The position numbers and the translations under genes were made by a program. The notes beneath the pieces are model-generated. The model did not search any database and had not been told where the DNA came from. It saw only the letters and a list, made by a program, of their open reading frames with translations. Below are positions 1 through 64,000 of a stretch of 64,000 nt of DNA, piece by piece (the first letter of the stretch is position 1; every line of letters starts with the position of its first letter). The DNA comes from a candidate division WOR-3 bacterium. Its GTDB lineage: Bacteria > Hydrothermota > 32-111. The stretch lies in contig JBDRZU010000001.1 of NCBI GenBank assembly GCA_039804105.1, positions 1,056,001 to 1,120,000 on the forward strand, read 5' to 3'.

Positions 1-1576
1 TCATAAACAATGCAAGGATTAGAAGTAGAACAGATATAATTCCAAGTAAAATTTTTGAACTTTTGAAAAACTTTACCGTTTGTATCGTGAGTGCTGTCAA
101 TGTGAAAATTAGCATTAGAATCGAAGGTATCAGGGTGTATAAAGTCGCTTTATTTCTACTCAAAAGCCATACTGTTACAACAAGAAGTGTCAAAGCAGCA
201 ACAAGTTGATTTGATGCACCAAAAACTGGCCATATTGACTGCCATGGTCCAAGTGAAAGATATGTTGCAAGTCCAATAACGATAGCAGTATTTACATACA
301 TGTTTTTCATAAACTTTATTTTAAATGTCCCACCAAAAAGTTCATCTCCAATATACCTTGTAATCCTTGTTGCAGTATCAAGTGTTGTAACAATAAAAGT
401 TTTAAGCATTGTTATTCCAATGAACATTCCGAGTGTTCCAAAAAGAGGTTTTGCTATCTCTCCATAGCCCTTTCCAAAAGCAACGATCCATTTTCCTTCC
501 TTAACAAGTTCAGGATAAACAAACCCTTCTTTTCCACCAAACCAATATAGACCTGCGGAAACAGATATTACAGCAAGAATGCTTAAAACACCTTCTGTCA
601 ACATTGCACCATATCCTATCTTTTTTGCATCACCTTCGTTGTTCAATTGTTTTGAAGTTGTTCCGCTCGCAACAAGTGAGTGAAATCCCGATATTGCACC
701 ACATGCAATCGTGATAAACATCATCGGGAAAAGTGTTCCCTCACTACCTTTAAAACTAACAAAAGCAGGGGTTTTTATTTCTGGTCTTGTAATAAATATT
801 CCAGTATAACCTGCTATCAATCCAAAAAACAAAACAAAAAATGAAAGGTAATCTCTTGGTTGTAAAATTATGTTAACAGGTAGAACAGATGCAGTATAAG
901 CATAAAATATGAGTAAACTTATAAGCCAACCTGTATATGTCCATTTTATCGGAAATCTTATTCCAAGTAGTATCAAACCAAACATTAAAACAACTCCAAT
1001 AACCGTTGCAACAATAGTGTTCATTTTGAATCTATAAAGCATAATTCCAACAAGAACTGCAAGTACTATTATTCCAAAAGTAGGAATAGCGATCTCTGGA
1101 GTTGTTTCAAGAGTTTTTGCAGCGGATGCAGCAAAAACTGCTATAACAAGTATTAAAGACAGCCATAGAAAAATTGAAAAAATGATCTTTGCTTTTGAAC
1201 CTAAAACGGATTCAGTTGTATCACCTATCGTTTTCCCATCATTTCTCAAAGAAATCATCAAACTTGAAAAATCGTGAACTCCCCCAAAAAATATTGAACC
1301 AAGAATTATCCATAAAACTGCTGGAAACCAGCCCCAAACAGCACAAGCGATCACAGGTCCAAGTATTGGACCAGCACCTGCAATTGATGAAAAATGGTGT
1401 CCAAAAAGAATGAGCCAATTCTTTGCAGGAACATAATCGATACCATCATATTTATAATTTGCTGGAGTAGTGTTTTCTTTTTTCACATCAAAAAGTTTTT
1501 CAAGAACTCTTCCATAAAATCTATAACCTATAATAAATATCAAAATTGAACCCATGGCGAGCACTATTGAACTCAT
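1..1576 (-). CDS. cstA: Carbon starvation protein A family peptide/pyruvate transporter (3' end outside window)
   Basis: Manual minus-strand translation from ATG 1576 (SD AGGAGG): MSSIVLAMGS...DGIDYVPAKNWLILFGHHFSSIAGAGPILGP...GGVHDF...IACGAISGFHSLVASGTTSKQL, which are CstA signature motifs. Confidence 0.93.
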   Translation of the reverse strand, partial: MSSIVLAMGSILIFIIGYRFYGRVLEKLFDVKKENTTPANYKYDGIDYVPAKNWLILFGHHFSSIAGAGPILGPVIACAVWGWFPAVLWIILGSIFFGGVHDFSSLMISLRNDGKTIGDTTESVLGSKAKIIFSIFLWLSLILVIAVFAASAAKTLETTPEIAIPTFGIIVLAVLVGIMLYRFKMNTIVATVIGVVLMFGLILLGIRFPIKWTYTGWLISLLIFYAYTASVLPVNIILQPRDYLSFFVLFFGLIAGYTGIFITRPEIKTPAFVSFKGSEGTLFPMMFITIACGAISGFHSLVASGTTSKQLNNEGDAKKIGYGAMLTEGVLSILAVISVSAGLYWFGGKEGFVYPELVKEGKWIVAFGKGYGEIAKPLFGTLGMFIGITMLKTFIVTTLDTATRITRYIGDELFGGTFKIKFMKNMYVNTAIVIGLATYLSLGPWQSIWPVFGASNQLVAALTLLVVTVWLLSRNKATLYTLIPSILMLIFTLTALTIQTVKFFKSSKILLGIISVLLLILALFM

Positions 1577-1595
1577 TTTCTCCTCCTGATCAATA

Positions 1596-1623
1596 AAAAG
1601 GGCGGTTTTAAAACCGTCCTTTC
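1596..1623 (-). terminator. Intrinsic terminator after hydA
   Basis: Minus strand AAAGGACGGTTTT/AAAACCGCCCTTT hairpin followed by T-tract, ~20 nt after the hydA stop. Confidence 0.7.
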
Positions 1624-1644
1624 GTATATGTATTAAAACTTTTT

Positions 1645-3429
1645 TTACACAAGATCTGATCTATCCACATATTTTGTATGCAACAACTTGTGTGAAAGTT
1701 CTGAGTATGGTTCACCAAGGAATTCTTTGTAAGCTTTTTGAACCATCGGGTTCTGATGTGATGCTCTGAACTGAAGCATTTCTTTATCCTCTTTATAAAG
1801 CCCTTCTGCTCTTCTTGCTCTCGCTGCATATTCACATGCATACGGCTGTCCACCACCACCAACGCATCCACCTGGGCATGCCATTATTTCGATGAAGTGG
1901 TATTCTGATTCACCTTTTTCTTTCAACTGCTGTGCAACCTTTGTTAAAAGTTTTCTTGCATTTCCAAGTCCATGTGCAACAGCAACCTTTAATGGAACTT
2001 TCTTTCCAAGTTTCTTCACTGGAACTTCAAGAACTCCCTCTTTTATTCCTTCCATTCCTCTGACAATCTTTATATCATAATCTTTCATCTCCTCACCTGA
2101 AAGCACAAAGTAGGCGGTTCTGATCGCTGCTTCCATAACTCCACCAGTTGCTCCAAATATCGTTCCAGCACCAGTATAGAATCCCATCAATTCATCAGCA
2201 GGTTCATCTGGTAAATTCTTAAAATCGATTCCAGATTGTCTGATCATCTTTGCAAATTCTCTTGTTGTCAAAACATAATCAACATCTCTATAACCACTCG
2301 CGTTCATCTCTGGTCTTGCTGCTTCATATTTTTTCGCTGTGCATGGCATTATTGAAACTGAAACTATATCTTTTGGATCTATCTTTTCCATCTTTGCATA
2401 GTATGTTTTTGCAAGTGCTCCAAACATCTGTTGTGGTGACTTTGCAGATGAAATGTGTTCTCTTAAATCAGCAAAAAATGTCTCCATAAATTTTATCCAT
2501 CCAGGTGAACAGGATGTTATAACTGGCAGATGTTTTCCAAACTCACCTGTTTCAAATGCTTTAAAAATCTTATGGACAACCTCGGTTCCTTCTTCCATAA
2601 TTGTCAGATCTGCTGTAAAGTTTGTATCAAACACTCTATCAAAACCCATCCTTCTTAGAACAGCGTGCATTTTTCCTGCTGTAACCTCACCTTCTTTGAA
2701 TCCAAACTCTTCACCTATAGCAACTCTTACAGCAGGTGCTTCCTGAACAACAACATGTTTTGTTGGATCGTTTATTGCAGCCCAAACATCATCAATGCTT
2801 GATTTTTCATAAAGAGCACCAACAGGGCAAACAACAACACATTGACCACAGTTCGTGCAGACACTATCTGAAAGTGGCATATCCATGAATGGAGCCATCT
2901 TCGTTTCATATCCTCTGTTGATAAAATCGATAGCGAATACAGTTTGAATGTTTTGACACACCTGAATACATCTTCCGCACAGGATACATTTGTTTGGATC
3001 CCTTATGATTACACCCTTATCATCAAGAGGCATATCCCTGTCAAACCTTTTGAACGGAAGTTCATAAACACCAAGTTTTTCAGCCATAGCCTGCAATTCA
3101 CAACTCTGGTTTCTGAAACACTCAAGACAATCGTTTGGATGGTTTGAAAGTATAAGTTCAAGAACCGTTTTCCTTGCATCGATAACCTGTTTTGTATTCG
3201 TTTTAATTTTCATCTTATCAGCAACGGGTGTGCAGCATGCTCTTTTAAGAGTTGGTGTATTTTCGACTTCAACTACACAAATACCACAGTTACCTGTTGG
3301 AGTTAGATCTTTATAGTAGCAGAGAGTTGGAATCTCAACATTGATCTTCTTCGCAGCATCAAGTATCGTTGTTCCCTCAGGAACTTTTACTTCGATACCA
3401 TCAATATAAACTGTTAATTCTTTAACCAT
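1645..3429 (-). CDS. hydA: [FeFe]-hydrogenase catalytic subunit, group A3-type (HydA/HndD)
   Basis: N-terminal 2Fe-2S, His-ligated 4Fe-4S and 2x4Fe-4S domains; H-cluster motifs TSCSPGW, MPCTAKKYE, EIMACPGGCVGGGGQP. Confidence 0.96.
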   Translation of the reverse strand: MVKELTVYIDGIEVKVPEGTTILDAAKKINVEIPTLCYYKDLTPTGNCGICVVEVENTPTLKRACCTPVADKMKIKTNTKQVIDARKTVLELILSNHPNDCLECFRNQSCELQAMAEKLGVYELPFKRFDRDMPLDDKGVIIRDPNKCILCGRCIQVCQNIQTVFAIDFINRGYETKMAPFMDMPLSDSVCTNCGQCVVVCPVGALYEKSSIDDVWAAINDPTKHVVVQEAPAVRVAIGEEFGFKEGEVTAGKMHAVLRRMGFDRVFDTNFTADLTIMEEGTEVVHKIFKAFETGEFGKHLPVITSCSPGWIKFMETFFADLREHISSAKSPQQMFGALAKTYYAKMEKIDPKDIVSVSIMPCTAKKYEAARPEMNASGYRDVDYVLTTREFAKMIRQSGIDFKNLPDEPADELMGFYTGAGTIFGATGGVMEAAIRTAYFVLSGEEMKDYDIKIVRGMEGIKEGVLEVPVKKLGKKVPLKVAVAHGLGNARKLLTKVAQQLKEKGESEYHFIEIMACPGGCVGGGGQPYACEYAARARRAEGLYKEDKEMLQFRASHQNPMVQKAYKEFLGEPYSELSHKLLHTKYVDRSDLV

Positions 3430-3439
3430 TGTTCTCTCC

Positions 3440-5014
3440 TTATTTATTTAACATTTTTTTTATATCATCTTCAAGATATTTACTAAAACTGTTGATCGGA
3501 ATATAAGGTGACTGTCCAAGAGGACAGAAAGATGTGAGTTTCATTATGTATGATAACTCTTTCATCTTTTCCCAATCTTCTATAGTTGATCTACCTTTAA
3601 GAATATTCTTTGAATGTATAGAAAGTTGTTTTGTTCCGATCCTACATGGTGAACACTTTCCACACGATTCATGCTTAAAAAACTGTAAAATTGAATCCAA
3701 TGTCTCAACAGCGTTTCTATCCTCTGAAAGAACAAGTATCGCACCTGAACCTAAAACTGCTGCATATTCACCAAGTGAATCAAAATCCATCTTCACATCA
3801 ATTCCTTTTTCAGATATGAATGCACCAGCAGCACCACCGATCAACGCTGCTTTAAATTTTTTACCTTCTTTTAATCCACCACCATATTTGAAAATAATAT
3901 CTTTCAAAGTTGTTCCCATTGGAACCTCAATAAGACCAGGATAAAGAATATCTCCCATAAGTGTGTAAACCTTTGTTCCTGGACATTTTTCTGTTCCAAA
4001 ACTTTTATACCATTTGCTTCCATTTTTGATTATATCCGTGACATTTGTGAGTGTCTCAACATTGTTGACAACAGATGGGTTCTGTCTGAAACCTTTTACT
4101 CCCGGGAATGGTGGCTTGTTTCTTGGGTTTCCCCTTTTTCCTTCCATCGACTCGATAAGTGCTGTTTCCTCTCCACAAACATAAGCCCCAGCACCTTTTC
4201 TAACCTCAATATCAAAAGAGAAGTTTGATTCAAGAATATTCTTTCCGAGAAGGTTGTACTCTTTACATTTTTTTATAGCATTTTCAACTCTTCTAATTGA
4301 AAGATCATACTCACCTCTTATATAAATGAACCCTTTTGATGCACCAACAGCATAACCTGCAAGAATCATACCTTCGATCAATCTGTAAGGTACACCTTCC
4401 ATTATCAACCTGTCTTTAAATGTTCCAGGTTCACCTTCATCAGCATTGCAAATAATATATTTTTCTCCCTTAAGTGGCGCTGTAAATGACCATTTCAAAC
4501 CTGTTGGGAAACCTGCTCCACCTCTTCCTCTTAATCCCGATTCTTTAACCTCTTTCACAACATCCTCAGGTTTCATTTCAAACAACGCTTTCCCTAATGC
4601 TTCAAATCCACCTATTCCAATATACTCCTCTATGTTTTCAGGATCAATTTCACCTGATCCTTTTAAAACTATTCTTTCCTCTTTTGGTCTTTCAAGTGTA
4701 ACTGTTTCACCTTTAACTATCTCACCTGAAAAAACGAGATCTTTGACTATTCTTCCTTTTAAAAGATGTTCGTTAACGATTCTTGGAACATCTTCACTTT
4801 TAACATTTACATAGTAGACACCTTCTGGGTAAACAACAAGAACAACCCCCTTTCCAGATATTCCAAGATTACCAGTTTCTGCAACCATAACCTCTTCTGA
4901 AAGTCCTGCTTTTTCGATCTCCTTTTTCAATTTTTCAAAAATCCCTTTAGCACCTGCAAGGAGAGTTTCTGGATCAATAGAAACCAAAATATGAGTTCTG
5001 AATATTTTAGCCAT
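3440..5014 (-). CDS. NuoF/HydB-like FMN/NADH-binding subunit, copy 2 (non-bifurcating-type motifs; Cys-less N-terminal Trx-like domain)
   Basis: GRGGAGFPTGLKW, NADEGEPGTFKDR, GAYVCGEET, ESCGKCSPCRIG. Confidence 0.92.
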   Translation of the reverse strand: MAKIFRTHILVSIDPETLLAGAKGIFEKLKKEIEKAGLSEEVMVAETGNLGISGKGVVLVVYPEGVYYVNVKSEDVPRIVNEHLLKGRIVKDLVFSGEIVKGETVTLERPKEERIVLKGSGEIDPENIEEYIGIGGFEALGKALFEMKPEDVVKEVKESGLRGRGGAGFPTGLKWSFTAPLKGEKYIICNADEGEPGTFKDRLIMEGVPYRLIEGMILAGYAVGASKGFIYIRGEYDLSIRRVENAIKKCKEYNLLGKNILESNFSFDIEVRKGAGAYVCGEETALIESMEGKRGNPRNKPPFPGVKGFRQNPSVVNNVETLTNVTDIIKNGSKWYKSFGTEKCPGTKVYTLMGDILYPGLIEVPMGTTLKDIIFKYGGGLKEGKKFKAALIGGAAGAFISEKGIDVKMDFDSLGEYAAVLGSGAILVLSEDRNAVETLDSILQFFKHESCGKCSPCRIGTKQLSIHSKNILKGRSTIEDWEKMKELSYIMKLTSFCPLGQSPYIPINSFSKYLEDDIKKMLNK

Positions 5015-5471
5015 TTTTCTTCTCCCTGTATTTGGTTATTATTTCATCAATCTTTTCCGGTGTAAGATTTCCATACATATCATCATCTATCATCATTGCG
5101 GGAGCAACTGCGCAAACACCAAGACATGATGATGTTTCAAGTGTAAACATGTTATCATCAGTTGTCTCTCCTTCTTTTACTCCGAGCGTCTTTTTCAGAT
5201 AGTTGAACACAGTATCACTTCCCATGAGTTGACATGGTGGTGAAACGCAAACTCTAACGATATGATGTCCACGTTTTTTCACTGAAAACATCGTATAGAA
5301 TGTTGCAACTCCCATCACTTCGGATCTACTGACTTTTAGATACTTTGAAACAGCAACAAGATCATCCTCTGAAAGATACTTTTCCTCTTTTGAATTCTGT
5401 ATATCATGCAGGATGTAAAGGAGGTTTTCTCTTGTTGGTTCATACTTTTTAAGTATTTTTTCTCTATCCAT
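5007..5471 (-). CDS. NuoE/HydC-like [2Fe-2S] subunit, copy 2
   Basis: VATFYTMF, CVSPPC...CLGVCAVAP; start placed at ATG 5471 after SD GGAGG. Confidence 0.92.
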   Translation of the reverse strand: MDREKILKKYEPTRENLLYILHDIQNSKEEKYLSEDDLVAVSKYLKVSRSEVMGVATFYTMFSVKKRGHHIVRVCVSPPCQLMGSDTVFNYLKKTLGVKEGETTDDNMFTLETSSCLGVCAVAPAMMIDDDMYGNLTPEKIDEIITKYREKKNG

Positions 5472-5484
5472 AAATCCTCCGAAT

Positions 5485-7107
5485 TTATTTTTTCTTTTTA
5501 AAACATATACCCGCTCTACATTTCTTCTCATTTATATGTTCAAGATACTCATCTTTGAAATACCTTATAGTTGAAAGAACCGGATTTGGTGCTGTTTGAC
5601 CAAGTCCACACAAAGATGTTTTGCAGATCTGTTCTCCAAGATGTATTAAAAGATCCAACTCTTCCTCTTTTGCTCTTCCTTTTGAGATCCTTTCAAGAAT
5701 CTCAAGCATCTTTTTTGTTCCGATTCTGCATGGTGGACATTTTCCACATGACTCATCCTGAGTGAATTCAAGAAAATATTTTGCAAGATCGACCATACAT
5801 GTATCCTCACTCATAATGATAAGTCCACCTGAACCTATTATCGTTCCAAGTTTTTTCACACTTTCATAATCAAGTGGAGTATCAATAAATTCAGCAGGGA
5901 TACATCCTCCAGAAGGCCCTCCGATCTGTGCTGCTTTAAACTTTTTATTGTTTGGAAGTCCACCACCGATTTCATAAACCATTTCTCTTAATGTTGTTCC
6001 CATCGGAACCTCAACAAGACCAGTGTTGTTTATCTCACCTGCAAGTGCAAAAACTTTTGTTCCCTTACTCTTTTCAGTTCCAATCGATGAGAACCATTTG
6101 CTTCCTTTTAGGATTATCTGACATATGTTTGCGTATGTCTCAACATTGTTTATCAGAGTTGGTTTTCCAAATAACCCTTTATCTGCTGGAAATGGTGGTT
6201 TTGGAGACGGTGTTCCTCTTTGTCCTTCTATAGAATGCATCAATGCTGTTTCTTCTCCACAAACAAAAGCACCTGCACCAACTCTTATTTCAAGATCAAA
6301 ATCAAGTCCTTTACCAAAAATATTTTTTCCTAAAAGATTCTCATCATACGCTTTTTTGATTGCACTCTTCAACCTTTTTATAGCGAGTGGATACTCTGCT
6401 CTCACATAAACATAACCTTGTCTTGCTCCAACAGCATATCCTGCAATAGTCATTGCTTCGATAACTGAAAAAGGATCTCCTTCAAGAACAGATCGATCCA
6501 TAAAAGCACCTGGATCTCCCTCATCAGCGTTGCACACCACATATTTTTCGTCTCCTTTCGAGTTTCTAACTAATTCCCATTTGAGTCCTGTTGGGAAACC
6601 TGCTCCCCCCCTTCCCCTCAGGCCTGAATCTTTTATCTCTTTAATTACATCCTCAGGGCTCATCTCAGTTAAAACTTTTGCAAGTGCACTGTAACCATCT
6701 TTTCCGATATACTCTTCAAGTGATTCAGGATCTATGATTCCACAGTTTCTTAAAACTATCTTTAACTGTTTCTGGAAAAATGGGATCTGAGCTGCCTGTT
6801 GAACTATCTTTTCAGAATCTTTTTCTTTGTAAAGCAACCTTTGAACCACTCTTCCTTTTAATAAATGTTCTTCAACTATGTCTTTTGCATCCTCAGGTTT
6901 CAATTTTTTATAGAAAACTCCATCAGGATAAACTATCACAACAGGTCCAAGTTCACATATCCCAACACAACCTGTTTCAACTATGTTCACCATACCTTCA
7001 AGTTTATGTTTCTTTAACTCTTCAACAAGTTTATCTCTGAAAGAATAACCTCCACTTGAAATACAGGATGCTCCAGCACACAGAAGAAGGTTATATATTT
7101 TTGCCAT
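5485..7107 (-). CDS. NuoF/HydB-like subunit, copy 1 (bifurcating-type motifs, no C-terminal 2x[4Fe-4S] domain)
   Basis: N-terminal CAGASC...GCVGIC; NADEGDPGAFMDR; GAFVCGEET; GGPSGG; ESCGKCPPCRIG; ends CRAGICFKKKK. Confidence 0.93.
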   Translation of the reverse strand: MAKIYNLLLCAGASCISSGGYSFRDKLVEELKKHKLEGMVNIVETGCVGICELGPVVIVYPDGVFYKKLKPEDAKDIVEEHLLKGRVVQRLLYKEKDSEKIVQQAAQIPFFQKQLKIVLRNCGIIDPESLEEYIGKDGYSALAKVLTEMSPEDVIKEIKDSGLRGRGGAGFPTGLKWELVRNSKGDEKYVVCNADEGDPGAFMDRSVLEGDPFSVIEAMTIAGYAVGARQGYVYVRAEYPLAIKRLKSAIKKAYDENLLGKNIFGKGLDFDLEIRVGAGAFVCGEETALMHSIEGQRGTPSPKPPFPADKGLFGKPTLINNVETYANICQIILKGSKWFSSIGTEKSKGTKVFALAGEINNTGLVEVPMGTTLREMVYEIGGGLPNNKKFKAAQIGGPSGGCIPAEFIDTPLDYESVKKLGTIIGSGGLIIMSEDTCMVDLAKYFLEFTQDESCGKCPPCRIGTKKMLEILERISKGRAKEEELDLLIHLGEQICKTSLCGLGQTAPNPVLSTIRYFKDEYLEHINEKKCRAGICFKKKK

Positions 7108-7117
7108 CCTTCCTCCA

Positions 7118-7477
7118 TTACTTTGATGATACCAACAAATCTTTTACTATGTTTCCATTTACAAAATGTTCAGCGACTATTCTTCTTGCCTTTTCAGGTG
7201 TGAGGTTACCATAAGTTATCATCTCTTTACCTTCTTCATAAACATCAACTATCGGTTCCCTATCGCAGAGTCCTCTACAACCTGATTGGGTTATCACGAT
7301 ATCTGTAAGATTTCTTTTTGATATTTCATCAAGAAGTGCAGACAAAACTTCTCTTGCTCCTGCTGCTATTCCACAAGTTCCCATTCCCACAACTGCTTTT
7401 ATTCTCCCTTTACCTTCTCTTAAACTTGTCTCTTTTTCCATTTTCTCTCTGATCTTTTTTAGATCTTCAAGTTTCAT
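7118..7477 (-). CDS. Thioredoxin-like [2Fe-2S] ferredoxin (HndB/HydD-like)
   Basis: VGMGTCGIAAGA...GCRGLCDREP. Confidence 0.9.
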   Translation of the reverse strand: MKLEDLKKIREKMEKETSLREGKGRIKAVVGMGTCGIAAGAREVLSALLDEISKRNLTDIVITQSGCRGLCDREPIVDVYEEGKEMITYGNLTPEKARRIVAEHFVNGNIVKDLLVSSK

Positions 7478-8028
7478 AATGCCTCCTGATTTTTTATTGA
7501 ATTTAAATTTTCCTTAATAAACTGTTTGATATAACCTGAAATCTGCGGATTACCAAGATTCATTCCACTAAAAACTTCTTTCAATTCCCTGCTATCTATC
7601 TTTACTTTGGTACCATTTTTCTCATAATTAAAAATTATATCAACCCCTTCATAAACCGTCATCAGAATCCATAGTGTTTCTTCAAGGTTTCCAAGTGGCA
7701 AAGCATCTATATGGTTTTTGTTAACAGAGAAAAACACCTTTGTTCCAACACCTTTTTTTGACTCGATTTTGAATTTACCATCACTCTGTTCAACATTCTG
7801 TTTTAAAAGTGGTAAACCGAGTCCAAATTTTTTCTTTCTTTCATCTTTAGTTGTAAAGAAAGGATCAAGAACCATCTTTAAAAGTTCCTCATCCATTCCA
7901 ACACCATCATCAATGATTTCAAACCTCATTTCGTCCTTATCCTCATAAAAATTGATCTCGACCAGTTTCGCTTTCGCCCTGATGCTGTTTTCGGCAATAT
8001 CGAGAATATGAAGTGATAAATCTCTCAT
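7474..8028 (-). CDS. HATPase_c (histidine-kinase-like ATPase), hydrogenase-operon associated
   Basis: MRDLSLHILDIAENSIRA, DDGVGM, DPFFTTK, GLGLPL, GVGT. Confidence 0.9.
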   Translation of the reverse strand: MRDLSLHILDIAENSIRAKAKLVEINFYEDKDEMRFEIIDDGVGMDEELLKMVLDPFFTTKDERKKKFGLGLPLLKQNVEQSDGKFKIESKKGVGTKVFFSVNKNHIDALPLGNLEETLWILMTVYEGVDIIFNYEKNGTKVKIDSRELKEVFSGMNLGNPQISGYIKQFIKENLNSIKNQEAL

Positions 8029-8519
8029 TTAACTTCTTCAACTGCCTTTTTCCTGTATTCATTTATTATTTCAATAACCCTGTCCTCTGTCAACTTTCCA
8101 TAAACTTCTTCATCGATCATCATCACAGGTGCAAGACCACACGCCCCAAGACACCTTGCTCCTTGAATTTTAAATAGCCCATCTTCAGTTGTCTGCTCAA
8201 GTTCAACATTCAACTCTTTTTTTAAAGTACTCAAAATTTTATCAGCACCTTTAACATAACATGCAGTTCCAAGACAGAGTTTTATGTTATGTTTACTTGG
8301 TGGTTGCAGTGTAAAGAAATGGTAAAAAGTTATAACTCCATAGATCACACTTCTATAAACACCAAGTTCCTTTGAAATTAAACTTATCGCTTCCTGTGGA
8401 ATATATCCAAAAAGTTCCTGTGTTTTATGTAAAACTTCTATAAGATCCTTTTGTCCTTTTGGATGTTTTTTTATCTCTTCTTTCAGTTGCTCAAGCAACT
8501 CCTCTTTTTTGACTTTCAT
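8025..8519 (-). CDS. NuoE/HydC-like [2Fe-2S] subunit, copy 1
   Basis: VITFYHFF, CLGTACYVKG, CLGACGLAP. Confidence 0.93.
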   Translation of the reverse strand: MKVKKEELLEQLKEEIKKHPKGQKDLIEVLHKTQELFGYIPQEAISLISKELGVYRSVIYGVITFYHFFTLQPPSKHNIKLCLGTACYVKGADKILSTLKKELNVELEQTTEDGLFKIQGARCLGACGLAPVMMIDEEVYGKLTEDRVIEIINEYRKKAVEEVK

Positions 8520-8522
8520 CTT

Positions 8523-9248
8523 TTATCCTCCTTTATGACATTCGATCATGTTCTCTTCAAGAACTTTTTTAAAAACTTCAAAACCTCTGTTTTCAATCGT
8601 TCCATCAAATTCAAAAGCGATATATCTTCTTCCAATCTCATCGATATAATGAGCATCAGAAGAACATATAATTTTATACCTTTCTTTGTATAAATCAACC
8701 TCTTTCGTGATTTCAACTCCATCAAGTTTTAAATCAGAAGGAATAAATCCAAGTTGCGACACTATTGAAAAATTTGGTCTATCTATATGTGAAGCAAATG
8801 CAAGCCCACCAAAACTATGAATAAGTGAAATAACCTGGTCAACAGACATTTCAGATGAAATCCCTAAAAAATAAGGATACTCATATAAAACCTCATCATA
8901 CATGTCAACAACAACCTGTTTCCCCATTTTTTCAGGATCATTTTTTATTTTTGGAAGCGTTTTTTCAAATTCTTTGTAAAAATTCTCGATACTTTCAAGA
9001 TTTTCAAAATATCCAAGTATATGAACTTCCTCTTTTGTTTGAATCTCAATTCCTGGTATCACCTCAACATCTATCATATCAGCAGCATCCATAACTCCTT
9101 TTATATTATGAATAGAGTTATGGTCTGTGATCGCAATAATGTCAAGTTTCATGAATTTTGCCATTTTTGAAATTTGAACAGGAGACATATACCAATCAGC
9201 ACATGGAGAAAGACATGTATGAATATGTAAGTCGGCCTTATGTCTCAT
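8523..9248 (-). CDS. PHP-domain phosphoesterase
   Basis: DLHIHTCLSPC, ITDHN, SSDAH. Confidence 0.92.
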   Translation of the reverse strand: MRHKADLHIHTCLSPCADWYMSPVQISKMAKFMKLDIIAITDHNSIHNIKGVMDAADMIDVEVIPGIEIQTKEEVHILGYFENLESIENFYKEFEKTLPKIKNDPEKMGKQVVVDMYDEVLYEYPYFLGISSEMSVDQVISLIHSFGGLAFASHIDRPNFSIVSQLGFIPSDLKLDGVEITKEVDLYKERYKIICSSDAHYIDEIGRRYIAFEFDGTIENRGFEVFKKVLEENMIECHKGG

Positions 9249-9571
9249 CTAACTCCTAAGTTGTAAAGAAGTCCAGCAACTTCAAAAGAATTTTTTTCAC
9301 TTTTTAAAATTGCTATTCCCTCTTTTTTAGCTGTTTCAACTGTTTCCTCATCAGGGGAAAACCCATCACATATCACTATAGCAGAGATATCTGCCATCTT
9401 TGCAACAGCAACTATATTTTTGTGTGTCTGAACAGTTAGCCATATAGATTTTGGTTTTATTTTTCCCATAACAACAGATAAGAGATCTGAAACATAACCG
9501 TATTCAACATCGTTGTCGCCATCAGTAACAGTTTCAAGATTGAGTTTATTTTTTATCTCCGAAACTTTCAT
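9245..9571 (-). CDS. DRTGG-domain protein
   Basis: GYVSDLLSVVM...WLTVQTHKNIVAVA; typical of hydrogenase regulatory clusters. Confidence 0.85.
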   Translation of the reverse strand: MKVSEIKNKLNLETVTDGDNDVEYGYVSDLLSVVMGKIKPKSIWLTVQTHKNIVAVAKMADISAIVICDGFSPDEETVETAKKEGIAILKSEKNSFEVAGLLYNLGVR

Positions 9572-10836
9572 AACTTCTCCTTTTCTTTTTTATACTCTTC
9601 TTTTAAAATTACAATACATTCATCGATATTTTTTATTCCCTGAACAATGTCCTCAGCAAACGCTTTACATGTTGGACACCCGCAAGCACCACAATCGATT
9701 CCTGGGAGTTTCTTTTCGATTTCGTTCAACTTTTCGAGTTTATCAAGAGCGATATTAATGTCAGGATCGAGTGTAATCGGCCTTGGGGTAATTTTTTCTG
9801 ATAGAATCATCTCTTTCTCTCTAATATCTTGTTCAACAACCTTTGCTTCATCAGATTCAATTTTAATCTTTTCTGCTAACCTATCAATCCTTTCCTTTGC
9901 AACAAAGGGATTCTCTTTGTTAAAGATTCCCCCAACACAACCACCAGGGCACGCTTGCGCCTCGATATAATCAAAAATCTCCATCTTTCCATCTTCAATT
10001 TTTTCAAGCACCTTTATAACATTGTGAATCTCATCAACCGAAAGTTTTCTTATCTTTCCCTTTATCGAATCATTCTCTCCCCCCTCTCTACCCCATCTGA
10101 TCCCTCTTTTTCCTGATTTTACAATGTCGTTTCTCTTAACTATCGAATCGATATGGTTGACAAGTTTTTCATATATATCAGTAATCGATATCACACCATC
10201 CACAGGTGAAACCGTTTCTCCAACCGGCTCTTTAACGGATGTGACTTTTGCAGGGCAAGGTGTTATAAAGAAAACTCCAATCTCGTCCTCTTTCAGTCCC
10301 GTCTTTTTCACTGCCTCTCTTTTTGCAATCTTTGCTGTGATATCCATTGGTGTTATTATTGGAATTATATTTTCAACAAGGGAAGGGAACCTCACCTGTA
10401 TCAATCGAACAACCGATGGGCATGCTGAGGAGATTAAAGGTGTTATATCCTTATGTTCCTCAATATATTTTTGGGTATAATCGGAAATAATTTCTGCTCC
10501 AACAGCAACCTCAAACACATCATCAAAACCAATCTCAATAAGTCCACCAAGTATTCCTGCTATTTCGAGTCGTTCAGGGAACTGACCTGTTATCGATGGT
10601 GCAGGTATAGCGATTCTGTATTTGTATTTTTTCAGAGAGTCAAGTGGATCAGAGACAGCGTATTTTGCATGGTTTGGACATATTCTTATACATTCCCCAC
10701 AGTCGATACACCTTTCTTCGATTATGAATGCTTTTTCTTTTCTGATTCTTATAGCTTCAGTTGGGCATCTTCTCATACAATGGGTGCACCCTTTACAATC
10801 CTCTTCCCTTAATCTTACAGAATGAAAGTATTTAAT
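9568..10836 (-). CDS. [FeFe]-hydrogenase-like Fe-S protein (putative sensory/regulatory), probable non-AUG start
   Basis: KYFHSVRL..CKGCTHCMRRCP, CIDCGECIRICP, SSACP, TPCPAK, ACPGGCVGG, C-terminal CGACGCPTC; frame is open upstream of ATG 10776 to an in-frame TAA at 10861-10863. Confidence 0.85.
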   Translation of the reverse strand: MKYFHSVRLREEDCKGCTHCMRRCPTEAIRIRKEKAFIIEERCIDCGECIRICPNHAKYAVSDPLDSLKKYKYRIAIPAPSITGQFPERLEIAGILGGLIEIGFDDVFEVAVGAEIISDYTQKYIEEHKDITPLISSACPSVVRLIQVRFPSLVENIIPIITPMDITAKIAKREAVKKTGLKEDEIGVFFITPCPAKVTSVKEPVGETVSPVDGVISITDIYEKLVNHIDSIVKRNDIVKSGKRGIRWGREGGENDSIKGKIRKLSVDEIHNVIKVLEKIEDGKMEIFDYIEAQACPGGCVGGIFNKENPFVAKERIDRLAEKIKIESDEAKVVEQDIREKEMILSEKITPRPITLDPDINIALDKLEKLNEIEKKLPGIDCGACGCPTCKAFAEDIVQGIKNIDECIVILKEEYKKEKEKL

Positions 10837-10837
10837 T

Positions 10838-11269
10838 TTATTTCCCAGAATTTCTCCTGATTATAAAATGGACTTTTGTTCCATCCGGAACCTTACTTTC
10901 GATTTCAAAAAAATCAGAATTTTTTTTTATGTTTGGAAGTCCCATCCCAGCACCAAAACCTAACTCTCTTATTTTTTCAGGTGCTGTTGAATATCCTTCC
11001 TGCATCGCAAGTTCAATGTTTTCAATTCCTGGACCATTATCTATAACCCAAACATCAACCTGTTGTGGAGTTATAACTGCCTCCATCCTTCCATCAGACG
11101 CATGAACCACAACATTCATCTCTGCCTCATAACTTGCAATTGCAACCCTTCTGATATCCTCTGGTGGATAACCCAACTGCTTCAAACTGTTTTTCAAATT
11201 ACTCGACGCTGAACCTGCTCTATCAAAATCATTATGTTTTATTTCAAAATTCAATTTTATTTCACTCAT
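10838..11269 (-). CDS. Anti-sigma-factor-like Ser/Thr kinase (RsbT/RsbW-like ATPase)
   Basis: YEAEMNVVVHA, DNGPGI, GFGAGMGLPN. Confidence 0.9.
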   Translation of the reverse strand: MSEIKLNFEIKHNDFDRAGSASSNLKNSLKQLGYPPEDIRRVAIASYEAEMNVVVHASDGRMEAVITPQQVDVWVIDNGPGIENIELAMQEGYSTAPEKIRELGFGAGMGLPNIKKNSDFFEIESKVPDGTKVHFIIRRNSGK

Positions 11270-11616
11270 ATTTTGAAGTTTACACCATTTTCATACAACA
11301 GACCACATGTTTCAAACATACCTTTATCTGTTACATATATTGAAATACCACTTTTATTAGCAAGTTCAACCATTTCCTTTGTTGGTTTTTTCCCTCTCAC
11401 AAATATCACAGCCGACGCCTCTACCATCTCTGCTGTTCTGATAGTCTGGATGTTCAAAAGGTTTGTGACAATAACCCCATCTTTTTCTGCTATCAGAAGC
11501 ACTTCACTCATCAGATCCGATGCACAGATAGACGAAACACATCTGCTTGCATCAACCTCATAACATTCCTTACACGGAACTATTTTTTTTATATCATCAA
11601 GTTTCAGTTTTTTCAT
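11266..11616 (-). CDS. DRTGG-domain protein
   Basis: ASDLMSEVL...NIQTIRTAEM...FVRGK...MFETCGLLY. Confidence 0.85.
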   Translation of the reverse strand: MKKLKLDDIKKIVPCKECYEVDASRCVSSICASDLMSEVLLIAEKDGVIVTNLLNIQTIRTAEMVEASAVIFVRGKKPTKEMVELANKSGISIYVTDKGMFETCGLLYENGVNFKI

Positions 11617-11625
11617 AATTTTTTA

Positions 11626-11653
11626 ATTATATTATATAACTTCATTAAGTCAA
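11626..11653 (-). promoter_or_regulatory. Sigma70-type promoter of the hydrogenase operon (near-leaderless)
   Basis: TTGACT-N16-TATAAT, 9 nt upstream of ATG 11616, no SD. Confidence 0.7.
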
Positions 11654-11656
11654 CTC

Positions 11657-11718
11657 TTAAAATCGGGGACGGTGCTTGTTAAAATCGGGGACGGTGCTTG
11701 ACTTTTTGACATTTTTTT
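11657..11718 (+). repeat. RAYT-associated repeat copies A1/A2 (22-bp tandem duplication, second copy full length)
   Basis: TTAAAATCGGGGACGGTGCTTG twice, followed by ACTTTTTGACATTTTTTT. Confidence 0.92.
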
Positions 11719-11748
11719 GTAACTTATTCTTTTTTCGATAGATATTAC

Positions 11749-13083
11749 TTATAAACTTTTTATCATATTTACATATTTTTCAACTTCAAACTTTCTTTTT
11801 AGTCCATTTTCACTCATATATCTGACTTTTCCAAAAATTTCTCTCTCTTTAAAAGGTCTATCATGTTTTCCAAAACACCATGATATTCCCGCATATCCAT
11901 TGGAATCTCTTCCATCAAGTTCATATTTGTCGTTTAGGTAAATCAATCTTTCATACGCCTCTTCTGGAGTTTTGCTCCACTCGATCACTTTTTTACCCCA
12001 ATACATCCTCATATACCCATGCATCTTACCTTTTATAACCATCTCTTTCTGTGCACTATTCCAGAAACGATCATGAGTTTTACTGTTTTCGAGTTCTTCT
12101 AATGTGTATAAGTATTTTCTTTTATCTTTAATATGTTTTTTTAAACTCTCTTTTGCCCAATTTGGCAAAGAATCAAACTTGTCATAATTTTCGTTATAAT
12201 ATGTAAAATTTATCGCGAATTCTCTTCTAACTATCAACTCATCAAGAAAAGGATTTTTAATATTCGAATTCACTTTTAAAACCTTCAATACAATCTCAAC
12301 AGGTGAAATTTGACCAAAATGAAGATATGGACTCAGATCTGATGTAAAACTTTTTGTTGGATCGTTTTTAAAAAGTTCATACTCTTTTAACTTATTCGTT
12401 AAAAAATCTTCCAATTTATTCTTTGCCTTACTATATCCTCCTCTGTAAAATTTTGAAGATGAAACAGATCTATCACAATTTATTTTCGTTAAAAGATTTT
12501 GAATGTCTAACCTATAAAACATCTTATCCCATTTCTTCAATGGCTTTTGAATTTTTATTTCATTCAAAAAATTAGGCGCTTTTTCTATAATTTTTCTTCT
12601 GAATGTTGCTGCAGAAAATTCTTCTTTGTTAGATACTACTTCTACTGGAACAACAATGTCGGTTTCAACTTGAAAAAACGAACTTTTGATTCCTTTTATT
12701 ATTTCGCTTCTCCAACTCCTTTGTATTCTTGTATATCCCATATCTGTTATCACAAGCGATGCTTTTGAAGAATATTTTGTAACTATTTCAACAGGATCTC
12801 CAACTTCTAATATTGTTCCGATACCAAAAGATTCAAGTTTTTCAAAAGTTTCCTTTAAACCTTCAAGCATAAAAAAGTAATGCCTTAAGTTTGCGTTTGG
12901 GAAAGATGGTACTAAACAGAAAACAACAAGTAAAGGTAACTTAAATTCATTTGATTTCTCTATCGAAAAAGATAAAGCATGGTTATATTCAACTCTTTGT
13001 GATGCCTGCATCCAATATAAAACAAAATCCCCTTTTTTAACTCCATAATCTTTTAGAACTTTTATTCTTTCCTGCTCAACCAT
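11749..13083 (-). CDS. phr: Class II CPD photolyase
   Basis: VLYWMQASQRVEYNHAL, SDLSPYLHFGQIS, GKMHGYMRMYWGKK, LDGRDSNGYAGISW. Confidence 0.93.
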   Translation of the reverse strand: MVEQERIKVLKDYGVKKGDFVLYWMQASQRVEYNHALSFSIEKSNEFKLPLLVVFCLVPSFPNANLRHYFFMLEGLKETFEKLESFGIGTILEVGDPVEIVTKYSSKASLVITDMGYTRIQRSWRSEIIKGIKSSFFQVETDIVVPVEVVSNKEEFSAATFRRKIIEKAPNFLNEIKIQKPLKKWDKMFYRLDIQNLLTKINCDRSVSSSKFYRGGYSKAKNKLEDFLTNKLKEYELFKNDPTKSFTSDLSPYLHFGQISPVEIVLKVLKVNSNIKNPFLDELIVRREFAINFTYYNENYDKFDSLPNWAKESLKKHIKDKRKYLYTLEELENSKTHDRFWNSAQKEMVIKGKMHGYMRMYWGKKVIEWSKTPEEAYERLIYLNDKYELDGRDSNGYAGISWCFGKHDRPFKEREIFGKVRYMSENGLKRKFEVEKYVNMIKSL

Positions 13084-13085
13084 AT

Positions 13086-14339
13086 TTAAAGATGGAATTT
13101 TTTAATATAACCTTTTATTAAATTTTTTGGGTCATAAAATTTAACAAGATCTTTTAGCTTCAATTTCTTTAAGGATCTTTTTGGTTCACCCTTTTTATAT
13201 TGTTTGATGAAATCCAGAATTTGAAGTGAACCTTTTTCTATTGAACACTGATTTTTTGCAAACTCATAAGCTTTTTCAGAAATTTTTTCTAAACTCAAAT
13301 CATCTTTTTCAATTTTATCAAAAAAATTCATCAAAGAAACTTCAAAATTGTTAATATCTATTGAAAAAACGCAATCTTTTGGTATATCCTCAAAAGATTT
13401 TTCTCTAATTATTGCGGTTGGTATTCCAAACCCTAAAAATTTTATCAAATTACTAGACATCTCTCCTCTTACGGGATATCTAATGTTTATCGCATAATCA
13501 CATTCTTTCATCAATTTTAAAAATTTTTCATCGTCGACCTCTTTGAAAATCTCACAATACTGTTCAAGATTTTGCTTTTCTATTATTTTTTTAAGATCTA
13601 TATCAACATCCTCACCAACAATCCTTAGTATAATCTGTCTCGTTGAACCATTTTGAAACTTTTTAAAAACTTGTAAAGTTTCCTCTATCATCCTGTCTTT
13701 GGAAAGGTATCCAAAGATTCCAACAGTTATTTTTTCTTTTTTTAATCGATCCACTTTCTCTACCCATGGACATATATGATTTATTTTTAAAACCTTAGCT
13801 TCTGGATTTATTTCTGTTATAAGATTTTTTGCATATTCTGAATGAACAATAAAATGGTTATTCGAAAGAGCAATTTCACGTAGCAAAGGGAAATCAACAA
13901 AAAGGTTTCTATCTTTTCCTTGGTTGTTTAAAAGTTGTTTAATTTTTTGAAAGTCATCCGTTTCATTGAGTAAATATTTCAAATACAGGAATGGTTCTTT
14001 ATGCTGTATAGATCTATAATACAAAAGATCATGTAGATTTAGATCATGAAGAAAAACTATTCCAGGTTCTTTCAATGCTTTTTCATAAGAAGGAAGATGT
14101 AATGGATGGTTTCCGAGAGAATATATTAAAAGATCAAAATCACCATCGCGAACCAAATCGATGTAAATTCCATTTCCATTTCGTGTTGCAGAAACAGGGA
14201 AAAAATCAAATTCTACACTCTTTTTCAACTCTTTCAAAAGCACTTCTGAATAAACCGAAATTCCCGACCTAACAGGTGGAAAAGGACTTACCCACCCTAT
14301 TTTTTTCTTATTCGGGGACGGTGCTTGACTTTTTGACAT
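13086..14339 (-). CDS. GT4-family glycosyltransferase
   Basis: WVSPFPPVRSGISVYS, YSLGNHPLH, PGIVFLHD, NIRYPVRGEMSS. Confidence 0.85.
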   Translation of the reverse strand: MSKSQAPSPNKKKIGWVSPFPPVRSGISVYSEVLLKELKKSVEFDFFPVSATRNGNGIYIDLVRDGDFDLLIYSLGNHPLHLPSYEKALKEPGIVFLHDLNLHDLLYYRSIQHKEPFLYLKYLLNETDDFQKIKQLLNNQGKDRNLFVDFPLLREIALSNNHFIVHSEYAKNLITEINPEAKVLKINHICPWVEKVDRLKKEKITVGIFGYLSKDRMIEETLQVFKKFQNGSTRQIILRIVGEDVDIDLKKIIEKQNLEQYCEIFKEVDDEKFLKLMKECDYAINIRYPVRGEMSSNLIKFLGFGIPTAIIREKSFEDIPKDCVFSIDINNFEVSLMNFFDKIEKDDLSLEKISEKAYEFAKNQCSIEKGSLQILDFIKQYKKGEPKRSLKKLKLKDLVKFYDPKNLIKGYIKKFHL

Positions 14340-15225
14340 TTTTCTCCTTTTCCCTTTTATAAATTGTTCCTAAAGAAGACAGTTGAAGTGTTTTAAAATA
14401 TTTTATTCTCGATATTTGCCTATATGTTAAAAGATATTTATCGTGTAAAAAAACAAGTAACTCTGCTCTTAATTTTTTCCAGAAATTTTCGCTAAAATTT
14501 GCTTTTTTAAAGTCAATATTTTTTTCTTTTTCAAACTCATGTATCAACTCTTCAATTTCTAAGTTTCTTTCTTTTTTTGTCCTTATGTTCGTAAAAGTAT
14601 TTTCAGTTTTTCTTCTATCAAATTTTTTCATCGCTTCTTTAAAAAATTCTTCGCTTCCAAGAAATTCTCCAACTCTTGATTTTTTCACAGGTAAATTTTT
14701 TCTCTCCCAAGCTTTCAAAGATTGATTTAGCTGTTTTATATTTCCAAAAAGTTCTTCAACTTTTTCTTTGGCAATAAAACTTTCGGTATCAGAAAAATAG
14801 TGGTTTATACTTGACCATTGATAATCAAACGGATTTTCAACTATATCTGCTTTTACAGGATTTAGCAAGGTGTATATGATAGACATTTTCAAATACTTGT
14901 CATCCTGTATCAGTGTTGATTTAAACCTACTTGCAAAAACATATCCTCTACCTCCAAAATTTTTCCTATAATATATTCCATAAGAACCATCAAGTTCTTT
15001 TATAAACTCTGATAATAAATTTTTATGATTTTTTATAACTAAGTGAAAATGGTTTTTCATCAAACAATATGCATAGATTTCCATGCCATATTTTTTTGAT
15101 AAAATCTCAAGAAGTTCAAGAAAATGTTGCTTTGCTTTTGGATTGAAAAATATCTTTTCATTTTTAAACCCTCTGTTCATAATATGATGGTATGAACCTT
15201 CATACTTAACTCTTGCTCTTCTCAT
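14308..15225 (-). mobile_element. REP-associated tyrosine transposase (RAYT, Y1 HUH) with C-terminal HTH-like extension
   Basis: YHHIMNRG, AYCLMKNHFHL (HUH), YTLLNPVKA..YQWSS; SD GGGAGGAG; flanked by inverted repeats. Confidence 0.9.
14314..14343 (+). repeat. RAYT-associated repeat copy B
   Basis: GGGGACGGTGCTTGACTTTTTGACATTTTT. Confidence 0.95.
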
Positions 15226-15270
15226 TACTCCTCCCCGTTTTTTAACTTATCATATTTGATAAGGTTACAC

Positions 15271-15300
15271 AAAAATGTCAAAAAGTCAAGCACCGTCCCC
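15271..15300 (-). repeat. RAYT-associated repeat copy C (inverted relative to B)
   Basis: AAAAATGTCAAAAAGTCAAGCACCGTCCCC, the exact reverse complement of copy B. Confidence 0.95.
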
Positions 15301-15666
15301 GATAATAGTTACAATTTTTCTTTTTTTGCGGATCAGACGGATTTGAGGGAAGGGAATTTTTTTATCTTTGATTTCATGAATTTTTTTGTAACCCTTTTCG
15401 GTTAGAACAAGATATTTCTCTCTCTTATCTGTTTCTGAAACTAGTTTTTTTAAAAAACCTTTTTTTATAAGTTTTTCAGTGATCTTTGTCATCCTCGGTT
15501 TTGAAACATAAAGTTCTTTTGAAAGTTGTGTAAGATCCATTTTTTTCTCACTGATCGTACACAATACCATCGCTTCATTCATCGTAAGTTTTGTCTCCTT
15601 TTTGAGATTGTAGTCAAAAAGGTAGAGTTCTTTGAAAATTTTTTTAAGATAACAGATTTTTTCCAT
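15286..15666 (-). CDS. MarR-family transcriptional regulator
   Basis: wHTH LTQLSKELYVSKPRMTKITEKL...DKREKYLVLTEKG. Confidence 0.9.
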   Translation of the reverse strand: MEKICYLKKIFKELYLFDYNLKKETKLTMNEAMVLCTISEKKMDLTQLSKELYVSKPRMTKITEKLIKKGFLKKLVSETDKREKYLVLTEKGYKKIHEIKDKKIPFPQIRLIRKKRKIVTIIGDGA

Positions 15667-15679
15667 AAACTTTTAAAAT

Positions 15680-15698
15680 TAGTTAATATTGTTAACTA
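15680..15698. promoter_or_regulatory. Probable MarR operator palindrome
   Basis: TAGTTAA-N5-TTAACTA overlapping the -10/+1 of the marR promoter (TTGACT-N17-TATAGT). Confidence 0.55.
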
Positions 15699-15795
15699 TA
15701 TAACAAAAAATTAAAAAAGTCAATAATTCTCTATTAATCAATAATCTCAAAAATTTTTAAAAATTATGATTTCTAAAAAAATGTAAATTTTTCTA

Positions 15796-15823
15796 TTGAC
15801 ATTTTTCTGAAAAGATTTAAAAT
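15796..15823 (+). promoter_or_regulatory. Sigma70-type promoter of the mbx operon
   Basis: TTGACA-N16-TAAAAT. Confidence 0.65.
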
Positions 15824-15843
15824 TGAAAAAAATCGGGAGTATT

Positions 15844-16350
15844 ATGGATAAAAAATGTTCCATTTCCAGTTTTTTTAACTCTTTTTTATTTTTTTTCGTA
15901 ATCTATCTTTTTCTCACCTACCCTTTTAACATTCAAGAAATTTTAACAGGCTTTCTTGTTTCAATTATTCTTGTGTTTCTTTTTAAAAATTTTCTTGATT
16001 ATTTTTCGTTAAAAATACCTTTATTTTTATCTCTGTTTCATCTTTTGATTTACATTTTCTATCTTTTGTTCGAAATTGTCAAAGCGAACCTTAATGTTGC
16101 AAAAATAGTTCTTTCTCCAAGAATCAATGTGAACTCTGCTATAGTGTCTTGTAGAACACAATTAAAATCTGAACTTGCAAAATCGATTCTTGCCAATTCG
16201 ATCACATTAACTCCTGGAACTCTCTCGGTTGATATTGATGGTGATACGCTGTTTATACATTGTATTGATGTTAAATCTACATCTGAAGATGATGTTTATA
16301 AAAATATTGTCAAACCGTTTGAAGATAAAATAAAGAGGTTTGCATTATGA
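15844..16350 (+). CDS. Mrp/Mbx subunit A (MnhE-like)
   Basis: KANLNVAKIVL, LANSITLTPGTLSVD; start ATG 15844 after GGGAG (TTG 15823 is an alternative). Confidence 0.9.
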   Translation: MDKKCSISSFFNSFLFFFVIYLFLTYPFNIQEILTGFLVSIILVFLFKNFLDYFSLKIPLFLSLFHLLIYIFYLLFEIVKANLNVAKIVLSPRINVNSAIVSCRTQLKSELAKSILANSITLTPGTLSVDIDGDTLFIHCIDVKSTSEDDVYKNIVKPFEDKIKRFAL

Positions 16351-16610
16351 ATACTTTATATACTGTTTGGTTTATCATCCTTGGATTATCGGTACTACTT
16401 ATACTGTTTAGATTTTTTAAAGGGCCCCTTATTCAGGATCGGACAATCGCTCTTGATATGTTTACAACGATCTCTTCAGGTGGTCTTGTTTTGATCGCTT
16501 CTTTTTTGGAAAACCTACTTATTTTAGACATCTCTCTTGTTTATGCAATTCTCTCTTTTGTATCGGTTGTAGCTATTTCAAAATATCTTGAAGAGAGAGG
16601 TTCAAAATGA
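16347..16610 (+). CDS. Mrp/Mbx subunit B (MnhF-like)
   Basis: RFFKGP..DRTIALD, LDISLVYAILSF. Confidence 0.9.
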   Translation: MNTLYTVWFIILGLSVLLILFRFFKGPLIQDRTIALDMFTTISSGGLVLIASFLENLLILDISLVYAILSFVSVVAISKYLEERGSK

Positions 16611-16930
16611 ACATAATAGGCATTATTCTGATTTTCATAGGAGTAATTTTTTCTTTACTTGGAAGTATTGGGATATTAAGGATGAAAGATTTATACAACA
16701 GATTACAAACTTCAACAAAAGCAACCACTCTTGGTGCTTTTTCTACAATAATCGGTGTTGGTTTTTTGCATCCATCATGGTTTTTCAAACTCATTCTCAT
16801 ATCTTTTTTCATTCTCATAACAGCCCCTATCGCTTCCCATTCACTCGCAAGAGCATCACATAAAACAGGAGTAGCACTAAAAAAAGATCAGTTCGATGCT
16901 TTAAAAAACGAAAATGGAGAAACAAAATGA
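16607..16930 (+). CDS. Mrp/Mbx subunit C (MnhG-like)
   Basis: GILRMKDLYNRLQTSTKATTLG, TAPIASHSLARA. Confidence 0.92.
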   Translation: MNIIGIILIFIGVIFSLLGSIGILRMKDLYNRLQTSTKATTLGAFSTIIGVGFLHPSWFFKLILISFFILITAPIASHSLARASHKTGVALKKDQFDALKNENGETK

Positions 16931-17169
16931 TATTCTGGATTTTTATTTTTATTTTCGTTCTTTCGATAATTCTTTCTATCATCTCAATCCTTGTAAAAGA
17001 TCTTCTGTATTCCGTTCTATCCCTTGCTCTTTTAAGTTTGATAACATCTATACTTTTTCTTATTTTAAATGCTCCTGATGTAGCAATCACTGAAGCAGCA
17101 GTTGGAGCGGCTTTAACAACTGTTATCTACATCTTTGGAATCAGAAGAACAAAAAGGGAGGATGAATGA
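16927..17169 (+). CDS. Mbx subunit D (DUF4040/MnhB-N-like)
   Basis: APDVAITEAAVGA. Confidence 0.9.
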   Translation: MIFWIFIFIFVLSIILSIISILVKDLLYSVLSLALLSLITSILFLILNAPDVAITEAAVGAALTTVIYIFGIRRTKREDE

Positions 17170-17996
17170 GAGAAACAGATTTTAATGTTGGAAAATTTTT
17201 TGCTTTTATTTTTGTTATGATCATTTTTTTATTTATGATTTCTTCACTTTTTGAAGAAGGGAACGGTCTAAAACTTGATCCAACTCTAAAAGATATAAAA
17301 AATAGAATATCTTATTTCCATTCCTTAAAATCGGTCAAGGAAAGTGAACGAATCCTTCAGAATTATAACGATTTTTCAAGATATAGAGAAATAGTTGATA
17401 GTGCAAAAACGATCACCTTAAATGAATCAAAAGATCTTGAAAATGGTTCAGCGAACCTTGTTACATCTATTGTTCTTGATTATAGGGGATTCGATACACT
17501 CGGGGAACTTCTTGTGCTTTTCATTTCGATTCTTGGACTAACAATCATACTTTCAGGGTTATCTTTTGAAAAGTTCAAAGAACCATCTTTTTTACAGATT
17601 ACAGGTGTAAAATTTATTTCACCTTTTATAACTCTTGTTGCTATCTATGTATTTTTACATGGACATCTTTCCCCAGGCGGTGGATTCCCCGCAGGAGCAA
17701 TGATCGCAACCGCCACACTTTTTTCACTGATTGGGTATAAATACAGTTACACCATATCCATTCTTAAAATCATCGAATCAAAATCTGGTTTTTTAATAGT
17801 TTTTCTTGCAATCTGTGGACTATATTTTACAGGTTCATTTTTTAGCAACTTTTTACCAACTGGAAAAGTTGGAGAACTTTTCAGTTCAATTTTGATTCTT
17901 ATCATCTATTCCCTTGTTGGATTTAAAGTTGGTGCGGAACTTTCAACAGGTATAAAAACCCTTTACGATGGAGAAAAAGATGCAAATAGACAATAG
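17166..17996 (+). CDS. Mbx subunit E/F fusion (MnhB-like)
   Basis: NLVTSIVLDYRGFDTLGE, HGHLSPGGGFPAG. Confidence 0.9.
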   Translation: MRETDFNVGKFFAFIFVMIIFLFMISSLFEEGNGLKLDPTLKDIKNRISYFHSLKSVKESERILQNYNDFSRYREIVDSAKTITLNESKDLENGSANLVTSIVLDYRGFDTLGELLVLFISILGLTIILSGLSFEKFKEPSFLQITGVKFISPFITLVAIYVFLHGHLSPGGGFPAGAMIATATLFSLIGYKYSYTISILKIIESKSGFLIVFLAICGLYFTGSFFSNFLPTGKVGELFSSILILIIYSLVGFKVGAELSTGIKTLYDGEKDANRQ

Positions 17997-18351
17997 AACT
18001 TTATATATTTTTTCTTTCATTATTTTTCTGATAGGAGTTTATGGGGTGATTACCAACAAAAATCTCTTCAAAATCCTTATATCTTTAAGTATAATGGAAA
18101 CAGCATTAAATATTTTTCTTGTATCAATAGGCTACATATCAGGATCAAAACCACCAATACTATTTTCTGGAATGAAAACAATTTCTCCTACAAATATAAA
18201 TATTTCTGATCCATTACCTCATGCATTGGTTTTAACAGCAATAGTGATAGGTGTTGGAACAACTGCTGTTGGAGTTGGACTTGCGATAAAACTTTTTAAC
18301 CACTATAAAACTTTAAATATCAACAGAATGGGAGATAAAGATGAATTATAA
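17980..18351 (+). CDS. Mbx subunit G (MnhC-like)
   Basis: DPLPHALVLTAIVIG; start after GGAG. Confidence 0.92.
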   Translation: MQIDNRTLYIFSFIIFLIGVYGVITNKNLFKILISLSIMETALNIFLVSIGYISGSKPPILFSGMKTISPTNINISDPLPHALVLTAIVIGVGTTAVGVGLAIKLFNHYKTLNINRMGDKDEL

Positions 18352-19861
18352 TCCACCTGTTCTTCTCATAGCGATACCTGTTTTATCCTCTTTTCTCTCA
18401 CTTATTTTTGGAATTTACAACAAACTACTATCAAAAATAATCCTTGTCATAACAGTACTTTTCAATCTGATTTTTGGAGTTTTTCTTCACAATCTCGTTT
18501 TAAAAAATGGTAACATTCTTACAGTTATTGGCAACTATTTTCCTCCTTTTGGAATAAACCTTTTGATCACATATTTTTCAATTTCACTACTTCTTTTACT
18601 CTATTTAATATTTTTTGTGTCATCATTAATTTTCGTAGTAAAAAAAGATGAAAGAGCAGATAAAATATCTTCTCTTCTTTTGTTATATCTTGCATCTTTT
18701 TCAGGTATTTTACTGACTGGCGATCTTTTCAACATGTTCGTTTTTATTGAAATTTTCTCGATAGCAAACATAACACTAATTTCGTTAAAAGGGAACCAAT
18801 TATCAACAAAAGGATCTTTAAAGTATCTAATAATAACCTCAATAGGTGCTTCACTTTTTCTTTTTGGCACAGGATTTTTATATGGAATTTTGGGAACCTT
18901 AAACCTTGCTGAAATATCGTTAAATTTTGATAAGATATCTTACTTTTCAAAAATTTTCATCTTTTTGTTCTTTCTTGGCTCAATCATGGCTGAACTTGAA
19001 GTTTTTCCTTTCAACTTCTGGATCTCTGATTCCTATTCTGGTTCAAGAAATTTTGTCAATATACTTTTAAGTGGTTTAAGTTCGATAGTCGCGCTCTATA
19101 TATTTGTAAGATTGTTTATAACGATTTTTGGTTTACCAACATTTACGACGATCTCTTATTCTTTACCTTTCAATGTAAAATTCCTTTTACCAACAATCTT
19201 TGGTTTATCTGTTATAGTCAACGAACTTGCTGCTTTATCATCCAAAAATGTCAAAAGGGTTCTTGGATTTTCATCAGCATCATCATTATCTTTGATTCTT
19301 CTGTCAATATCAACCGGTCAGAAAGATGGAATCATCTCTGCAATTTTGATAGGGATTTCGGTTATACTATCTAAACCACTTTTGTTTCTCTCATCCCATC
19401 AGATAATGAAAGGAATAAAAGATAAAAATATCGATTCGTTTACAGGTGGTTTTCGTAAGCATCCTTTGTATTCAATACTTTTTATAATCGGAGTTTTCAC
19501 TCTTATTGGATTTCCACTAACTCCTTCATTCTATGGAAAATTTTTGTTATTTATCCTTGCAACCGAAAAAGTATCCTACATCACTTTAATCACAATAGTT
19601 ATAATTTTCTCTATAACAATAGAACTTTTTTATTACTTTAGGCTGATCCATAAACTTTTTATTCCTTCAGAAGAGAAATTTCATTTTGAGAAAACAAAGA
19701 AAAATTTTGCGTATATTTTTTCCGGATTATTGCTCACTTTAATAATAATCTTGATTTCAATAAAACCATATTTTACACAGAACATAGTTGAAAAGGCAAC
19801 AGATGATATTTTCTATAAATCAGGTTATATAAAAAGTTGTTTAAAATCAGGAGAAAAATGA
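18341..19861 (+). CDS. Mbx subunit H (MnhD-like antiporter subunit)
   Basis: TGDLFNMFVFIEI, GTLNLAEI; highly hydrophobic. Confidence 0.9.
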   Translation: MNYNPPVLLIAIPVLSSFLSLIFGIYNKLLSKIILVITVLFNLIFGVFLHNLVLKNGNILTVIGNYFPPFGINLLITYFSISLLLLLYLIFFVSSLIFVVKKDERADKISSLLLLYLASFSGILLTGDLFNMFVFIEIFSIANITLISLKGNQLSTKGSLKYLIITSIGASLFLFGTGFLYGILGTLNLAEISLNFDKISYFSKIFIFLFFLGSIMAELEVFPFNFWISDSYSGSRNFVNILLSGLSSIVALYIFVRLFITIFGLPTFTTISYSLPFNVKFLLPTIFGLSVIVNELAALSSKNVKRVLGFSSASSLSLILLSISTGQKDGIISAILIGISVILSKPLLFLSSHQIMKGIKDKNIDSFTGGFRKHPLYSILFIIGVFTLIGFPLTPSFYGKFLLFILATEKVSYITLITIVIIFSITIELFYYFRLIHKLFIPSEEKFHFEKTKKNFAYIFSGLLLTLIIILISIKPYFTQNIVEKATDDIFYKSGYIKSCLKSGEK

Positions 19862-21750
19862 TGATAGGAAAAATTTTATTATCAGGTGTCTTGATCTCCT
19901 TTCTTTCTCTCTTCGTAAGAAAAAAGTTTAACTATTTCAGATGGATTCTTTTCTCAATTTATACTCTTTTAACTTTATTTTTTGTATACATCTTGAAAAA
20001 TGATTTTTACTTTTCTGAAAACTATAAGATTCTTTCTTTATACGGTTTAAACTTTTCTTTGAACTTTAAAATAACACCTCTTGGCTGGTTATTTTCATTT
20101 TTTACAACACTTTTAACTTTTTTGATCTCAATTTTTTCAATACAAAAAAATCAAGAAGAAGAAAGTGAAAAGATCATATCATTCTTCTGGTTTTACCTTA
20201 TCGTTTCAAATATTGGAATATTTTTTGCCAGTGATTTTTTTACACTTTTTATATTCTGGGAACTTATGACTTTTTCATCTTATTTTGTGATCTCCCCGGG
20301 CTGGATGAAATCGTTCAGAGCTGTTAATTACTACTTTGTTCTATCAACCATTGGTGCATTTTTTATGCTTCTTGGAATCGGATTTCTCTATGCTGGAACA
20401 AAAGATTTTTCAATCGATACAGGGTATTTATATCTTTTTACACTCTTTTCAAAAAGTCCTTTACTTGCTGTTCTTATAACAACAACTTTCATCTTAGGTT
20501 TTTTCACAAAATCTGCTCTAATACCTTTCCATATCTGGCCTGCTCAAGCACACGCGGAAGCACCTGATGATTTTTCAGCCTTTCTGTCAGGGATAATGAT
20601 AAAATATGGACTTTTTGGAAATCTTTTATTTCTTGTGCCTTTGTTTTTACTCATAAAAGAATACCCCGCAACGCAGATCATAACCAACAAGATTCCACTT
20701 TTTTCACATATTCTTGCTTGGGTTGGAGCGATAACTTCAGTTGTTGCAACATTTCTTGCAATAGAATCTAACGATATGAAAAAACTCGCTGCATATTCAA
20801 CAGTTGCAAATATCGGCTATGCAACAACTGCAATCTTTACATTATCATCTTACGGGATCGCAGGTGGAATTTTCCAGATAATTACACATGCTATTTTTAA
20901 AACCGCAATCTTTTTATCACTTGCAGCAGTTAAATATCGAACACATGAAAGAGAGATGCATAAACTTGGTGGACTCGCTTACAAAATGCCTGTTACATTT
21001 TTAACATTTCTCTTGGGGATAATCGCTGCAGCAGGTATTCCACCACTCAACGGATACGCTTCAAAATGGATGATATATCAGTCCTTGCTTGCTTATAGAT
21101 TCCCATTCTTAACAGTTATGATCTTTTTATCATCAACTGGCGCATTTATGTATCTATTCAGAGCATTGCACTCAATTTTCCTTGGTCAATTACCTGAAAA
21201 GTTTGATCATATTAAAGAGGTTCCTATTTTGATGCAGATTCCAATGTATATTCTTATGGGTTTGATGCTTTTAACCGGAGTTTATCCAGGTATAGTATTA
21301 AAGCCCATAAACATTGTGCTTCAATGTTACAATCTACAACCTTTAAAGTTGACTTACACAACAATGTTTTCTACATTATCATCTGTTGATTCTCTAAAAG
21401 TTTTTCTCACCTTCGTTGGATCTTTCGCATTCGCTTTCATCCTCTATCTTTTAGGGAAACCAAGAAAACATGTCGAGCCACTTGATAATTATACAGCAGG
21501 ACAGGATCCAAAAGAGTTTGGTCTGACAAGAGAACTTTACCATTTTGCATTGAAATTCTATGAACCTTTTGAACATATATTTGACAGATATAGAACCGAT
21601 ACAAAAGAGTTTTATGATTCTTTTGAAAGGAAGGTAAACGAGATCGGTAAATTCTTGAAAGAAACTTTGTCCGGAAACATTAGAAACTCTGCATACATTT
21701 TTGTTTTTGGTTTAGTCATAATAATTCTTTATGGGTGGTTAGTATGGTAA
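19858..21750 (+). CDS. Mbx subunit H' (MnhD/NuoL-like antiporter subunit)
   Basis: FIFWELMTFSSY, KSALIPFHIWPAQAHAEAP, KKLAAYST, GIPPLNGYASKW. Confidence 0.9.
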   Translation: MMIGKILLSGVLISFLSLFVRKKFNYFRWILFSIYTLLTLFFVYILKNDFYFSENYKILSLYGLNFSLNFKITPLGWLFSFFTTLLTFLISIFSIQKNQEEESEKIISFFWFYLIVSNIGIFFASDFFTLFIFWELMTFSSYFVISPGWMKSFRAVNYYFVLSTIGAFFMLLGIGFLYAGTKDFSIDTGYLYLFTLFSKSPLLAVLITTTFILGFFTKSALIPFHIWPAQAHAEAPDDFSAFLSGIMIKYGLFGNLLFLVPLFLLIKEYPATQIITNKIPLFSHILAWVGAITSVVATFLAIESNDMKKLAAYSTVANIGYATTAIFTLSSYGIAGGIFQIITHAIFKTAIFLSLAAVKYRTHEREMHKLGGLAYKMPVTFLTFLLGIIAAAGIPPLNGYASKWMIYQSLLAYRFPFLTVMIFLSSTGAFMYLFRALHSIFLGQLPEKFDHIKEVPILMQIPMYILMGLMLLTGVYPGIVLKPINIVLQCYNLQPLKLTYTTMFSTLSSVDSLKVFLTFVGSFAFAFILYLLGKPRKHVEPLDNYTAGQDPKEFGLTRELYHFALKFYEPFEHIFDRYRTDTKEFYDSFERKVNEIGKFLKETLSGNIRNSAYIFVFGLVIIILYGWLVW

Positions 21751-22634
21751 ACAACTATATTATAAGATTTTTGTTCGCTGCTTTTTTATCGATTATACTT
21801 GGACTTCTTTATATGGGAATCGGAAGAAAATATATTGCAAGAATCAGAAGATGTTATGCAGGTCCATTCTACCAATCTTATATTGATGTGATAAAACTTT
21901 TTTCAAAAAAATCGATATCTCACAACTGGATAATGGATTTTGGAGTGATGATGGGTTTTGCAGGTATTATAGCAACTGTAATCTTTCTTCCAATCGGTCC
22001 ATTCACCGTTTTCCCTGATATGAAGGGAAACCTTATCGTTATAATGTATTTTATGACTATTGGATATCTTGGAATGGCTATGGGTGTTGCAGCATCTGGT
22101 AATCCAAATGCAACTATCGGTATCGCAAGAGCTCTTGCTTTGATGGTTGGATATGAGATTCCCTTCGCTCTTGCTGTTATTCTACTTGTTTTTGTAAACA
22201 AATCTTCACTTCTTGCAGACATTATAACCACACAACAGGGTTCAATCTTACATTGGAACGCTTTCAGATATCCATTCGCTTTTGTTGGCTCTTTGATCGC
22301 TTTACAGGGAATGCTTGGGGAGCAACCTTTTGATGCTATGATCGCTCCAGCAGAGATCGCTTCAGGACCAATGGTTGAACTTTCAGGGAAATTTTTGGGT
22401 TTTGGTTTTCTTCAACATGGTGCTCAAATATTTTTAGAGACCGGAATAATCGCTGCAATGTTTTTAGGTGGTGGGACATTTTTAGGATTCTTTTCAAAGC
22501 AGTTGTTTTTATATTTGATAACACTTTCGATCGCTGCTGTTTTTCCAAGATACAGATTTGAGGATGCTGTAAAATTCTTCTGGATCATTCCAACATCTCT
22601 CGTTCTAATGCAACTTTTAATCTTTTTAATTTAG
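21744..22634 (+). CDS. Mbx subunit M (NuoH-like)
   Basis: RKYIARI..GPFYQSYIDVIKL, PFDAMIAPAEIASGPMVELSG, PRYRFEDAV. Confidence 0.9.
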   Translation: MVNNYIIRFLFAAFLSIILGLLYMGIGRKYIARIRRCYAGPFYQSYIDVIKLFSKKSISHNWIMDFGVMMGFAGIIATVIFLPIGPFTVFPDMKGNLIVIMYFMTIGYLGMAMGVAASGNPNATIGIARALALMVGYEIPFALAVILLVFVNKSSLLADIITTQQGSILHWNAFRYPFAFVGSLIALQGMLGEQPFDAMIAPAEIASGPMVELSGKFLGFGFLQHGAQIFLETGIIAAMFLGGGTFLGFFSKQLFLYLITLSIAAVFPRYRFEDAVKFFWIIPTSLVLMQLLIFLI

Positions 22635-22643
22635 AGGTGTATT

Positions 22644-23201
22644 ATGTTGTTAACTTCAACAAAAGATTTAAAGGATAAAGGGTTCGAAGAGATTTTGAAC
22701 TTCTTTAGAAAAAAATCTTTATGGATGCTTCATTACTGTACAGGGTGTGGTGCTGTTGAACTTCCTCCAACTATGACCTCAAGATGGGATATGGAAAGAT
22801 TTGGTATGGGACCTATGGCAACTCCCCGTCAGGCAGATCTTTTACTGATTACAGGCTATCTTTCAGTCAAATCTTTGAAAAGAGTAATTTACACCTATGA
22901 ACAGATGCAAGAACCAAAATGGGTTATTGCATTTGGTTCATGTCCTATAAATGGTGGTATATACTACGACTCCTACTCTGTTATAAACCGTCTTGCTTTA
23001 TATTTGCCTGTTGATTTATCTATAGAAGGTTGTATGCCAAGACCTGAAGCGATCATTGATGGTTTCACGAAACTTATGAAACAGATCGAAAAAGGTGAAG
23101 CTATAGGATATAAAAAATATAAAGAGAATTACGAGTGGTACAAGAAAAATCAAAGAGAAGTTCTTGAAAGAACAACTCCGGTTTTAGAACAGGAGGAATA
23201 G
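22644..23201 (+). CDS. Mbx subunit J (NuoB-like)
   Basis: CTGCGAVE, TPRQAD, FGSCPINGG, GCMPRPE. Confidence 0.93.
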   Translation: MLLTSTKDLKDKGFEEILNFFRKKSLWMLHYCTGCGAVELPPTMTSRWDMERFGMGPMATPRQADLLLITGYLSVKSLKRVIYTYEQMQEPKWVIAFGSCPINGGIYYDSYSVINRLALYLPVDLSIEGCMPRPEAIIDGFTKLMKQIEKGEAIGYKKYKENYEWYKKNQREVLERTTPVLEQEE

Positions 23202-23692
23202 TGGAACAAAAAGAGTTGATCAGATATATTGAAGAAAATTTTAAATACAACAAAAAAATTCAAAAAATCGATGAAAAACAATTTTCGATAACTGTTGAGA
23301 AAGATAAAATTCTAAATATTCTTTCATTCTTAAAACTTATCGATTTTAAACAACTCGCTTTAATAACCGCTGTTGACTGGATCAAAGAAAACAAATTTGA
23401 AGTTGTTTACATTCTCTTTTCTTATTCCCATGTTCAACAGATTCTTGTAAAAACATTTATCGATCGAGATAAACCAGAAATTGAAACTATAAAAACTCTA
23501 TGGGAAGTTGCTTCGATGTATGAAAGGGATGTTCATGAATTTTTTGGTATCGACTTTATTGGAAACGATGATAAAAGACCTTTGATTTTGCATAACTGGA
23601 AAGATAAACCACCACTCAGAAAAGATTTTGATTCTTTGAAATATTCAAACAAAATTTTTGGAAAATTCAAAAAGGACGAGGAAAATGACTGA
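23201..23692 (+). CDS. Mbx subunit K (NuoC-like)
   Basis: ITAVDW, YERDVHEFFGIDFIG, PPLRKDF. Confidence 0.92.
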   Translation: MEQKELIRYIEENFKYNKKIQKIDEKQFSITVEKDKILNILSFLKLIDFKQLALITAVDWIKENKFEVVYILFSYSHVQQILVKTFIDRDKPEIETIKTLWEVASMYERDVHEFFGIDFIGNDDKRPLILHNWKDKPPLRKDFDSLKYSNKIFGKFKKDEEND

Positions 23693-24821
23693 AATATTAA
23701 CATATCTTGGAAAAGATCAACAATACGAAAAGTATGAACTCTTCTTTGGTCCAAACCATCCTGGAATGCATGGAAATTTTTCCTACATATTAACTGTTGA
23801 AGGACACACGATAAAAAAGGTTGATCCTGATCCAGGTTTATTACATAGAGGTTTTGAAAAACTTGCAGAAAGAAGAAAATGGATGCAAAATATAGCGTTG
23901 ATACCAAGGATTTGTGTCCCTGAGCCAGATATAAATGAGGTTATATATTCAATAGCAGTTGAAAAACTTATGGGAGTTGAAATCCCATTAAGAGCACAGT
24001 ATATAAGAACGATAATCCTTGAAATGGCTCGTATAGGATCTTTCCTTTTCGGTTTTGGAGGAATCGGTGGAGCGACTGGCCTTTACACAGCATCATACTG
24101 GTCATTTTCTGATCGAGATTATCTACTCGATCTTTTTGAATGGCTCACAGGTGCAAGAGTTTATCATATGTTTATAATACCAGGTGGAGTTAGAAGAGAT
24201 TTACCTTCAGGATGGATAGATAAACTTTCAGAAACTGTTGATTATTTACAAAAGAGATTGTATGAATATGATAGGTTGATTTATAACAATCCTCTAATAG
24301 TAAAAAGATTGACAGGTATTGGAAAGTTAACAAAAGAGGAAGCAATAGAGTATGGTATCACTGGACCAAATTTAAGAGCAACAGGTGTAAAATATGATAC
24401 AAGGAAGATGGTGCCTTATGCTGCTTATGACAGAATTGATTTTGAGATACCAATACAAAAAGAAGGTGATGGACTTGCACGAGCGATACAGAAAAGAGAA
24501 GAATTTCAATTAAGTTTAGATATTATCAAAAAAGCGATAAAAGATTTACCTGATGGACCTGTTAGAGCAAAGATGCCAAATCCACTCAAATTTAAAGTTC
24601 CAAAAGGTGAAGTTTATGTTAAGATCGAATCTTCAAGAGGAGAACATGCTTACTATATTGTATCTGATGGATCTGATAAACCATACAGAATGGCTGTGAG
24701 AGGTGGATCATACACAGCAGGTCTTGTGTTAGCACAAAAAATCCTTGTTGGAATGAGAATTGAGGATGTTGCTTTATGGATGGCAACTATGGATATTTGT
24801 CCACCAGATTTTGATAGATAA
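23685..24821 (+). CDS. Mbx subunit L (NuoD-like, MBS catalytic-type)
   Basis: GPNHPGMHG, GLLHRGFEKL, RICVPEPD and DICPPDFDR: only one Cys per NiFe motif. Confidence 0.92.
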   Translation: MTEILTYLGKDQQYEKYELFFGPNHPGMHGNFSYILTVEGHTIKKVDPDPGLLHRGFEKLAERRKWMQNIALIPRICVPEPDINEVIYSIAVEKLMGVEIPLRAQYIRTIILEMARIGSFLFGFGGIGGATGLYTASYWSFSDRDYLLDLFEWLTGARVYHMFIIPGGVRRDLPSGWIDKLSETVDYLQKRLYEYDRLIYNNPLIVKRLTGIGKLTKEEAIEYGITGPNLRATGVKYDTRKMVPYAAYDRIDFEIPIQKEGDGLARAIQKREEFQLSLDIIKKAIKDLPDGPVRAKMPNPLKFKVPKGEVYVKIESSRGEHAYYIVSDGSDKPYRMAVRGGSYTAGLVLAQKILVGMRIEDVALWMATMDICPPDFDR

Positions 24822-24830
24822 GGAGAAAAA

Positions 24831-26687
24831 ATGGATTACAAAAAGAAATCTATACTTGGTCCTTTAAGTTCTTTAAAATATCTTTTCAAAGATCCAATAA
24901 CTGTAAGGTATCCAAAAGAGAACAAAAAAACATATCCTGATGTTGAAGGTGTTTCACCACAATATCGAGGAAGACACATAAACGATCTTGAAAAATGTAT
25001 CGGATGTGGAACATGTATGGACATCTGTCCAACTGGCGCTATCGAGATGGTCGAGTTTGATGATGTAAAAGAAAAGTTTGGTGCAACAAAAAAAAGACCG
25101 GTTATCGATTATGGCAGATGTTGTTTTTGTGCTTTCTGTGTTGATGTTTGCACATCCTCATCTTTATCAATGTCACGTGAATTCATTAACAATTTTACAA
25201 CACCGATTGACTCTTTTATGGATAAACAGGGTGAAGATATTTCAAAAAATTTTATATTACGACCTGACACGAGATTTTCAAACAATCCTGGTTGGACAAC
25301 AAACAATGAATACTCCTGGCTTGAACTTGAACGAGTCGTAATGGGCATTTTTGATGCAAACACAAGAGTTGAATCATTTCTTGAAATGGTCAAAGGTTAC
25401 ACAAAAGAAGAGGCAATAAAAGAAGCAAGAAGATGTGTTGCTTGTGGTTTGTGTAAAGATGCATGTCCGATCCATATGGATATACCCGAATACATCCAGG
25501 CGATTTTTAATGATGATGTAAAAGAATCTGTGAAACAGATTTATAAAACTAATCCTCTTCCTGAGGTTTGTGGTCGTGTATGTACTCATAAATGCGAAAC
25601 AGCATGCTCAATAGGTCACAGAGGAGAACCTGTTGCTATAAGGTGGCTTAAAAGATATGCTGTTGATTCTTTACCACTTGAAGATTATACAAAAATTCTA
25701 CAAACAAAACCGATAAAACAGATAAATAAAAAGATCGCTATAATCGGTGGTGGTCCTGCTGGATTATCATCTGCATATTTCCTGTCTCTTATGGGATACA
25801 AAATCACAGTGTTTGAAGAGAATGAAAAAGTTGGTGGAATAATGAGGTATGGAATCCCTGCATACAGGTTACCTGATTATGCTCTTGACAAAGATGTTGA
25901 CTTCATAAAATCAATTGGTGTTGAGTTTAAAACAGGTTATAAGATGGATAAAGAAAAATTTCAAAAAATATACAACGATTTTGATGCAGTAATACTTGCA
26001 ACAGGTTTCAACCTTGGTAGATCAACAAAAGTTCCTGGAACAGAAAAAGAAGGTGTTATTCAAGCACTTGATTTTTTACAGGAAGTAAGGGAATTTCTAA
26101 CAGGAAAAAGAAAAGATGTAAAAATCACCGATAATGTTTTGGTTATAGGTGGTGGCAATGTTGCTTTCGATTGTTCAAGAAGTGTCGCAAGATTACAAAA
26201 GATGAAATATGGAAAGGTAAAAGTCACACAGGTGTGTCTTGAAACACTTGACATTATTCCTGCTGATAAAGAAGAAGTAGAAGAGAGTGCAGAAGAGGGA
26301 GTAGTTTTAATCTGTGGCAGAGGTCCAAAACAAATAGTTATCGGAGAGGATGGACATGTAAAAGGTCTTGATTCTATGAAATGTGAATCGGTTTTTGATG
26401 AGAATATGAATTTCAATCCAAAATTCAACGAAGAGGACAGGTTGATCTGTGAAGCAACAATGATAATCGAAGCGATTGGACAGGCACCAGATTATTCATA
26501 CATTCCTGATGAGATAAAAAGTAAAATGAAATTTGAAAGGGGTAAAATAGTTCTTGATAAAGATTTTTCAACTGGTGTTGATAAAATTTTTGCTGCAGGA
26601 GATATTGTAAGAGGACCTGATATTGTCAACGGAATCGCAACAGGTCTTAATGCAGCGATTGGTGTTGATAAAAAATTTACTTCTTAA
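24831..26687 (+). CDS. Mbx subunit N (NuoI-like 2x4Fe-4S) fused to GltD-like FAD/NAD(P) oxidoreductase
   Basis: CIGCGTCMDICP, CCFCAFCVDVC, then EARRCVACGLCKDACP, CGRVCTHKCE, GGGPAGL, GGGNVA, FAAGD. Confidence 0.9.
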   Translation: MDYKKKSILGPLSSLKYLFKDPITVRYPKENKKTYPDVEGVSPQYRGRHINDLEKCIGCGTCMDICPTGAIEMVEFDDVKEKFGATKKRPVIDYGRCCFCAFCVDVCTSSSLSMSREFINNFTTPIDSFMDKQGEDISKNFILRPDTRFSNNPGWTTNNEYSWLELERVVMGIFDANTRVESFLEMVKGYTKEEAIKEARRCVACGLCKDACPIHMDIPEYIQAIFNDDVKESVKQIYKTNPLPEVCGRVCTHKCETACSIGHRGEPVAIRWLKRYAVDSLPLEDYTKILQTKPIKQINKKIAIIGGGPAGLSSAYFLSLMGYKITVFEENEKVGGIMRYGIPAYRLPDYALDKDVDFIKSIGVEFKTGYKMDKEKFQKIYNDFDAVILATGFNLGRSTKVPGTEKEGVIQALDFLQEVREFLTGKRKDVKITDNVLVIGGGNVAFDCSRSVARLQKMKYGKVKVTQVCLETLDIIPADKEEVEESAEEGVVLICGRGPKQIVIGEDGHVKGLDSMKCESVFDENMNFNPKFNEEDRLICEATMIIEAIGQAPDYSYIPDEIKSKMKFERGKIVLDKDFSTGVDKIFAAGDIVRGPDIVNGIATGLNAAIGVDKKFTS

Positions 26688-26733
26688 ATTTTAGCTTAGA
26701 AAATACGAAAAAGTTTATAGTTTATATTTAAAT

Positions 26734-27282
26734 TTAAACAATAATTGCAAACTCTTTGAATTTTTTTCGAATAGGTCTTTTTGTTTCTTGCTCTTTTTGC
26801 CAATCACTCATCAAATCGTTTACTTTCCTATCATGTTTCCCAACTATTATCAAAGCAATAACATTATCATCTTTTTCAAGATTGAAATTATTTTTTATTT
26901 TTTCAACATCATAACCTGCTATCGTATGAGCAACAAGTCCCATCTCTGTTGCTCTTAATACTAAAAAACCAACAGAAATTCCTGTATCGAAAAGATAATA
27001 TTCTCGTTTTTTGATAACACAATCGTAATCTTTTTTTGAATAAATGATTATTACCATCGATGCTTTTGTTGCCCATCTGTTACCCTCTGGTAAAGATTCA
27101 AAAACTTTTTTTAAATTTTTTTTACTCTTAACAAAAATAAATCGCTCTGGTTGTTTATTGAAACATGAAGGAGCAAGAACTGCACATTCGGCCAAATTTT
27201 TAATTAGTTTGTTGTCAATTTTAACCGGCTCAAGGGAACGAAAAGATCTTCTTTTTTTTATAGTTTTATATACACAATCCAT
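26734..27282 (-). CDS. Nitroreductase family protein
   Basis: IKKRRSFR, LAPSCFNKQP, LRATEMGL. Confidence 0.9.
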   Translation of the reverse strand: MDCVYKTIKKRRSFRSLEPVKIDNKLIKNLAECAVLAPSCFNKQPERFIFVKSKKNLKKVFESLPEGNRWATKASMVIIIYSKKDYDCVIKKREYYLFDTGISVGFLVLRATEMGLVAHTIAGYDVEKIKNNFNLEKDDNVIALIIVGKHDRKVNDLMSDWQKEQETKRPIRKKFKEFAIIV

Positions 27283-27391
27283 AGAACCTCCATTTAAAAA
27301 ATTTTATCAAATATCAAAAAAATTTCCATTAAAATTTTTTTGGCTCAAAAAATTTTGGTAAAAATTAGAAGATTAAATGAAGAAATTCTTA

Positions 27392-27754
27392 TTAAAAATC
27401 TTCAAATTTTCTGCAATGTCGTCTTATTCTATGTTGTTTACCAAAATTATCAGTGAATTTATTTTTGAAAACAACATTTCCACCTTCAATTTTCAGAGTT
27501 TTTCCATTTACAATAGAATCTGCAATTTTTTTATGAGCAGAATTTATAATATTTCCAAATGTTTGCCTTGATATTCCCATCAATTTTGCTGCCTCTTCTT
27601 GATACAAACCTTCAAGATCAGCAAGTCGTATCGCTTCAAGTTCATCTTTTTCGATAACAATTTCATCAAGCAAATTTTTTGGAACTCCAGCAGGTTTAAA
27701 ATAAACAACATTTGGTTCAAACCAAATAGTTCTAAATTTTTTTGGCCTTGGCAT
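27392..27754 (-). CDS. DUF134/UPF0251 HTH DNA-binding protein
   Basis: MPRPKKFR..FKPAG..ELEAIRLADLEGLYQEEAAKLMGISRQTF. Confidence 0.92.
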   Translation of the reverse strand: MPRPKKFRTIWFEPNVVYFKPAGVPKNLLDEIVIEKDELEAIRLADLEGLYQEEAAKLMGISRQTFGNIINSAHKKIADSIVNGKTLKIEGGNVVFKNKFTDNFGKQHRIRRHCRKFEDF

Positions 27755-27814
27755 ACAGTTTAAAATCCTCGGTTTTTTATTTATGAAATATTGTTTAAAA
27801 TTACCATTGTTATA

Positions 27815-28207
27815 TTAATGCTTATGGTTATAGTTGTGATGGTGGTTGTGATCATGTTTATGGTTATGATCGTGTTCATGATGACATGTTTTTTCCCCAA
27901 ATTTTAAAGAATCGTTAGCAAAATCTCTTGCAATGTTTTCAACCGTGTCGATTTTAACACCTTCTATAACCTTGATCTTTTTGAACTCAAAAATCTTTTT
28001 TGCATTATCACCAATGCTTCCAACAATCACAACTTCAATATTCTGTTTTGAAAGCCAATTAGGAATAACTCCCGGCTGATGTGGTGGAGGTGTTAGTTGT
28101 TCAATCAATTTTACATTACCATTTTCAATTTCATAGATAAAAAACTGTGGACTGTGACCAAAATGAGAAGAAAGATTGTTGTTTTCACCAGCGATAGCGA
28201 TTCTCAT
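27815..28207 (-). CDS. NifB/NifX-family (MTH1175-like) protein with His-rich tail
   Basis: MRIAIA..SSHFGHSPQF; C-terminal CHHEHDHNHKHDHNHHHNYNHKH. Confidence 0.88.
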   Translation of the reverse strand: MRIAIAGENNNLSSHFGHSPQFFIYEIENGNVKLIEQLTPPPHQPGVIPNWLSKQNIEVVIVGSIGDNAKKIFEFKKIKVIEGVKIDTVENIARDFANDSLKFGEKTCHHEHDHNHKHDHNHHHNYNHKH

Positions 28208-28473
28208 TTTTCCTCCCTTTCAGTATTATTTTCAACCATTTTTTTCAGTTCGTTAAGATATTTTTCCGTGTTTTCGATTTTCTTTTTTAACCCTTCATTT
28301 GAAAGTTCACCTGATTCACCTCTGAATCCAAACCTTCTCTGGTTTCTGTTATAACATTTTCTTCCTCTTTTTCCAGTTATAAATCCTGGCTGTTTATAAC
28401 CAGAACAATAACCAAATCCTCTACCTGTTCTTGGACCAAATCCTTCAAGACCTCTTCCATTTCCTCCAGGCAT
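28204..28473 (-). CDS. DUF5320 Gly/Arg-rich protein
   Basis: MPGGNGRGLEGFGPRTGRGFGYCSG, C-terminal coiled coil. Confidence 0.85.
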   Translation of the reverse strand: MPGGNGRGLEGFGPRTGRGFGYCSGYKQPGFITGKRGRKCYNRNQRRFGFRGESGELSNEGLKKKIENTEKYLNELKKMVENNTEREEK

Positions 28474-28491
28474 GATACCTTCTTTTTGTTT

Positions 28492-28532
28492 TTAGCATAT
28501 GCTAATTATAATTAAATTTTCCATTTCGTCAA
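28492..28532 (-). promoter_or_regulatory. Promoter with overlapping palindromic operator
   Basis: TTGACG-N16-TATAAT immediately followed by perfect palindrome TTAGCATATGCTAA (28492-28505). Confidence 0.7.
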
Positions 28533-28621
28533 GGTGTTTTTTTAAATCATCAATGAAAAATTTTATAGAAAATTAATTGTTATACATGCAGATAATTGTT
28601 GAAATTTTTGCTATTTACAAT

Positions 28622-28650
28622 AAAATGTCAAAATGTCAAGCACCGTCCCC
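28622..28650 (-). repeat. RAYT-associated repeat copy D
   Basis: AAAATGTCAAAATGTCAAGCACCGTCCCC (one mismatch to consensus). Confidence 0.93.
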
Positions 28651-28672
28651 AATTTAGATAAATTTTTTTGTT

Positions 28673-29385
28673 TCAGGGTGAAATTAATTCTCCATGTTGA
28701 AAAACTTTTAAACCAGTAATTTCGTGCCAAGTTTCATTTTCTGTTAATTTTTCCGTTGCTATAATTATTGCTTTTTCATCTGGAGATTTTATATCTGCCA
28801 AATTAATTTCATATTGAACATCTTTTAATTTTACAAATTCAAAAGGTGCTTTTCTTTGAGTATAGAATAAACGATCGTCACCATAAGCATAAAGTTTTCT
28901 TCCATCTGAAATGAGAAAATTCAATCTTCCATACCTTTTAATTACATCAGATTCTTTTTCTAATATTTTTTCGATTTCTTTTGTATTGCTTTGTATCTTT
29001 TCCATTAAATAACAAAAAATATGTTCTGAGTCAGTTTTTCCTTTTGGTTCTAAAATTTTAAGCGATAGGTTGTTTATATTTACAGTTCCATTATGGGCAA
29101 AGATCCAATTATTTATTTTAAAAGGATGGGTATTATCGTGATTTTGAGCTCCACATGATGCCAATCGAACATGCCCTATGATTATTTTGCTTTTAAAGGT
29201 AAATTCTTTTTTTGTAATATCTTCTTTTTCTAAAGAATCTGGTTTTTTAAGAATCTCCCACTTACCATTTTCAAAAAAGCAAATCCCCACCCATGGTTAT
29301 TTATTTTACCCCTATATTGAAACTCTTTCAAAGAAAACTGGACATCCACTTCTTTATTAGAACATACACCCAATAATTGACACAT
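28673..29385 (-). pseudogene. Class II glutamine amidotransferase (YafJ/EgtC-like), split by a frameshift in a T-run
   Basis: ATG 29385 gives MCQLLG...NHGWGFAF; the other frame continues FFENGKW...GHVRLAS..NTHPF..FAHNG..GKTDSE; T6 at 29273-29278 where T7 would restore the frame. Confidence 0.85.
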
Positions 29386-29431
29386 TTCCCCTCCTTTTTA
29401 AAATTTTATTTCTTTTTATCAATTAAAATTT

Positions 29432-29460
29432 GGGGACGGTGCTTGACTTTTTGACATTTT
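29432..29460 (+). repeat. RAYT-associated repeat copy E
   Basis: GGGGACGGTGCTTGACTTTTTGACATTTT. Confidence 0.95.
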
Positions 29461-29557
29461 TTTTATAAGTATTTTTAAAATAAATATTTAACATCGTCGA
29501 TCAGGTATTAATAATTTAAAAAAAATAATTTTTTAGATAATAACATAAACATTTTTC

Positions 29558-32263
29558 TTAATACTTTAACTCAAAATTTTTTTCTTTCTTTAAAAATTTA
29601 ACACTTTTATCAAAAATTTCTTCAAAAATCAATTTCAATAAATTTTCGAAATTCTTTAATACTTCATCATCAACAATTAATTTATCATTCCCAACTTCAG
29701 CATCAAAAAATCTTTTCGGTTTTCTTAAAGAATAAATCCTTAAACCAAATTTTTCCCATTCTCTGTTTTTTCCTCTTTCCTTGTTAATAATATATGCATA
29801 AAAAAGAAGTTGAAAAAGTTTTGAATACTTTTCTGGATTTCCTTTTAATTTTTCAAAATTTTCTAAACTCTTTTCTCCAGCAAAATCAAAATCTTCGTTT
29901 TTTAATTTCATTTCGTTATCTTGTATACTCCCTGTCTTATAATCACAAATTCTAAGATTTCCATTTTCTTTTTCTATTCTATCAATAGTGCCTTTTAGTT
30001 TTAAATCAAAACCTGAAAATTTTTCTGTAATTTCAATTTCTTTTTCTACTTCACATATTTCAAGGCCATTTTTAACCCTCTCTAAATCATATCTCAAAAA
30101 ATCTTTTACCATCTTTTTTATCATCTCTTTCATAAGAAGTGGCTTTCCAAATGAAGAGTCATTAATTTTGTTGTTTTTAAAGTCATTTTCAATTATTTTA
30201 TCATATTTAATGTTTTCCAAAATTTTTTCAATATCTTTTTCTTTAAACATTTCTTTCTTTAATTGTAAATTTGAATATAATTCTTTCAGTATACTATGTG
30301 CTGCTGTTCCAATAATATCTGCTCCAACTTCACCCGGTTCATTTTCCTCTTTGACTCCCAAAACAAAGTTATAATAGAAATCAATAGGATTTCTCAAATA
30401 CGTTATAAGTGCGGTTGGAGAAAATTTTTTTTCTTTTAAAATCTCTATTATACTATCATTCTTTTCTATCTCTTCTAAACACACTTTATTTTCAACATAA
30501 TAATCAATATACGAAAAATTGATTTTAATATTTTCAAATATTCCACCTTTTCTATTTTCATAAAGAATTTGCTCTATAAATCTGCTTCTTTCTTTAAAAT
30601 CGACATCTCCTCCTGTTGAATAGGAAATATAAAATTTTTTACTTTTAAAAAGCAAAGAATAAAAATAGTATGAAAACAAAATATCGTTTTCCCTATATGT
30701 AGGAAGTCCCCATATAACTCTTAAATCGTAAGGAATAAATGTTTTTTCATCTTTTCCTTTTGGGATTATACCTTCATTTACAGAAAGAATTATCGTTTTT
30801 TCAAAATCAAGACATCTCGTTTCAAGAACACCCATAATTTGAAAATCCTGTAAAGGATCTCCAGAATATGGAACTTTTTCATTTTTTATCATTCTTCTTA
30901 TCAGAGTTTCAAGAGTTTCAAGATTTTCAATATTCCCAAATTCAATATCTTTATACTTTTCAACAAAAGATATCATTCTGTTTAAAATCTGAACCATTCT
31001 AACACTATTTGCTTCTTCGATGACTCTATTTTCACTTTCTTCTCTGTGTCCAACCATAAGAACTATATTTAAAATCTTTTTTAAAATTTCTAATGGAGAA
31101 AGAAACTTATTATTTGAATACCATTCAAAAATATTCTGTAAAAATTCATCATCAAACTTTTCATCTAAACCTATAAAAGTGATTCCCTTATCAATTTTCT
31201 CTTCTAAAGATTTCAAAAACTTTTTATGTTTATAGTTTTGTTTTATATATGTTGATTCGATAACATTTAAAACATCTTTATAGTAAAAACCTTTTTCATT
31301 TTTTTCACAATGCATTTTTAAAATATCGAGCACAAACCTTGCGATAGGTGTTTGTTCAAAGGGAAACCCCATCGTGATATTGATTTTATTTATGTATGAT
31401 GGAATCCCTGAAATAACAGGGAAAAGTAATGTTTCATCTGGAAGAACAACTGTTGCATTAGTTTGTTTATCATTAAGAACACTTTCGAAAAGATGTATTT
31501 GAGAAACAGATGAAGAAGACGAATATATAGATATTTCCTCGTTTAAATAAGTATCTATAATAATACCATTTTTTTCCCATTTGTTTAGATATTCTTTAAT
31601 AAATTTTACGGATTCAAAGTCTTTCTCAATTAATTTTTGTTGAGTATCAAAAACAATTTTTACATTACAATTTTTTATCAGATTATCAATGATCTTTTGT
31701 TCTGATGGAGTAAAAATACCAAAGCCCGCTATGATTACATTTTTATATTTTTTAAAATCTTTTGACTTTTCACTTGCCTTTCGATAAATCCTACCTCTAT
31801 ATCCACTATTTTTCTTATCAAGTTCTTCGTTAATTAAAGAATAAACCTTTTCAAAAACATTCATAAAATCGAGATACTTTTTCCCAGAATTCTCATATTG
31901 ATTTAAAATTTCAATATTCTCTATTTTCTTTTTGTCTAACAGATAAAGATCTATATCATTAAAATCATTCAAAAAAATATCAAAAATTTTAACAAAATCT
32001 TTGAAATCAACTTCTTTACACATATTTTTATAAATTCTATAACTTAAACCCAATAGTTCTAAATTATCTTCTATTCTTAACCCTGAAACCTCTTGAACAA
32101 AATCTTCCATAGTTTTTAAATCTGGAAGCATTGTATCTATTTTTTTCTTTTTAAATTCTTCTTTCAAATAAAGAATACTCCTTTTTGAAGGAAGAATAAC
32201 CAGTAAATCTTCATTCTCCTTTACTATTAGGTCAACCAATTTTTCAAGAAACCTCATATTCAA
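29558..32263 (-). CDS. AddB-like PD-(D/E)XK nuclease / inactive helicase subunit
   Basis: ILPSKRS, MGVLETRCLDF, FSPTALITYLRNP, GTIDRIE, CDYKTG, FQLLFYA. Confidence 0.85.
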   Translation of the reverse strand: MNMRFLEKLVDLIVKENEDLLVILPSKRSILYLKEEFKKKKIDTMLPDLKTMEDFVQEVSGLRIEDNLELLGLSYRIYKNMCKEVDFKDFVKIFDIFLNDFNDIDLYLLDKKKIENIEILNQYENSGKKYLDFMNVFEKVYSLINEELDKKNSGYRGRIYRKASEKSKDFKKYKNVIIAGFGIFTPSEQKIIDNLIKNCNVKIVFDTQQKLIEKDFESVKFIKEYLNKWEKNGIIIDTYLNEEISIYSSSSSVSQIHLFESVLNDKQTNATVVLPDETLLFPVISGIPSYINKINITMGFPFEQTPIARFVLDILKMHCEKNEKGFYYKDVLNVIESTYIKQNYKHKKFLKSLEEKIDKGITFIGLDEKFDDEFLQNIFEWYSNNKFLSPLEILKKILNIVLMVGHREESENRVIEEANSVRMVQILNRMISFVEKYKDIEFGNIENLETLETLIRRMIKNEKVPYSGDPLQDFQIMGVLETRCLDFEKTIILSVNEGIIPKGKDEKTFIPYDLRVIWGLPTYRENDILFSYYFYSLLFKSKKFYISYSTGGDVDFKERSRFIEQILYENRKGGIFENIKINFSYIDYYVENKVCLEEIEKNDSIIEILKEKKFSPTALITYLRNPIDFYYNFVLGVKEENEPGEVGADIIGTAAHSILKELYSNLQLKKEMFKEKDIEKILENIKYDKIIENDFKNNKINDSSFGKPLLMKEMIKKMVKDFLRYDLERVKNGLEICEVEKEIEITEKFSGFDLKLKGTIDRIEKENGNLRICDYKTGSIQDNEMKLKNEDFDFAGEKSLENFEKLKGNPEKYSKLFQLLFYAYIINKERGKNREWEKFGLRIYSLRKPKRFFDAEVGNDKLIVDDEVLKNFENLLKLIFEEIFDKSVKFLKKEKNFELKY

Positions 32264-35200
32264 CCTCTATCGTTTTCATAGAATCAACATAAACCAGAAA
32301 ACCTTTTATTTCAAAATTTTTATTTTTAAAGAATCTCATATACTCCTTTATCTGTTCAACATGACTTTTTTGTTCTAACCCTGTTTTATAATCAACAATA
32401 TAACAATTGTTTCCGTCAAAAACTATTCTATCAGGCCTTAAAATTTTTCCTTCAAAACATATATCTTTTTCATTAAAAACCTTCAACTCCTGTTTAAAGA
32501 ATTTTGATAGAACACTATCTTTAATTATATTCTTTAAAAGATTTTCATATGTCTTTTTTTCATTTATGCTGAAAAAACCTTCAACTAAGCCAAAATTTAA
32601 AGCTTTTTCTATATCATTTTCAGTATAGATTAAAGAAAGCAACTTATGTAAAACGTCTCCTCTTTTGATCTTTTCATTCTCTTTCTCAATATTTAAGATT
32701 CTTTTTAAAGACCTATCAAGAAACAGATGCTGTTCGTGAGAGCAAAGGTTTAATTTTGATATTATTTCGATTTTTTGTTTGTCTTCATTTTGATTATTTC
32801 TTGTGTCATTCAAGCAAGAAAATTTTTTTCCAAATTTTACTTGACTTTCAGAATATTTGTAGTTAATAAATTCTTCTTCAAAACATTTTTTGTTAATAAG
32901 TTCTATTATTGTTGGTATTTGATCTTCATCTTTTTTATTTTTAGAATCTTTTTTCTTTTCAGTAAAAACATAAAGTTCCTTTTTCGCTCGTGTAAATGCA
33001 ACATATAAAAGATTCAGATCATCATAAAAAATGTTTTTTAATTCTTGTTCTTTTGTCTTTTTCAGAGGATTTTCTTTATCTAAATATCCCTCTTTAACAT
33101 CACCATAACTAAATGATATTTTTTCTCCATTAATGCTTTCAATCAGAAAACTATTAGAAATTTTCCTTCTTCCATTCCATGTTGCAAAAGGAACTATAAC
33201 AACATCATACTCAAGCCCCTTTGATTTATGTATCGTTGAAATAGTTATTGCATCTTGTTCTGAAGGTGATGATATTTTCAAATCATCTTTGTTTTCATCA
33301 TAATACTCTAAAAAATCTATAACACTTCCCTCTTTTCCAAATTTGCATGACTCATCAAGAAGTTTCACGATGTAAGAAACTGATCCTGTATAATCATTAC
33401 AATTTGGATTTATTATGTGTTCTATTATTTTTGATACAATTTCATATGGAGTTGAAAAATTTACACTCTTTTTTATCTTTTCATAATAATTTTCTAAAAT
33501 GTTTTCACCCCAGAGAATTCTTAAAACTTCAGAACAATTTAACTTTTTGTTGTTATCTTTTATCTGACCTAAAAAAATCTTTTCCGCTTCTTTAAATTTT
33601 GAATCTTTTACATCCATATCCTTCCATGAATATAAAAGATTCGCAAAATCTTCAAGAGTGTTGAACATTGAAAATTTTAATAGAGAAATAATAAATACAA
33701 CATAAGGATTATTTTCAATAAAAAGTGTATCAGCGGAAACAATTTTTATTCTTTGATTTTCGATTTCAAGACCAGTCAAAACCTCAGCAATTTTACTTCC
33801 TTCTGCACTTGTTCTTACAAGTATTGAAATTGATAATTGTTTAAATCCTCTTTTCAGACAATCTGTAATAATTTCAACCAGTTTCCTATTTTCTAAAATT
33901 TCTTTTTTTAAATCTTTTTCAATAATATTTATTTCAACATATCCACAGCAATTTTGACTTTTTGATCCTTGAACTACATTTTCTTCCTTATATATTCGAT
34001 CATCTTTAAATATATCTTGATCAATATTTGCAAAAAAACAATTGTTAAATTCAACTATTTCCTTTTCACTTCTCCAGTTTTTTGTTAATTGTATTTTTTC
34101 AACATTTTCATTTTTTTCAAACTCCTTAATAACATCTGTTGAACCACCTCTAAATCTATATATTGCCTGTTTATCATCACCTACAAGAGTACAGTTATAT
34201 CCCTCAGCAATTCCATTTTCTATAAGCGGTTTCAAATTGTTCCACTGAGCAGAAGATGTATCCTGAAATTCATCTATAAGAAATTTTTTGAATTTTTCAC
34301 CAATTTTAAAATATATAAAAGGTATATCATTTTCATCCTTGAAAAGTTCTTTCACTTTCTTGTTCAATTCATCTATAAAAACTATTTCATTTTTTTTTTG
34401 ATATTCTTCGATAAGATTAGTGATTCTTTCATAGATAAGATTTGAGTAAATATTTTTTAAGTAGATTTTGGTTTCAAAATATTTCACAAGATTTTTTCTT
34501 AAAAAAGAATGAAAACTCGAAATTTCCTCTTCAAGTTTTTTGTATTCTTCTGATTTCTTAAAATTTTCTATCTTTGATTTTTGTTCTTTACTTTTATTTA
34601 AAAGATCATCAAAACTGAATTCATTTTTGTAAAAATCATTAAAAGATGTTTTACTTATCAGGTTTATAAAAAGTTCAAAAAAATTTGGACTATTCTCTGA
34701 CTTTGAATTTCTGTCGCTAAAATTTTTTATATAAGCTACCACACTACGACTTTTACCTTTAAAAAGTTCAATATCCAAATTCTTTATCTCTTCTTTATTA
34801 CAATGTTGTACAAAATTCAGTTCAAAATTTTTGATGTTTTGTAAGATGTTTTCTTTATTTTTTCTGTCATACTCATTAACTTCTATAGATTCATCAAAGT
34901 TCTTTTCTCTTTCTCTAATAGATTTTGTTGTATCATAAACTTCTCGTTCAACATTCAAAGATTTTTCCTCATCACTTCTCAGGTAAAGATAATCTAAAAA
35001 TATATCTTTTAATTTTTTTCCTTCATCGTTTTCATCTGAAACTTTTGAAATCAGAACATCAATATATTTTTTGATAACATTTTTCACATTAAAACTTATT
35101 TCATAAGAAGGAGAAATGTTCAAATCCTCTGAAAATACTTTTACCAACCTATTTGTAAATGAATCAATCGTCATAACAGAAAAATCAGAAAAACCATTCC

Positions 35201-35531
35201 CATTTTTAGAGTATAAAATTCTTTCGAGACATTCTTTGCTTTTCTCCTTTATCTCTTCATCTGTAAATTTCAATTTAGTTTTTATTTCTTCTTTCAATTG
35301 TTGTATTGAGTTTCTCCTTTTTTCATTAACAATTTCATCAAACCCTGCAAGTCCTTTTAAAAATTCAAGAATTCTTTCCTTCATCTCAAATGCTGCTTTG
35401 TTGGTAAATGTAATCGCAAGAATATTTTTTATTTCATCTGGATTTTGGAGAATAAATTCAATATACTCCTTCGCTATCGTATATGTCTTCCCTGACCCCG
35501 CTGACGCTTTGATCAATGTATATTTTTTCAT
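32244..35531 (-). CDS. AddA-like UvrD helicase-nuclease
   Basis: ASAGSGKT, AITFTNKAA, IDEFQDTS, VGDDKQAIYRFRG, TIHKSKGLEY, LYVAFTRAK, RPDRI..VDYKTG. Confidence 0.92.
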   Translation of the reverse strand: MKKYTLIKASAGSGKTYTIAKEYIEFILQNPDEIKNILAITFTNKAAFEMKERILEFLKGLAGFDEIVNEKRRNSIQQLKEEIKTKLKFTDEEIKEKSKECLERILYSKNGNGFSDFSVMTIDSFTNRLVKVFSEDLNISPSYEISFNVKNVIKKYIDVLISKVSDENDEGKKLKDIFLDYLYLRSDEEKSLNVEREVYDTTKSIREREKNFDESIEVNEYDRKNKENILQNIKNFELNFVQHCNKEEIKNLDIELFKGKSRSVVAYIKNFSDRNSKSENSPNFFELFINLISKTSFNDFYKNEFSFDDLLNKSKEQKSKIENFKKSEEYKKLEEEISSFHSFLRKNLVKYFETKIYLKNIYSNLIYERITNLIEEYQKKNEIVFIDELNKKVKELFKDENDIPFIYFKIGEKFKKFLIDEFQDTSSAQWNNLKPLIENGIAEGYNCTLVGDDKQAIYRFRGGSTDVIKEFEKNENVEKIQLTKNWRSEKEIVEFNNCFFANIDQDIFKDDRIYKEENVVQGSKSQNCCGYVEINIIEKDLKKEILENRKLVEIITDCLKRGFKQLSISILVRTSAEGSKIAEVLTGLEIENQRIKIVSADTLFIENNPYVVFIISLLKFSMFNTLEDFANLLYSWKDMDVKDSKFKEAEKIFLGQIKDNNKKLNCSEVLRILWGENILENYYEKIKKSVNFSTPYEIVSKIIEHIINPNCNDYTGSVSYIVKLLDESCKFGKEGSVIDFLEYYDENKDDLKISSPSEQDAITISTIHKSKGLEYDVVIVPFATWNGRRKISNSFLIESINGEKISFSYGDVKEGYLDKENPLKKTKEQELKNIFYDDLNLLYVAFTRAKKELYVFTEKKKDSKNKKDEDQIPTIIELINKKCFEEEFINYKYSESQVKFGKKFSCLNDTRNNQNEDKQKIEIISKLNLCSHEQHLFLDRSLKRILNIEKENEKIKRGDVLHKLLSLIYTENDIEKALNFGLVEGFFSINEKKTYENLLKNIIKDSVLSKFFKQELKVFNEKDICFEGKILRPDRIVFDGNNCYIVDYKTGLEQKSHVEQIKEYMRFFKNKNFEIKGFLVYVDSMKTIEVEYEVS

Positions 35532-35537
35532 AGTTTT

Positions 35538-35565
35538 ATTATAGAAGCAAATCTCATTTTTTCAA
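35538..35565 (-). promoter_or_regulatory. Leaderless promoter of addA
   Basis: TTGAAA-N16-TATAAT-N6-ATG. Confidence 0.65.
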
Positions 35566-35682
35566 TTGATTAATGGTAAATTTTAGCGATAAGATTCAAA
35601 AATCAATTTTCTGGATACCAAAATGGTACATAAAAAAACTTAACCCTTTTGAAGACATCGAAGCACTAGCAACATTCGACAC

Positions 35683-37525
35683 ATTTCCATACCAAAAATG
35701 GTGCGATTAAGACGATACATATGGGAAGAAGGAGGGGCATTCAGCGACAACGGATTTGGTTTCCATACCAAAAATGGTGCGATTAAGACTTGAGTCGGTT
35801 GCAACACTTTACAAATCAATGAAAAGTTGTTTCCATACCAAAAATGGTGCGATTAAGACGAAAGGCATATGATATAACAGCATTTAGAGCTGGATCATAT
35901 GCGTTTCCATACCAAAAATGGTGCGATTAAGACAAAGGCAGAAGCAGAGGTTGAAAAAAGATACAGCTTCTCGGGGTTTCCATACCAAAAATGGTGCGAT
36001 TAAGACTTAAGACGGAAGATGGGAAGATAGGAAGATAGGAGAAAAACAGTTTCCATACCAAAAATGGTGCGATTAAGACACAATTCAACTTTGGTGAGTA
36101 AAGAGTATCGGTAAAACTGTTTCCATACCAAAAATGGTGCGATTAAGACAAAGAAACAAAAGAAAAAAATAATTCTTAAAAGGAGAAAAGTTTCCATACC
36201 AAAAATGGTGCGATTAAGACGTTGAAGTAAGATCGAATTACAGCAATTTAAAAAAATTGTTGTTTCCATACCAAAAATGGTGCGATTAAGACTAGAAAAG
36301 AGAAAAGAGAGGCTATCGTTTTATATGTAAAGCGTTTCCATACCAAAAATGGTGCGATTAAGACAGAAGAAGACACTCAAAATAATCAACCCCAAAATAC
36401 GGGTGGTTTCCATACCAAAAATGGTGCGATTAAGACCATATTGCAAAATATAAGACCAGATTATTTTACTCATTACGAAGTTTCCATACCAAAAATGGTG
36501 CGATTAAGACGATATAGTTATGTATATGTTATTCCATATTTAGAAAAAACGTTTCCATACCAAAAATGGTGCGATTAAGACTTTATAAGAGTTATTACAT
36601 CAGAGTCATCATTGCTTTTATTATGTTTCCATACCAAAAATGGTGCGATTAAGACAGATATGATTTTGAGATTATTGACGAGAACTTAATCCGTTTCCAT
36701 ACCAAAAATGGTGCGATTAAGACTAAAAACATAGGGGATAAAGTTTTAGAATGGAATGATAGGTGTTTCCATACCAAAAATGGTGCGATTAAGACTTTCT
36801 TTTATCTCATTGCTTGGTTCTGTATTTTTAGGTCCAGTTTCCATACCAAAAATGGTGCGATTAAGACGGAAAATATAATGTTGAGGAATTGATTGAACTA
36901 AAAAAAGCGTTTCCATACCAAAAATGGTGCGATTAAGACTCTCAAATTAGATGATGCAGAAATAAAGAAATTTAAAGAGTTTCCATACCAAAAATGGTGC
37001 GATTAAGACTAGGGAGATGGGAAGAGATAAAAACAACAAAAGGAGGTTATAAGTTTCCATACCAAAAATGGTGCGATTAAGACTTAAAAAAAATTTTTCG
37101 AGAGGAATTAAAAAGAACTAATAGTTTCCATACCAAAAATGGTGCGATTAAGACAAGGTCTACCGCCAAGAGGTGTGGGATGGAAACATTACAATAGGTT
37201 TCCATACCAAAAATGGTGCGATTAAGACAAGGAGGTAAGATGTTAACAAAACTAGAATTATTATTCATAAAGTTTCCATACCAAAAATGGTGCGATTAAG
37301 ACTCGGCATTAGAGATGTTAGAAAGAGTAATCAGTCTCTTCGGAAAGTTTCCATACCAAAAATGGTGCGATTAAGACGAAAAATATTATGGATTTCAATA
37401 GTGAATACATTCCTTATTTTAAGTTTCCATACCAAAAATGGTGCGATTAAGACGATAATGCCAAAGGTGCATATCTATGTGGTATTAATCCAAAGTTTCC
37501 ATACCAAAAATGGTGCGATTAAGAC
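35683..37525 (-). CRISPR. CRISPR array: 26 repeats of 31 bp and 25 spacers of 37-45 bp, plus a degenerate trailer repeat at ~35607-35639
   Basis: Plus strand GTTTCCATACCAAAAATGGTGCGATTAAGAC; transcribed form GTCTTAATCGCACCATTTTTGGTATGGAAAC; degenerate repeats on the left, AT-rich leader on the right. Confidence 0.98.
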
Positions 37526-37630
37526 AGGATCATAAATTTAATTTTATTATATACTTATTTTAAAATTTGTCAAGATTTTTCTGTCGATCGGTGGTCGTGC
37601 AAAAAACCCGGGGGATCGACAGAAAAAACA
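37526..37630 (-). promoter_or_regulatory. CRISPR leader with promoter and inverted repeat
   Basis: TTGACA(37573-68)-N16-TATAAT(37551-46); 14-bp inverted arms TTTTTCTGTCGATC / GATCGACAGAAAAA at 37576-37627. Confidence 0.8.
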
Positions 37631-37766
37631 TCTCCTTTTATTTTAATTTAAAATTAACAATAATAATGTAATAGATTTATTATGATTATACAGACAAGTT
37701 TAAAAAATTTTTAAAATCGTTTCTTAATCATTGACAAAGATTTTATATTGAGTAATATTAATTTTT

Positions 37767-38582
37767 ATGAATGTTCAAAAATTGAAAGAAATTTCAAAAA
37801 AAGCACGAATCGATATTTTAAAAATGGTTTACAATGCTTCTTCTGGACATATTGGAGGAGCATTTTCAGCAATCGACATAATGGTTTATCTATATTTTCA
37901 TAAAATGAATTATTCGTTAGAAAATTATCAAGATAATACAAGAGATAGGTTCATTCTATCAAAAGGACATGCTTCTGCTGCACTTTATACGTGTCTTGCA
38001 TATAAAGGTATCATCCCTGAAAGTGATTTGATGACTTTTCGAAAGATAAACTCTTCTCTTCAAGGACATCCTTCAAAAAAACTCACAAAGGGAGTCGAAA
38101 CATCAACAGGTTCTTTGGGGCAAGGACTTTCTTTTGCAAACGGAGTTGCAATCGGCCTAAAATTAAAAAAAATAAACTCAAAAGTTTATGTTATGATCGG
38201 AGATGGAGAGATAAATGAAGGACAGATCTGGGAAGCGTTGATGACTTCAATTAGATACAAACTTGATAATTTAAGAATCATTCTTGATTACAACCATTTA
38301 CAGATCGATGGTTTCATCGAGGATATAAAAGATCCAAAACCAACAAAAGAAAAATTTGATTCGTTTGGGTTTGAAACTTTTGTTATGGATGGACACAATT
38401 TTCAAGAGATTGATAACACATTTACAAAAGCCGATCAAGTAAAAAATAAACCAGTTTTCATAATTGCAAATACAATAAAAGGAAAAGGTGTTTCTTTCAT
38501 GGAAAACAATGTTGACTTTCACGGAAATCCTCCAACAAAAGAACAATATGAGAAAGCATTAGCGGAGCTTTTAAATGTTTGA
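37767..38582 (+). CDS. Transketolase N-terminal subunit
   Basis: SGHIGGAFS, DRFILSKGHA, GSLGQG, GDGEINEG. Confidence 0.95.
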   Translation: MNVQKLKEISKKARIDILKMVYNASSGHIGGAFSAIDIMVYLYFHKMNYSLENYQDNTRDRFILSKGHASAALYTCLAYKGIIPESDLMTFRKINSSLQGHPSKKLTKGVETSTGSLGQGLSFANGVAIGLKLKKINSKVYVMIGDGEINEGQIWEALMTSIRYKLDNLRIILDYNHLQIDGFIEDIKDPKPTKEKFDSFGFETFVMDGHNFQEIDNTFTKADQVKNKPVFIIANTIKGKGVSFMENNVDFHGNPPTKEQYEKALAELLNV

Positions 38583-39516
38583 AAAAAAATCATCAATGAG
38601 AACAACCTATGGTAAAGAACTTGTGAATTTAGGGAAAAAATATGATGATGTAGTTGTTCTTGATGCTGATCTTGCAAAATCAACAAAAACAGAACTCTTC
38701 AAAAAAGAGTTTCCAGATAGATTTTTTGATATGGGGATATCTGAAGCGGACATGGTTGTCACAGCAGCAGGTCTTGCTTCTGTCGGGTTTAAGCCGTTTT
38801 GTTCTTCATTTGCAATCTTTTTAACTGGAAGAGTTTATGACCAGATCAGAAACTCCATAGCATATCCTCATTGGAATGTGAAACTTGTTGCTTCTCATGC
38901 TGGAATCTCTGTCGGAGAGGATGGAGCAAGCCACCAGATGGTTGAGGATATTTCTCTTACAAGAGTTATACCTGGCATGACAATAATATCTCCTTCTGAT
39001 TCAACGATGGTGAAAAATTTGATGGAAAAAATTTATCATTATGATTCATATCTTTATATGCGACTTTCAAGAAACGATGTTTATGACATATATCCTGAAA
39101 ATACAAATTTTGAAATCGGTGATTCTTATATACACAAAATTGGAAAAGATTTAACGATCATTTCAACAGGTCAGATGGTTGCCAAAGCGTTAGAAGCAAA
39201 AAATGAGCTTGAAAAAGAAGGTATCGATACAGGTGTTGTTGATATGTACACATTAAAGCCACTCGATACAAAAACTATTGATAAAATTTTAAACACTTCA
39301 AAAGGAATTCTTGTTTGTGAGGAACATTCCTATATCGGTGGACTTTTTGGTGCTGTATCAGAATATGTTGTTAGAAAATATCCTGTTCCTGTAGATTTTG
39401 TTGCTTTGGAAGATGTGTTCGGTGAATCAGGAAAAGTTGAGGAACTTTTTGAAAAATATTCACTTGATACAAAATCTATAATTAAAAAGGGGAAAAAACT
39501 TTATGATAGAATTTAG
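38575..39516 (+). CDS. Transketolase C-terminal subunit
   Basis: DADLAKST, MGISEADM, GEDGASHQ, EEHSYIGGL. Confidence 0.95.
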   Translation: MFEKKSSMRTTYGKELVNLGKKYDDVVVLDADLAKSTKTELFKKEFPDRFFDMGISEADMVVTAAGLASVGFKPFCSSFAIFLTGRVYDQIRNSIAYPHWNVKLVASHAGISVGEDGASHQMVEDISLTRVIPGMTIISPSDSTMVKNLMEKIYHYDSYLYMRLSRNDVYDIYPENTNFEIGDSYIHKIGKDLTIISTGQMVAKALEAKNELEKEGIDTGVVDMYTLKPLDTKTIDKILNTSKGILVCEEHSYIGGLFGAVSEYVVRKYPVPVDFVALEDVFGESGKVEELFEKYSLDTKSIIKKGKKLYDRI

Positions 39517-40198
39517 AAATGTTTCAAAATATTATAAAAACAATTGGCTCGCTTTAAATAAAGTCAACCTGTTTTTTGAAAAGGGACAATTTTATTATTT
39601 GATAGGAAAAAGTGGAGCAGGAAAATCAACAATTTTGAAAATGATATATATGGAAATATTTCCTTCCGAGGGAGAAGTTATAGTTGGAAATCATAGTAGC
39701 AAAACAATAAAACAAAATGAAATTCCTCTTTTAAGAAGAAAAATTGGTGTAATCTTTCAGGATTTTAAACTTTTAAAGGATAGAAATGTTTATGATAACG
39801 TTGCTTTCGCTTTACAGGTTACAGGTGAAAGGTATCAAAATATCAAAAAAAAGACACTTGAAGCACTTTCCCTTGTAAAAATCTCTCACAAAAGAAACTC
39901 TTTCCCATATCAACTTTCAGGCGGAGAACAACAAAAGGTTGCTATCGCAAGAGCACTTGTAAAAGAGCCGTTTATACTTATTGCTGATGAGCCAACAGGA
40001 AATGTTGATCCTGAAGGAACCAAAGAGATTATGGATATACTTTTTGATATAAACACAAAAGGAACCGCGATACTTATGGCAACACATGATTATTCACTAA
40101 TCAAAACATCAATTGGAAAAGTAATTGGCCTTCGAGAAGGTAAAATTGTGAAGCCAGAGGATATTTTCAAACTCGATCTTTCAGGGGGGAAAGAATGA
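39503..40198 (+). CDS. ftsE: Cell division ATP-binding protein FtsE
   Basis: GKSGAGKST, LRRKIGVIFQDFKLL, LSGGEQQ, ADEPTGN. Confidence 0.93.
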   Translation: MIEFRNVSKYYKNNWLALNKVNLFFEKGQFYYLIGKSGAGKSTILKMIYMEIFPSEGEVIVGNHSSKTIKQNEIPLLRRKIGVIFQDFKLLKDRNVYDNVAFALQVTGERYQNIKKKTLEALSLVKISHKRNSFPYQLSGGEQQKVAIARALVKEPFILIADEPTGNVDPEGTKEIMDILFDINTKGTAILMATHDYSLIKTSIGKVIGLREGKIVKPEDIFKLDLSGGKE

Positions 40199-41106
40199 TC
40201 TATATTTTGCAGGAGACATTCAAAGGATTTTTCAAAAATAAATCGATGAATCTCATCACAATTGGAACTATAACAGTTGCCATATTCATTTTTGGACTCT
40301 TTATTGCAGGAACAACAAATCTTTTGAATGTTATAAGAATCGCTGAAGATCGAATTGAAATGGTTGTCTATCTAAAAGATGATATTACGAAAGAACAGAT
40401 TGAAAATATACAAAATAAAATCTCAACGATACTTGGTGTTCAATCAACACAGTTTGTTTCAAAAGAGGAAGCTCTTGAACAGTTTCGAAAAGATTTAAAA
40501 GATGATGCAACACTTCTATCAGCGTTTGAAACAAATCCTCTTCCTCCATCAATAAAGGTAAATATCAGTATGGCTTTTAAGACCCCAGAGTATCTTAAAG
40601 AAATATCGGATAAAATAAAAATATTTGAAGGTGTTGACGATGTTGACTATGGCGCAGAATGGATAAAAGAACTGGATAAACTTGTTAAAATCCTTTTCTT
40701 CATTGATATTTTTCTCGGTATAATCATAATTTTTGCATCAATATTTATCGTTTTTAATACTATTCGATTGACCGTCTATGCAAGAAAAGAGCAAATAGAT
40801 ATAATGGATCTCGTTGGTGCAACAGAGATTTACATTGAATTACCATACATAATCGAAGGGATGGTTTATGGATTTTTAGGATCGTTAATATCAACATTGA
40901 TTTTATATATCTTGTTTGAGACAATCAGCAAAAAGATTCCAAATCTAATTTTCATGAACAATAACGCAATATTCTTTTTTATCTTTTTTGGAACAATACT
41001 AGGTTTTATCGGTTCTTTCCTATCTGTAAAACAATGTATCAATGAGATAAGAGAGATGAAGCGTGATGATAGTTTGAAAAGGACTACATTAAAGAGGTCA
41101 TTTTGA
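40195..41106 (+). CDS. ftsX: Cell division permease FtsX
   Basis: VSKEEAL, NPLPPS, NTIRLTVYARKEQIDIMDLVGAT; follows ftsE. Confidence 0.93.
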   Translation: MIYILQETFKGFFKNKSMNLITIGTITVAIFIFGLFIAGTTNLLNVIRIAEDRIEMVVYLKDDITKEQIENIQNKISTILGVQSTQFVSKEEALEQFRKDLKDDATLLSAFETNPLPPSIKVNISMAFKTPEYLKEISDKIKIFEGVDDVDYGAEWIKELDKLVKILFFIDIFLGIIIIFASIFIVFNTIRLTVYARKEQIDIMDLVGATEIYIELPYIIEGMVYGFLGSLISTLILYILFETISKKIPNLIFMNNNAIFFFIFFGTILGFIGSFLSVKQCINEIREMKRDDSLKRTTLKRSF

Positions 41107-42273
41107 AAAAACTGTTATAGAACTTTTTCTATAAATTAAAATATCATTTGGAGTTTGTAAATATTCTTTATTTGCAGGAAAAACTTTGATTTTATAATCT
41201 GTCATTTTTGGTTTTCCTTCTTTCATAAAATCATCAAACCTTCTTTTAAAAATATTTATCGCTTCATCATTTCCCCAGAAGTATACTTTTTTGTTCTGCA
41301 ATAATGCTATTCCACTTCCCCTTGTTCTAACAAATATGCCATAACAAACATTCTTCTTGAATCCTTCAAGAGGATAGTAACTTATAAAATTTTGATCTAC
41401 AATCGAAAGATAGAAGAGAAAATCGTCTATCTCTTCTTCAGAAAATTTTTCGAACATATTTGAAAGTTCAAAATCTATTGATGCTTCATCTTCTATTATT
41501 TTTTTCAAACTTTTTAAACTGTTTTCATAATAAGAGTAATGTGAAACAATAGAAAAATTACCTTTTAATGGAAAGAAATGCACATGTTTGTAAACTCTTC
41601 CTTCGAGTTTATCCTCTTTTGTTTTTTCAAGCCCAACAATTACCTGATAACCTCTTGTTGAAAGCGGAGCAACGATTTTGCCTCCCACTTTTAATTGTTC
41701 GATCCAGAAACTTGTTATATCCGCAACAGTGCATGAAACAAATATTCTATCGTATGGAGCAAAATCAGAAATTCCATAACCACCATCTCCTTTTTCAATG
41801 TATATATTTTGAAGATTTATTTTTTTCATATTTTTTTTCAAAATTTCGAACACATAATCGTTCATCTCTACTGTAAATATATGGCCATTTTTAATAATAT
41901 CTGCCAATAAAGCAGTTGTATATCCCACTCCCGATCCAATTTCTAGTATTTTGTTTCCATCATGTATATCAAGAAGTTTTAACATATAAAAAATTACAGC
42001 GGGAGAGGATATTGAAGTTATTGTATCACCATTGATATAAAAATTTATCGAATTCTCAGTGTATACAGTTCTCAAAAGAACTGGATCAGAGAAAATTTCA
42101 TCTATCGTCTTTTTTACTTTTTTGTCATTTAAACAAAGACAAACATTATCTATAAAATCCAATCTGTTGAACTTAAAATAACTCTCAACCATTTTTTGAT
42201 CTACCTGTCCAAATTTTTCTTCAATCTTTTTTAGTATATTTTTGTCCAACTCTTTTAATTCTTCTTTTTCCAT
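41098..42273 (-). CDS. Protein-L-isoaspartate O-methyltransferase-like (extended C-terminus)
   Basis: SISSP, ILEIGSGVGY, GDGGYG..APYDRI, EQLKVGG. Confidence 0.8.
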   Translation of the reverse strand: MEKEELKELDKNILKKIEEKFGQVDQKMVESYFKFNRLDFIDNVCLCLNDKKVKKTIDEIFSDPVLLRTVYTENSINFYINGDTITSISSPAVIFYMLKLLDIHDGNKILEIGSGVGYTTALLADIIKNGHIFTVEMNDYVFEILKKNMKKINLQNIYIEKGDGGYGISDFAPYDRIFVSCTVADITSFWIEQLKVGGKIVAPLSTRGYQVIVGLEKTKEDKLEGRVYKHVHFFPLKGNFSIVSHYSYYENSLKSLKKIIEDEASIDFELSNMFEKFSEEEIDDFLFYLSIVDQNFISYYPLEGFKKNVCYGIFVRTRGSGIALLQNKKVYFWGNDEAINIFKRRFDDFMKEGKPKMTDYKIKVFPANKEYLQTPNDILIYRKSSITVFSK

Positions 42274-42274
42274 A

Positions 42275-43270
42275 TCAATTCCTTGAAAAAACTTTTATTC
42301 CTAAATCTGAAAACTCATTTTTTATAAATTTTAAATATGCAAGCCCAGCAGTTAATGCAGCATTGTCAGTGCAAAATTCAAAAAGAGGAATGTATATTTC
42401 ATCGATTCTGTTTTCAAAAAGTTTTTTAAATCTTTCTCTGAAATAACTGTTAGCGGAAACTCCTCCAGCAAGTGAAACAGATTTAATTCTATCCTTGTAA
42501 TCATGATAACATTTTTCAAATACATTTAAAAGTTGTTCAACTATTGCTTTCTGTAAAGATGCTGAAATGTGTTTAATATTTTCACTTACAAATTTTTCTC
42601 CCATTTTTTGAGTATAATACAAAACTGAAGTTTTTAAACCACTAAAAGAAAAATCGTATCCATCAAGTTTAGAAACAGGAAATTTATAAAAATTTTCATC
42701 TCCATTTTTCGCAACACTTTCAATAACCGGACCTCCAGGATAACCAAGATTCAAAATTTTTGCACATTTATCAAACGCTTCCCCCGCAGCATCATCTTTT
42801 GTTCTTCCGAGTAGTTCCACTTTAAAATCTTCATCCACATAAAATATTGAAGTGTGTCCCCCAGAAACAACCAAACTTAACATCGGTAATTTTATATTTT
42901 TGTATGTTAAAACATTTCCATAAATATGCCCAACAATATGATCTGTTGTTATAAGCTTTTTATTATGTCTTATACATACCGCCTCGGCAAAGGATACTCC
43001 AACCATTAAAGAACCAACAAGACCTGGTCCATTAACAACTGATATTGCATCTATATCTTGAATCTTCAAATTTGCTTTTTTTAAAGATTCATTTGCAACA
43101 TTTAAAATAAAATTTACATGTTCTCTTGAAGAAAGATCTGGAACAACTCCACCGAACTTAGAATGAACAACTTGCGTTTTCACAACATTTGATAACACAT
43201 TCACTCCATCTTCAACAACAGAAACTGAAGTTTCATCACAGGAAGTTTCTATTCCAAGTATTTTTGTCAT
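42275..43270 (-). CDS. tsaD: tRNA t6A biosynthesis protein TsaD
   Basis: LGIETSCDET, GGVVP, GPGL, VSGGHT, DDAAGEAFDK, CTDNAA. Confidence 0.96.
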   Translation of the reverse strand: MTKILGIETSCDETSVSVVEDGVNVLSNVVKTQVVHSKFGGVVPDLSSREHVNFILNVANESLKKANLKIQDIDAISVVNGPGLVGSLMVGVSFAEAVCIRHNKKLITTDHIVGHIYGNVLTYKNIKLPMLSLVVSGGHTSIFYVDEDFKVELLGRTKDDAAGEAFDKCAKILNLGYPGGPVIESVAKNGDENFYKFPVSKLDGYDFSFSGLKTSVLYYTQKMGEKFVSENIKHISASLQKAIVEQLLNVFEKCYHDYKDRIKSVSLAGGVSANSYFRERFKKLFENRIDEIYIPLFEFCTDNAALTAGLAYLKFIKNEFSDLGIKVFSRN

Positions 43271-44196
43271 CTAACAACCACCTTGATCTCTGATGGATTC
43301 ACATTTTTTATTCTAACAAATTCTTTGATTGGCTGATTAACTCTTAAAATATATTCTCCTTTTTTTTCTATTGAAGAAAGATCAATAGTCAAAGTTAATT
43401 CTCCAGGAAGCATATTTTTTATCAAAGATTCTGGACCTTCAACTTCAACTGTAGCACTTAAACTATCAGGTAAAATCTTCAAATTTTTATTTTTGTTAAC
43501 AAAAAGAACTGGAACATCTTGAAAAATTTTAGCAATTTTTCTCTCAATAAAAAACTTAACATTTATATAATGGGTTTCGTATTCTATAAATTCACTAATC
43601 TTTTTAAGTTTTGTTTTTAAAGATAAACTTTTTTTAAGTTCGGAAAGATCTATTTCTTCACTCTCAACAAAATCAAGATCTTTGATCAAAATTTCAGGTC
43701 CAGATATTTTTATTCTCTTCGGTTCAAACTCAACATCTTTATAAAATGAAATATTTTGGTTCAAAACACCTTTAAATTTTAAAACTACATTAACATCTTT
43801 TATAATTTTTCTATTAATATAATATTTTAAAATCCTTTTACCTTTGAATTTAATCGGCACCAAATTAACCTGCTGTGGAATTAAAAGATTATCAAAGTTC
43901 AACTCTTCTTCATTTTCTCTTAAATCATAATTTTCGACTCGTATCTCATATTGAGGGAAAATTTTTAACAATTTCATCATCATAAAATCTTTTCTCTTCC
44001 CTGAAAATTCAATTTCTATCTCACTTCCATCATAGATAAAAAAAGTCATATCTTCATCATCTGTAATTATATTAACCCTGACTGGAAAAGTTATAACCAA
44101 ATCTTCCTGAATAAAAGCATAGAACCAAATCAAAAAACCTATGAGTAATGAAATTAATTTTAACGAGATGTTTGTTTTAAAAAAATTTTTGTTCAT
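43267..44196 (-). CDS. YbbR/CdaR-like protein
   Basis: N-terminal TM (LKLISLLIGFLIWFY) plus repeated YbbR-like beta domains (P.RIKISGP, VEVEGP). Confidence 0.8.
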   Translation of the reverse strand: MNKNFFKTNISLKLISLLIGFLIWFYAFIQEDLVITFPVRVNIITDDEDMTFFIYDGSEIEIEFSGKRKDFMMMKLLKIFPQYEIRVENYDLRENEEELNFDNLLIPQQVNLVPIKFKGKRILKYYINRKIIKDVNVVLKFKGVLNQNISFYKDVEFEPKRIKISGPEILIKDLDFVESEEIDLSELKKSLSLKTKLKKISEFIEYETHYINVKFFIERKIAKIFQDVPVLFVNKNKNLKILPDSLSATVEVEGPESLIKNMLPGELTLTIDLSSIEKKGEYILRVNQPIKEFVRIKNVNPSEIKVVVR

Positions 44197-44404
44197 AAGT
44201 TTATATTATAATAAAGAAATAAAATGTCAACAAAATGATTTTACAAATTTCTAAGTTTTTATATTTTTACACTTATGGCTATTTTTATTTTTTTAAAAAA
44301 TCAATAAAAATTTTAAGTTGTTTAAAATTTATAAGTTATAAAAAAAAGTTTGATGTTTTTGGAAAATCGTCTATAATTGTTAAAAAATAAAAGGAGAGAA
44401 ATGT

Positions 44405-45892
44405 ATGAATACTCGTATAAAAGAACTTTATGGAACTGTTACAGATACTTTTAAAAATCTTTTGGTAAATTACCAGAAAGAGAGATGGAACTTTTTAACA
44501 AATGCTACAAGTGAAAACAAAAAAAGATTACTTCATTCAGTAGATGAAATAGAAAATTTTATCAACTTTGATAAAGATTTTGTTGAAATTTTTACACTTC
44601 TAAAAAAATTTCCTAAAAAGTTTACAGATTCAGAAAAAGAAATTTTAAATCAGATAAAAAAAATCTCTGAAATTATTAAAAAAACTCCTCAACAGGAAGA
44701 ATATTTTGAAACGTTTTTAACAATCTTAATGGACCTGATCAACGATAGAATAAACTTTAACAATAAAGAGACAACAACGAGTCATCTTGCTGATCTTGCC
44801 GAGCATGAAACCTCATTACAGGAAATAAGAAAAATTCAGGTACATTTTTTCAGTCCAATCGAAAAATTTAAAACAAAAATTGAAAATCTTCTTGTTTTAA
44901 GAAATGAATATGTCAAAAGTAAAAATTATAAAAACTATTTTGAATTTTTCATAAAGATGAACGATTTGAAAGAAAAAGAAATTTTTAAAGATATAGACGA
45001 GTTGGACACTCTAACAAAAGATGAATTTAAAAAATTAAAAACACAACTGGAAAATGATCTGGAAAAAAAGTTAAAAGTTCAGGCGAAAGGCAATCCTTCT
45101 TACATTTATGGAGATCCATTCTTCCGAACATATCCAGTTCATCTTGATGATAATGTAAACACAATGTTTAAGGGTAAAGATATCGCTTACACTGGAAAAA
45201 AATTCTTTGAAATAATGGGTTATGACCTCTCTGATATTTATGAAGTTTCAGATCTTTATATAAGACCAGGAAAATACCAATATCCTTTTATTATTGATTT
45301 AGATGGAAGTGATATAAGATTCTCGGTGAATACCAAATCAAATTTCAGAGGAACATACTGGGTTTTGAGAACACTTTCAAAAGTTGTTTACAAACTTGAA
45401 AAATCAAAAAATAAAAATTTCTTTGGAAGAGATAATTTTGACAGAATAAAAATGGAGGCATTCGGAATCATTGTAACCAATTTTGCTTTCAAATCTGGCT
45501 TGATATCAAGGATCTCATCTCAATACGAGGATGAAGAGGATGTACTTTCTTTAGATATTTCAGATTATGTTGAAAAAAACAATATAATACTCTCAAGGTT
45601 TTTTCTTACACTGTCAAATTTTGAAATTGATATAAACAATATTGAAAAGATTAACAATATTTCAGATATCTGGTTGAAAAACATAAAAAAATATCAAATG
45701 ATTGAACCTAAAGATGTTTTTAACAAAGATGGGTGGGTACTGATCGATTCTATTATAACGGATCCATTCTCTTCTATTTTTGAAGTTGAAGGATTTTTAC
45801 TTTCAAAAAAACTTGAAAAGAAAATAGATTTTAAAAATTTAAAACAGAAATTATTTGTGAAAACAATTTTTGAAATGCTTGAAAATATATAA
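44405..45892 (+). CDS. M2/M3-like metallopeptidase homolog lacking HEXXH
   Basis: LRNEY...YKNYFE, YGDPFFRTYP, SDLYIRPGK; the expected HEXXH position reads VLRTLSKVVY. Confidence 0.6.
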   Translation: MNTRIKELYGTVTDTFKNLLVNYQKERWNFLTNATSENKKRLLHSVDEIENFINFDKDFVEIFTLLKKFPKKFTDSEKEILNQIKKISEIIKKTPQQEEYFETFLTILMDLINDRINFNNKETTTSHLADLAEHETSLQEIRKIQVHFFSPIEKFKTKIENLLVLRNEYVKSKNYKNYFEFFIKMNDLKEKEIFKDIDELDTLTKDEFKKLKTQLENDLEKKLKVQAKGNPSYIYGDPFFRTYPVHLDDNVNTMFKGKDIAYTGKKFFEIMGYDLSDIYEVSDLYIRPGKYQYPFIIDLDGSDIRFSVNTKSNFRGTYWVLRTLSKVVYKLEKSKNKNFFGRDNFDRIKMEAFGIIVTNFAFKSGLISRISSQYEDEEDVLSLDISDYVEKNNIILSRFFLTLSNFEIDINNIEKINNISDIWLKNIKKYQMIEPKDVFNKDGWVLIDSIITDPFSSIFEVEGFLLSKKLEKKIDFKNLKQKLFVKTIFEMLENI

Positions 45893-46763
45893 TTTTGATG
45901 TGATAAAAAATATTTTATTGCTATTCTTTTTAATAATATCTTCTACTTTAAATGCATATACTTTTATTGTGTTTTCTTTTAATCAGAATTTGTTAAAAGA
46001 AAATGAATTTTTAATCTATTCAGATGATAAATTCCTCTCATTAAGTTTTGATTCTCTTAAGAATACCTCATTTATCGCAGTTTTTGATTTTTCGTACAGG
46101 GCAAAAATGTTCTGGGGCCCAACAAAGATTTCTTACGAGGACAAAATCTTATATTTCGATTTCAATGAAAACATTTTGTTTACTTTTAATCAGTTAAATG
46201 AACTTGAAAACGATGTTTTCTTAGATGATACAACTCTTGCTAAAGCATCCTTTGTAAATAATCTCAAAGACCTCAATAATGTTATGTATGGCATTTTTCA
46301 GTTGAATCATAATGAAAAAGATTTTTATTTCTTCTCCTGTGCCTATGAAAAAAATGATATTTTAAAAACTTATTTTGATATAAAAAACTACTATGAAGAA
46401 AAAAATTTCGACTCTTTAAAAACCATTTTTAAAAGATTACACAAAATTTATCCAAACAATAAAGATTTTTTCCAGTTTTACATATTATCTTTACTCGATT
46501 GTGCAGAGTTTAACGAAGCATATTCATATATGGACACATATCTTATAAAATTTGATGATGACACTTTCTACTATTCGATCAAAGGAAACATTCAAGCAAT
46601 CTGGGGAAATCTTGAAAAAGCAAAAAATTATTTTGAAAAGGGAAGAAAAAAATATCCAGAATCTTTAACACTTTTAAACGATATTTTGAATGTATATTCT
46701 ATAACAGATTCATTAAAATTTGATGAATATAAAAATTATCTCGATTTAAAATTGAAAAGATAA
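45870..46763 (+). CDS. Exported TPR-containing hypothetical protein (true start probably GTG ~45900)
   Basis: Signal-like N-terminus; C-terminal TPR-like helices (KGNIQAIWGNLEKAKNYFEKG). Confidence 0.6.
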   Translation: MKCLKIYNFDVIKNILLLFFLIISSTLNAYTFIVFSFNQNLLKENEFLIYSDDKFLSLSFDSLKNTSFIAVFDFSYRAKMFWGPTKISYEDKILYFDFNENILFTFNQLNELENDVFLDDTTLAKASFVNNLKDLNNVMYGIFQLNHNEKDFYFFSCAYEKNDILKTYFDIKNYYEEKNFDSLKTIFKRLHKIYPNNKDFFQFYILSLLDCAEFNEAYSYMDTYLIKFDDDTFYYSIKGNIQAIWGNLEKAKNYFEKGRKKYPESLTLLNDILNVYSITDSLKFDEYKNYLDLKLKR

Positions 46764-46818
46764 AATCTTGACTTTTTTAATGTTTATGTTAATTTAAAAT
46801 TTAATAAGGAGCGTGAAT

Positions 46819-47484
46819 ATGAAAAGATTATTAATGATCGTCTTTTTCATGTTGATTTCAACACTTTTATACTCTCAGAATTATTACAAAGATACACTAA
46901 AATTTGAAACCAGGAATGTAAAATGTATTTATGAGTATCCAGTTTTAAAAGGAGAAAAATATAATATTGTAAATAAACAATTGAAAGAAAAAATTTTCCA
47001 GATGTTTGAAAACGACTATAAAAATCTTTGTGATCTTTCAAAAATGGATACTTTTTTTTCCAATATTACATTCTATTCTGAACTTTCATGTTCGATTTTT
47101 TCAATAAATGATACTTTTTTAAGTATAAGATTCTATAATGAATCTTTTTCCGGTGGAGCACATCCATCTCATAATTTTTTTTCTTATAACTATAATTTTA
47201 AACTTGGAAGAGAGTTTGAATTTAAAGATCATAATGTAGAAAAAAATGCACTAAAAAAAATTTCAGAATATTGCAAAAAAGAAATAAAAAAACAGTTGAA
47301 AGAAAAAAATGAACAAAATATTGATTTTGAAATTCCAGCCAATATAGAAACATTTAAAATTTTTAACATAGATAAAAATGGAATATACTTTACTTTCAAC
47401 GAATACGAATTTTTACCTTATTATCTGGGCAGTTTTTCTGTTTTTATACCACATAATGAATTTAGTAAATTTACAACAAAATAA
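46819..47484 (+). CDS. DUF3298/RsiV (PdaC-like) exported protein
   Basis: Signal peptide; YEYP, SGGAHPSH, FTFNEYEFLPYYLG. Confidence 0.82.
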   Translation: MKRLLMIVFFMLISTLLYSQNYYKDTLKFETRNVKCIYEYPVLKGEKYNIVNKQLKEKIFQMFENDYKNLCDLSKMDTFFSNITFYSELSCSIFSINDTFLSIRFYNESFSGGAHPSHNFFSYNYNFKLGREFEFKDHNVEKNALKKISEYCKKEIKKQLKEKNEQNIDFEIPANIETFKIFNIDKNGIYFTFNEYEFLPYYLGSFSVFIPHNEFSKFTTK

Positions 47485-47547
47485 GATCTTTAATTGTTGA
47501 CTTTGACTTTTTTATGTTTAAAATTTCTATTTGATTGAGGAGAATGT

Positions 47548-48366
47548 TTGTTTAAATTAAGATTTTGGGGAGTAAGGGGTTCAGTCCCTTCTCCAGGAAA
47601 AGAAACAAACTTTTTTGGTGGTAATACAACATGTGTTTCAATTGAAAACAATAAAACTTTTTTAATAATAGATGCAGGAACTGGAATCAGAAATATCAAT
47701 TTTTATTTAAATGAAAGAAAAATTGATAAAATCTATATAATTTTTACACACTATCATTGGGACCATTTACAGGGTTTACCCTTTTTTGCTCCAATATTTA
47801 ATCCCCAGATTAAGATTGAAATTTTTGGTAAAAAAAATGTTTCTGAAGTTTTATCTTTACAGATGAAACAACCATATTTCCCTGCAGATTATAAAAATCT
47901 TCCTTCAAAAATTGAACATAAAAATTTACAGAAAAAATTTAATATAGAAGACATTTTCATTGAAACTATCGAGAATAACCATCCATCAGGTTGTGTTGGA
48001 TTAAAGTTCACTTACAAAAATAGAAAAATATCTTTCATAACGGACAATGAACTTCTTGATCATGGAGAAAATATAACGACCAAAAAAGATTTTTCAGATT
48101 TTATAAAAGATACCGATATTTTTGTTCATGATGCACAATACACAAATAAAGAGATCGTATCGAAAAGGGGATGGGGACATTCTACTTTTGATGATGTTAT
48201 TGAAATAGCTAAAATGGGAGGAAACAAAAAAGTTGTTTTTACCCATCATGATCCGATGAGAAGAGATAAAGAATTAAAAGAGATAATAAATGGATTAAAG
48301 GAAAAAAATAAAAAACTTAAACTCACTGCTGCAAAAGAAGGAATGGAAATTAAATTCGATATCTAA
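47548..48366 (+). CDS. MBL-fold metallohydrolase (RNase Z/phosphodiesterase-like)
   Basis: FWGVRGSVPSPG, GGNTTC, DAGTG, THYHWDHLQG, GWGHS, THHDP. Confidence 0.9.
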   Translation: MFKLRFWGVRGSVPSPGKETNFFGGNTTCVSIENNKTFLIIDAGTGIRNINFYLNERKIDKIYIIFTHYHWDHLQGLPFFAPIFNPQIKIEIFGKKNVSEVLSLQMKQPYFPADYKNLPSKIEHKNLQKKFNIEDIFIETIENNHPSGCVGLKFTYKNRKISFITDNELLDHGENITTKKDFSDFIKDTDIFVHDAQYTNKEIVSKRGWGHSTFDDVIEIAKMGGNKKVVFTHHDPMRRDKELKEIINGLKEKNKKLKLTAAKEGMEIKFDI

Positions 48367-49367
48367 TGAGATACAATTTTAATCTGTTTATTGTATTCTC
48401 CATCATTATAACAATAGTGATTTCATTAGGTTTTTATAATATATTCCACCTATCCTCCGATGGAGTAATTTATGAGGAAAAAGATGATAAAACGATTGAA
48501 ATAGTTTATATAAAACCATCTTCATCCGGTTTTTTTACAAATCTTGAAGTTGATGATAAAATAGTTGCTGTAAATGGAAAAATACCAAAATCTTTATCAG
48601 ATCTCAAAGGAAACATTATTGAAAAAGGTGGTGCAGGAAGAATCTTAATTTACACGATAGCAAGAGGGAAACAGATTTTAAACATTCCAGTTAAACTTGG
48701 ATACTATTATTCAAGAAGTTTTTTTATAACCGAAATGATAATCGTTTCGCTTTTTTTATTCCTTTCTTTTCTTTTTTACATTTCTTTTGAAGAGAATTCC
48801 ATGGAAAGTTTTTATGTTTTCCTTTTTTACTCTTTAGTTTCTGTCACTCATATCTTTTCTTTAGTTTCATTTATCACTTATCAACTCTATATTTTTTTAA
48901 TAATCTCCGCTTCCTTTTTACCAGCGATAATAATCCATTTTTCTTTAATTTTAAGAAAGGATCTTAAAAGAGAATATATTGTCATCACTTATTTAACATC
49001 TTCCTTTATATTCTTTGTCTGGTTATTTTCATATCTCATTTTCGCTTTCACTTTAACAAAACAAAGTTTGAACAACCTAATGACAACTGTAAAAATTACT
49101 CAGTTTTTAATGGGAATTATGACACTTGTTGGAATTTTTTCTATGGTTTATTCTATTTACTCAAATATAAGAGAAAAAAAGTTCGATCTTGTAACGATTA
49201 CATCCATTTTGTTTCTTATGGGATTTTTACCATATATATTTCTCTATGCTTTTCCTGTTGCTTTTGGAAAACAAGAGATTTTGCCTGTAAACATGTGTAT
49301 TAGTTTCTCAATAATACCCCTTTTTTCAATTTTGATTTATAAGTTTTTTTCAAAATCTAAATTATGA
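48366..49367 (+). CDS. Membrane protein with periplasmic PDZ domain and ~7 TM helices
   Basis: TM, then PSSSG..LEVDDKIVAVNG (PDZ-like), then multiple TMs. Confidence 0.7.
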   Translation: MRYNFNLFIVFSIIITIVISLGFYNIFHLSSDGVIYEEKDDKTIEIVYIKPSSSGFFTNLEVDDKIVAVNGKIPKSLSDLKGNIIEKGGAGRILIYTIARGKQILNIPVKLGYYYSRSFFITEMIIVSLFLFLSFLFYISFEENSMESFYVFLFYSLVSVTHIFSLVSFITYQLYIFLIISASFLPAIIIHFSLILRKDLKREYIVITYLTSSFIFFVWLFSYLIFAFTLTKQSLNNLMTTVKITQFLMGIMTLVGIFSMVYSIYSNIREKKFDLVTITSILFLMGFLPYIFLYAFPVAFGKQEILPVNMCISFSIIPLFSILIYKFFSKSKL

Positions 49368-50368
49368 ACAAAATTAAAAAAATATTTATCATTTTTTCTT
49401 TTTTGTTTTGTCTTTTAATCCAAATATATGCAACCTATAAAGTTTTTTTGATATCTACAGATAAAGCTGTTTATGAAGAAAAAGAGGATGGAATATATTT
49501 CAAATATATCCCAACTCAAAGTAATCTGTTTAAAACAGATGCTGCAATAGGTGATAAACTTATTTCAGTAAATGATATAAAAATAGAGAATAAACATTAT
49601 TTGCATAATCTGATCTTTGATAGAACGAAACCTTCGACTGTTGTTCTTTACAAAGCATTTGATGGAGAAAAACTAAAAATTTTTTCTTTAGAACTTGAAA
49701 AAAGATTTTCGAATTTTGATATACTATTCTCATTTTTCCTGGGGTTATCATTTTTGTTTTTAATTTTTTTAATTTTTTTAAATTATCTTCCTTCGAAAAC
49801 AAATTTTTCTTTCTTTTTTATGTTCCTAACATTATCGTTTATTTCAGTTTTCATCAATGTTCCTTTCAGTAACAGATTGTTATATCTATCTTTTATAATA
49901 TTCTGTTTGTTGAATCAGATATCATTATTCATTTTTACAAAACATTTTCTTACCAATATCAAATATTTTTTTATTTCTTATTTGATTTTTGGTTTGACTT
50001 TGATATCTATAATTTTATGGGCTATACATTACTATTATTGGACAACAACATTAAAAGTATCAGATTACAGAAATCTTATGAATTTTGTTCGATTTTTTCA
50101 GTTAAGTATATCTTTAAATATGATACACTCAATAGTGATAATAATGAAAAAAATTTTCAAACTTTATGAAAAAAATTCTCCAGTTGAATATTTTGTTGCT
50201 GCTTATTCTTTTATTTTCATTATTCTAACATATCCAATTTTTTATTCGTTACCGATAATATTAAGAAAAAAGGAACTCATACCATTTTATTTTTTCTTTT
50301 TATTCTATTTTATAGCTTTAATTTTAATGTTAAGATATAAAAAAAGATTACAAAAAGTTTTCTTATAA
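49364..50368 (+). CDS. Paralogous PDZ-containing multi-TM membrane protein
   Basis: Same architecture: VYEEKEDG..IGDKLISVND; ends YSLPIILRKKELIP vs YAFPVAFGKQEILP in the upstream gene. Confidence 0.68.
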   Translation: MNKIKKIFIIFSFLFCLLIQIYATYKVFLISTDKAVYEEKEDGIYFKYIPTQSNLFKTDAAIGDKLISVNDIKIENKHYLHNLIFDRTKPSTVVLYKAFDGEKLKIFSLELEKRFSNFDILFSFFLGLSFLFLIFLIFLNYLPSKTNFSFFFMFLTLSFISVFINVPFSNRLLYLSFIIFCLLNQISLFIFTKHFLTNIKYFFISYLIFGLTLISIILWAIHYYYWTTTLKVSDYRNLMNFVRFFQLSISLNMIHSIVIIMKKIFKLYEKNSPVEYFVAAYSFIFIILTYPIFYSLPIILRKKELIPFYFFFLFYFIALILMLRYKKRLQKVFL

Positions 50369-51754
50369 ATGAAAAAAGAATACTTATACTATATCATAAT
50401 CATTGCCGGAATTATTCTCTTTCTTGAATTATCATTTTCTTTTATTTTATATACAAATATAAGAAACGATATCAGACAGGACTGCTTCATAAACAATCAG
50501 TTGAATTTAAAAAAGATTATTTTACTTATAAACTCTAATCTGTTTTCTATTTTACAGGAAGAAAATGTTGTAAAAGATATTTATTTTGAAGCTCAAAATA
50601 AATATAATACAAATTTTTTCATAAATAATAATAATCTTTATATTAAAAATGAAGAGAAAACTTATAAAGTTCCTGAAGAAAGTAAAAATATTCTTTTTGA
50701 TATTTTCTTAGAGAGAAAAGAAAATGGAAAAAATTTTTCAATATTTCTCGATTATGAGCAAATTCCAGAGGAGATAAAAGAACAACTTGATAAATATTGT
50801 TTACTGAACAGTTCTTATGGTTTTTTCGAAACAAAAAATTATCTTGTCAATTATAAAAAATCATCTTTTAAGGGATTACCAAACTATACTCTAATATTTT
50901 GGGAGGATAAAGATCTTGAATTCAAACATTTTAACGATATATTGTTTCTTTTTGTTTCAATTCACATTTTAGTTTTGATATTTATTTCAACATTCATAGC
51001 TTTCTACATAAACGCATTCTATACAGTTATAAAAATGGAAGAGGAAGCAAAAAAGAATCTTGAACTTCTAAGAATAAATAGAACTTTGACTATAGAAAAA
51101 TTCAGTGAAGCAATCGTTCATAATATCAACAATCCATTAACAACCGTGTATGGTTATATACAGATCCTTGTAAAAAAGAAACCAGAACTTATCAGTCAGT
51201 TCAAACTTGATAAAGTTTTGGAAAATATTGAATTTATATCAAACCAGTTAAAATTATTGCTGAACAAAAAAGTTTCTGAAACAGAAGAGTATATTGATAT
51301 AAATGAATTCATAAAAAATGAGTTAAAATTTTTAGAGCAAACTTTAAGATCTGAAAATATAACAGCTTTCTTTTATGAGGAAACCGGAATTCCAAAAATA
51401 AAAATCAACAAAAACGATTTAAAAATGATTTTTGATAATCTGGTAGATAATGCTATCGATGCTCTTGAAAAATCAACATTAAAAAACATAATCATTCGAA
51501 CATATTATAAAAACCATAAAGTTTTTTTGGAAATCGAAGATTCAGGTGAAGGTATAACAGATGAAATAAAGGAAAAAATTTTTGATCTTTATTTCACTAC
51601 GAAAAATTCTCAAAAATTTTATAAAAGAGGTTCAGGAACCGGGATAGGACTTTATTCTGTTAAAAAGATAGTAGAAAATTATAATGGAAATATTACTTTT
51701 TCAACAATCTTTGGAAAGGGAACAACTTTTACCGTTTCATTTCCTGCTGATTAA
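50369..51754 (+). CDS. Sensor histidine kinase
   Basis: 2 TM; HNINNPL, NLVDNAIDA, DSGEGI, FTTK, GTGIGL, GKGTTF. Confidence 0.92.
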   Translation: MKKEYLYYIIIIAGIILFLELSFSFILYTNIRNDIRQDCFINNQLNLKKIILLINSNLFSILQEENVVKDIYFEAQNKYNTNFFINNNNLYIKNEEKTYKVPEESKNILFDIFLERKENGKNFSIFLDYEQIPEEIKEQLDKYCLLNSSYGFFETKNYLVNYKKSSFKGLPNYTLIFWEDKDLEFKHFNDILFLFVSIHILVLIFISTFIAFYINAFYTVIKMEEEAKKNLELLRINRTLTIEKFSEAIVHNINNPLTTVYGYIQILVKKKPELISQFKLDKVLENIEFISNQLKLLLNKKVSETEEYIDINEFIKNELKFLEQTLRSENITAFFYEETGIPKIKINKNDLKMIFDNLVDNAIDALEKSTLKNIIIRTYYKNHKVFLEIEDSGEGITDEIKEKIFDLYFTTKNSQKFYKRGSGTGIGLYSVKKIVENYNGNITFSTIFGKGTTFTVSFPAD

Positions 51755-52244
51755 AATAGAATAAAAATTCCCCTGAATCGATTCGTAAACTTTCCGAATG
51801 ATCTTGAGTATTCAATAATATTCCCTCAAAACTTCCACTCAATTGACTAAAAAAAGAATCTGGAACTGATTCAAGATAGATTTTTCCACTTCCAATAAAG
51901 GATGAGCATTTATAAATTTTGTTTAGGTTTTTAAAATTAACCATTATAAAAGTATTATAATCGTATGGAATATATATAAAATTGAACCTTGTTGTTTCTG
52001 GAAACGATATGGTTATGTTAATACTACCATCATAATTTTCAGCATAAAGATAATAGTATCCAAAATCTTTCTGTCCTTTACAATTTTTTTCAAAATCAAG
52101 AGAATCTTTTTCTGAAATAAATCTGATGTATTCGTAAGATGCACCAGAAAAAAAAGAGCATGAACTAAAATTTATAAGAGAAGAGTAAAGAATTAGAATT
52201 AAAATTGTAGTAAGGATTTGTTGATTCTTTTTTAATATATTCAT
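51729..52244 (-). CDS. Putative lipoprotein, beta-rich
   Basis: Hydrophobic leader ending FSSC; ..LSGSFEG...IDSGEF. Confidence 0.6.
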   Translation of the reverse strand: MNILKKNQQILTTILILILYSSLINFSSCSFFSGASYEYIRFISEKDSLDFEKNCKGQKDFGYYYLYAENYDGSINITISFPETTRFNFIYIPYDYNTFIMVNFKNLNKIYKCSSFIGSGKIYLESVPDSFFSQLSGSFEGILLNTQDHSESLRIDSGEFLFYFNQQEMKR

Positions 52245-53163
52245 ATTTTATATTATAAACATTTTTTTCCTTTGAGTAAACAAATGTTAAACTCAGATTA
52301 AAAATATTGTCTGATCTATTTTCAACCTCTCCAACAGTAAACAACGAATCCAAAACGGTGTGAATTAGTGGATTAAATTTTATTTTTTCATAGGTTGATG
52401 CAAAAACAAACTTTGCTTTCCTATTTAACTGAAAAGTTATTTTTCCTGTCAAAGACAAATCTTTATTGTAAGAATAATCATCCAAAAATGAATCATCATA
52501 GTAGTAATCTATATTTTTTGTCGTAACTTTTTGAAAATTATAGGAAAAGGATAATCCTATCAAATTCAAAAGATTCAAACTAAAAAGTGGTGTTATGTTA
52601 AAAAGAAATATTTGATCAGACACTTTGTATCCTGCCTTTGAATACAGATGAAAGGAAGAATTGAACGGAAAATAGAATATATTTTTATTTACTAGTACTG
52701 AATATAATGATGAGTTTGTATTTAAAAAAGGATAATAATTGTAGTAAATATCAAAAGAATTTTTTAATGTATAAACAAAATTAAAATTTTCTTTAAAATC
52801 AAGAAAGATTCCAGGAGAGAACATGTTATTTTCTTTATAAAATTCGTTTAAATATAGATTCTGATACGAATAGATTCCAGAAATAAAACTGGTCTTAATA
52901 TCCTCTTTAAAAATCAACTGATACAAAAAATCTGAAGGAAAATTCATATAGTAATTGTTTATAAATGGTGTGTTCAAACCAAAATTAAAAAATATATCGG
53001 ATCCTTCAAAATTTCTTTTCAAATTGAATTCAAATGAAAGTAAAAGATCAGAAATTTTATCATTTGTTTTGAAAAGGTTATCAGTTAAACCAACTGTTAT
53101 ACTACTTGAGAAACTGTGAATAAAAACTAAAAGCAAAAGTATCAGTACGAACTTTTTTGTCAT
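52165..53163 (-). CDS. Putative outer-membrane beta-barrel protein
   Basis: Signal peptide, alternating aromatic beta strands, C-terminal SLLFSYKF. Confidence 0.7.
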   Translation of the reverse strand: MTKKFVLILLLLVFIHSFSSSITVGLTDNLFKTNDKISDLLLSFEFNLKRNFEGSDIFFNFGLNTPFINNYYMNFPSDFLYQLIFKEDIKTSFISGIYSYQNLYLNEFYKENNMFSPGIFLDFKENFNFVYTLKNSFDIYYNYYPFLNTNSSLYSVLVNKNIFYFPFNSSFHLYSKAGYKVSDQIFLFNITPLFSLNLLNLIGLSFSYNFQKVTTKNIDYYYDDSFLDDYSYNKDLSLTGKITFQLNRKAKFVFASTYEKIKFNPLIHTVLDSLFTVGEVENRSDNIFNLSLTFVYSKEKNVYNIKYEYIKKESTNPYYNFNSNSLLFSYKF

Positions 53164-53737
53164 CTCTTCCCCTTTTTTGGAACATTTGGTTTCACTTTTC
53201 TATATTCTATGTCAGGCATAAAACTTTTTTGTCTTTCATCATTTATTCCATCTCCATCTTCATCGATAAATCTATCACTTTGTTTAAAATCTTTCATACT
53301 TTTTCCTATACGATCATCCACAAAATCTCCATCGGTATCAACAAAGTCATCAATAATTATACCCATTTCCTCAACAACTTTCCCAAAAGAGTAGCCATCA
53401 TAAAAACCTTTTTTGTATCCATGTCCTGTTATATCGTTAACAAAATTACTATCTCTATCTATAACAGGCATATATTTCGAATAAATAAATTTATCATTTA
53501 TTCCATCTCCATCCTCATCACTGAAAAGATCGTTCACCCCATCTTTATCTTCATCAATAAATTCGATTTTTACAATTGTATCACCTGTTAAATCGTTTAT
53601 CCCATCTCCATTTTTGTCAAAGTATAGATCGTTTATTCCATTTTGGTCAACATCTTTATACCCATAAACATATCCTAAGTTTTTTGATGGAGCTGCTGAA
53701 AAAATAGGGATACAAACAAATACAATCAAAAATAGCA
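53160..53737 (-). CDS. Exported protein with multiple DxDxDG Ca-binding loops (start uncertain)
   Basis: DVDQNGIND, DKNGDGIND, DEDKDGVND, DEDGDGIND, DTDGDFVDD, DEDGDGIND; signal peptide LLFLIVFVCIPIFSA. Confidence 0.75.
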
Positions 53738-53738
53738 A

Positions 53739-53768
53739 ACACTGGAAGGAAGGGATACCTTCCAGTGT
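53739..53768 (-). terminator. Intra-operon hairpin (terminator or stabiliser)
   Basis: ACACTGGAAGG / CCTTCCAGTGT 11-bp stem followed by TTGCTATTTTT on the minus strand. Confidence 0.55.
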
Positions 53769-53799
53769 CGCTGTTTTATTTAAAAAGGGAGTGTGAGGT

Positions 53800-54297
53800 C
53801 TAATTCTTCTTTTTAGTATCATTTTTGGGAGTCCTGTTACAATTTCCCTGACAATTACCATTACCCTGTTTGTCCTGATTTCTCATTTGATTCTGGTTTC
53901 TATACTGGTAATTATTTCCTTCACCATCTTTTGCGTTATCACAAATTCCATCACCATCTTCATCTACAAAATTCTTCTCTTGATTTTTTATCTTGTTTTG
54001 CTCTTTGTTCTGGTTTTTTGCTGATTTATCAGTATTTTTGTTTTTCTCTTGATTTTTTACCTGATTTTTTTCTTGGTTCAGATTACCATTTTGTTCTTTA
54101 TTTTGAACACCATTCTTTTCTTGGTTTCTGTTCTGTTCTTTGTTTTGGGTCTCACCCTTGTTTTGCTCTTTTTCTTGATTCATTTCTTGTTCATAAACTT
54201 TTTGATCCTCATCTTTAGTCGTTGTTTGATCTGCATAGAGATTAACTGCTACGACAAGAAGAAGAGAGAGAAGAGTTATTAAAATCCTTTTTTTCAT
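53800..54297 (-). CDS. Secreted Q/N/E/K-rich repeat protein with one DxDxDG motif
   Basis: SD AGGAGG; signal peptide ..NLYA; NQEKN/QNKEQN repeats; FVDEDGDGICD; GNGNCQGNC. Confidence 0.8.
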   Translation of the reverse strand: MKKRILITLLSLLLVVAVNLYADQTTTKDEDQKVYEQEMNQEKEQNKGETQNKEQNRNQEKNGVQNKEQNGNLNQEKNQVKNQEKNKNTDKSAKNQNKEQNKIKNQEKNFVDEDGDGICDNAKDGEGNNYQYRNQNQMRNQDKQGNGNCQGNCNRTPKNDTKKKN

Positions 54298-54327
54298 TTT
54301 TGCCTCCTTTTTTTTCTTCAATAAAAG

Positions 54328-54343
54328 AGCAAAAGGTGTGCCA
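54328..54343 (-). promoter_or_regulatory. Sigma54 (-24/-12) promoter
   Basis: TGGCAC-ACCTT-TTGCT, ~30 nt upstream of ATG 54297. Confidence 0.85.
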
Positions 54344-54394
54344 AAACATAAATTCTGTTATTTCGAAACTTAAAATTTTGTTAAAATAAAAACT

Positions 54395-54430
54395 CTTACA
54401 ATTTTGTAAGTTGAATTACATTTTTGTAAT
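54395..54430. promoter_or_regulatory. Tandem palindromic boxes (candidate enhancer-binding protein sites)
   Basis: CTTACA-N4-TGTAAG and ATTACA-N4-TGTAAT, 20 bp apart. Confidence 0.65.
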
Positions 54431-55302
54431 TACTCTTTTGAAAAATTAGTTAAAATCAACCCTGTTATTACCAAAACAAGTGCGATATAAAAGTTGATTT
54501 TGGGAAATGTTTTTAAAATAATAATCTCTCCCGTGATCGTAAAAATGGGAATAGTATAGATAAAAGAATTAACAAGTTTTTCATCAAATTCCTTTAAAGC
54601 TTTATTCCATAAGATATAAGCAAGAGATGAACAAACAATTCCAAGATACAAAATCGATATTATTGTTGAAATGTTTAATTTATATATACAGAAACTTCCC
54701 TTTTCAAAAAAAACAAAAGGAAGAAAAAATATAGATCCATAAAAAGTCATCTCTTTTGTTATAAAAAAAATTGAATATTTTGAACTTTTCATTTTTGATA
54801 TGTATGTATAAATGATCCATGATAGAACCGGTATGAACATCACAAGATCACCTTTAACATTTAAATTTTTGATTTTAGAAAAACCAAAGAGTAAAATGTA
54901 GATACCAATAAAACTAAGAATTATTCCGGATGTTAGAATGTATGAAATTTTTTTTCTATAAACTATTTTATCAACAAGTAATGTAAAAATAGGAATCGTT
55001 GATACTATAAGAGCACCGTTGGATGAAGTTGTATATTTTAATCCGAAATTTTCACCCAAAAAATAAAAGGTTATTCCAAAAAAACCCATACACATAAAAA
55101 GTATTCTATCCCTCAAATTTATCCTTGCATTTTCCTTTCTTAAAAAAACCAGAAATTCAAGAATTACATAAGAGATTATAAATCTTACAAAGCCGAGTGT
55201 TGCAGGTTTAATATAAGAAACAGCATATTTTGTTGCTATAAAAGAATAACCCCAAATTATCGCTGGAATTAGAGCAAATATTGCAAGATAAATCTTTTTC
55301 AT
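54430..55302 (-). CDS. EamA/DMT family transporter
   Basis: IWGYSFIATK, ENFGLKYTTSS, LAYILWNKAL; start set at MKKIY after TTGACT-N16-TATATT. Confidence 0.9.
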   Translation of the reverse strand: MKKIYLAIFALIPAIIWGYSFIATKYAVSYIKPATLGFVRFIISYVILEFLVFLRKENARINLRDRILFMCMGFFGITFYFLGENFGLKYTTSSNGALIVSTIPIFTLLVDKIVYRKKISYILTSGIILSFIGIYILLFGFSKIKNLNVKGDLVMFIPVLSWIIYTYISKMKSSKYSIFFITKEMTFYGSIFFLPFVFFEKGSFCIYKLNISTIISILYLGIVCSSLAYILWNKALKEFDEKLVNSFIYTIPIFTITGEIIILKTFPKINFYIALVLVITGLILTNFSKE

Positions 55303-55375
55303 AAGAGTAAATATATTGTAACCTGTCTTAAAGTCAATATGTTGAAAATAGTTTTTTTTGTGATAATATTTTTTT

Positions 55376-56158
55376 ATGATAAAAAGGATTAAATACAAAA
55401 AAGTTTTTTTTCATTATTATAATGAAAGTCAAAATACTTCCGCTGTCCTGCTTTTACATGGTCTTGGGGGAACATCTTTTTCTTTTAAAAAATATTTTTA
55501 CATTTTAGAAACACAGAAAATACCTTTTTTAGCTTCAGATCATCCTTTTCATGGAAAAACTGATGAGAAAGATTTTTTTGTCTATGTTGATAAAATATAT
55601 GAATTTTTAAGAAAACAGGGAATCGATAAAATCAAAATAGTTTCACATTCGTTCGGTTCTTTCATTACTGAACTTTTTTATAACAGATATAAAAATTTCG
55701 TTACAGAAATAATGCTCATCACACCTTTTATTGAAGCAAAAAAACAAACAAAAGGTGTAGGACTTTTTTTATATAAAAAAAAATATTTTTTCAAATTTGC
55801 TGGAAACATTTTATCAATCTTTCCTGAAAAATTTAAATACCCAGATTACTCTAAAATTCGTCGAAAACCATACTACGCATACTGGTTAAACGATATGACA
55901 CATTGTGATAGAAAAGGATATTTTGATGTACAATATTTTATTTCTGATCGAAAAAGTGAAAATCCAGAATTTTTAAAAATGAGCGAGATACATTTAGGGA
56001 AATATGATGTTATTACTTATTCTGACCTGACTTTAAAACTATTAAAAAAATATCAAGTCAAAAATATCACAGTTCATGAAGGTGATCATCTGTTACCTTT
56101 AAAAGAATTTTTTTATTTTAAAGATTTTTTTATAAAATTTGTAAAACAAAATGGATAA
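55376..56158 (+). CDS. Alpha/beta hydrolase
   Basis: LLLHGLGG, DHPFHG, SHSFG nucleophile elbow, GKYD, GDH. Confidence 0.85.
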   Translation: MIKRIKYKKVFFHYYNESQNTSAVLLLHGLGGTSFSFKKYFYILETQKIPFLASDHPFHGKTDEKDFFVYVDKIYEFLRKQGIDKIKIVSHSFGSFITELFYNRYKNFVTEIMLITPFIEAKKQTKGVGLFLYKKKYFFKFAGNILSIFPEKFKYPDYSKIRRKPYYAYWLNDMTHCDRKGYFDVQYFISDRKSENPEFLKMSEIHLGKYDVITYSDLTLKLLKKYQVKNITVHEGDHLLPLKEFFYFKDFFIKFVKQNG

Positions 56159-56960
56159 AATTTTAACAGAAAATTTTTCACCTCTTTTATTTGCTTTTTG
56201 TGGAGGTGTTTTTACATTTCTTTTGACTGCAATTGGTTCTTCAACTGTTTTCATTTTCAAAAAAATTACTTCAAAAATATCTGATTCGATTCTTGGATTA
56301 TCAGGTGGAATAATGCTTGCTGCAAGCGTGTTCTCTTTGCTTTTACCTTCAATTGAGATTTCAAAAAAACAATTACCACTTTTTTTTCTACCTCCAATTT
56401 TAGGTTTTTTACTTGGAGCATTTTTTTTAAAATTACTTGATAATCTACTGCCACATATCCATATAAACAATGAAAAATCAGAGGGAATAAAGACCAACCT
56501 TAATAAAAAAATTCTTTTAATGATAGCGATTACTCTTCATAATATTCCTGAGGGACTTGCGATAGGGGTCTCTTTTGGCTCAATAGCAGAAAAAAGTTTT
56601 GCTCTTTTGATACCATCTCTTGTATTAACTCTTGGAATTGGGCTTCAGAATATACCTGAAGGTGCTGCAATCTCTTTTCCTTTAAGAGGAATGGGACTTT
56701 CAAGAACTAAATCATTCTTGTTGGGGGCATTATCTGCAATAGTTGAACCTGTATTTTCATTTTTGGGGGCTTTTATTGTTTCCTTCTTTTCAACCATCCT
56801 TCCTTATGCTTTATCTTTTAGTGCTGGAGCCATGATTTATGTTGTTGTAGAAGAAGTTATCCCTGAAAGTCAATCAAATGGAAATGTAGATCTTGCAACA
56901 GTAAGCACCATGATGGGATTTACCATCATGATGCTTCTCGATATAATTTTTAATGGCTAA
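56151..56960 (+). CDS. ZIP family metal transporter (GufA/ZupT-like)
   Basis: GIMLAASVFSLL, AITLHNIPEGLAIG, QNIPEG, AGAMIYVV. Confidence 0.93.
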   Translation: MDKILTENFSPLLFAFCGGVFTFLLTAIGSSTVFIFKKITSKISDSILGLSGGIMLAASVFSLLLPSIEISKKQLPLFFLPPILGFLLGAFFLKLLDNLLPHIHINNEKSEGIKTNLNKKILLMIAITLHNIPEGLAIGVSFGSIAEKSFALLIPSLVLTLGIGLQNIPEGAAISFPLRGMGLSRTKSFLLGALSAIVEPVFSFLGAFIVSFFSTILPYALSFSAGAMIYVVVEEVIPESQSNGNVDLATVSTMMGFTIMMLLDIIFNG

Positions 56961-58599
56961 GAATTTCTTTAATATCCTCCTCAACCGACTTTATTGGAAC
57001 AAGATTGAAATTATCCTTTATCACCTGATAAACATTTGGCTTTACAAAAGCAGGCATTGATGGACCAAGTTTTATGTTTTTTATTCCAAGATGCAGTAAG
57101 GTTAATAAGATACAAACAGCTTTCTGTTCATACCATGACAAAACAAGAGATAATGGTAAATCATTCAACTGAAGATCGAACGCTTTGGATAATTCAAGTG
57201 CAATTTTGATAGCTGAATAAGCATCATTACATTGCCCAATATCAAGTAATCTTGGAATTCCTTCAATATCTCCAAAGTTAAATTTGTTAAATCTATATTT
57301 ACCGCAGGCAAGTGTTAGAATTATTGTGTCTTTTGGAAGTTTTGTTGCAAAATCGGTATAATAGTTTCTACCGGGTTTTGCACCATCACAACCACCTATA
57401 AGAACAAATTTTTTGATCTTACCTTGTTTAACCAGATCGATCACTTTATCAGTAACACTTAAAACAGCATTATGCCCAAATCCAACAGTGATATATTTTT
57501 CATCTCCATCAGATTCAAATCCTTCATTTTCGAGCGCTGCTTTAATAACAGGTGAAAAATCTTTATCTTCTCCTATATGTTCAACATCAGGCCATTGAAC
57601 AAGACCTGTTGTAAAAATTCTGTTTTTGTATGTATCTTTTGGTTTTTGAATACAGTTTGTTGTCATAAGTATTGCACCTTTAAATTGGTCAAACTCCTCT
57701 CTCTGATTTTGCCATGCTGATCCATAATTTCCAACAAGATGTTTAAACTTTTTTAATTCTGGATACCCATGTGCTGGAAGCATTTCACCATGAGTGTAGA
57801 TATTTATTCCCTTTCCTTCTGTTTGTTGTAAAAGCAAATAAAGGTCTTTTAGATCATGACCAGAAACAACTATCGATTTACCTTTTATAGGTGTTACTCT
57901 AACCTTTGTTGGAACAGGATTTCCATAAGCAGAAGTATTCGCTTTATCAAGCATTTCCATGACTTTGAAATTTATTTCTCCAACCTTTAATGCAAGTGAA
58001 ACAAGATTATTTTTATCTCTCTCTCCCATAGCCAACCGGTTCAAAGCGTCATGGAAAAATTTGTAAACATCATCATCTTCTACACCAAGAATCATTGCAT
58101 GATCAGCATAAGCAGCTGTTCCCTTTAAACCATAGATAACAAGATGTCTTAACCCTGCTATATCATCTCCATATTTTTTAACTTCTTTATCAAATGTAAA
58201 ATTTTCAGATTGTTTTAAAACTTTTTCATAATCTTTTTCAACCATAAATGTTGCATTTTCAGGTAAATCTTCTTTATCAAGTTTCTTTTCCAATAAAATT
58301 TTTTCATATAAATTCTTTGCTTTCTCTCTTAACTCTTCTCCTTTTTTTATCATGTCAAAAACTTTTTCAGGATCAAAATTAACATTTGTTACGGTAGTAA
58401 ACAATGCCTCAAGAATAAATCTGTCTATCGCTTTTTCAGTTTTACCAAATTTGTTTATCTTTGAAGCATAAACAGATATACCTTCTGTCAGATAAACAAG
58501 CATATCCTGCAAGTTTGAGGTTTGAGGATCTTTACCACACACTCCAAAAGATGTACACCCCTTCCCATTTGCGGTTTGTTCACATTGATAACAGAACAT
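56950..58599 (-). CDS. hcp: Hybrid cluster protein (hydroxylamine reductase)
   Basis: MFCYQCEQT..GCT..GVCGK, SGHDL, YTHGEMLPAH, GGCDG, GQCND, SWYEQKAV. Confidence 0.97.
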   Translation of the reverse strand: MFCYQCEQTANGKGCTSFGVCGKDPQTSNLQDMLVYLTEGISVYASKINKFGKTEKAIDRFILEALFTTVTNVNFDPEKVFDMIKKGEELREKAKNLYEKILLEKKLDKEDLPENATFMVEKDYEKVLKQSENFTFDKEVKKYGDDIAGLRHLVIYGLKGTAAYADHAMILGVEDDDVYKFFHDALNRLAMGERDKNNLVSLALKVGEINFKVMEMLDKANTSAYGNPVPTKVRVTPIKGKSIVVSGHDLKDLYLLLQQTEGKGINIYTHGEMLPAHGYPELKKFKHLVGNYGSAWQNQREEFDQFKGAILMTTNCIQKPKDTYKNRIFTTGLVQWPDVEHIGEDKDFSPVIKAALENEGFESDGDEKYITVGFGHNAVLSVTDKVIDLVKQGKIKKFVLIGGCDGAKPGRNYYTDFATKLPKDTIILTLACGKYRFNKFNFGDIEGIPRLLDIGQCNDAYSAIKIALELSKAFDLQLNDLPLSLVLSWYEQKAVCILLTLLHLGIKNIKLGPSMPAFVKPNVYQVIKDNFNLVPIKSVEEDIKEILSH

Positions 58600-58612
58600 A
58601 ATTCCTCCTATT

Positions 58613-59020
58613 TTATATTTTTTTTGTGAGAGTATCTATCGTTGTATTTTCAAGATATTCCAAAAATTCCCTATTAATCTTTTTCACCACATTATCAAAA
58701 ATACATTTTTCAAAGTGACATTTTTTCTTATTAAATGGACAAATATTTTTTTCAAGTGGACCTTCCATTATCTGAAATATATCCAGAAGTGTTACACTGG
58801 AAGGATCTTTTGAAAAAATAAAACCGCCCTGTGGACCTCTTATTGAATCGATAATGCCTCTTTTCGATAAATATTGTAAAACTTTTGAAAGAAGCGGAAT
58901 CGTGCTACCTATCTTTTCCGATAATTCCCCAATCTTCACAACCCTTTTTTCCTTTGCAAGATAAACAACGGAATGTATTGCAGCAAAAGTTGATTCTGAG
59001 ATTTTTATAAGATTTGACAT
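58613..59020 (-). CDS. Rrf2-family transcriptional regulator
   Basis: SIRGPQGGF, TLLDIFQIMEG, three C-terminal Cys. Confidence 0.92.
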   Translation of the reverse strand: MSNLIKISESTFAAIHSVVYLAKEKRVVKIGELSEKIGSTIPLLSKVLQYLSKRGIIDSIRGPQGGFIFSKDPSSVTLLDIFQIMEGPLEKNICPFNKKKCHFEKCIFDNVVKKINREFLEYLENTTIDTLTKKI

Positions 59021-59078
59021 TTTTTCTCCTTTTATTATTTTAATATTTGAATGTTATAATATTAAAATTAAAAAAATC

Positions 59079-59104
59079 AAGAGGGGAATTTAAATTCCCC
59101 TCTT
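59079..59104 (-). terminator. Intrinsic terminator
   Basis: AAGAGGGGAATT-TA-AATTCCCCTCTT perfect hairpin, T-tract on the minus strand. Confidence 0.8.
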
Positions 59105-59117
59105 ATTATTTTATTCT

Positions 59118-59564
59118 TTATTTTCTTTTAAGATTTTCTTTTGCAACAACTTCAGACCATTTTTTGCCGCCCATGGTCTCAGTGATATAAACTATCATAC
59201 TATAGATGTTGGCAACTGGAACATATGTGAGCCACTCTATTAGTCTTCCTTTTGTTTCCTTCATCATCTGCGCTGTTGTATAACCTCCAACATATCCGAT
59301 GCAACATCCTTCAACTCCAGCATTTTGGAAACCAACAAAAGCATAGTAAACTCTTAAAATTGGAAAGAAAAGTTGTAATAACTGTAAAAGGTCAACATTG
59401 ACTGCTTTTTCGTTAGCAATGTATCCCATCCTTATATCAAAAATTCCAAGAAGACATGGGACTATTCCACCATTCTGTTTTTGAATTGAGAAGACGGGAG
59501 CTGCAAACAATGATGGTGTTAACAATGAGATCAAAAGAAAGATAATAATAATTTTTTTGGTCAT
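59118..59564 (-). CDS. Hypothetical exported/membrane protein
   Basis: SD AGGAGG; signal peptide; hydrophobic segments. Confidence 0.7.
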   Translation of the reverse strand: MTKKIIIIFLLISLLTPSLFAAPVFSIQKQNGGIVPCLLGIFDIRMGYIANEKAVNVDLLQLLQLFFPILRVYYAFVGFQNAGVEGCCIGYVGGYTTAQMMKETKGRLIEWLTYVPVANIYSMIVYITETMGGKKWSEVVAKENLKRK

Positions 59565-59593
59565 TTCTCCTCCTTTATGTTATTTTTATTTTA

Positions 59594-60481
59594 TTAAAAA
59601 ATTTTTTTAAAGTCAAGAGAAAATTTTAAGGATGATTGTCCGCAATTTGATCCAACTATATTTTCTTTCAATTCACCTATTGACACTATGACATCAAAAC
59701 CATTTTTGTTAAGTTGTTTTTTTATATCTTCCATTCTTTTATAAGAATCAACACATAAATTATTTTTTATAGATTGATATGTCGGGTTTACAGGTGTCAA
59801 TTTTATGATAAAAGTTTTTTTATCAAAGTAAAGTGCAATTTTTTCAAAGGAGATTTCGTTTGACTCACTTACAGGAAAATTTAAAACTATCTTTCTTTTT
59901 CCAGGTGAATAAAATTCTTTTCCATATTCATTCAAAAATACAAAATTTTCTTTTTCTATTGGAATCGTTTTATCTCTTTCGTTCGTATTGGTGGAATATA
60001 TAGAAAACTGTAGTTGGAAATCGACAAAATTTTCTCTGATTGATAAAAGTTTTTCAAACCATTTTCTTCGATTTTTCGGAAACACAGTTGATATACACGG
60101 TATACAATTTTTATACTTTTTCTTTAATTCTTTAATCACCTCCAAAACATCATCGTTGAAAGATGGTTCTCCCATCCTTGCGAACTGAACTTTGAATTTC
60201 TTAAATCTGTTTGGACTCAAATTTCTTTCATTTATCATAAAATCTATCTGATACATCATTTCATCAAAAGTTAAATTCCTTGCGAATTCGTATCCGCTAT
60301 CACAAAAAACACACCGAACAGGACAGCCAACTTGTGTTGAAACAATTAGAACCCATTTTTCGTGATTTTTGCCAGAAATAACTGGTTCAACATCAACGGA
60401 TTCTATAAATTTTTTGTCTTCCGTTTCAAAGACGAGAACCTTTGAAACTTTTACCATTTCATTTTTTAACAAAAGATTCAT
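59594..60481 (-). CDS. RlmN/Cfr-like radical SAM protein (short form)
   Basis: STQVGCPVRCVFC, RMGEP, C-terminal GSNCGQ. Confidence 0.88.
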   Translation of the reverse strand: MNLLLKNEMVKVSKVLVFETEDKKFIESVDVEPVISGKNHEKWVLIVSTQVGCPVRCVFCDSGYEFARNLTFDEMMYQIDFMINERNLSPNRFKKFKVQFARMGEPSFNDDVLEVIKELKKKYKNCIPCISTVFPKNRRKWFEKLLSIRENFVDFQLQFSIYSTNTNERDKTIPIEKENFVFLNEYGKEFYSPGKRKIVLNFPVSESNEISFEKIALYFDKKTFIIKLTPVNPTYQSIKNNLCVDSYKRMEDIKKQLNKNGFDVIVSIGELKENIVGSNCGQSSLKFSLDFKKIF

Positions 60482-61307
60482 TCTGCCTCCTTTCAGATGA
60501 GAGTTTCATTGCAAGTTTTACTCCATCAGCAAAAGAAATACTCCCCTGCTTGAAATTTTTGCCTTTCACACTACCGCATAAAAGAACTCTTTTACTCTTG
60601 TTTACAATCTGTGGAAGATTTTTTCTTGAACCTATACACAAAAGAATATCATCAAATACTCTCTCAAAGTGTTTGTTTTTACTTTTGAAAAACACTCTGT
60701 ATTTATCAACCTCAGTCTTATTTATGTATAAAATCTGCGAGAAAGGATAAATATCTTTGACAAATGTTTTTACTTCTTCCAAAAGTTTTTTGTTCACTTT
60801 CCTAAAGTTCCCTTTGGAAATAATGGTTAGTTTTTTTCTTTTTTTTGTTAAAGTCAAAGATTGATCGAGTGCAACCTCTCCACCACCTATAACACAAATA
60901 TTTTTCCCTTTAACTTGATCAAAACGATTCTTAAGGTTTAACTCCCGAAATTTTTTTAAAACTTTTTCCTTTCTCCCAGTTGCAATTATACAATATTTCG
61001 TTGAGTATTCGTTTTTTTCAGTTTTTACGATTACAAAACTTTTTCTTACTTCTATTTTTATGCATTTTTCAAACTTTATTTTTCTTTTATATTTTTCCAA
61101 TTGTTTTTCAAAGTGAGAACATAATCTATTCCCTTTAACATCACAAAAACCCGGAAAATTTGTTACTCGGTGAGCATACCAGATATCACCACCTATTCTA
61201 TTCTGTTCAAGGAGTAAAACTTTTTCAAAATCTTTTAATATCTGTAAAAAGAATCCAATTCCAGCACATCCACCACCAATGATTATAAAATCATATTTTT
61301 CCATCAA
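60459..61307 (-). CDS. FAD/NAD(P)-dependent oxidoreductase (TrxB-like, no CxxC seen)
   Basis: IIGGGCAG, NFPG, IATG, IGGGEVALD. Confidence 0.82.
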   Translation of the reverse strand: MMEKYDFIIIGGGCAGIGFFLQILKDFEKVLLLEQNRIGGDIWYAHRVTNFPGFCDVKGNRLCSHFEKQLEKYKRKIKFEKCIKIEVRKSFVIVKTEKNEYSTKYCIIATGRKEKVLKKFRELNLKNRFDQVKGKNICVIGGGEVALDQSLTLTKKRKKLTIISKGNFRKVNKKLLEEVKTFVKDIYPFSQILYINKTEVDKYRVFFKSKNKHFERVFDDILLCIGSRKNLPQIVNKSKRVLLCGSVKGKNFKQGSISFADGVKLAMKLSSERRQNESFVKK

Positions 61308-61833
61308 AAATATCCCTTGAATTTATTATTTTTGCAAAACCTCGTTTCATATTTTCAATAGAATATCTATGGTGTTTTAATTTTCTAGATTTCACAAGAT
61401 CCTCAACTACATAATTTTCAAAACCATTTTCAAACGACTCTCTAACATTACTTTCAACACATAATTCGGTCATTACACCAACAAAAAAGATTTGTTTGAT
61501 TTTCAAAAGTTTTAAAAGTTTTTTAAAACTTTTTTTTTGAAAAACCGAATAGGAATTCTTTCTTACAATATAGTAATTTTTGGGTAAATATATCTTTTCA
61601 TAAAGTTCAAGATCGTTTCCATAAGGTAAATGTTTCCACCATTTGTTAAAATTTATCTTTCTCTTTGACGGAATAAATTGTAAAAAAATTATAGGACTTT
61701 TATTTTCTTCAAATATTTTTATAACTCTATTTATTTTTTGGGCTAAATTTTCTGCTCCCCTGATGTAGGATTTAGAACTTTTTTCAAAAAAATAGTTTTG
61801 AACATCAACTACTAAAAGCAAACTTTTTCTCAT
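61291..61833 (-). CDS. Isochorismatase/cysteine hydrolase family protein
   Basis: LLVVDVQNYF, KNSYSVF, GVMTELCVESNVR; start at MRKSLL after GGGGGTG. Confidence 0.88.
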   Translation of the reverse strand: MRKSLLLVVDVQNYFFEKSSKSYIRGAENLAQKINRVIKIFEENKSPIIFLQFIPSKRKINFNKWWKHLPYGNDLELYEKIYLPKNYYIVRKNSYSVFQKKSFKKLLKLLKIKQIFFVGVMTELCVESNVRESFENGFENYVVEDLVKSRKLKHHRYSIENMKRGFAKIINSRDIFDGKI

Positions 61834-61849
61834 AAAATTAAACACCCCC

Positions 61850-61930
61850 AAAAAAAAGAGCCATCCGGTCTGGATGGCTCTCGCCTGACATAACCTGATT
61901 GGATTATATATTTTTAACAAAAAAAATCAA
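61850..61930 (-). promoter_or_regulatory. Promoter plus short leader with intrinsic terminator (attenuator candidate)
   Basis: TTGATT-N16-TATAAT, then GAGCCATCC-AGACC-GGATGGCTC-T8 before the SD. Confidence 0.7.
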
Positions 61931-61996
61931 GATATTTATTGTTGATAATTTATTCTTTTTTGGTAAAATAAAAAATTAGATTTAAAAAGGAGAGTT

Positions 61997-64000
61997 ATGC
62001 TTCAAATATCTCAAAACCTGAAGAGTGGAAAGATCGAACTGATTGAGGTTCCAATACCTTCTTGTAAAAAAAATGGTGTTATAGTTAAAACAGTTTATTC
62101 TTGTGTTTCAATGGGAACAGAATCGATGAAAGTAAAAACCGGAAAAATGAACATTATTGAAAAAGCAAAAGAGAAACCCGAACAGGTCAAACAGGTAATC
62201 GATTCTGTGAAACAACTTGGTCTTGTTTCAACTTACAGAAAAGTTATGAATAAACTTGATTCGTTGTCACCTCTTGGATATTCATTGTCAGGAATAGTTG
62301 TCGAAACTGGAAGTAATGTAAACACATTGAAAATTGGCGATAAGGTTGCCTGTGGAGGTGGTAATTATGCTACACACTCAGAATTTAACTATATTCCCGA
62401 AAATCTATGTGTAAAATTAAAAGAAAATACAAACATGAAATATGCTTCAATGGCAACAATTGGTGCTATAGCGATACAAGGTTTAAGACAGGCAAATCTA
62501 CAATTTGGTGAAACAATCGGAATCATTGGAATGGGACTCATAGGTCAGTTGATGCTTCAAATAGCCAACGCTTCAGGGTTTAAGGTTCTTGCAATCGATA
62601 TTGACAAAGAAAGAGTTGAACTCGCTTTAAAACACAATGCAGCAAGAGGTGCAATTTTTGGAGAGGATAATTTAAAAGATATATCTCTTGATATGACGGA
62701 CGGTTTTGGACTCGATGCAGTATTTTTGGCCTCATCCACAAAATCGAATGGTCCTATCGAAATAATACCTGAAATAATAAGGGATAGAGGAAGAGTTGTT
62801 GATATCGGGATAACGAATCTGGATATACCCTGGCAACCATATTACGACAAAGAGTTGAACATATTCATGTCAAGATCTTATGGCCCAGGTAGATATGATC
62901 CACTTTATGAAGAACACTCAATAGATTATCCAATTTCTTATGTAAGGTTTACAGAACAGAGAAATATAAAAACTTTTATAGATTTAATTGAAACTGGAAA
63001 GATGGATCTTGACTATATTATTTCAGAAGAGATCGATTTTACTGAAAGCGATAAATTCTACAACAATTTGACAAACGAAAAAAACAAATATCTTTCAGTT
63101 GTTTTTAAATATCAAAATAAAGAAGTAGATATAAAAAAGGACAGAACATTAATCAATGAAAAAAAATTAGACACAAAAAAAATAAATCTTGGTTGCATCG
63201 GAGCAGGGAATTTTGCAAAAACTATGCTTTTTCCAGAATTGAAAAATATTAAGGATCTTTCTTTTTACTTTTTATCAACATCTACTGGAATTTCAGCAAA
63301 AGATAGTATGAAAAAATTCAATTTTTCAAAAATAACAACACAAACCGATGAATTGTTGAATGATAAAAAAATTAATCTACTCATGGTTTTAACAAGACAT
63401 TCTACACATTCAAAATATGTTATGGAGGGATTAAAAAGAGATCTCTTTGTTTATACTGAAAAACCATTATGCCTTGACGAAGATGAACTAAAAAATATAG
63501 AAAAAGTTTATACAGAATCCAGAGGAGATCTTTTTGTTGGTTATAACAGGAGATTTTCAAACCAAATTTTAAAAATAAAAAATTTCTTCGAAAGAGTTAA
63601 TCAACCAAAACACATTTACTACAGAGTCAACGCAGGATATCTTGAAAAAACCAACTGGTATAACGATTATGAAGAGGGAAATCGATTTATCGGTGAAGGT
63701 GGACATTTTGTGGACACATGTTTATTTCTAATTGATAAAAATCCAGTTTCAGTTTATGCTACATTCATAGGACTTGGAAGAACAGACGAAAAAACAAAAG
63801 ACAACATATCGTTAACCATAGATTTTGAGGATGGTTCAGTAGCAAACATTCTCTATTTCACCTTTGGTGATAAATCTTTACCAAAAGAATATCTTGAAAT
63901 ATCGTCCGGAATGCAAAGTGCTATCCTTGACAATTTTAAAAGTGTTGTTTTCCATAAAAATGGATCTACAAAAAAAATTAAATTTTGGTCCGCGGGAAAA
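61997..64000 (+). CDS. Bi-domain oxidoreductase (Zn-type dehydrogenase + Gfo/Idh/MocA), polysaccharide-locus type; runs off window
   Basis: Manual translation: MLQISQNLKSG..SMGTE..PLGYSLSG..GLIGQ..SRSYGPGRYDP..YEE; later GAGNFAK, EKPLC, VGYNRRFS, GEGGHFVD. Confidence 0.9.
   Translation, partial: MLQISQNLKSGKIELIEVPIPSCKKNGVIVKTVYSCVSMGTESMKVKTGKMNIIEKAKEKPEQVKQVIDSVKQLGLVSTYRKVMNKLDSLSPLGYSLSGIVVETGSNVNTLKIGDKVACGGGNYATHSEFNYIPENLCVKLKENTNMKYASMATIGAIAIQGLRQANLQFGETIGIIGMGLIGQLMLQIANASGFKVLAIDIDKERVELALKHNAARGAIFGEDNLKDISLDMTDGFGLDAVFLASSTKSNGPIEIIPEIIRDRGRVVDIGITNLDIPWQPYYDKELNIFMSRSYGPGRYDPLYEEHSIDYPISYVRFTEQRNIKTFIDLIETGKMDLDYIISEEIDFTESDKFYNNLTNEKNKYLSVVFKYQNKEVDIKKDRTLINEKKLDTKKINLGCIGAGNFAKTMLFPELKNIKDLSFYFLSTSTGISAKDSMKKFNFSKITTQTDELLNDKKINLLMVLTRHSTHSKYVMEGLKRDLFVYTEKPLCLDEDELKNIEKVYTESRGDLFVGYNRRFSNQILKIKNFFERVNQPKHIYYRVNAGYLEKTNWYNDYEEGNRFIGEGGHFVDTCLFLIDKNPVSVYATFIGLGRTDEKTKDNISLTIDFEDGSVANILYFTFGDKSLPKEYLEISSGMQSAILDNFKSVVFHKNGSTKKIKFWSAGK

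Follow-up and report, generated by a model that had tools for sequence, protein, structure and literature searches.

The genome of a candidate division WOR-3 bacterium (here G000) carries a short dispersed repeat on both sides of a Y1/HUH transposase gene and next to several accessory genes, which raises the question of whether the repeat belongs to the enzyme and whether, as a first-pass annotation of this DNA proposed, it marks sites where unrelated cargo was inserted or shuffled. The five full copies and one partial copy reported in the window (the whole stretch of 64 kb that was analysed) are all real: a search with the 29-mer recovers exactly the five full ones, and none of 100 shuffles gave any match (Table 1). 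The repeat is 29 nt long, its single earlier label as a 28-mer being a slip, and G000 as a whole holds 40 matches at ≤5 mismatches, 28 of them exact. It has no internal stem on either strand when folded as a 30-mer and no GTAG within the 29-mer, as the annotation had stated, and a search of Rfam over positions 10500-38000 of the window found no family. The base at position -1 is a pyrimidine in 38/38 copies of G000, 36/36 of its closest relative G001 and 56/59 of G002 and G003, and 37 of 38 copies do not lie deep within an open reading frame. No strand bias of the kind seen in IS608 was evident when copy orientation was compared by eye with cumulative GC skew. The imperfect palindrome next to the transposase gene gave a fold z of -1.45, 13 of 200 shuffles being equally good, and a degenerate version of it, picked after looking at the data, follows 9 of 38 copies against a shuffle mean of 2.6. 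The partial copy A' is a strain-level duplication (units 11657-11678 and 11679-11700), because a contig of sequencing run X1 lacks those 22 nt.

Table 1. Coordinates of the repeat copies and associated features in the window
Feature	Position	Strand	Remarks
Partial A'	11665-11678	+	First 14 nt of the repeat, within an exact 22-nt tandem duplication spanning 11657-11700
Copy A	11687-11715	+	Solo full match; cassette site, empty in the source genome G000
Class II photolyase	11749-13083	-	Accessory; PF00875 and TIGR00591; on the T-tail side of copy A
Glycosyltransferase	13086-14339	-	Core gene; PF00534
TIRYT (P0001), 305-aa Y1/HUH transposase	14308-15225	-	Predicted helical C-terminal domain; sole Y1 gene in G000
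Copy B	14314-14342	+	Right terminal inverted repeat of the TIRtron
Imperfect palindrome	15237-15268	-	Just inside the left end of the TIRtron, upstream of the Y1 start
Copy C	15272-15300	-	Left terminal inverted repeat of the TIRtron
MarR-family regulator	15286-15666	-	Core gene; 3' end within copy C; 51% identical orthologue in G004
Copy D	28622-28650	-	Solo, one mismatch, G-run towards cargo
Class II glutamine amidotransferase	28673-29385	-	Cargo; PF13230; frameshifted near the 5' end
Copy E	29432-29460	+	Solo, G-run towards cargo

As to its identity, this repeat forms the terminal inverted repeats of the only Y1/HUH gene of G000, a TIRtron encoding a TIRYT. Copies B and C form a perfect 32-nt inverted pair around this gene with the G-run facing outward, as first described. 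The accompanying statement that copies lie at boundaries has to be amended for these two, which overlap neighbouring genes rather than sit between them: copy B spans the 3'-terminal codons of the Y1 gene and the 5'-terminal ones of the glycosyltransferase, whose only upstream in-frame ATG is within the repeat, so placed that B probably supplies the start codon, and marR takes its stop and the four codons before it from copy C. No target duplication was seen at the TIRtron site. The protein carries H59-x-H61, Y118, N122-P123 and S138-S139 within the motifs NHFH (58-61), YTLLNP (118-123) and SS (138-139) and matches PF01797 (E = 3.5e-12); the catalytic residues H59, H61 and Y118 are retained by at least 90% of 66 homologues, and dN/dS is 0.14-0.25. 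An alignment-based structure model reached a pLDDT of 92.7 (44 for single-sequence prediction), and the best Foldseek match of the predicted fold was E. coli TnpA-REP (PDB 4ER8). Searched alone against Pfam, P0001 gave no match in its C-terminal half; the family profile matches DnaA at positions 161-301 (E = 2.5e-4), and two homologues match TIGR00362. Viral contigs gave no match, and among plasmids 11 records had partial protein matches, none covering 80%.

The repeat and the enzyme vary together among the relatives compared. The number of copies is 40 in G000, 36 in G001, 27 in G002, 32 in G003 and 0 in G004, which also lacks the Y1 gene and whose one match to a broader repeat pattern is another variant, on a 3.2-kb contig. 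Of 15 related Y1 loci, 14 have their own inverted pair (the last is cut by a contig end), and an 8-nt subterminal doublet varies together with the Y1 protein. The genomes compared are related to one another and are not independent samples; of 40 relatives, the 11 that lack a Y1 match have 0 or 1 match to the broader pattern, and all 11 genomes with at least five such matches carry a Y1 match. Most solo copies carry the variant of their own genome (33/40 in G000, 14/26 in G002, 23/32 in G003), even at shared sites such as thiI-gidB, and both repeat orientations are found at the same site in different genomes. G000 and G001 show a conserved repeat within flanking DNA of about 80% identity. There are also mini-elements, of 288 bp in G000 and about 110 bp in G006 and G009. 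A solitary serine recombinase shows the same presence pattern as the repeat in G000-G004.

The comparison of G000 with G001 indicates that copies are strongly enriched where relatives differ in gene content: of the spacers that bear a copy, 10 of 22 touch a gene-content boundary, against 21 of 290 others (p = 6e-6), and, counted per site, 5 of 12 repeat sites differ, against 16 of 290 other spacers (p = 6e-4). The intervals were expected from the first pass to differ in gene content between strains, which holds for these five; seven of the 12 sites are unchanged, and for 16 of the 21 variable loci the nearest copy is more than 350 nt away. The polarity of G side against tail side (17 and 8, p = 0.11) is a trend and not a rule. 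Some alleles are exact. One copy in G001 matches the first of two G002 copies for 77 nt upstream and the second for 419 nt onward, the G002 pair enclosing a unit of 5,567 bp where G001 has exactly one copy, so that the crossover lies inside the repeat; likewise, where two G000 copies enclose a 722-aa LVIVD gene, G001 has a single copy. An island at C1:1281-1291 kb has seven same-orientation copies in G000 and nine in G001, where the order is changed and homology blocks start at the G-run; the same site is empty and repeat-free in G004, whereas G000 and G002 each have cargo there between inward-facing copies, and this cargo differs between the two. Related cargo occurs at different repeat sites in different genomes, and repeat-bounded cargo, in some cases multi-gene and of 10 kb and more, is rich in defence and secreted proteins. 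A scan of metagenomes yielded nine stretches, none with an empty or filled allele that G002- and G003-like DNA did not already provide. None of the 15 joints listed of 26 in the contigs of four runs lay at a repeat copy; as these contigs break at most copies, the count speaks neither for nor against inversions or circles of B-C and D-E.

Within the window, copies D and E with the gene between them are, by comparison with the relatives, an insertion, all three being absent from G002, G003 and G004. The inward polarity of the two G-runs and the presence of an amidotransferase had been read correctly, although not its integrity: the gene is frameshifted, its true start is at 29385 and the long reading frame lacks the N-terminal Cys. 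It was found in one of 20 genomes, G000 itself, and an X1 contig spans it without a gap. In G001, site A is occupied by a cassette: two direct copies enclose the end of a secreted-protein gene; we infer this filled form, since the two contigs concerned (C15 and C18) are unjoined. The photolyase was found in four of 20 genomes, G000 and G001 among them; its place on the tail side of copy A counts against the main reading given below. The interval between A and B, previously taken to hold photolyase and glycosyltransferase as cargo between direct repeats, is not a cassette, because the glycosyltransferase is core and its 53% identical orthologue in G004 adjoins marR without any repeat; no repeat separates it from the photolyase either.

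Some new joints lie just before a G-run: a DUF2130 gene is cut off 10 nt before one, and others 8-11 nt before. In other genomes, 10 of 10 exact tandem duplications at repeats of this kind include 7-14 nt, as counted from GGGACGG; this range was chosen once the data had been seen, and the search pattern itself imposes a minimum of 6 nt on the shortest ones. The left joint of the TIRtron in marR sits at the G-run without the foreign 10 nt and the crossover of the 5,567-bp allele lies inside the repeat, so the cut does not fall at one fixed place. Two more specific ideas were discarded: a fixed nick after repeat base 14, suggested by three partial copies, since the partial copies of other genomes stop at various points from position 8 to position 28; and hypermutation restricted to the G side, the first 10 nt being 79% identical there and 82% on the tail side at 16 unchanged G000/G001 sites.

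Taken together, these results would fit a reading to which we give a probability of about 50%, namely that the TIRtron enzyme seeds the genome with solo copies of its end sequence, whose G-run side it joins to unrelated DNA, and that blocks between two copies are then gained, lost or reordered through crossover inside the repeat. The helical C-terminal domain would bind the 8-nt subterminal doublet; the HUH/Tyr core would nick at or within about 11 nt outside the G-run, hold the 5' end on Tyr118 and join it to any free 3'-OH. Such a reaction is predicted to leave cargo between inward-facing G-runs (as at D-E), truncated genes and short flank duplications, and the later exchanges could be due either to the Y1 enzyme or to host recombination. 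Of the earlier proposal that the repeat marks inserted or shuffled cargo, then, the enrichment at variable loci, D-E and site A speak in favour, whereas capture or shuffling by the enzyme is a conjecture and 16 of 21 variable loci are copy-free.

A serious, if doubtful, alternative is that the copies are passive markers: the enzyme would spread only its own ends and mini-elements, which survive in islands already variable, and nothing would be captured. The copy-free variable loci, the copies at unchanged sites such as thiI-gidB and the mini-elements are what this predicts, and the exact alleles crossed over inside an identical repeat, as host recombination would do; the 29-33 identical bases might possibly let host slippage or homologous recombination delete DNA between direct copies. 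Against it, D-E arrived with cargo at a site that is copy-free in G002, G003 and G004, the island site is repeat-free in G004 and differently filled between inward-facing copies in G000 and G002, and reordering and truncation at G-runs are not simple deletions. It is unlikely that the Y1 enzyme works as an integron does, excising repeat-bounded cassettes as single-strand circles with one repeat and reinserting them at other copies. One- and two-copy alleles with the crossover inside the repeat, the reordered same-orientation copies (seven and nine), related cargo at different sites and its richness in defence and secreted proteins would suit such a cycle, but no array lies beside the enzyme gene, there is no shared promoter or gene orientation, both repeat orientations occur at one site, and some cargo is multi-gene and reaches 10 kb and more. 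Very improbably, another recombinase acts on the repeat or the adjacent palindrome, be it XerC/D or the solitary 285-aa serine recombinase (PF00239 and PF07508), which like the repeat is in G000-G003 and not in G004; the palindrome motif after 9 of 38 copies would agree, yet about 93 kb separate the serine recombinase gene from the copy closest to it, the repeat is asymmetric and varies with the Y1 protein, and G004, which has no repeat, shares the two tyrosine recombinases of G000. Finally, that copies are kept for gene control, bound by the C-terminal domain of a domesticated protein or offering TTGACA as a portable -35 box, is barely credible: their position outside the depth of genes (37/38) and their conservation between diverged flanks are outweighed by kept catalytic residues, by TTGACA missing from several related ends, by inconsistent orientation to gene starts and by the exact one- and two-copy alleles, which it leaves unexplained.

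Beyond the seeding and joining reaction favoured above, it is tempting to speculate, if only tentatively, that TIRtrons are an HUH-driven gene-capture and cassette system, a domesticated Y1 enzyme attaching its 29-bp end to incoming DNA and then excising the repeat-bounded blocks and reinserting them at dozens of copies along the chromosome. They might in that case conceivably be a single-strand equivalent of integrons, stocking defence systems (restriction-modification, Kiwa, DarTG, CRISPR-Cas) and secreted surface proteins. The genus is a clean test case, with one Y1 gene, one near-invariant 29-bp site, a relative without both, exact one- and two-copy alleles and a nick predicted to fall at the G-run or immediately outside it. 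Should the joints be the work of the enzyme, this would explain why bacteria keep these genes and would be a new route for building defence islands; otherwise, the copies would still serve well to mark defence and surface genes that can be exchanged.

Integrons consist of IntI, attI and attC, a tyrosine recombinase excising cassettes as circles that are reinserted. The system described here resembles them in short repeats that partition accessory genes, in one- and two-site alleles and in reordered, defence-rich arrays, and differs in that the linked enzyme is HUH, the near-identical, non-palindromic sites lie dispersed in either orientation, no array adjoins the enzyme gene and cargo is often multi-gene; the two PF00589 tyrosine recombinase genes of G000, at 656 kb and 1,329 kb, are of types also found in repeat-free G004. 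With IS200/IS605 elements (IS608, ISDra2) it shares the HUH/Y1 fold, the lack of target duplication at the TIRtron site and a base preference just 5' of the end, whereas their TnpA has about 150 aa and Y---Q and they are multi-copy with subterminal hairpins, as opposed to 305 aa, Y---NP, a single copy and inverted ends. With classical REPtrons (E. coli TnpA-REP; subclasses 2.2 and 2.5) it shares the catalytic fold, one gene per repeat family and dispersed extragenic repeats tracking the enzyme; unlike them, with their flanking hairpin and its 5' GT[AG]G tetranucleotide, it has no hairpin, no GTAG and 140 extra C-terminal residues, and P0001 scores below the cut-off for NF047646 (59.7 bits against 80), as it does for NF033573 (23.2 against 55).

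Closer relatives are found in TnpA-Y1 subclass 2.1 (2.1.2), which is RAYT group 1 of Bertels et al. 2017 (PMC5581495) and which, with 14.9% of strains, is the largest RAYT-like group in the accessible text of Quentin et al. 2018 (PMC6006769), where no function is given for it. By that text, NH[YF]H, Y---NP, a downstream SS, low copy number and the lack of REP hairpins are shared, and the long C-terminal helical extension, related in this subclass to DnaA domain IV, has a probable counterpart in P0001; P0001, provisionally assigned to this subclass from motifs and flanks, is longer (305 aa against a median of 238) and has YTLLNP in place of Y[IV]HLNP. A distinct RAYT class, as first suggested, is not what this is, because TIRtron/TIRYT is already described and named: as far as the accessible text of Di Nocera, De Gregorio and Rocco 2013 (PMC3733652) goes, TIRtrons are Y1 tyrosine transposase genes between terminal inverted repeats and not REP hairpins, some TIRs end in GGGGWSAS and others are unrelated to it, the TIR is in some genomes also a dispersed repeat family, and in vitro assays are called for as future work. 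The element agrees with that account in its inverted ends, in repeats overlapping the 3' end of the gene and in a moderately abundant dispersed family, and its end motif GGGGACGG fits seven of the eight positions of GGGGWSAS, a motif that some TIRs lack. No paper linking TIRtrons to cassettes was found in a search covering mainly non-subscription journals, among which two papers use the name TIRYT with this meaning. The class is known and the link of its copies to swappable gene blocks is absent from the accessible TIRtron description, to which this genus adds copies at gained, lost or reordered genes, one- and two-copy alleles and junction footprints.

The five 29-mer matches in the window, set out in the table, are real and had no counterpart in 100 shuffles. 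The partial copy at 11665 is also present, within an exact 22-nt tandem duplication that is missing from one contig of sequencing run X1, and a fold check found no stem in the repeat on either strand; on these points the first-pass annotation stands. Across the 1.81-Mb, two-contig genome that carries the window (G000), the 29-mer has 40 matches at ≤5 mismatches, 28 of them exact, spread beyond the window, and 37 of 38 examined copies are not deep within an ORF. G000:C1:1016-1390 kb, which surrounds the GC-skew minimum near parA/gidB and makes up a fifth of the genome, holds 27 of the 40 copies, and C1 1-260 kb and 710-1,016 kb hold none.

The ORF at 14308-15225 (-), flanked by copies B and C as the perfect 32-nt inverted pair described initially, encodes a 305-aa Y1 transposase (PF01797), P0001, and is the only Y1 gene of G000. 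In an alignment of 66 homologues, its residues H59, H61, Y118, N122, P123, S138 and S139 are conserved at 90% or more, and its alignment-based structure model is confident (pLDDT 92.7), matching best E. coli TnpA-REP and next IS608 TnpA. The profile of its family, but not P0001 alone, matches DnaA over positions 161-301 (E 2.5e-4), and its gene has a dN/dS of 0.25 versus relative G002 and 0.20 versus relative G003.

Fourteen of 15 related loci each have an inverted pair of their own, and the remaining one is cut by a contig end; across them the G-run end of the repeat is broadly conserved and an 8-nt subterminal doublet varies together with the protein. The 14-nt core of the repeat occurs 36, 27 and 32 times in the relatives G001, G002 and G003 (0, 0 and 1 in backward-read controls) and 0 times in G004 (control also 0), a 99% complete genome in which the Y1 gene was not found. 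In the 11 of 40 genomes that gave no Y1 match, a broader repeat pattern matches once or not at all, and all 11 genomes with at least five such matches also have a Y1 match. Solo copies mostly show the resident genome's own variant, shared sites included, and the G002/G003 exceptions with the G000-type variant lie within blocks unusually similar to G000 or G001, which suggests that renewal or selection may keep the copies matched to the enzyme of their own genome. At G000:C1:599283 and 1054077 the same intergenic sites hold oppositely oriented copies in G000/G001 versus G002/G003, suggesting that the same sites may be used repeatedly. Clusters of GTAG-type REP hairpins were also seen inside several repeat-bounded units (loci L039 ~4650-4780; L051 ~12180-12500; L035 ~8500-8600 and 9990-10190; L026; L029); they may have arrived with cargo, and no second Y1 gene to pair with them was found in G000 or G001.

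Features with their coordinates in the window, in G000 or in extracted loci (L-numbers)
Feature	Location	Strand	Remark
29-mer match (copy A)	11687	+	exact
29-mer match (copy B)	14314	+	exact
29-mer match (copy C)	15300	-	exact
29-mer match (copy D)	28650	-	one mismatch
29-mer match (copy E)	29432	+	exact
Putative glycosyltransferase start codon, TIRtron-supplied	14337-14339		seen in G000, G002, G003
marR stop codon, TIRtron-supplied	15286-15288		seen in G000, G002, G003
Pyrimidine dimer DNA glycosylase	L033:5576-6019 and L034:812-1255		only G003 protein profile-scanned
Solitary serine recombinase, 285 aa	L297:3049-3906 = G000:C1:168049		directly upstream of uvrA-like ORF (named from sequence)
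288-bp mini-element	G000:C1:1386957-1387244		both ends face as in TIRtron

Relative to variable genes, the copies are not randomly placed. G000 was compared with the three large G001 contigs (1.57 Mb, ~89% identical), which are without ~260 kb of G000, window included; 23 gaps were found, and after one G000 assembly gap was dropped and two island rows were merged, 21 variable loci remained. A boundary was touched in 10 of 22 copy-bearing versus 21 of 290 copy-free spacers (p 6e-6) or, with 12 sites grouped by hand, in 5/12 versus 16/290 (p 6e-4), p values that are overstated because kin genomes are not independent. Around 59 copies in G002/G003, no close G000 orthologue exists for 41 of 105 adjacent genes, against 36 of 249 genes at a greater distance in the same loci. 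Of the 21 variable loci, five have a boundary with a copy no more than 350 nt away; the other 16 do not (for three of them one lies within ~1.1 kb), and most gene turnover proceeds without repeat copies. L298 (G000:C1:191310-196768) is a 5.5-kb island that G001 does not have; it encodes a methylase, a ThsB-like TIR protein and a broken serine recombinase, holds no repeat copy and represents a second, independent route of island gain. G001 contigs C4-C20 are 17 contigs of 0.5-1 kb, 12 of them centred on a repeat copy and most from a region otherwise missing in that assembly; they are probably a by-product of read recruitment.

Within the window, the B-C pair is the TIRtron itself, which is found at this position in G001-G003 as well; G004 lacks it, and there marR adjoins the glycosyltransferase gene. 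The TIRtron has displaced the stop codon of marR, the intervening spacer and the initial glycosyltransferase codons, with no target duplication seen; as copy C provides the marR stop and the glycosyltransferase has no upstream in-frame ATG other than the one in copy B, the element would possibly be locked in place. The D-E pair is, as had been proposed, an insertion with cargo: ~1,040 bp including both copies occupy a position at which the G002 spacer measures about a dozen bases and contains no copy. It is missing from G003 and G004 too, and its cargo gene is present in one of 20 genomes. This amidotransferase gene (28673-29385, -) carries a frameshift of one base, located in a T run close to its 5' end, which is probably not an assembly error because an X1 contig covers the region without a gap. 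The A-B interval, by contrast, can no longer be regarded as a cassette: the glycosyltransferase gene belongs to the core, and directly next to it lies the photolyase, an accessory gene (4/20 genomes). Site A is variable nonetheless, since in G001 contig C15 runs from the hydrogenase-side flank through a copy into the 3' end of a secreted-protein gene, and on contig C18 other DNA leads through a copy into the photolyase end; as C15 and C18 are not joined, the filled form of site A is one that we infer from these ends. G003 and G002 are without the photolyase; within a few kb of this glycosyltransferase, both have a gene for a pyrimidine dimer DNA glycosylase adjacent to a repeat copy. Elsewhere in the window, a CRISPR array at 35684-37525 (+) with 26 identical 30-nt repeats spaced 68-76 nt lies between addAB and transketolase, has no cas gene next to it and is absent from this place in G004; two ORFs hold short repeated motifs at 53235-53964 and 53972-54180 (direct repeat families D4, D8, D13, D18).

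Exact alleles were found at other sites. At 709.6 kb, the single G001 copy is identical to the first G002 copy for 77 nt upstream and to the second for 419 nt onward, so that a 5,567-bp unit with two secreted-type genes between the G002 copies is present or absent with a crossover within the repeat. The 722-aa LVIVD gene at 261-264 kb lies between two G000 copies where G001 has one, and two genes between two 288-bp mini-elements behave in the same way; a second copy of the mini-element listed in the table spans the assembly break (C1/C2 contig ends) next to a Cas9 locus, and the genomes G006 and G009 carry mini-elements of ~110 bp. At 1,266-1,291 kb, inward-facing G000 copies enclose 24 kb with restriction-modification, Kiwa, Abi-like, AAA and surface genes; the same site holds a type I-B Cas operon in G002, other genes in G003, and nothing, not even a copy, in G004. 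The order of the seven-copy arm of this island is changed in G001, which has nine copies there, and in G002 and G003 some copies coincide with the breakpoints of rearrangements.

A pyrimidine immediately precedes the G-run in 38/38 G000, 36/36 G001 and 56/59 G002/G003 copies. Where DNA is cut off ahead of a copy, homology often ends 8-11 nt before the G-run, most clearly in a DUF2130 gene ended mid-frame 10 nt before it. A scan of the genome contigs gave 94 stretches with tandem partial copies; among the 81 matches listed (80 of the 94 stretches), 22 have a TIR-like second copy and 10 of those are exact duplications, all of which carry 7-14 nt counted from GGGACGG, a window chosen post hoc. 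Variable DNA lies on the G side only at 17 copies and on the tail side only at 8 (p 0.11). Two observations speak against a fixed cut position: in marR the TIRtron is joined at the G-run, and the crossovers of the exact alleles lie within the repeat.

HUH enzymes have a 5'-phosphotyrosine polarity. We give a probability of about 0.5 to the reading that the TIRtron enzyme makes solo ends and joins, with blocks afterwards lost, gained or reordered, whether through that enzyme or through host recombination. The C-terminal domain would bind the subterminal doublet, the HUH core would nick at the G-run or just outside it, and the end held by Tyr would be joined to free 3'-OH ends; joining would account for solo ends, for cargo enclosed by G-runs that face inward (the D-E arrangement), for gene truncations and for short duplications, and direct pairs would let blocks be lost, gained or reordered by either route. 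The predicted binding, nicking and joining steps follow from HUH chemistry as outlined in the background of PMC6006769, and the causal role of the enzyme is putative.

That the copies are purely passive markers is rather unlikely, and that they take part in a full integron-like cycle is improbable; no circles or inversions of repeat-bounded blocks were observed in the contigs examined. Another recombinase as the maker of the exchanges is very improbable: a solitary serine recombinase, present in all of G000-G003 and not detected in G004, is a real but weak candidate, since its gene is distant from every copy and the repeat varies along with the Y1 protein. Least probable of all is a regulatory role of the copies.

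The distinct RAYT class proposed at first was not upheld, as it is already named in the parts of the literature considered, as TIRtron/TIRYT and as subclass 2.1. The features found here match TIRtron/TIRYT elements as set out in part of Di Nocera et al. 2013 (PMC3733652), including the dispersed families of such repeats previously reported there, and those of the enzyme agree with subclass 2.1 as defined by Quentin et al. 2018 (PMC6006769), which corresponds to RAYT group 1 in part of Bertels et al. 2017 (PMC5581495); the class is given no function in the sections of these papers considered. In the TIRtron/TIRYT literature no paper was found tying the class to cassettes. Assigned by matching sequence features, the element belongs to a known class; genome comparison gives good evidence that exchangeable blocks are marked, and sometimes exactly bounded, by its scattered ends.

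Follow-up and report, generated by a model that had tools for sequence, protein, structure and literature searches.

Four co-directional, overlapping genes, designated g1 to g4, lie behind two palindromic boxes and a −24/−12 promoter, all on the minus strand of the window, i.e., the 64-kb stretch of DNA that was analyzed (Table 1). These elements had been predicted to form a sigma-54-controlled four-gene operon with two TTACA-N4-TGTAA boxes, and every one of them was recovered at the predicted position. Export signals were found in the sequences of g1, g2, g3, and g4, in keeping with the prediction that all four products are directed to the envelope, and none of the four had a Pfam or NCBIfam match. 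Judged from its sequence, the locus is a genuine sigma-54-dependent operon of envelope-directed products.

The convergent histidine kinase gene overlaps the end of g4 by 26 nt. Of 10 orthologous loci, 6 (three of five genera) have the whole gene set of this kinase adjoining the operon, and in 2 further loci of these three genera the contig stops within or just beyond the kinase gene. This kinase is not the predicted cognate kinase of the operon.

TABLE 1 Features of the g1 to g4 locus (positions in the window)
Feature	Position	Strand	Remarks
Distal upstream activator box TTACAAAAATGTAA	54416..54429	-	Starts 87 nt upstream of the −24 GG
Proximal upstream activator box TTACAAAATTGTAA	54396..54409	-	20 bp (two helical turns) from distal box
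Sigma-54 promoter TGGCAC-N5-TTGC TGGCACACCTTTTGC	54329..54343	-	−24 GG, 54342-54341; −12 GC, 54330-54329
g1, 165-aa secreted N/Q/E/K-rich repeat protein	53800..54297	-	Signal peptide, FVDEDGDGICD, C-terminal Cys motif, basic tail
GC-rich hairpin, interrupted U-tract	53738..53769	-	Directly after g1 stop
g2, exported acidic DxDxDG-loop protein	53160..53822	-	Start uncertain: ATG 53822 (220 aa) or TTG 53729 (189 aa)
g3, 332-aa outer-membrane beta-barrel (predicted)	52165..53163	-	C-terminal Phe; start overlaps g2 stop (ATGA)
g4, 171-aa lipoprotein (Cys29), small closed beta-barrel (predicted)	51729..52244	-	Overlaps g3 end by 80 nt
Histidine kinase, convergent context gene	50369..51754	+	Last gene of MBL/PDZ-like membrane protein x2/kinase operon

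Promoter, activator boxes, and candidate activator

The GG and GC dinucleotides of the promoter are separated by 12 nt, giving a perfect −24/−12 match. TGGCAC-N5-TTGC occurs once in the host genome searched (1,811,800 bases, or 1.81 Mb; 85% complete), at the operon promoter. The TTACA-N4-TGTAA palindrome has 6 genomic copies for ~9 expected from base composition, and the operon boxes are the sole pair less than 60 bp apart; a relaxed pattern returned 14 single copies genome-wide and again just one pair. The two palindromes, 20 bp apart and located ~65 to 90 bp upstream of the promoter, form the site architecture of an NtrC-type activator. All nine loci of the family that contain g1 keep the promoter as TGG[CT]A[CT]-N5-TTGC, with a distal box at −87/−88 (degenerate in three) and a proximal box at −65 to −69. 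One genus of the family lacks g1; of its two loci, one has a sigma-70-like promoter instead, and the sequence of the second breaks off 61 nt upstream of g2.

The genome encodes rpoN and seven full sigma-54 activators, none of them (nor rpoN) inside the window. We infer that the likely activator is a REC-AAA+-HTH protein encoded at G000:C2:354192-355526, next to a 601-aa kinase. A sister genus and other phyla have orthologues of this pair immediately upstream of the operon. In genome G009, a kinase gene and an activator gene directly precede the operon on the same strand, and this activator and the C2 activator are reciprocal best hits (54% identity versus ≤42% and 39% for the next best). The top models for the C2 kinase and activator are AtoS/ZraS and AtoC/PrsR/ZraR, respectively, all scoring below curated cutoffs; the activator also scored 3.3e-121 against a PEP-CTERM regulator model, yet below the cutoff of that model. 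In other phyla, CGACA-N4-TGTCG, which has the same ACA-N4-TGT core, occurs upstream of the module (L034, L041, L051, L061, and L065), and full palindromes of this type are accompanied by upstream activators. Where the stretch read from L056 ends, a half-site is visible together with the first half of the palindrome. Of 21 clustered loci, 14 have kinases and 13 have activators.

Predicted properties of the four products

The g1 product combines eight NQEKN/QNKEQ-type units with one DEDGDGICD motif. In its mature form, 37% of the residues are charged, 37% are N or Q, and hydropathy is very low (mean scaled value, 0.23), a composition that would suit an amyloid core less well than a soluble chain, whether disordered or helical. 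The repeat region ranges from ~0 to 90 residues across genera of one family and is replaced by K/Q/A/T-rich tracts in GC-rich phyla, leaving F-x-D-x3-D-G-I-C-D as the sole invariant part. Sub-threshold matches to TSP_3 and Excalibur (E, 0.002 to 0.07) were obtained for g1-like proteins of other phyla. A strong GGAGG ribosome-binding site precedes g1 and is kept as GGAGG or GGAG in the nine family loci with g1.

The hairpin reported after g1 proved to be real, with a ΔG of −24 kcal/mol and a z score of −6.73, none of 200 shuffles folding equally well. It occupies the same position in nine of nine loci, with five different stem sequences that vary between lineages, and is the only terminator-like site of the minus strand within 51500-54600 in the terminator scan. 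The scan also lists the palindrome on the plus strand. The hairpin is likely to act as a partial terminator or 3' stabilizer. The longest g2 reading frame contains the hairpin, which leaves the start of g2 uncertain; the ESM Atlas record of g2 begins at the TTG codon.

The DxDxDG loops predicted for g2 are present, although they number seven rather than about six, each matching D-x-[DN]-x-[DN]-[GNF]-x-x-[DN]. They surround a conserved GYRYG-x-I-x-EE core and are invariant across phyla in 16 sequences, which share 36 invariant columns, mostly D, N, or G. This arrangement defines a separate family. At least 637 homologues of g2 were found, which lack a Pfam domain; those named by their source are all "hypothetical." DxDxDG calcium loops, on which Rigden and Galperin have reportedly worked, occur in EF-hand, Excalibur, dockerin, and thrombospondin type 3 repeat proteins. 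The EF-hand-like pattern is shared by g2 and, with its single loop, by g1, but no Pfam family reached its cutoff. An ESM Atlas neighbor of g2 has TSP3_bac in 35% of its members, but the score of 0.79 makes this link a lead only. The g2 product is not expected to form a barrel, and the C termini of both g1 and g2 are short basic tails that lack a transmembrane helix.

The predicted beta-barrel of g3 was supported by an AlphaFold2 model (pLDDT, 95.2; pTM, 0.88) in which the barrel starts at residue 21 and contains 16 strands by manual count, with neither TPR nor POTRA domains. The top structural matches are 16-stranded barrels (Z, 19.3 to 16.4). They include the protein-translocating barrels CdiB/FhaC (Z, 19.3, 19.2, and 19.2; rmsd, 3.2 to 3.4 over 259 to 274 residues) and a group of porins and polysaccharide exporters (Z, 18.5 to 16.4), among them ordinary porins (Z, 17 to 18.5) and PelB, BcsC, and PgaA (Z, 16.4 to 16.7). 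Because the porin scores are near those of translocators, the fold cannot separate a channel from an exporter. PF04575 (SlipAM; Slam/T11SS barrels) was matched by 25 of 95 g3 relatives (best E, 7.5e-9) over its C-terminal half, whereas the g3 of the window did not match it (E up to 0.1 in the Pfam scan and up to 10 in the genome search). PF04575 is present in 19% and 32% of the members of the nearest ESM Atlas clusters (score, 0.97). The link is loose, since relatives also weakly match TIGR03016 (5/95), EpsL (3/95), and BBP2_2 (1/95). The family to which g3 belongs is large (618 cluster representatives) and uncharacterized, has conserved internal motifs, and borders on the barrel families Slam (PF04575) and BBP2/EpsL.

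The lipoprotein assignment of g4 likewise holds, based on a lipobox-like NFSSC whose Cys is invariant in nine of nine orthologues. Its model (pLDDT, 85.1) is one small closed 8-stranded beta-barrel, aligning to LpqH with a Z score of 11.1 and to the type 11 cargo barrels TbpB, HpuA, PmSLP-1, hemophilin, and LbpB with scores of 7.7 to 5.4, which, being below 8, may merely reflect a common 8-strand arrangement.

Distribution of the module

The four genes co-occur: of 10 orthologous loci of the same family, 6 have the complete set in the same order, and the g1-g2-g3 core is found in other phyla. There, g1-like genes with low-complexity tracts precede g2. The g2-g3 pair recurs in records labeled Marinisomatota, Gemmatimonadota, Bacteroidota, Aminicenantes, and Krumholzibacteriia. 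It is usually accompanied by an NtrC-type kinase/activator pair, ACA-N4-TGT boxes, a −24 element of the form TGGCAC, and a g1-like gene. Among 39 loci fetched from other genomes by g2 similarity, g3 immediately follows g2 in 18; a 19th contains g3 behind a gene that joins the DxDxDG cluster only in the locus clustering. In contrast to this spread, g4 is restricted to one bacterial family (f1), which accounts for all 11 positives among 150 genomes of the phylum; only 14 homologues were found in a large protein database.

Within the phylum, co-occurrence of g2-like and g3-like genes was not found outside f1. A g2-like gene is present in 4/5 genomes of f2 and 6/6 of f4, which have no g3, and a g3-like gene is present in 6/8 genomes of f8, which have no g2. 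The g3-like barrel gene of f8 belongs to a sigma-54 two-component operon, where small OB-like periplasmic proteins take the position of g2.

Possible roles at the outer membrane

We tentatively propose, as possible rather than probable, that this two-component- and sigma-54-induced module places acidic proteins of the calcium-binding type at the outer membrane via a dedicated barrel. In response to a signal that is presumably perceived outside the cytoplasm, the C2 activator would be phosphorylated and would then bind the boxes and open the promoter. Owing to its strong Shine-Dalgarno site and to a hairpin stopping or stabilizing most transcripts after it, g1 would be made in excess over g2 to g4, which would depend on read-through. 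The barrel would act as a dedicated conduit or anchor for g1 and g2, whose calcium binding and export are predicted, and would place them, and in the family possessing g4 also this lipoprotein, at or beyond the outer membrane.

Such a logic would resemble barrel-plus-cargo secretion pairs of the type 11 or two-partner kind. In type 11 (Slam; DUF560, PF04575) systems, a barrel gene is likewise found beside that of a small 8-stranded-barrel lipoprotein, and the likeness extends to the PF04575 matches of g3 relatives and Atlas clusters and to the alignment of g4 with type 11 cargo. The systems differ in that the g3 of the window has no PF04575 match, the operon is under sigma-54 control, and the universal neighbor is g2, not expected from its sequence to be a barrel. 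PMC5449769 ascribes to Slam a predicted 14-stranded barrel and an obligatory TPR domain, which is N-terminal and present in all Slams covered there, whereas g3 has 16 modeled strands and no TPR. Type 11 systems have been described as proteobacterial, whereas the g1-g4 module occurs in WOR-3, Marinisomatota, Gemmatimonadota, Bacteroidota, and Aminicenantes records. Structurally, g3 comes closest to the two-partner proteins FhaC and CdiB, with which it also shares the operon logic of an exoprotein plus a barrel, but g3 lacks POTRA domains, porins score within ~1 Z unit, and no TPS-domain match was found in g1 or g2.

A close rival of placement at the outer membrane, already raised in the original prediction and still live, although on balance rather unlikely, is a periplasmic divalent-metal or envelope-stress module in which g1 and g2 are inducible acidic cation buffers or chaperones and g3, induced along with them, is a specific porin or stabilizes the membrane. 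Comparable logic is known from Spy/CpxP and from ZraSR-ZraP, a sigma-54-dependent periplasmic metal/envelope-stress module of enterobacteria; OprH in oprH-phoPQ offers a parallel for g3. By analogy with ZraSR-ZraP, a kinase and an NtrC-type activator would drive a small abundant periplasmic protein from a sigma-54 promoter. The small size, high charge, and apparent overproduction of g1, the invariant g2 loops, the nearly equal porin and translocator scores of g3, and the f8 operon are all consistent with this reading, as are the AtoS/ZraS and AtoC/PrsR/ZraR matches, among which the ZraS and ZraR models are next best and, like the others, below cutoff. Pointing the other way, g1 and g2 match none of the ZraP, Spy, and CpxP families, and the operon adds a dedicated barrel and a lipoprotein. 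The sequence link of the g3 family, which has conserved internal motifs, is to protein- or polymer-export barrels and not to general porins, and g4, translationally coupled to the barrel, has the fold class of surface-displayed cargo. None of these points is decisive.

The calcium-dependent fiber or matrix of the curli/Fap type that had originally been suggested, with g1 as the major subunit, g2 as the minor subunit or nucleator, and g3 plus g4 as the secretion channel, now seems improbable. In curli (CsgA/B/G) and Fap, too, a secreted Q/N-rich protein is encoded together with a lipoprotein and a channel in the outer membrane, and the N+Q content of g1, its seeming overproduction relative to g2 to g4, and the recurrence of g1-like genes with low-complexity tracts agree with a fiber. 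However, Csg and Fap family matches were absent at E values up to 0.1 (the original prediction had recognized no such homology either), g1 is highly charged and poorly hydropathic, its repeat tract is conserved neither in length nor in composition, and a whole genus of the family dispenses with g1. The barrel is also of another type: g3 is modeled as a monomer-type 16-strand barrel, whereas the CsgG channel is built from a lipoprotein. Slightly more improbable still is a PEP-CTERM/EpsL-type exopolysaccharide module, in which g3 would export or anchor a polymer and g1 and g2 would be Ca2+-cross-linked matrix proteins. The weak TIGR03016, EpsL, and BBP2_2 matches, the PEP-CTERM regulator score, and the resemblance to PelB, BcsC, and PgaA would be explained, but no exosortase was found in this 85% complete genome, the conserved-neighborhood open reading frames listed include no polysaccharide synthase or PEP-CTERM lookalike, and the tails of g1 and g2 are not of a membrane-spanning kind.

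Placement of acidic proteins at the outer membrane remains our tentative preference. Beyond the original prediction, the analysis adds a distant link of the g3 family to Slam/T11SS barrels and the predicted 8-stranded barrel fold of g4. It also points to a likely activator and shows that this previously uncharacterized module extends, by its core, to several bacterial phyla.

Operon organization and transcription signals

The four genes g1 to g4, which encode a secreted N/Q/E/K-rich protein, a DxDxDG-loop protein, a β-barrel, and a lipoprotein, respectively, very probably form a sigma-54-dependent operon with conserved enhancer sites and envelope-bound products, in which g3 specifies an outer membrane barrel and whose core is kept across phyla. 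The g2/g3 junction is an ATGA, and g4 shares 80 nt with g3 and, at its other end, 26 nt with the 3′ end of a convergent histidine kinase gene.

Features of the operon (window coordinates)
Feature	Position	Strand	Remark
Distal box TTACAAAAATGTAA	54429-54416	-	sequence
Proximal box TTACAAAATTGTAA	54409-54396	-	sequence
Sigma-54 promoter TGGCACACCTTTTGC	54343-54329	-	TGGCAC-N5-TTGC, GG and GC 12 nt apart
Ribosome-binding site GGAGG	between promoter and g1	-	sequence
g1	54297-53800	-	
GC-rich hairpin	53769-53738	-	
g2	end at 53160	-	
g3	53163-52165	-	
g4	52244-51729	-	

The original prediction of a −24/−12 promoter preceded by two TTACA-N4-TGTAA palindromes (boxes) was borne out. The 1,811,800-base genome contains a single TGGCAC-N5-TTGC sequence, the promoter of this operon, with the ATG of g1 located 32 nt downstream. 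The genome encodes RpoN (one Sigma54_DBD match, 1e-55) and seven full-length Sigma54_activat proteins (6e-75 to 4e-49), none of them in the window. Six exact copies of the box are present in the genome, versus about nine expected, and the only pair within 60 bp is the one upstream of g1; a relaxed search returned 14 single copies and the same pair. Four other single boxes read in context apparently lie inside coding sequence. Among the nine loci bearing g1 in the family, including that of the window, all have the sigma-54 promoter, the two boxes, and a GGAGG or GGAG site. The boxes are at −87/−88 and at −65 to −69 from the GG of the −24 element, the distal one being degenerate in three of the nine loci. 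Further sigma-54-like promoters (TGGCAT-N5-TTGC) were seen in the genome at C1:552033(-), C1:63911(-), and C1:137415(-), two of them directly 3′ of activator genes (loci L002 and L006).

The strong hairpin expected after g1 was also present, with a stability of −24 kcal/mol (z = −6.7; none of 200 shuffled sequences was as stable), and is the sole terminator-like site on the operon strand in a scan of 51500-54600. All nine g1-bearing loci have a strong hairpin after the g1 stop codon, with five different stem sequences, which gives it the look of a structural element under selection. Because its U-tract is poor or interrupted in several of these loci, the hairpin would act as a leaky terminator or 3′ stabilizer rather than as a full stop. 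A pyrimidine-rich element, CCTCACACTCCCTTTTT(A/T)AATA, lies between the g1 stop codon and the hairpin (53770-53800, - strand) and is nearly identical in sequence in two genera whose g3 products share only ~38% identity. In these two genera, the longest g2 frame crosses the element (PHTPFFN), so the start of g2 is uncertain; the element is clearly noncoding in the orthologous loci L019 and L022 and could be a signal in RNA or DNA.

The candidate regulator was identified by orthology. In genome G009, genes for a 603-residue kinase and a 444-residue REC-AAA+-HTH_8 activator immediately precede g1, in the same orientation. The best match of this activator in the genome of the window is the product of C2:354192-355526 (54% identity; at most 42% for the other six), and the reverse search from the C2 activator returned the G009 gene on top at 54%, the next match being at 39%. 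Orthologous activators adjoin the operon both in G009 and in other phyla. The C2 activator is adjoined by a 601-residue kinase, and the kinase accompanying the activator in G009 and other phyla is 45% and 34% identical to this C2 kinase over two segments. No sigma-54 promoter was seen behind the C2 pair, so its target must be elsewhere; the g1-g4 operon is the obvious candidate, to which the activator is predicted to bind. Kinase and activator both scored below every NCBIfam equivalog cutoff, the best models being AtoS/ZraS and AtoC/PrsR/ZraR; by these scores, they are generic NtrC-class members. Two other assignments were considered. A box at C1:58987 was taken as a possible marker of an adjoining cognate activator, but it lies in an apparent coding stretch and orthology favors the C2 activator. 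The convergent kinase (50369-51754) is unlikely to be the cognate sensor, as the kinase of G009 and other phyla matches it over a 71-residue segment only.

The convergent kinase (461 residues) belongs to a separate operon (47548-51754, + strand) with overlapping stop and start codons, which also encodes an MBL-fold hydrolase and two paralogous polytopic membrane proteins of ~333 residues, one of which matched PDZ weakly at its N terminus (E = 0.003). All four of its genes hold the same position in 6/10 orthologous loci (3/5 genera), and no response regulator gene is adjacent. On the other side of g1-g4, a membrane protein (56151-56960, + strand) contains the motifs HNIPEGLAIG and QNIPEGAAIS, which we take to be typical of ZIP-family metal transporters. 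It is encoded beside a Cys-rich 549-residue protein with the look of a hybrid cluster protein (56950-58599, - strand), and both genes are kept near the operon within the genus only.

Predicted properties of the four proteins

None of the four proteins matched a Pfam or NCBIfam model. The products of g1 and g2 are predicted, from conserved loops, to be Ca2+-binding proteins of the DxDxDG type. Loops of this type had been noted earlier in g2, and their type stood; their number is seven rather than about six, with one more in g1. Alignment of 16 g2 sequences from several phyla revealed 36 invariant columns, mostly loop D, N, and G residues plus a GYRYG-x-I-x-EE core. A PDB sequence search with the g2 profile returned nothing significant (best, BamM at E = 0.43). 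Mature g1 comprises 37% N plus Q and 37% charged residues; its invariant part is limited to F-x-D-x3-D-G-I-C-D, and its repeat tract ranges from none to ~90 residues. A homolog search with the motif-bearing residues 98 to 150 of g1 yielded no candidates, probably owing to low complexity. In the g1-like proteins of other phyla, the signal peptide is accompanied by a Q/K-rich tract of low complexity, the motif F[VI]D-x2-GDG-x-[CN]D (in many cases with DADGDGIPNGQDPD after it), a C-terminal Cys motif, and a basic tail. Their similarity to TSP_3 and Excalibur is subthreshold only.

The β-barrel originally proposed for g3 was recovered by structure prediction with a 95-sequence alignment. The model (pLDDT 95.2, pTM 0.88) is an all-β barrel with 16 strands, as counted in the DSSP string, a signal helix at residues 2 to 18, and a first strand starting at residue 21. 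Comparison by VIA-align gave Z scores of 19.3 to 19.2 for CdiB/FhaC, 18.5 to 17 for porins, 17.6 for TamA, and 16.7 to 16.4 for PelB, BcsC, and PgaA, the best matches being 16-stranded barrels. On the strength of this model, the predicted barrel fold is certain; the modeled fold does not tell a channel from a translocator. A PDB sequence search with the g3 profile returned nothing significant (best, a poxvirus protein at E = 0.13). The g3 product of the window did not match PF04575 at E values up to 0.1 (Pfam) or up to 10 (genome search). Among its relatives, 25/95 matched this family at E ≤ 0.01 (lowest E, 7.5e-9), in every case through the C-terminal half of the family model, and two of 31 scanned individually exceeded the 22-bit cutoff. 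In the ESM Atlas, the closest clusters (score, 0.97) contained PF04575 in 19% and 32% of their members, and another cluster contained BBP2_2 in 46%. Relatives of g3 also matched TIGR03016 (5/95) and EpsL (3/95).

The g4 lipoprotein was modeled as a small closed barrel (pLDDT 85.1). VIA-align gave Z scores of 11.1 for the mycobacterial lipoprotein LpqH, 8 to 8.7 for 8-stranded membrane barrels, and 7.7 to 5.4 for the barrel domains of TbpB, HpuA, PmSLP-1, hemophilin, and LbpB, values below 8 possibly reflecting a common arrangement. Foldseek gave no match for g4 at E ≤ 0.001, and a PDB sequence search with its profile returned none.

Conservation and distribution of the module

The proposed grouping of the four genes was retained in related genomes. 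A homolog of g3 was found in 10/12 other genomes of the family and in 0/27 sampled genomes of other families. The complete set, in the same order, is found in six of the ten orthologous loci (L013-L018). In L019, g1-g2-g3 are together and the g4 homolog sits on a separate contig; L020 and L021, from one genus, contain g2-g3-g4; and the sequence of L022 stops inside g3. In L021, from the genus lacking g1, the sigma-54 promoter is gone and a sigma-70-like TTGACA...TATAAT precedes g2-g3-g4 (L031 8800-8930, genome G007); the contig of L020 (G010) is cut 61 nt upstream of g2. Two genomes of the family lack g2 and g3, namely, G001 (95% complete), which also lacks g4, and G006, which has g4 only.

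Pairs of g2 and g3 also occur in other phyla. The g2 profile retrieved at least 637 proteins, none with a Pfam domain, and those with named sources (including WOR-3, Stahlbacteria, Calditrichaeota, Marinimicrobia, and KSB1) were all annotated as "hypothetical." The g3 profile retrieved 618 cluster representatives, including 363 with E ≤ 1e-10. Among 39 loci fetched from species genomes by similarity to g2, 19 contained a g3 homolog, one of these being from the family of the window; record titles named Neomarinimicrobiota, Gemmatimonas/Gemmatimonadales, Cytophagia/Bacteroidota, Krumholzibacteriia, and Aminicenantes. In 18 of the 19, g3 is directly 3′ of a g2-like gene, and in the remaining locus, the upstream gene joined the DxDxDG cluster only on later clustering. 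A g1-like gene is usually located 5′ of g2 in other phyla. Twelve of the 19 loci have a TGGCAC −24 element, six identified by a strict pattern and six by eye, the latter with a variable −12 element (TTGA, TTGT, or TCGC); two of the seven other loci are cut at a contig start. Full CGACA-N4-TGTCG palindromes, which have the same ACA-N4-TGT core as the boxes of the window, are found upstream of the module in at least five loci. Clustering of 21 loci revealed kinases in 14 and activators in 13.

Within the phylum (a sample of 150 genomes), g2-like genes were found in family f1, that of the window (10/12), and in families f2 (4/5) and f4 (6/6). Genes similar to g3 were found in f1 (10/12), f8 (6/8), and a few others, with 0/5 in f2 and 0/6 in f4; g4 was found in f1 only. 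In a large protein database, g4 had only 14 relatives, with named sources WOR-3 or plain "bacterium." The g2-like genes of f2 (L073 and L075) and f4 (L074 and L076) are in different sigma-54 operons (TGGCA[CT]-N5-TTGC), without g3, which also encode an FN3-like lipoprotein (by eye), a Tyr/Trp/Cys-rich protein, and DUF4384/PEGA-domain proteins. In an f8 locus (L077 1312-6330, genome G148), the sigma-54 promoter TGGCACCGGAATTGT is followed by genes for a small secreted low-complexity Q/V/T/R-rich protein, an OB-like protein, a g3-like barrel (E = 2.6e-47), a second OB-like protein, a kinase, and an NtrC-type activator. Genes for OB-like proteins are located 3′ of g3 in five loci, three labeled Aminicenantes/Aminicenantales. 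In Desulfuromonadales (L042-L047 and L049), the DxDxDG region is fused to the C terminus of a predicted lipoprotein of 430 to 470 residues, with no g3 nearby. Together, these arrangements indicate that sigma-54 control is the most constant theme of these envelope proteins and that g2 and g3 are often, though not necessarily, paired. In L044, TGGCACAACCCTTGC is found just upstream of the fused lipoprotein gene.

Comparison with known systems and possible function

A search of the literature outside subscription journals on DxDxDG, WOR-3, and TSP3/sigma-54 envelope proteins found no description of the operon. According to PMC5449769, Slams combine a TPR domain with a predicted 14-stranded DUF560 barrel that was never found alone, and their cargo proteins share an 8-stranded barrel. 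Type 11 secretion has so far been described for Proteobacteria. The operon resembles a Slam system in its logic, the g3 barrel being encoded beside a lipoprotein (g4) whose modeled small barrel may be of the 8-strand cargo type, and the g3 family has a distant sequence link to PF04575. In contrast to Slams, g3 lacks an N-terminal periplasmic TPR domain and has 16 strands, in a model rather than a structure, versus the 14 predicted for Slams. For these two reasons, g3 was not classified as a Slam, and the g3 product of the window itself has no PF04575 match. The g3 barrel also matches the TpsB barrel of two-partner secretion (Z = 19.3), but a barrel that begins at residue 21 leaves no space for POTRA domains, and none of the four proteins matched a TpsB or TPS-domain family in Pfam. 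A PEP-CTERM/exosortase system is unsupported, because the genome, which is 85% complete, gave no match to exosortase (PF09721); the C termini of g1 and g2 lack a transmembrane helix.

We tentatively favor a module induced by a two-component system and sigma-54, whose barrel would handle the calcium-loop proteins and the lipoprotein at the outer membrane. In a close rival reading, which we hold to be only a little less probable, the operon would provide a periplasmic metal or stress buffer together with a channel induced alongside it. The analogy with ZraPSR is fair for regulation only, and neither g1 nor g2 has a Pfam or NCBIfam match to ZraP, CpxP, or Spy, which argues against a buffer of that type. 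The Ca-dependent curli- or Fap-type fiber first suggested is very unlikely. None of the four proteins matched CsgA/CsgB, FapC, CsgG, or FapF in Pfam at E values up to 0.1, in agreement with the lack of recognizable Csg or Fap homology noted at the outset, and the nature of g1, a highly charged protein with an unconserved repeat tract, likewise excludes curli and Fap.

A bolder proposal, which we regard as rather doubtful, is that the g1-g2-g3 core, together with the kinase, the NtrC-type activator, and the ACA-N4-TGT sites, constitutes a previously unrecognized outer membrane secretion or display system spanning several phyla. It would be a nonproteobacterial cousin of type 11 secretion, in which a TPR-less 16-strand barrel exports EF-hand-like Ca-binding proteins under sigma-54 control in response to an extracytoplasmic signal. 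The module fits the proposal that sigma-54 controls the bacterial exterior (PMC3162934). The predicted circuit is complete, running from the kinase and activator through the enhancer sites and promoter to a putative attenuating hairpin inside the operon, and could be rebuilt in vitro.

Three families lacking a Pfam or NCBIfam model, namely, g2 (at least 637 members), g3 (618 cluster representatives), and the g1-like proteins, form a conserved and tightly regulated envelope module in little-studied phyla, with records labeled WOR-3, Marinisomatota, Gemmatimonadota, Bacteroidota, Aminicenantes, and Krumholzibacteriia. For protein transport across the outer membrane in nonproteobacterial diderm phyla, the g3-family barrel, at the edge of PF04575 and frequently paired with secreted calcium-loop proteins, offers a concrete and testable candidate.
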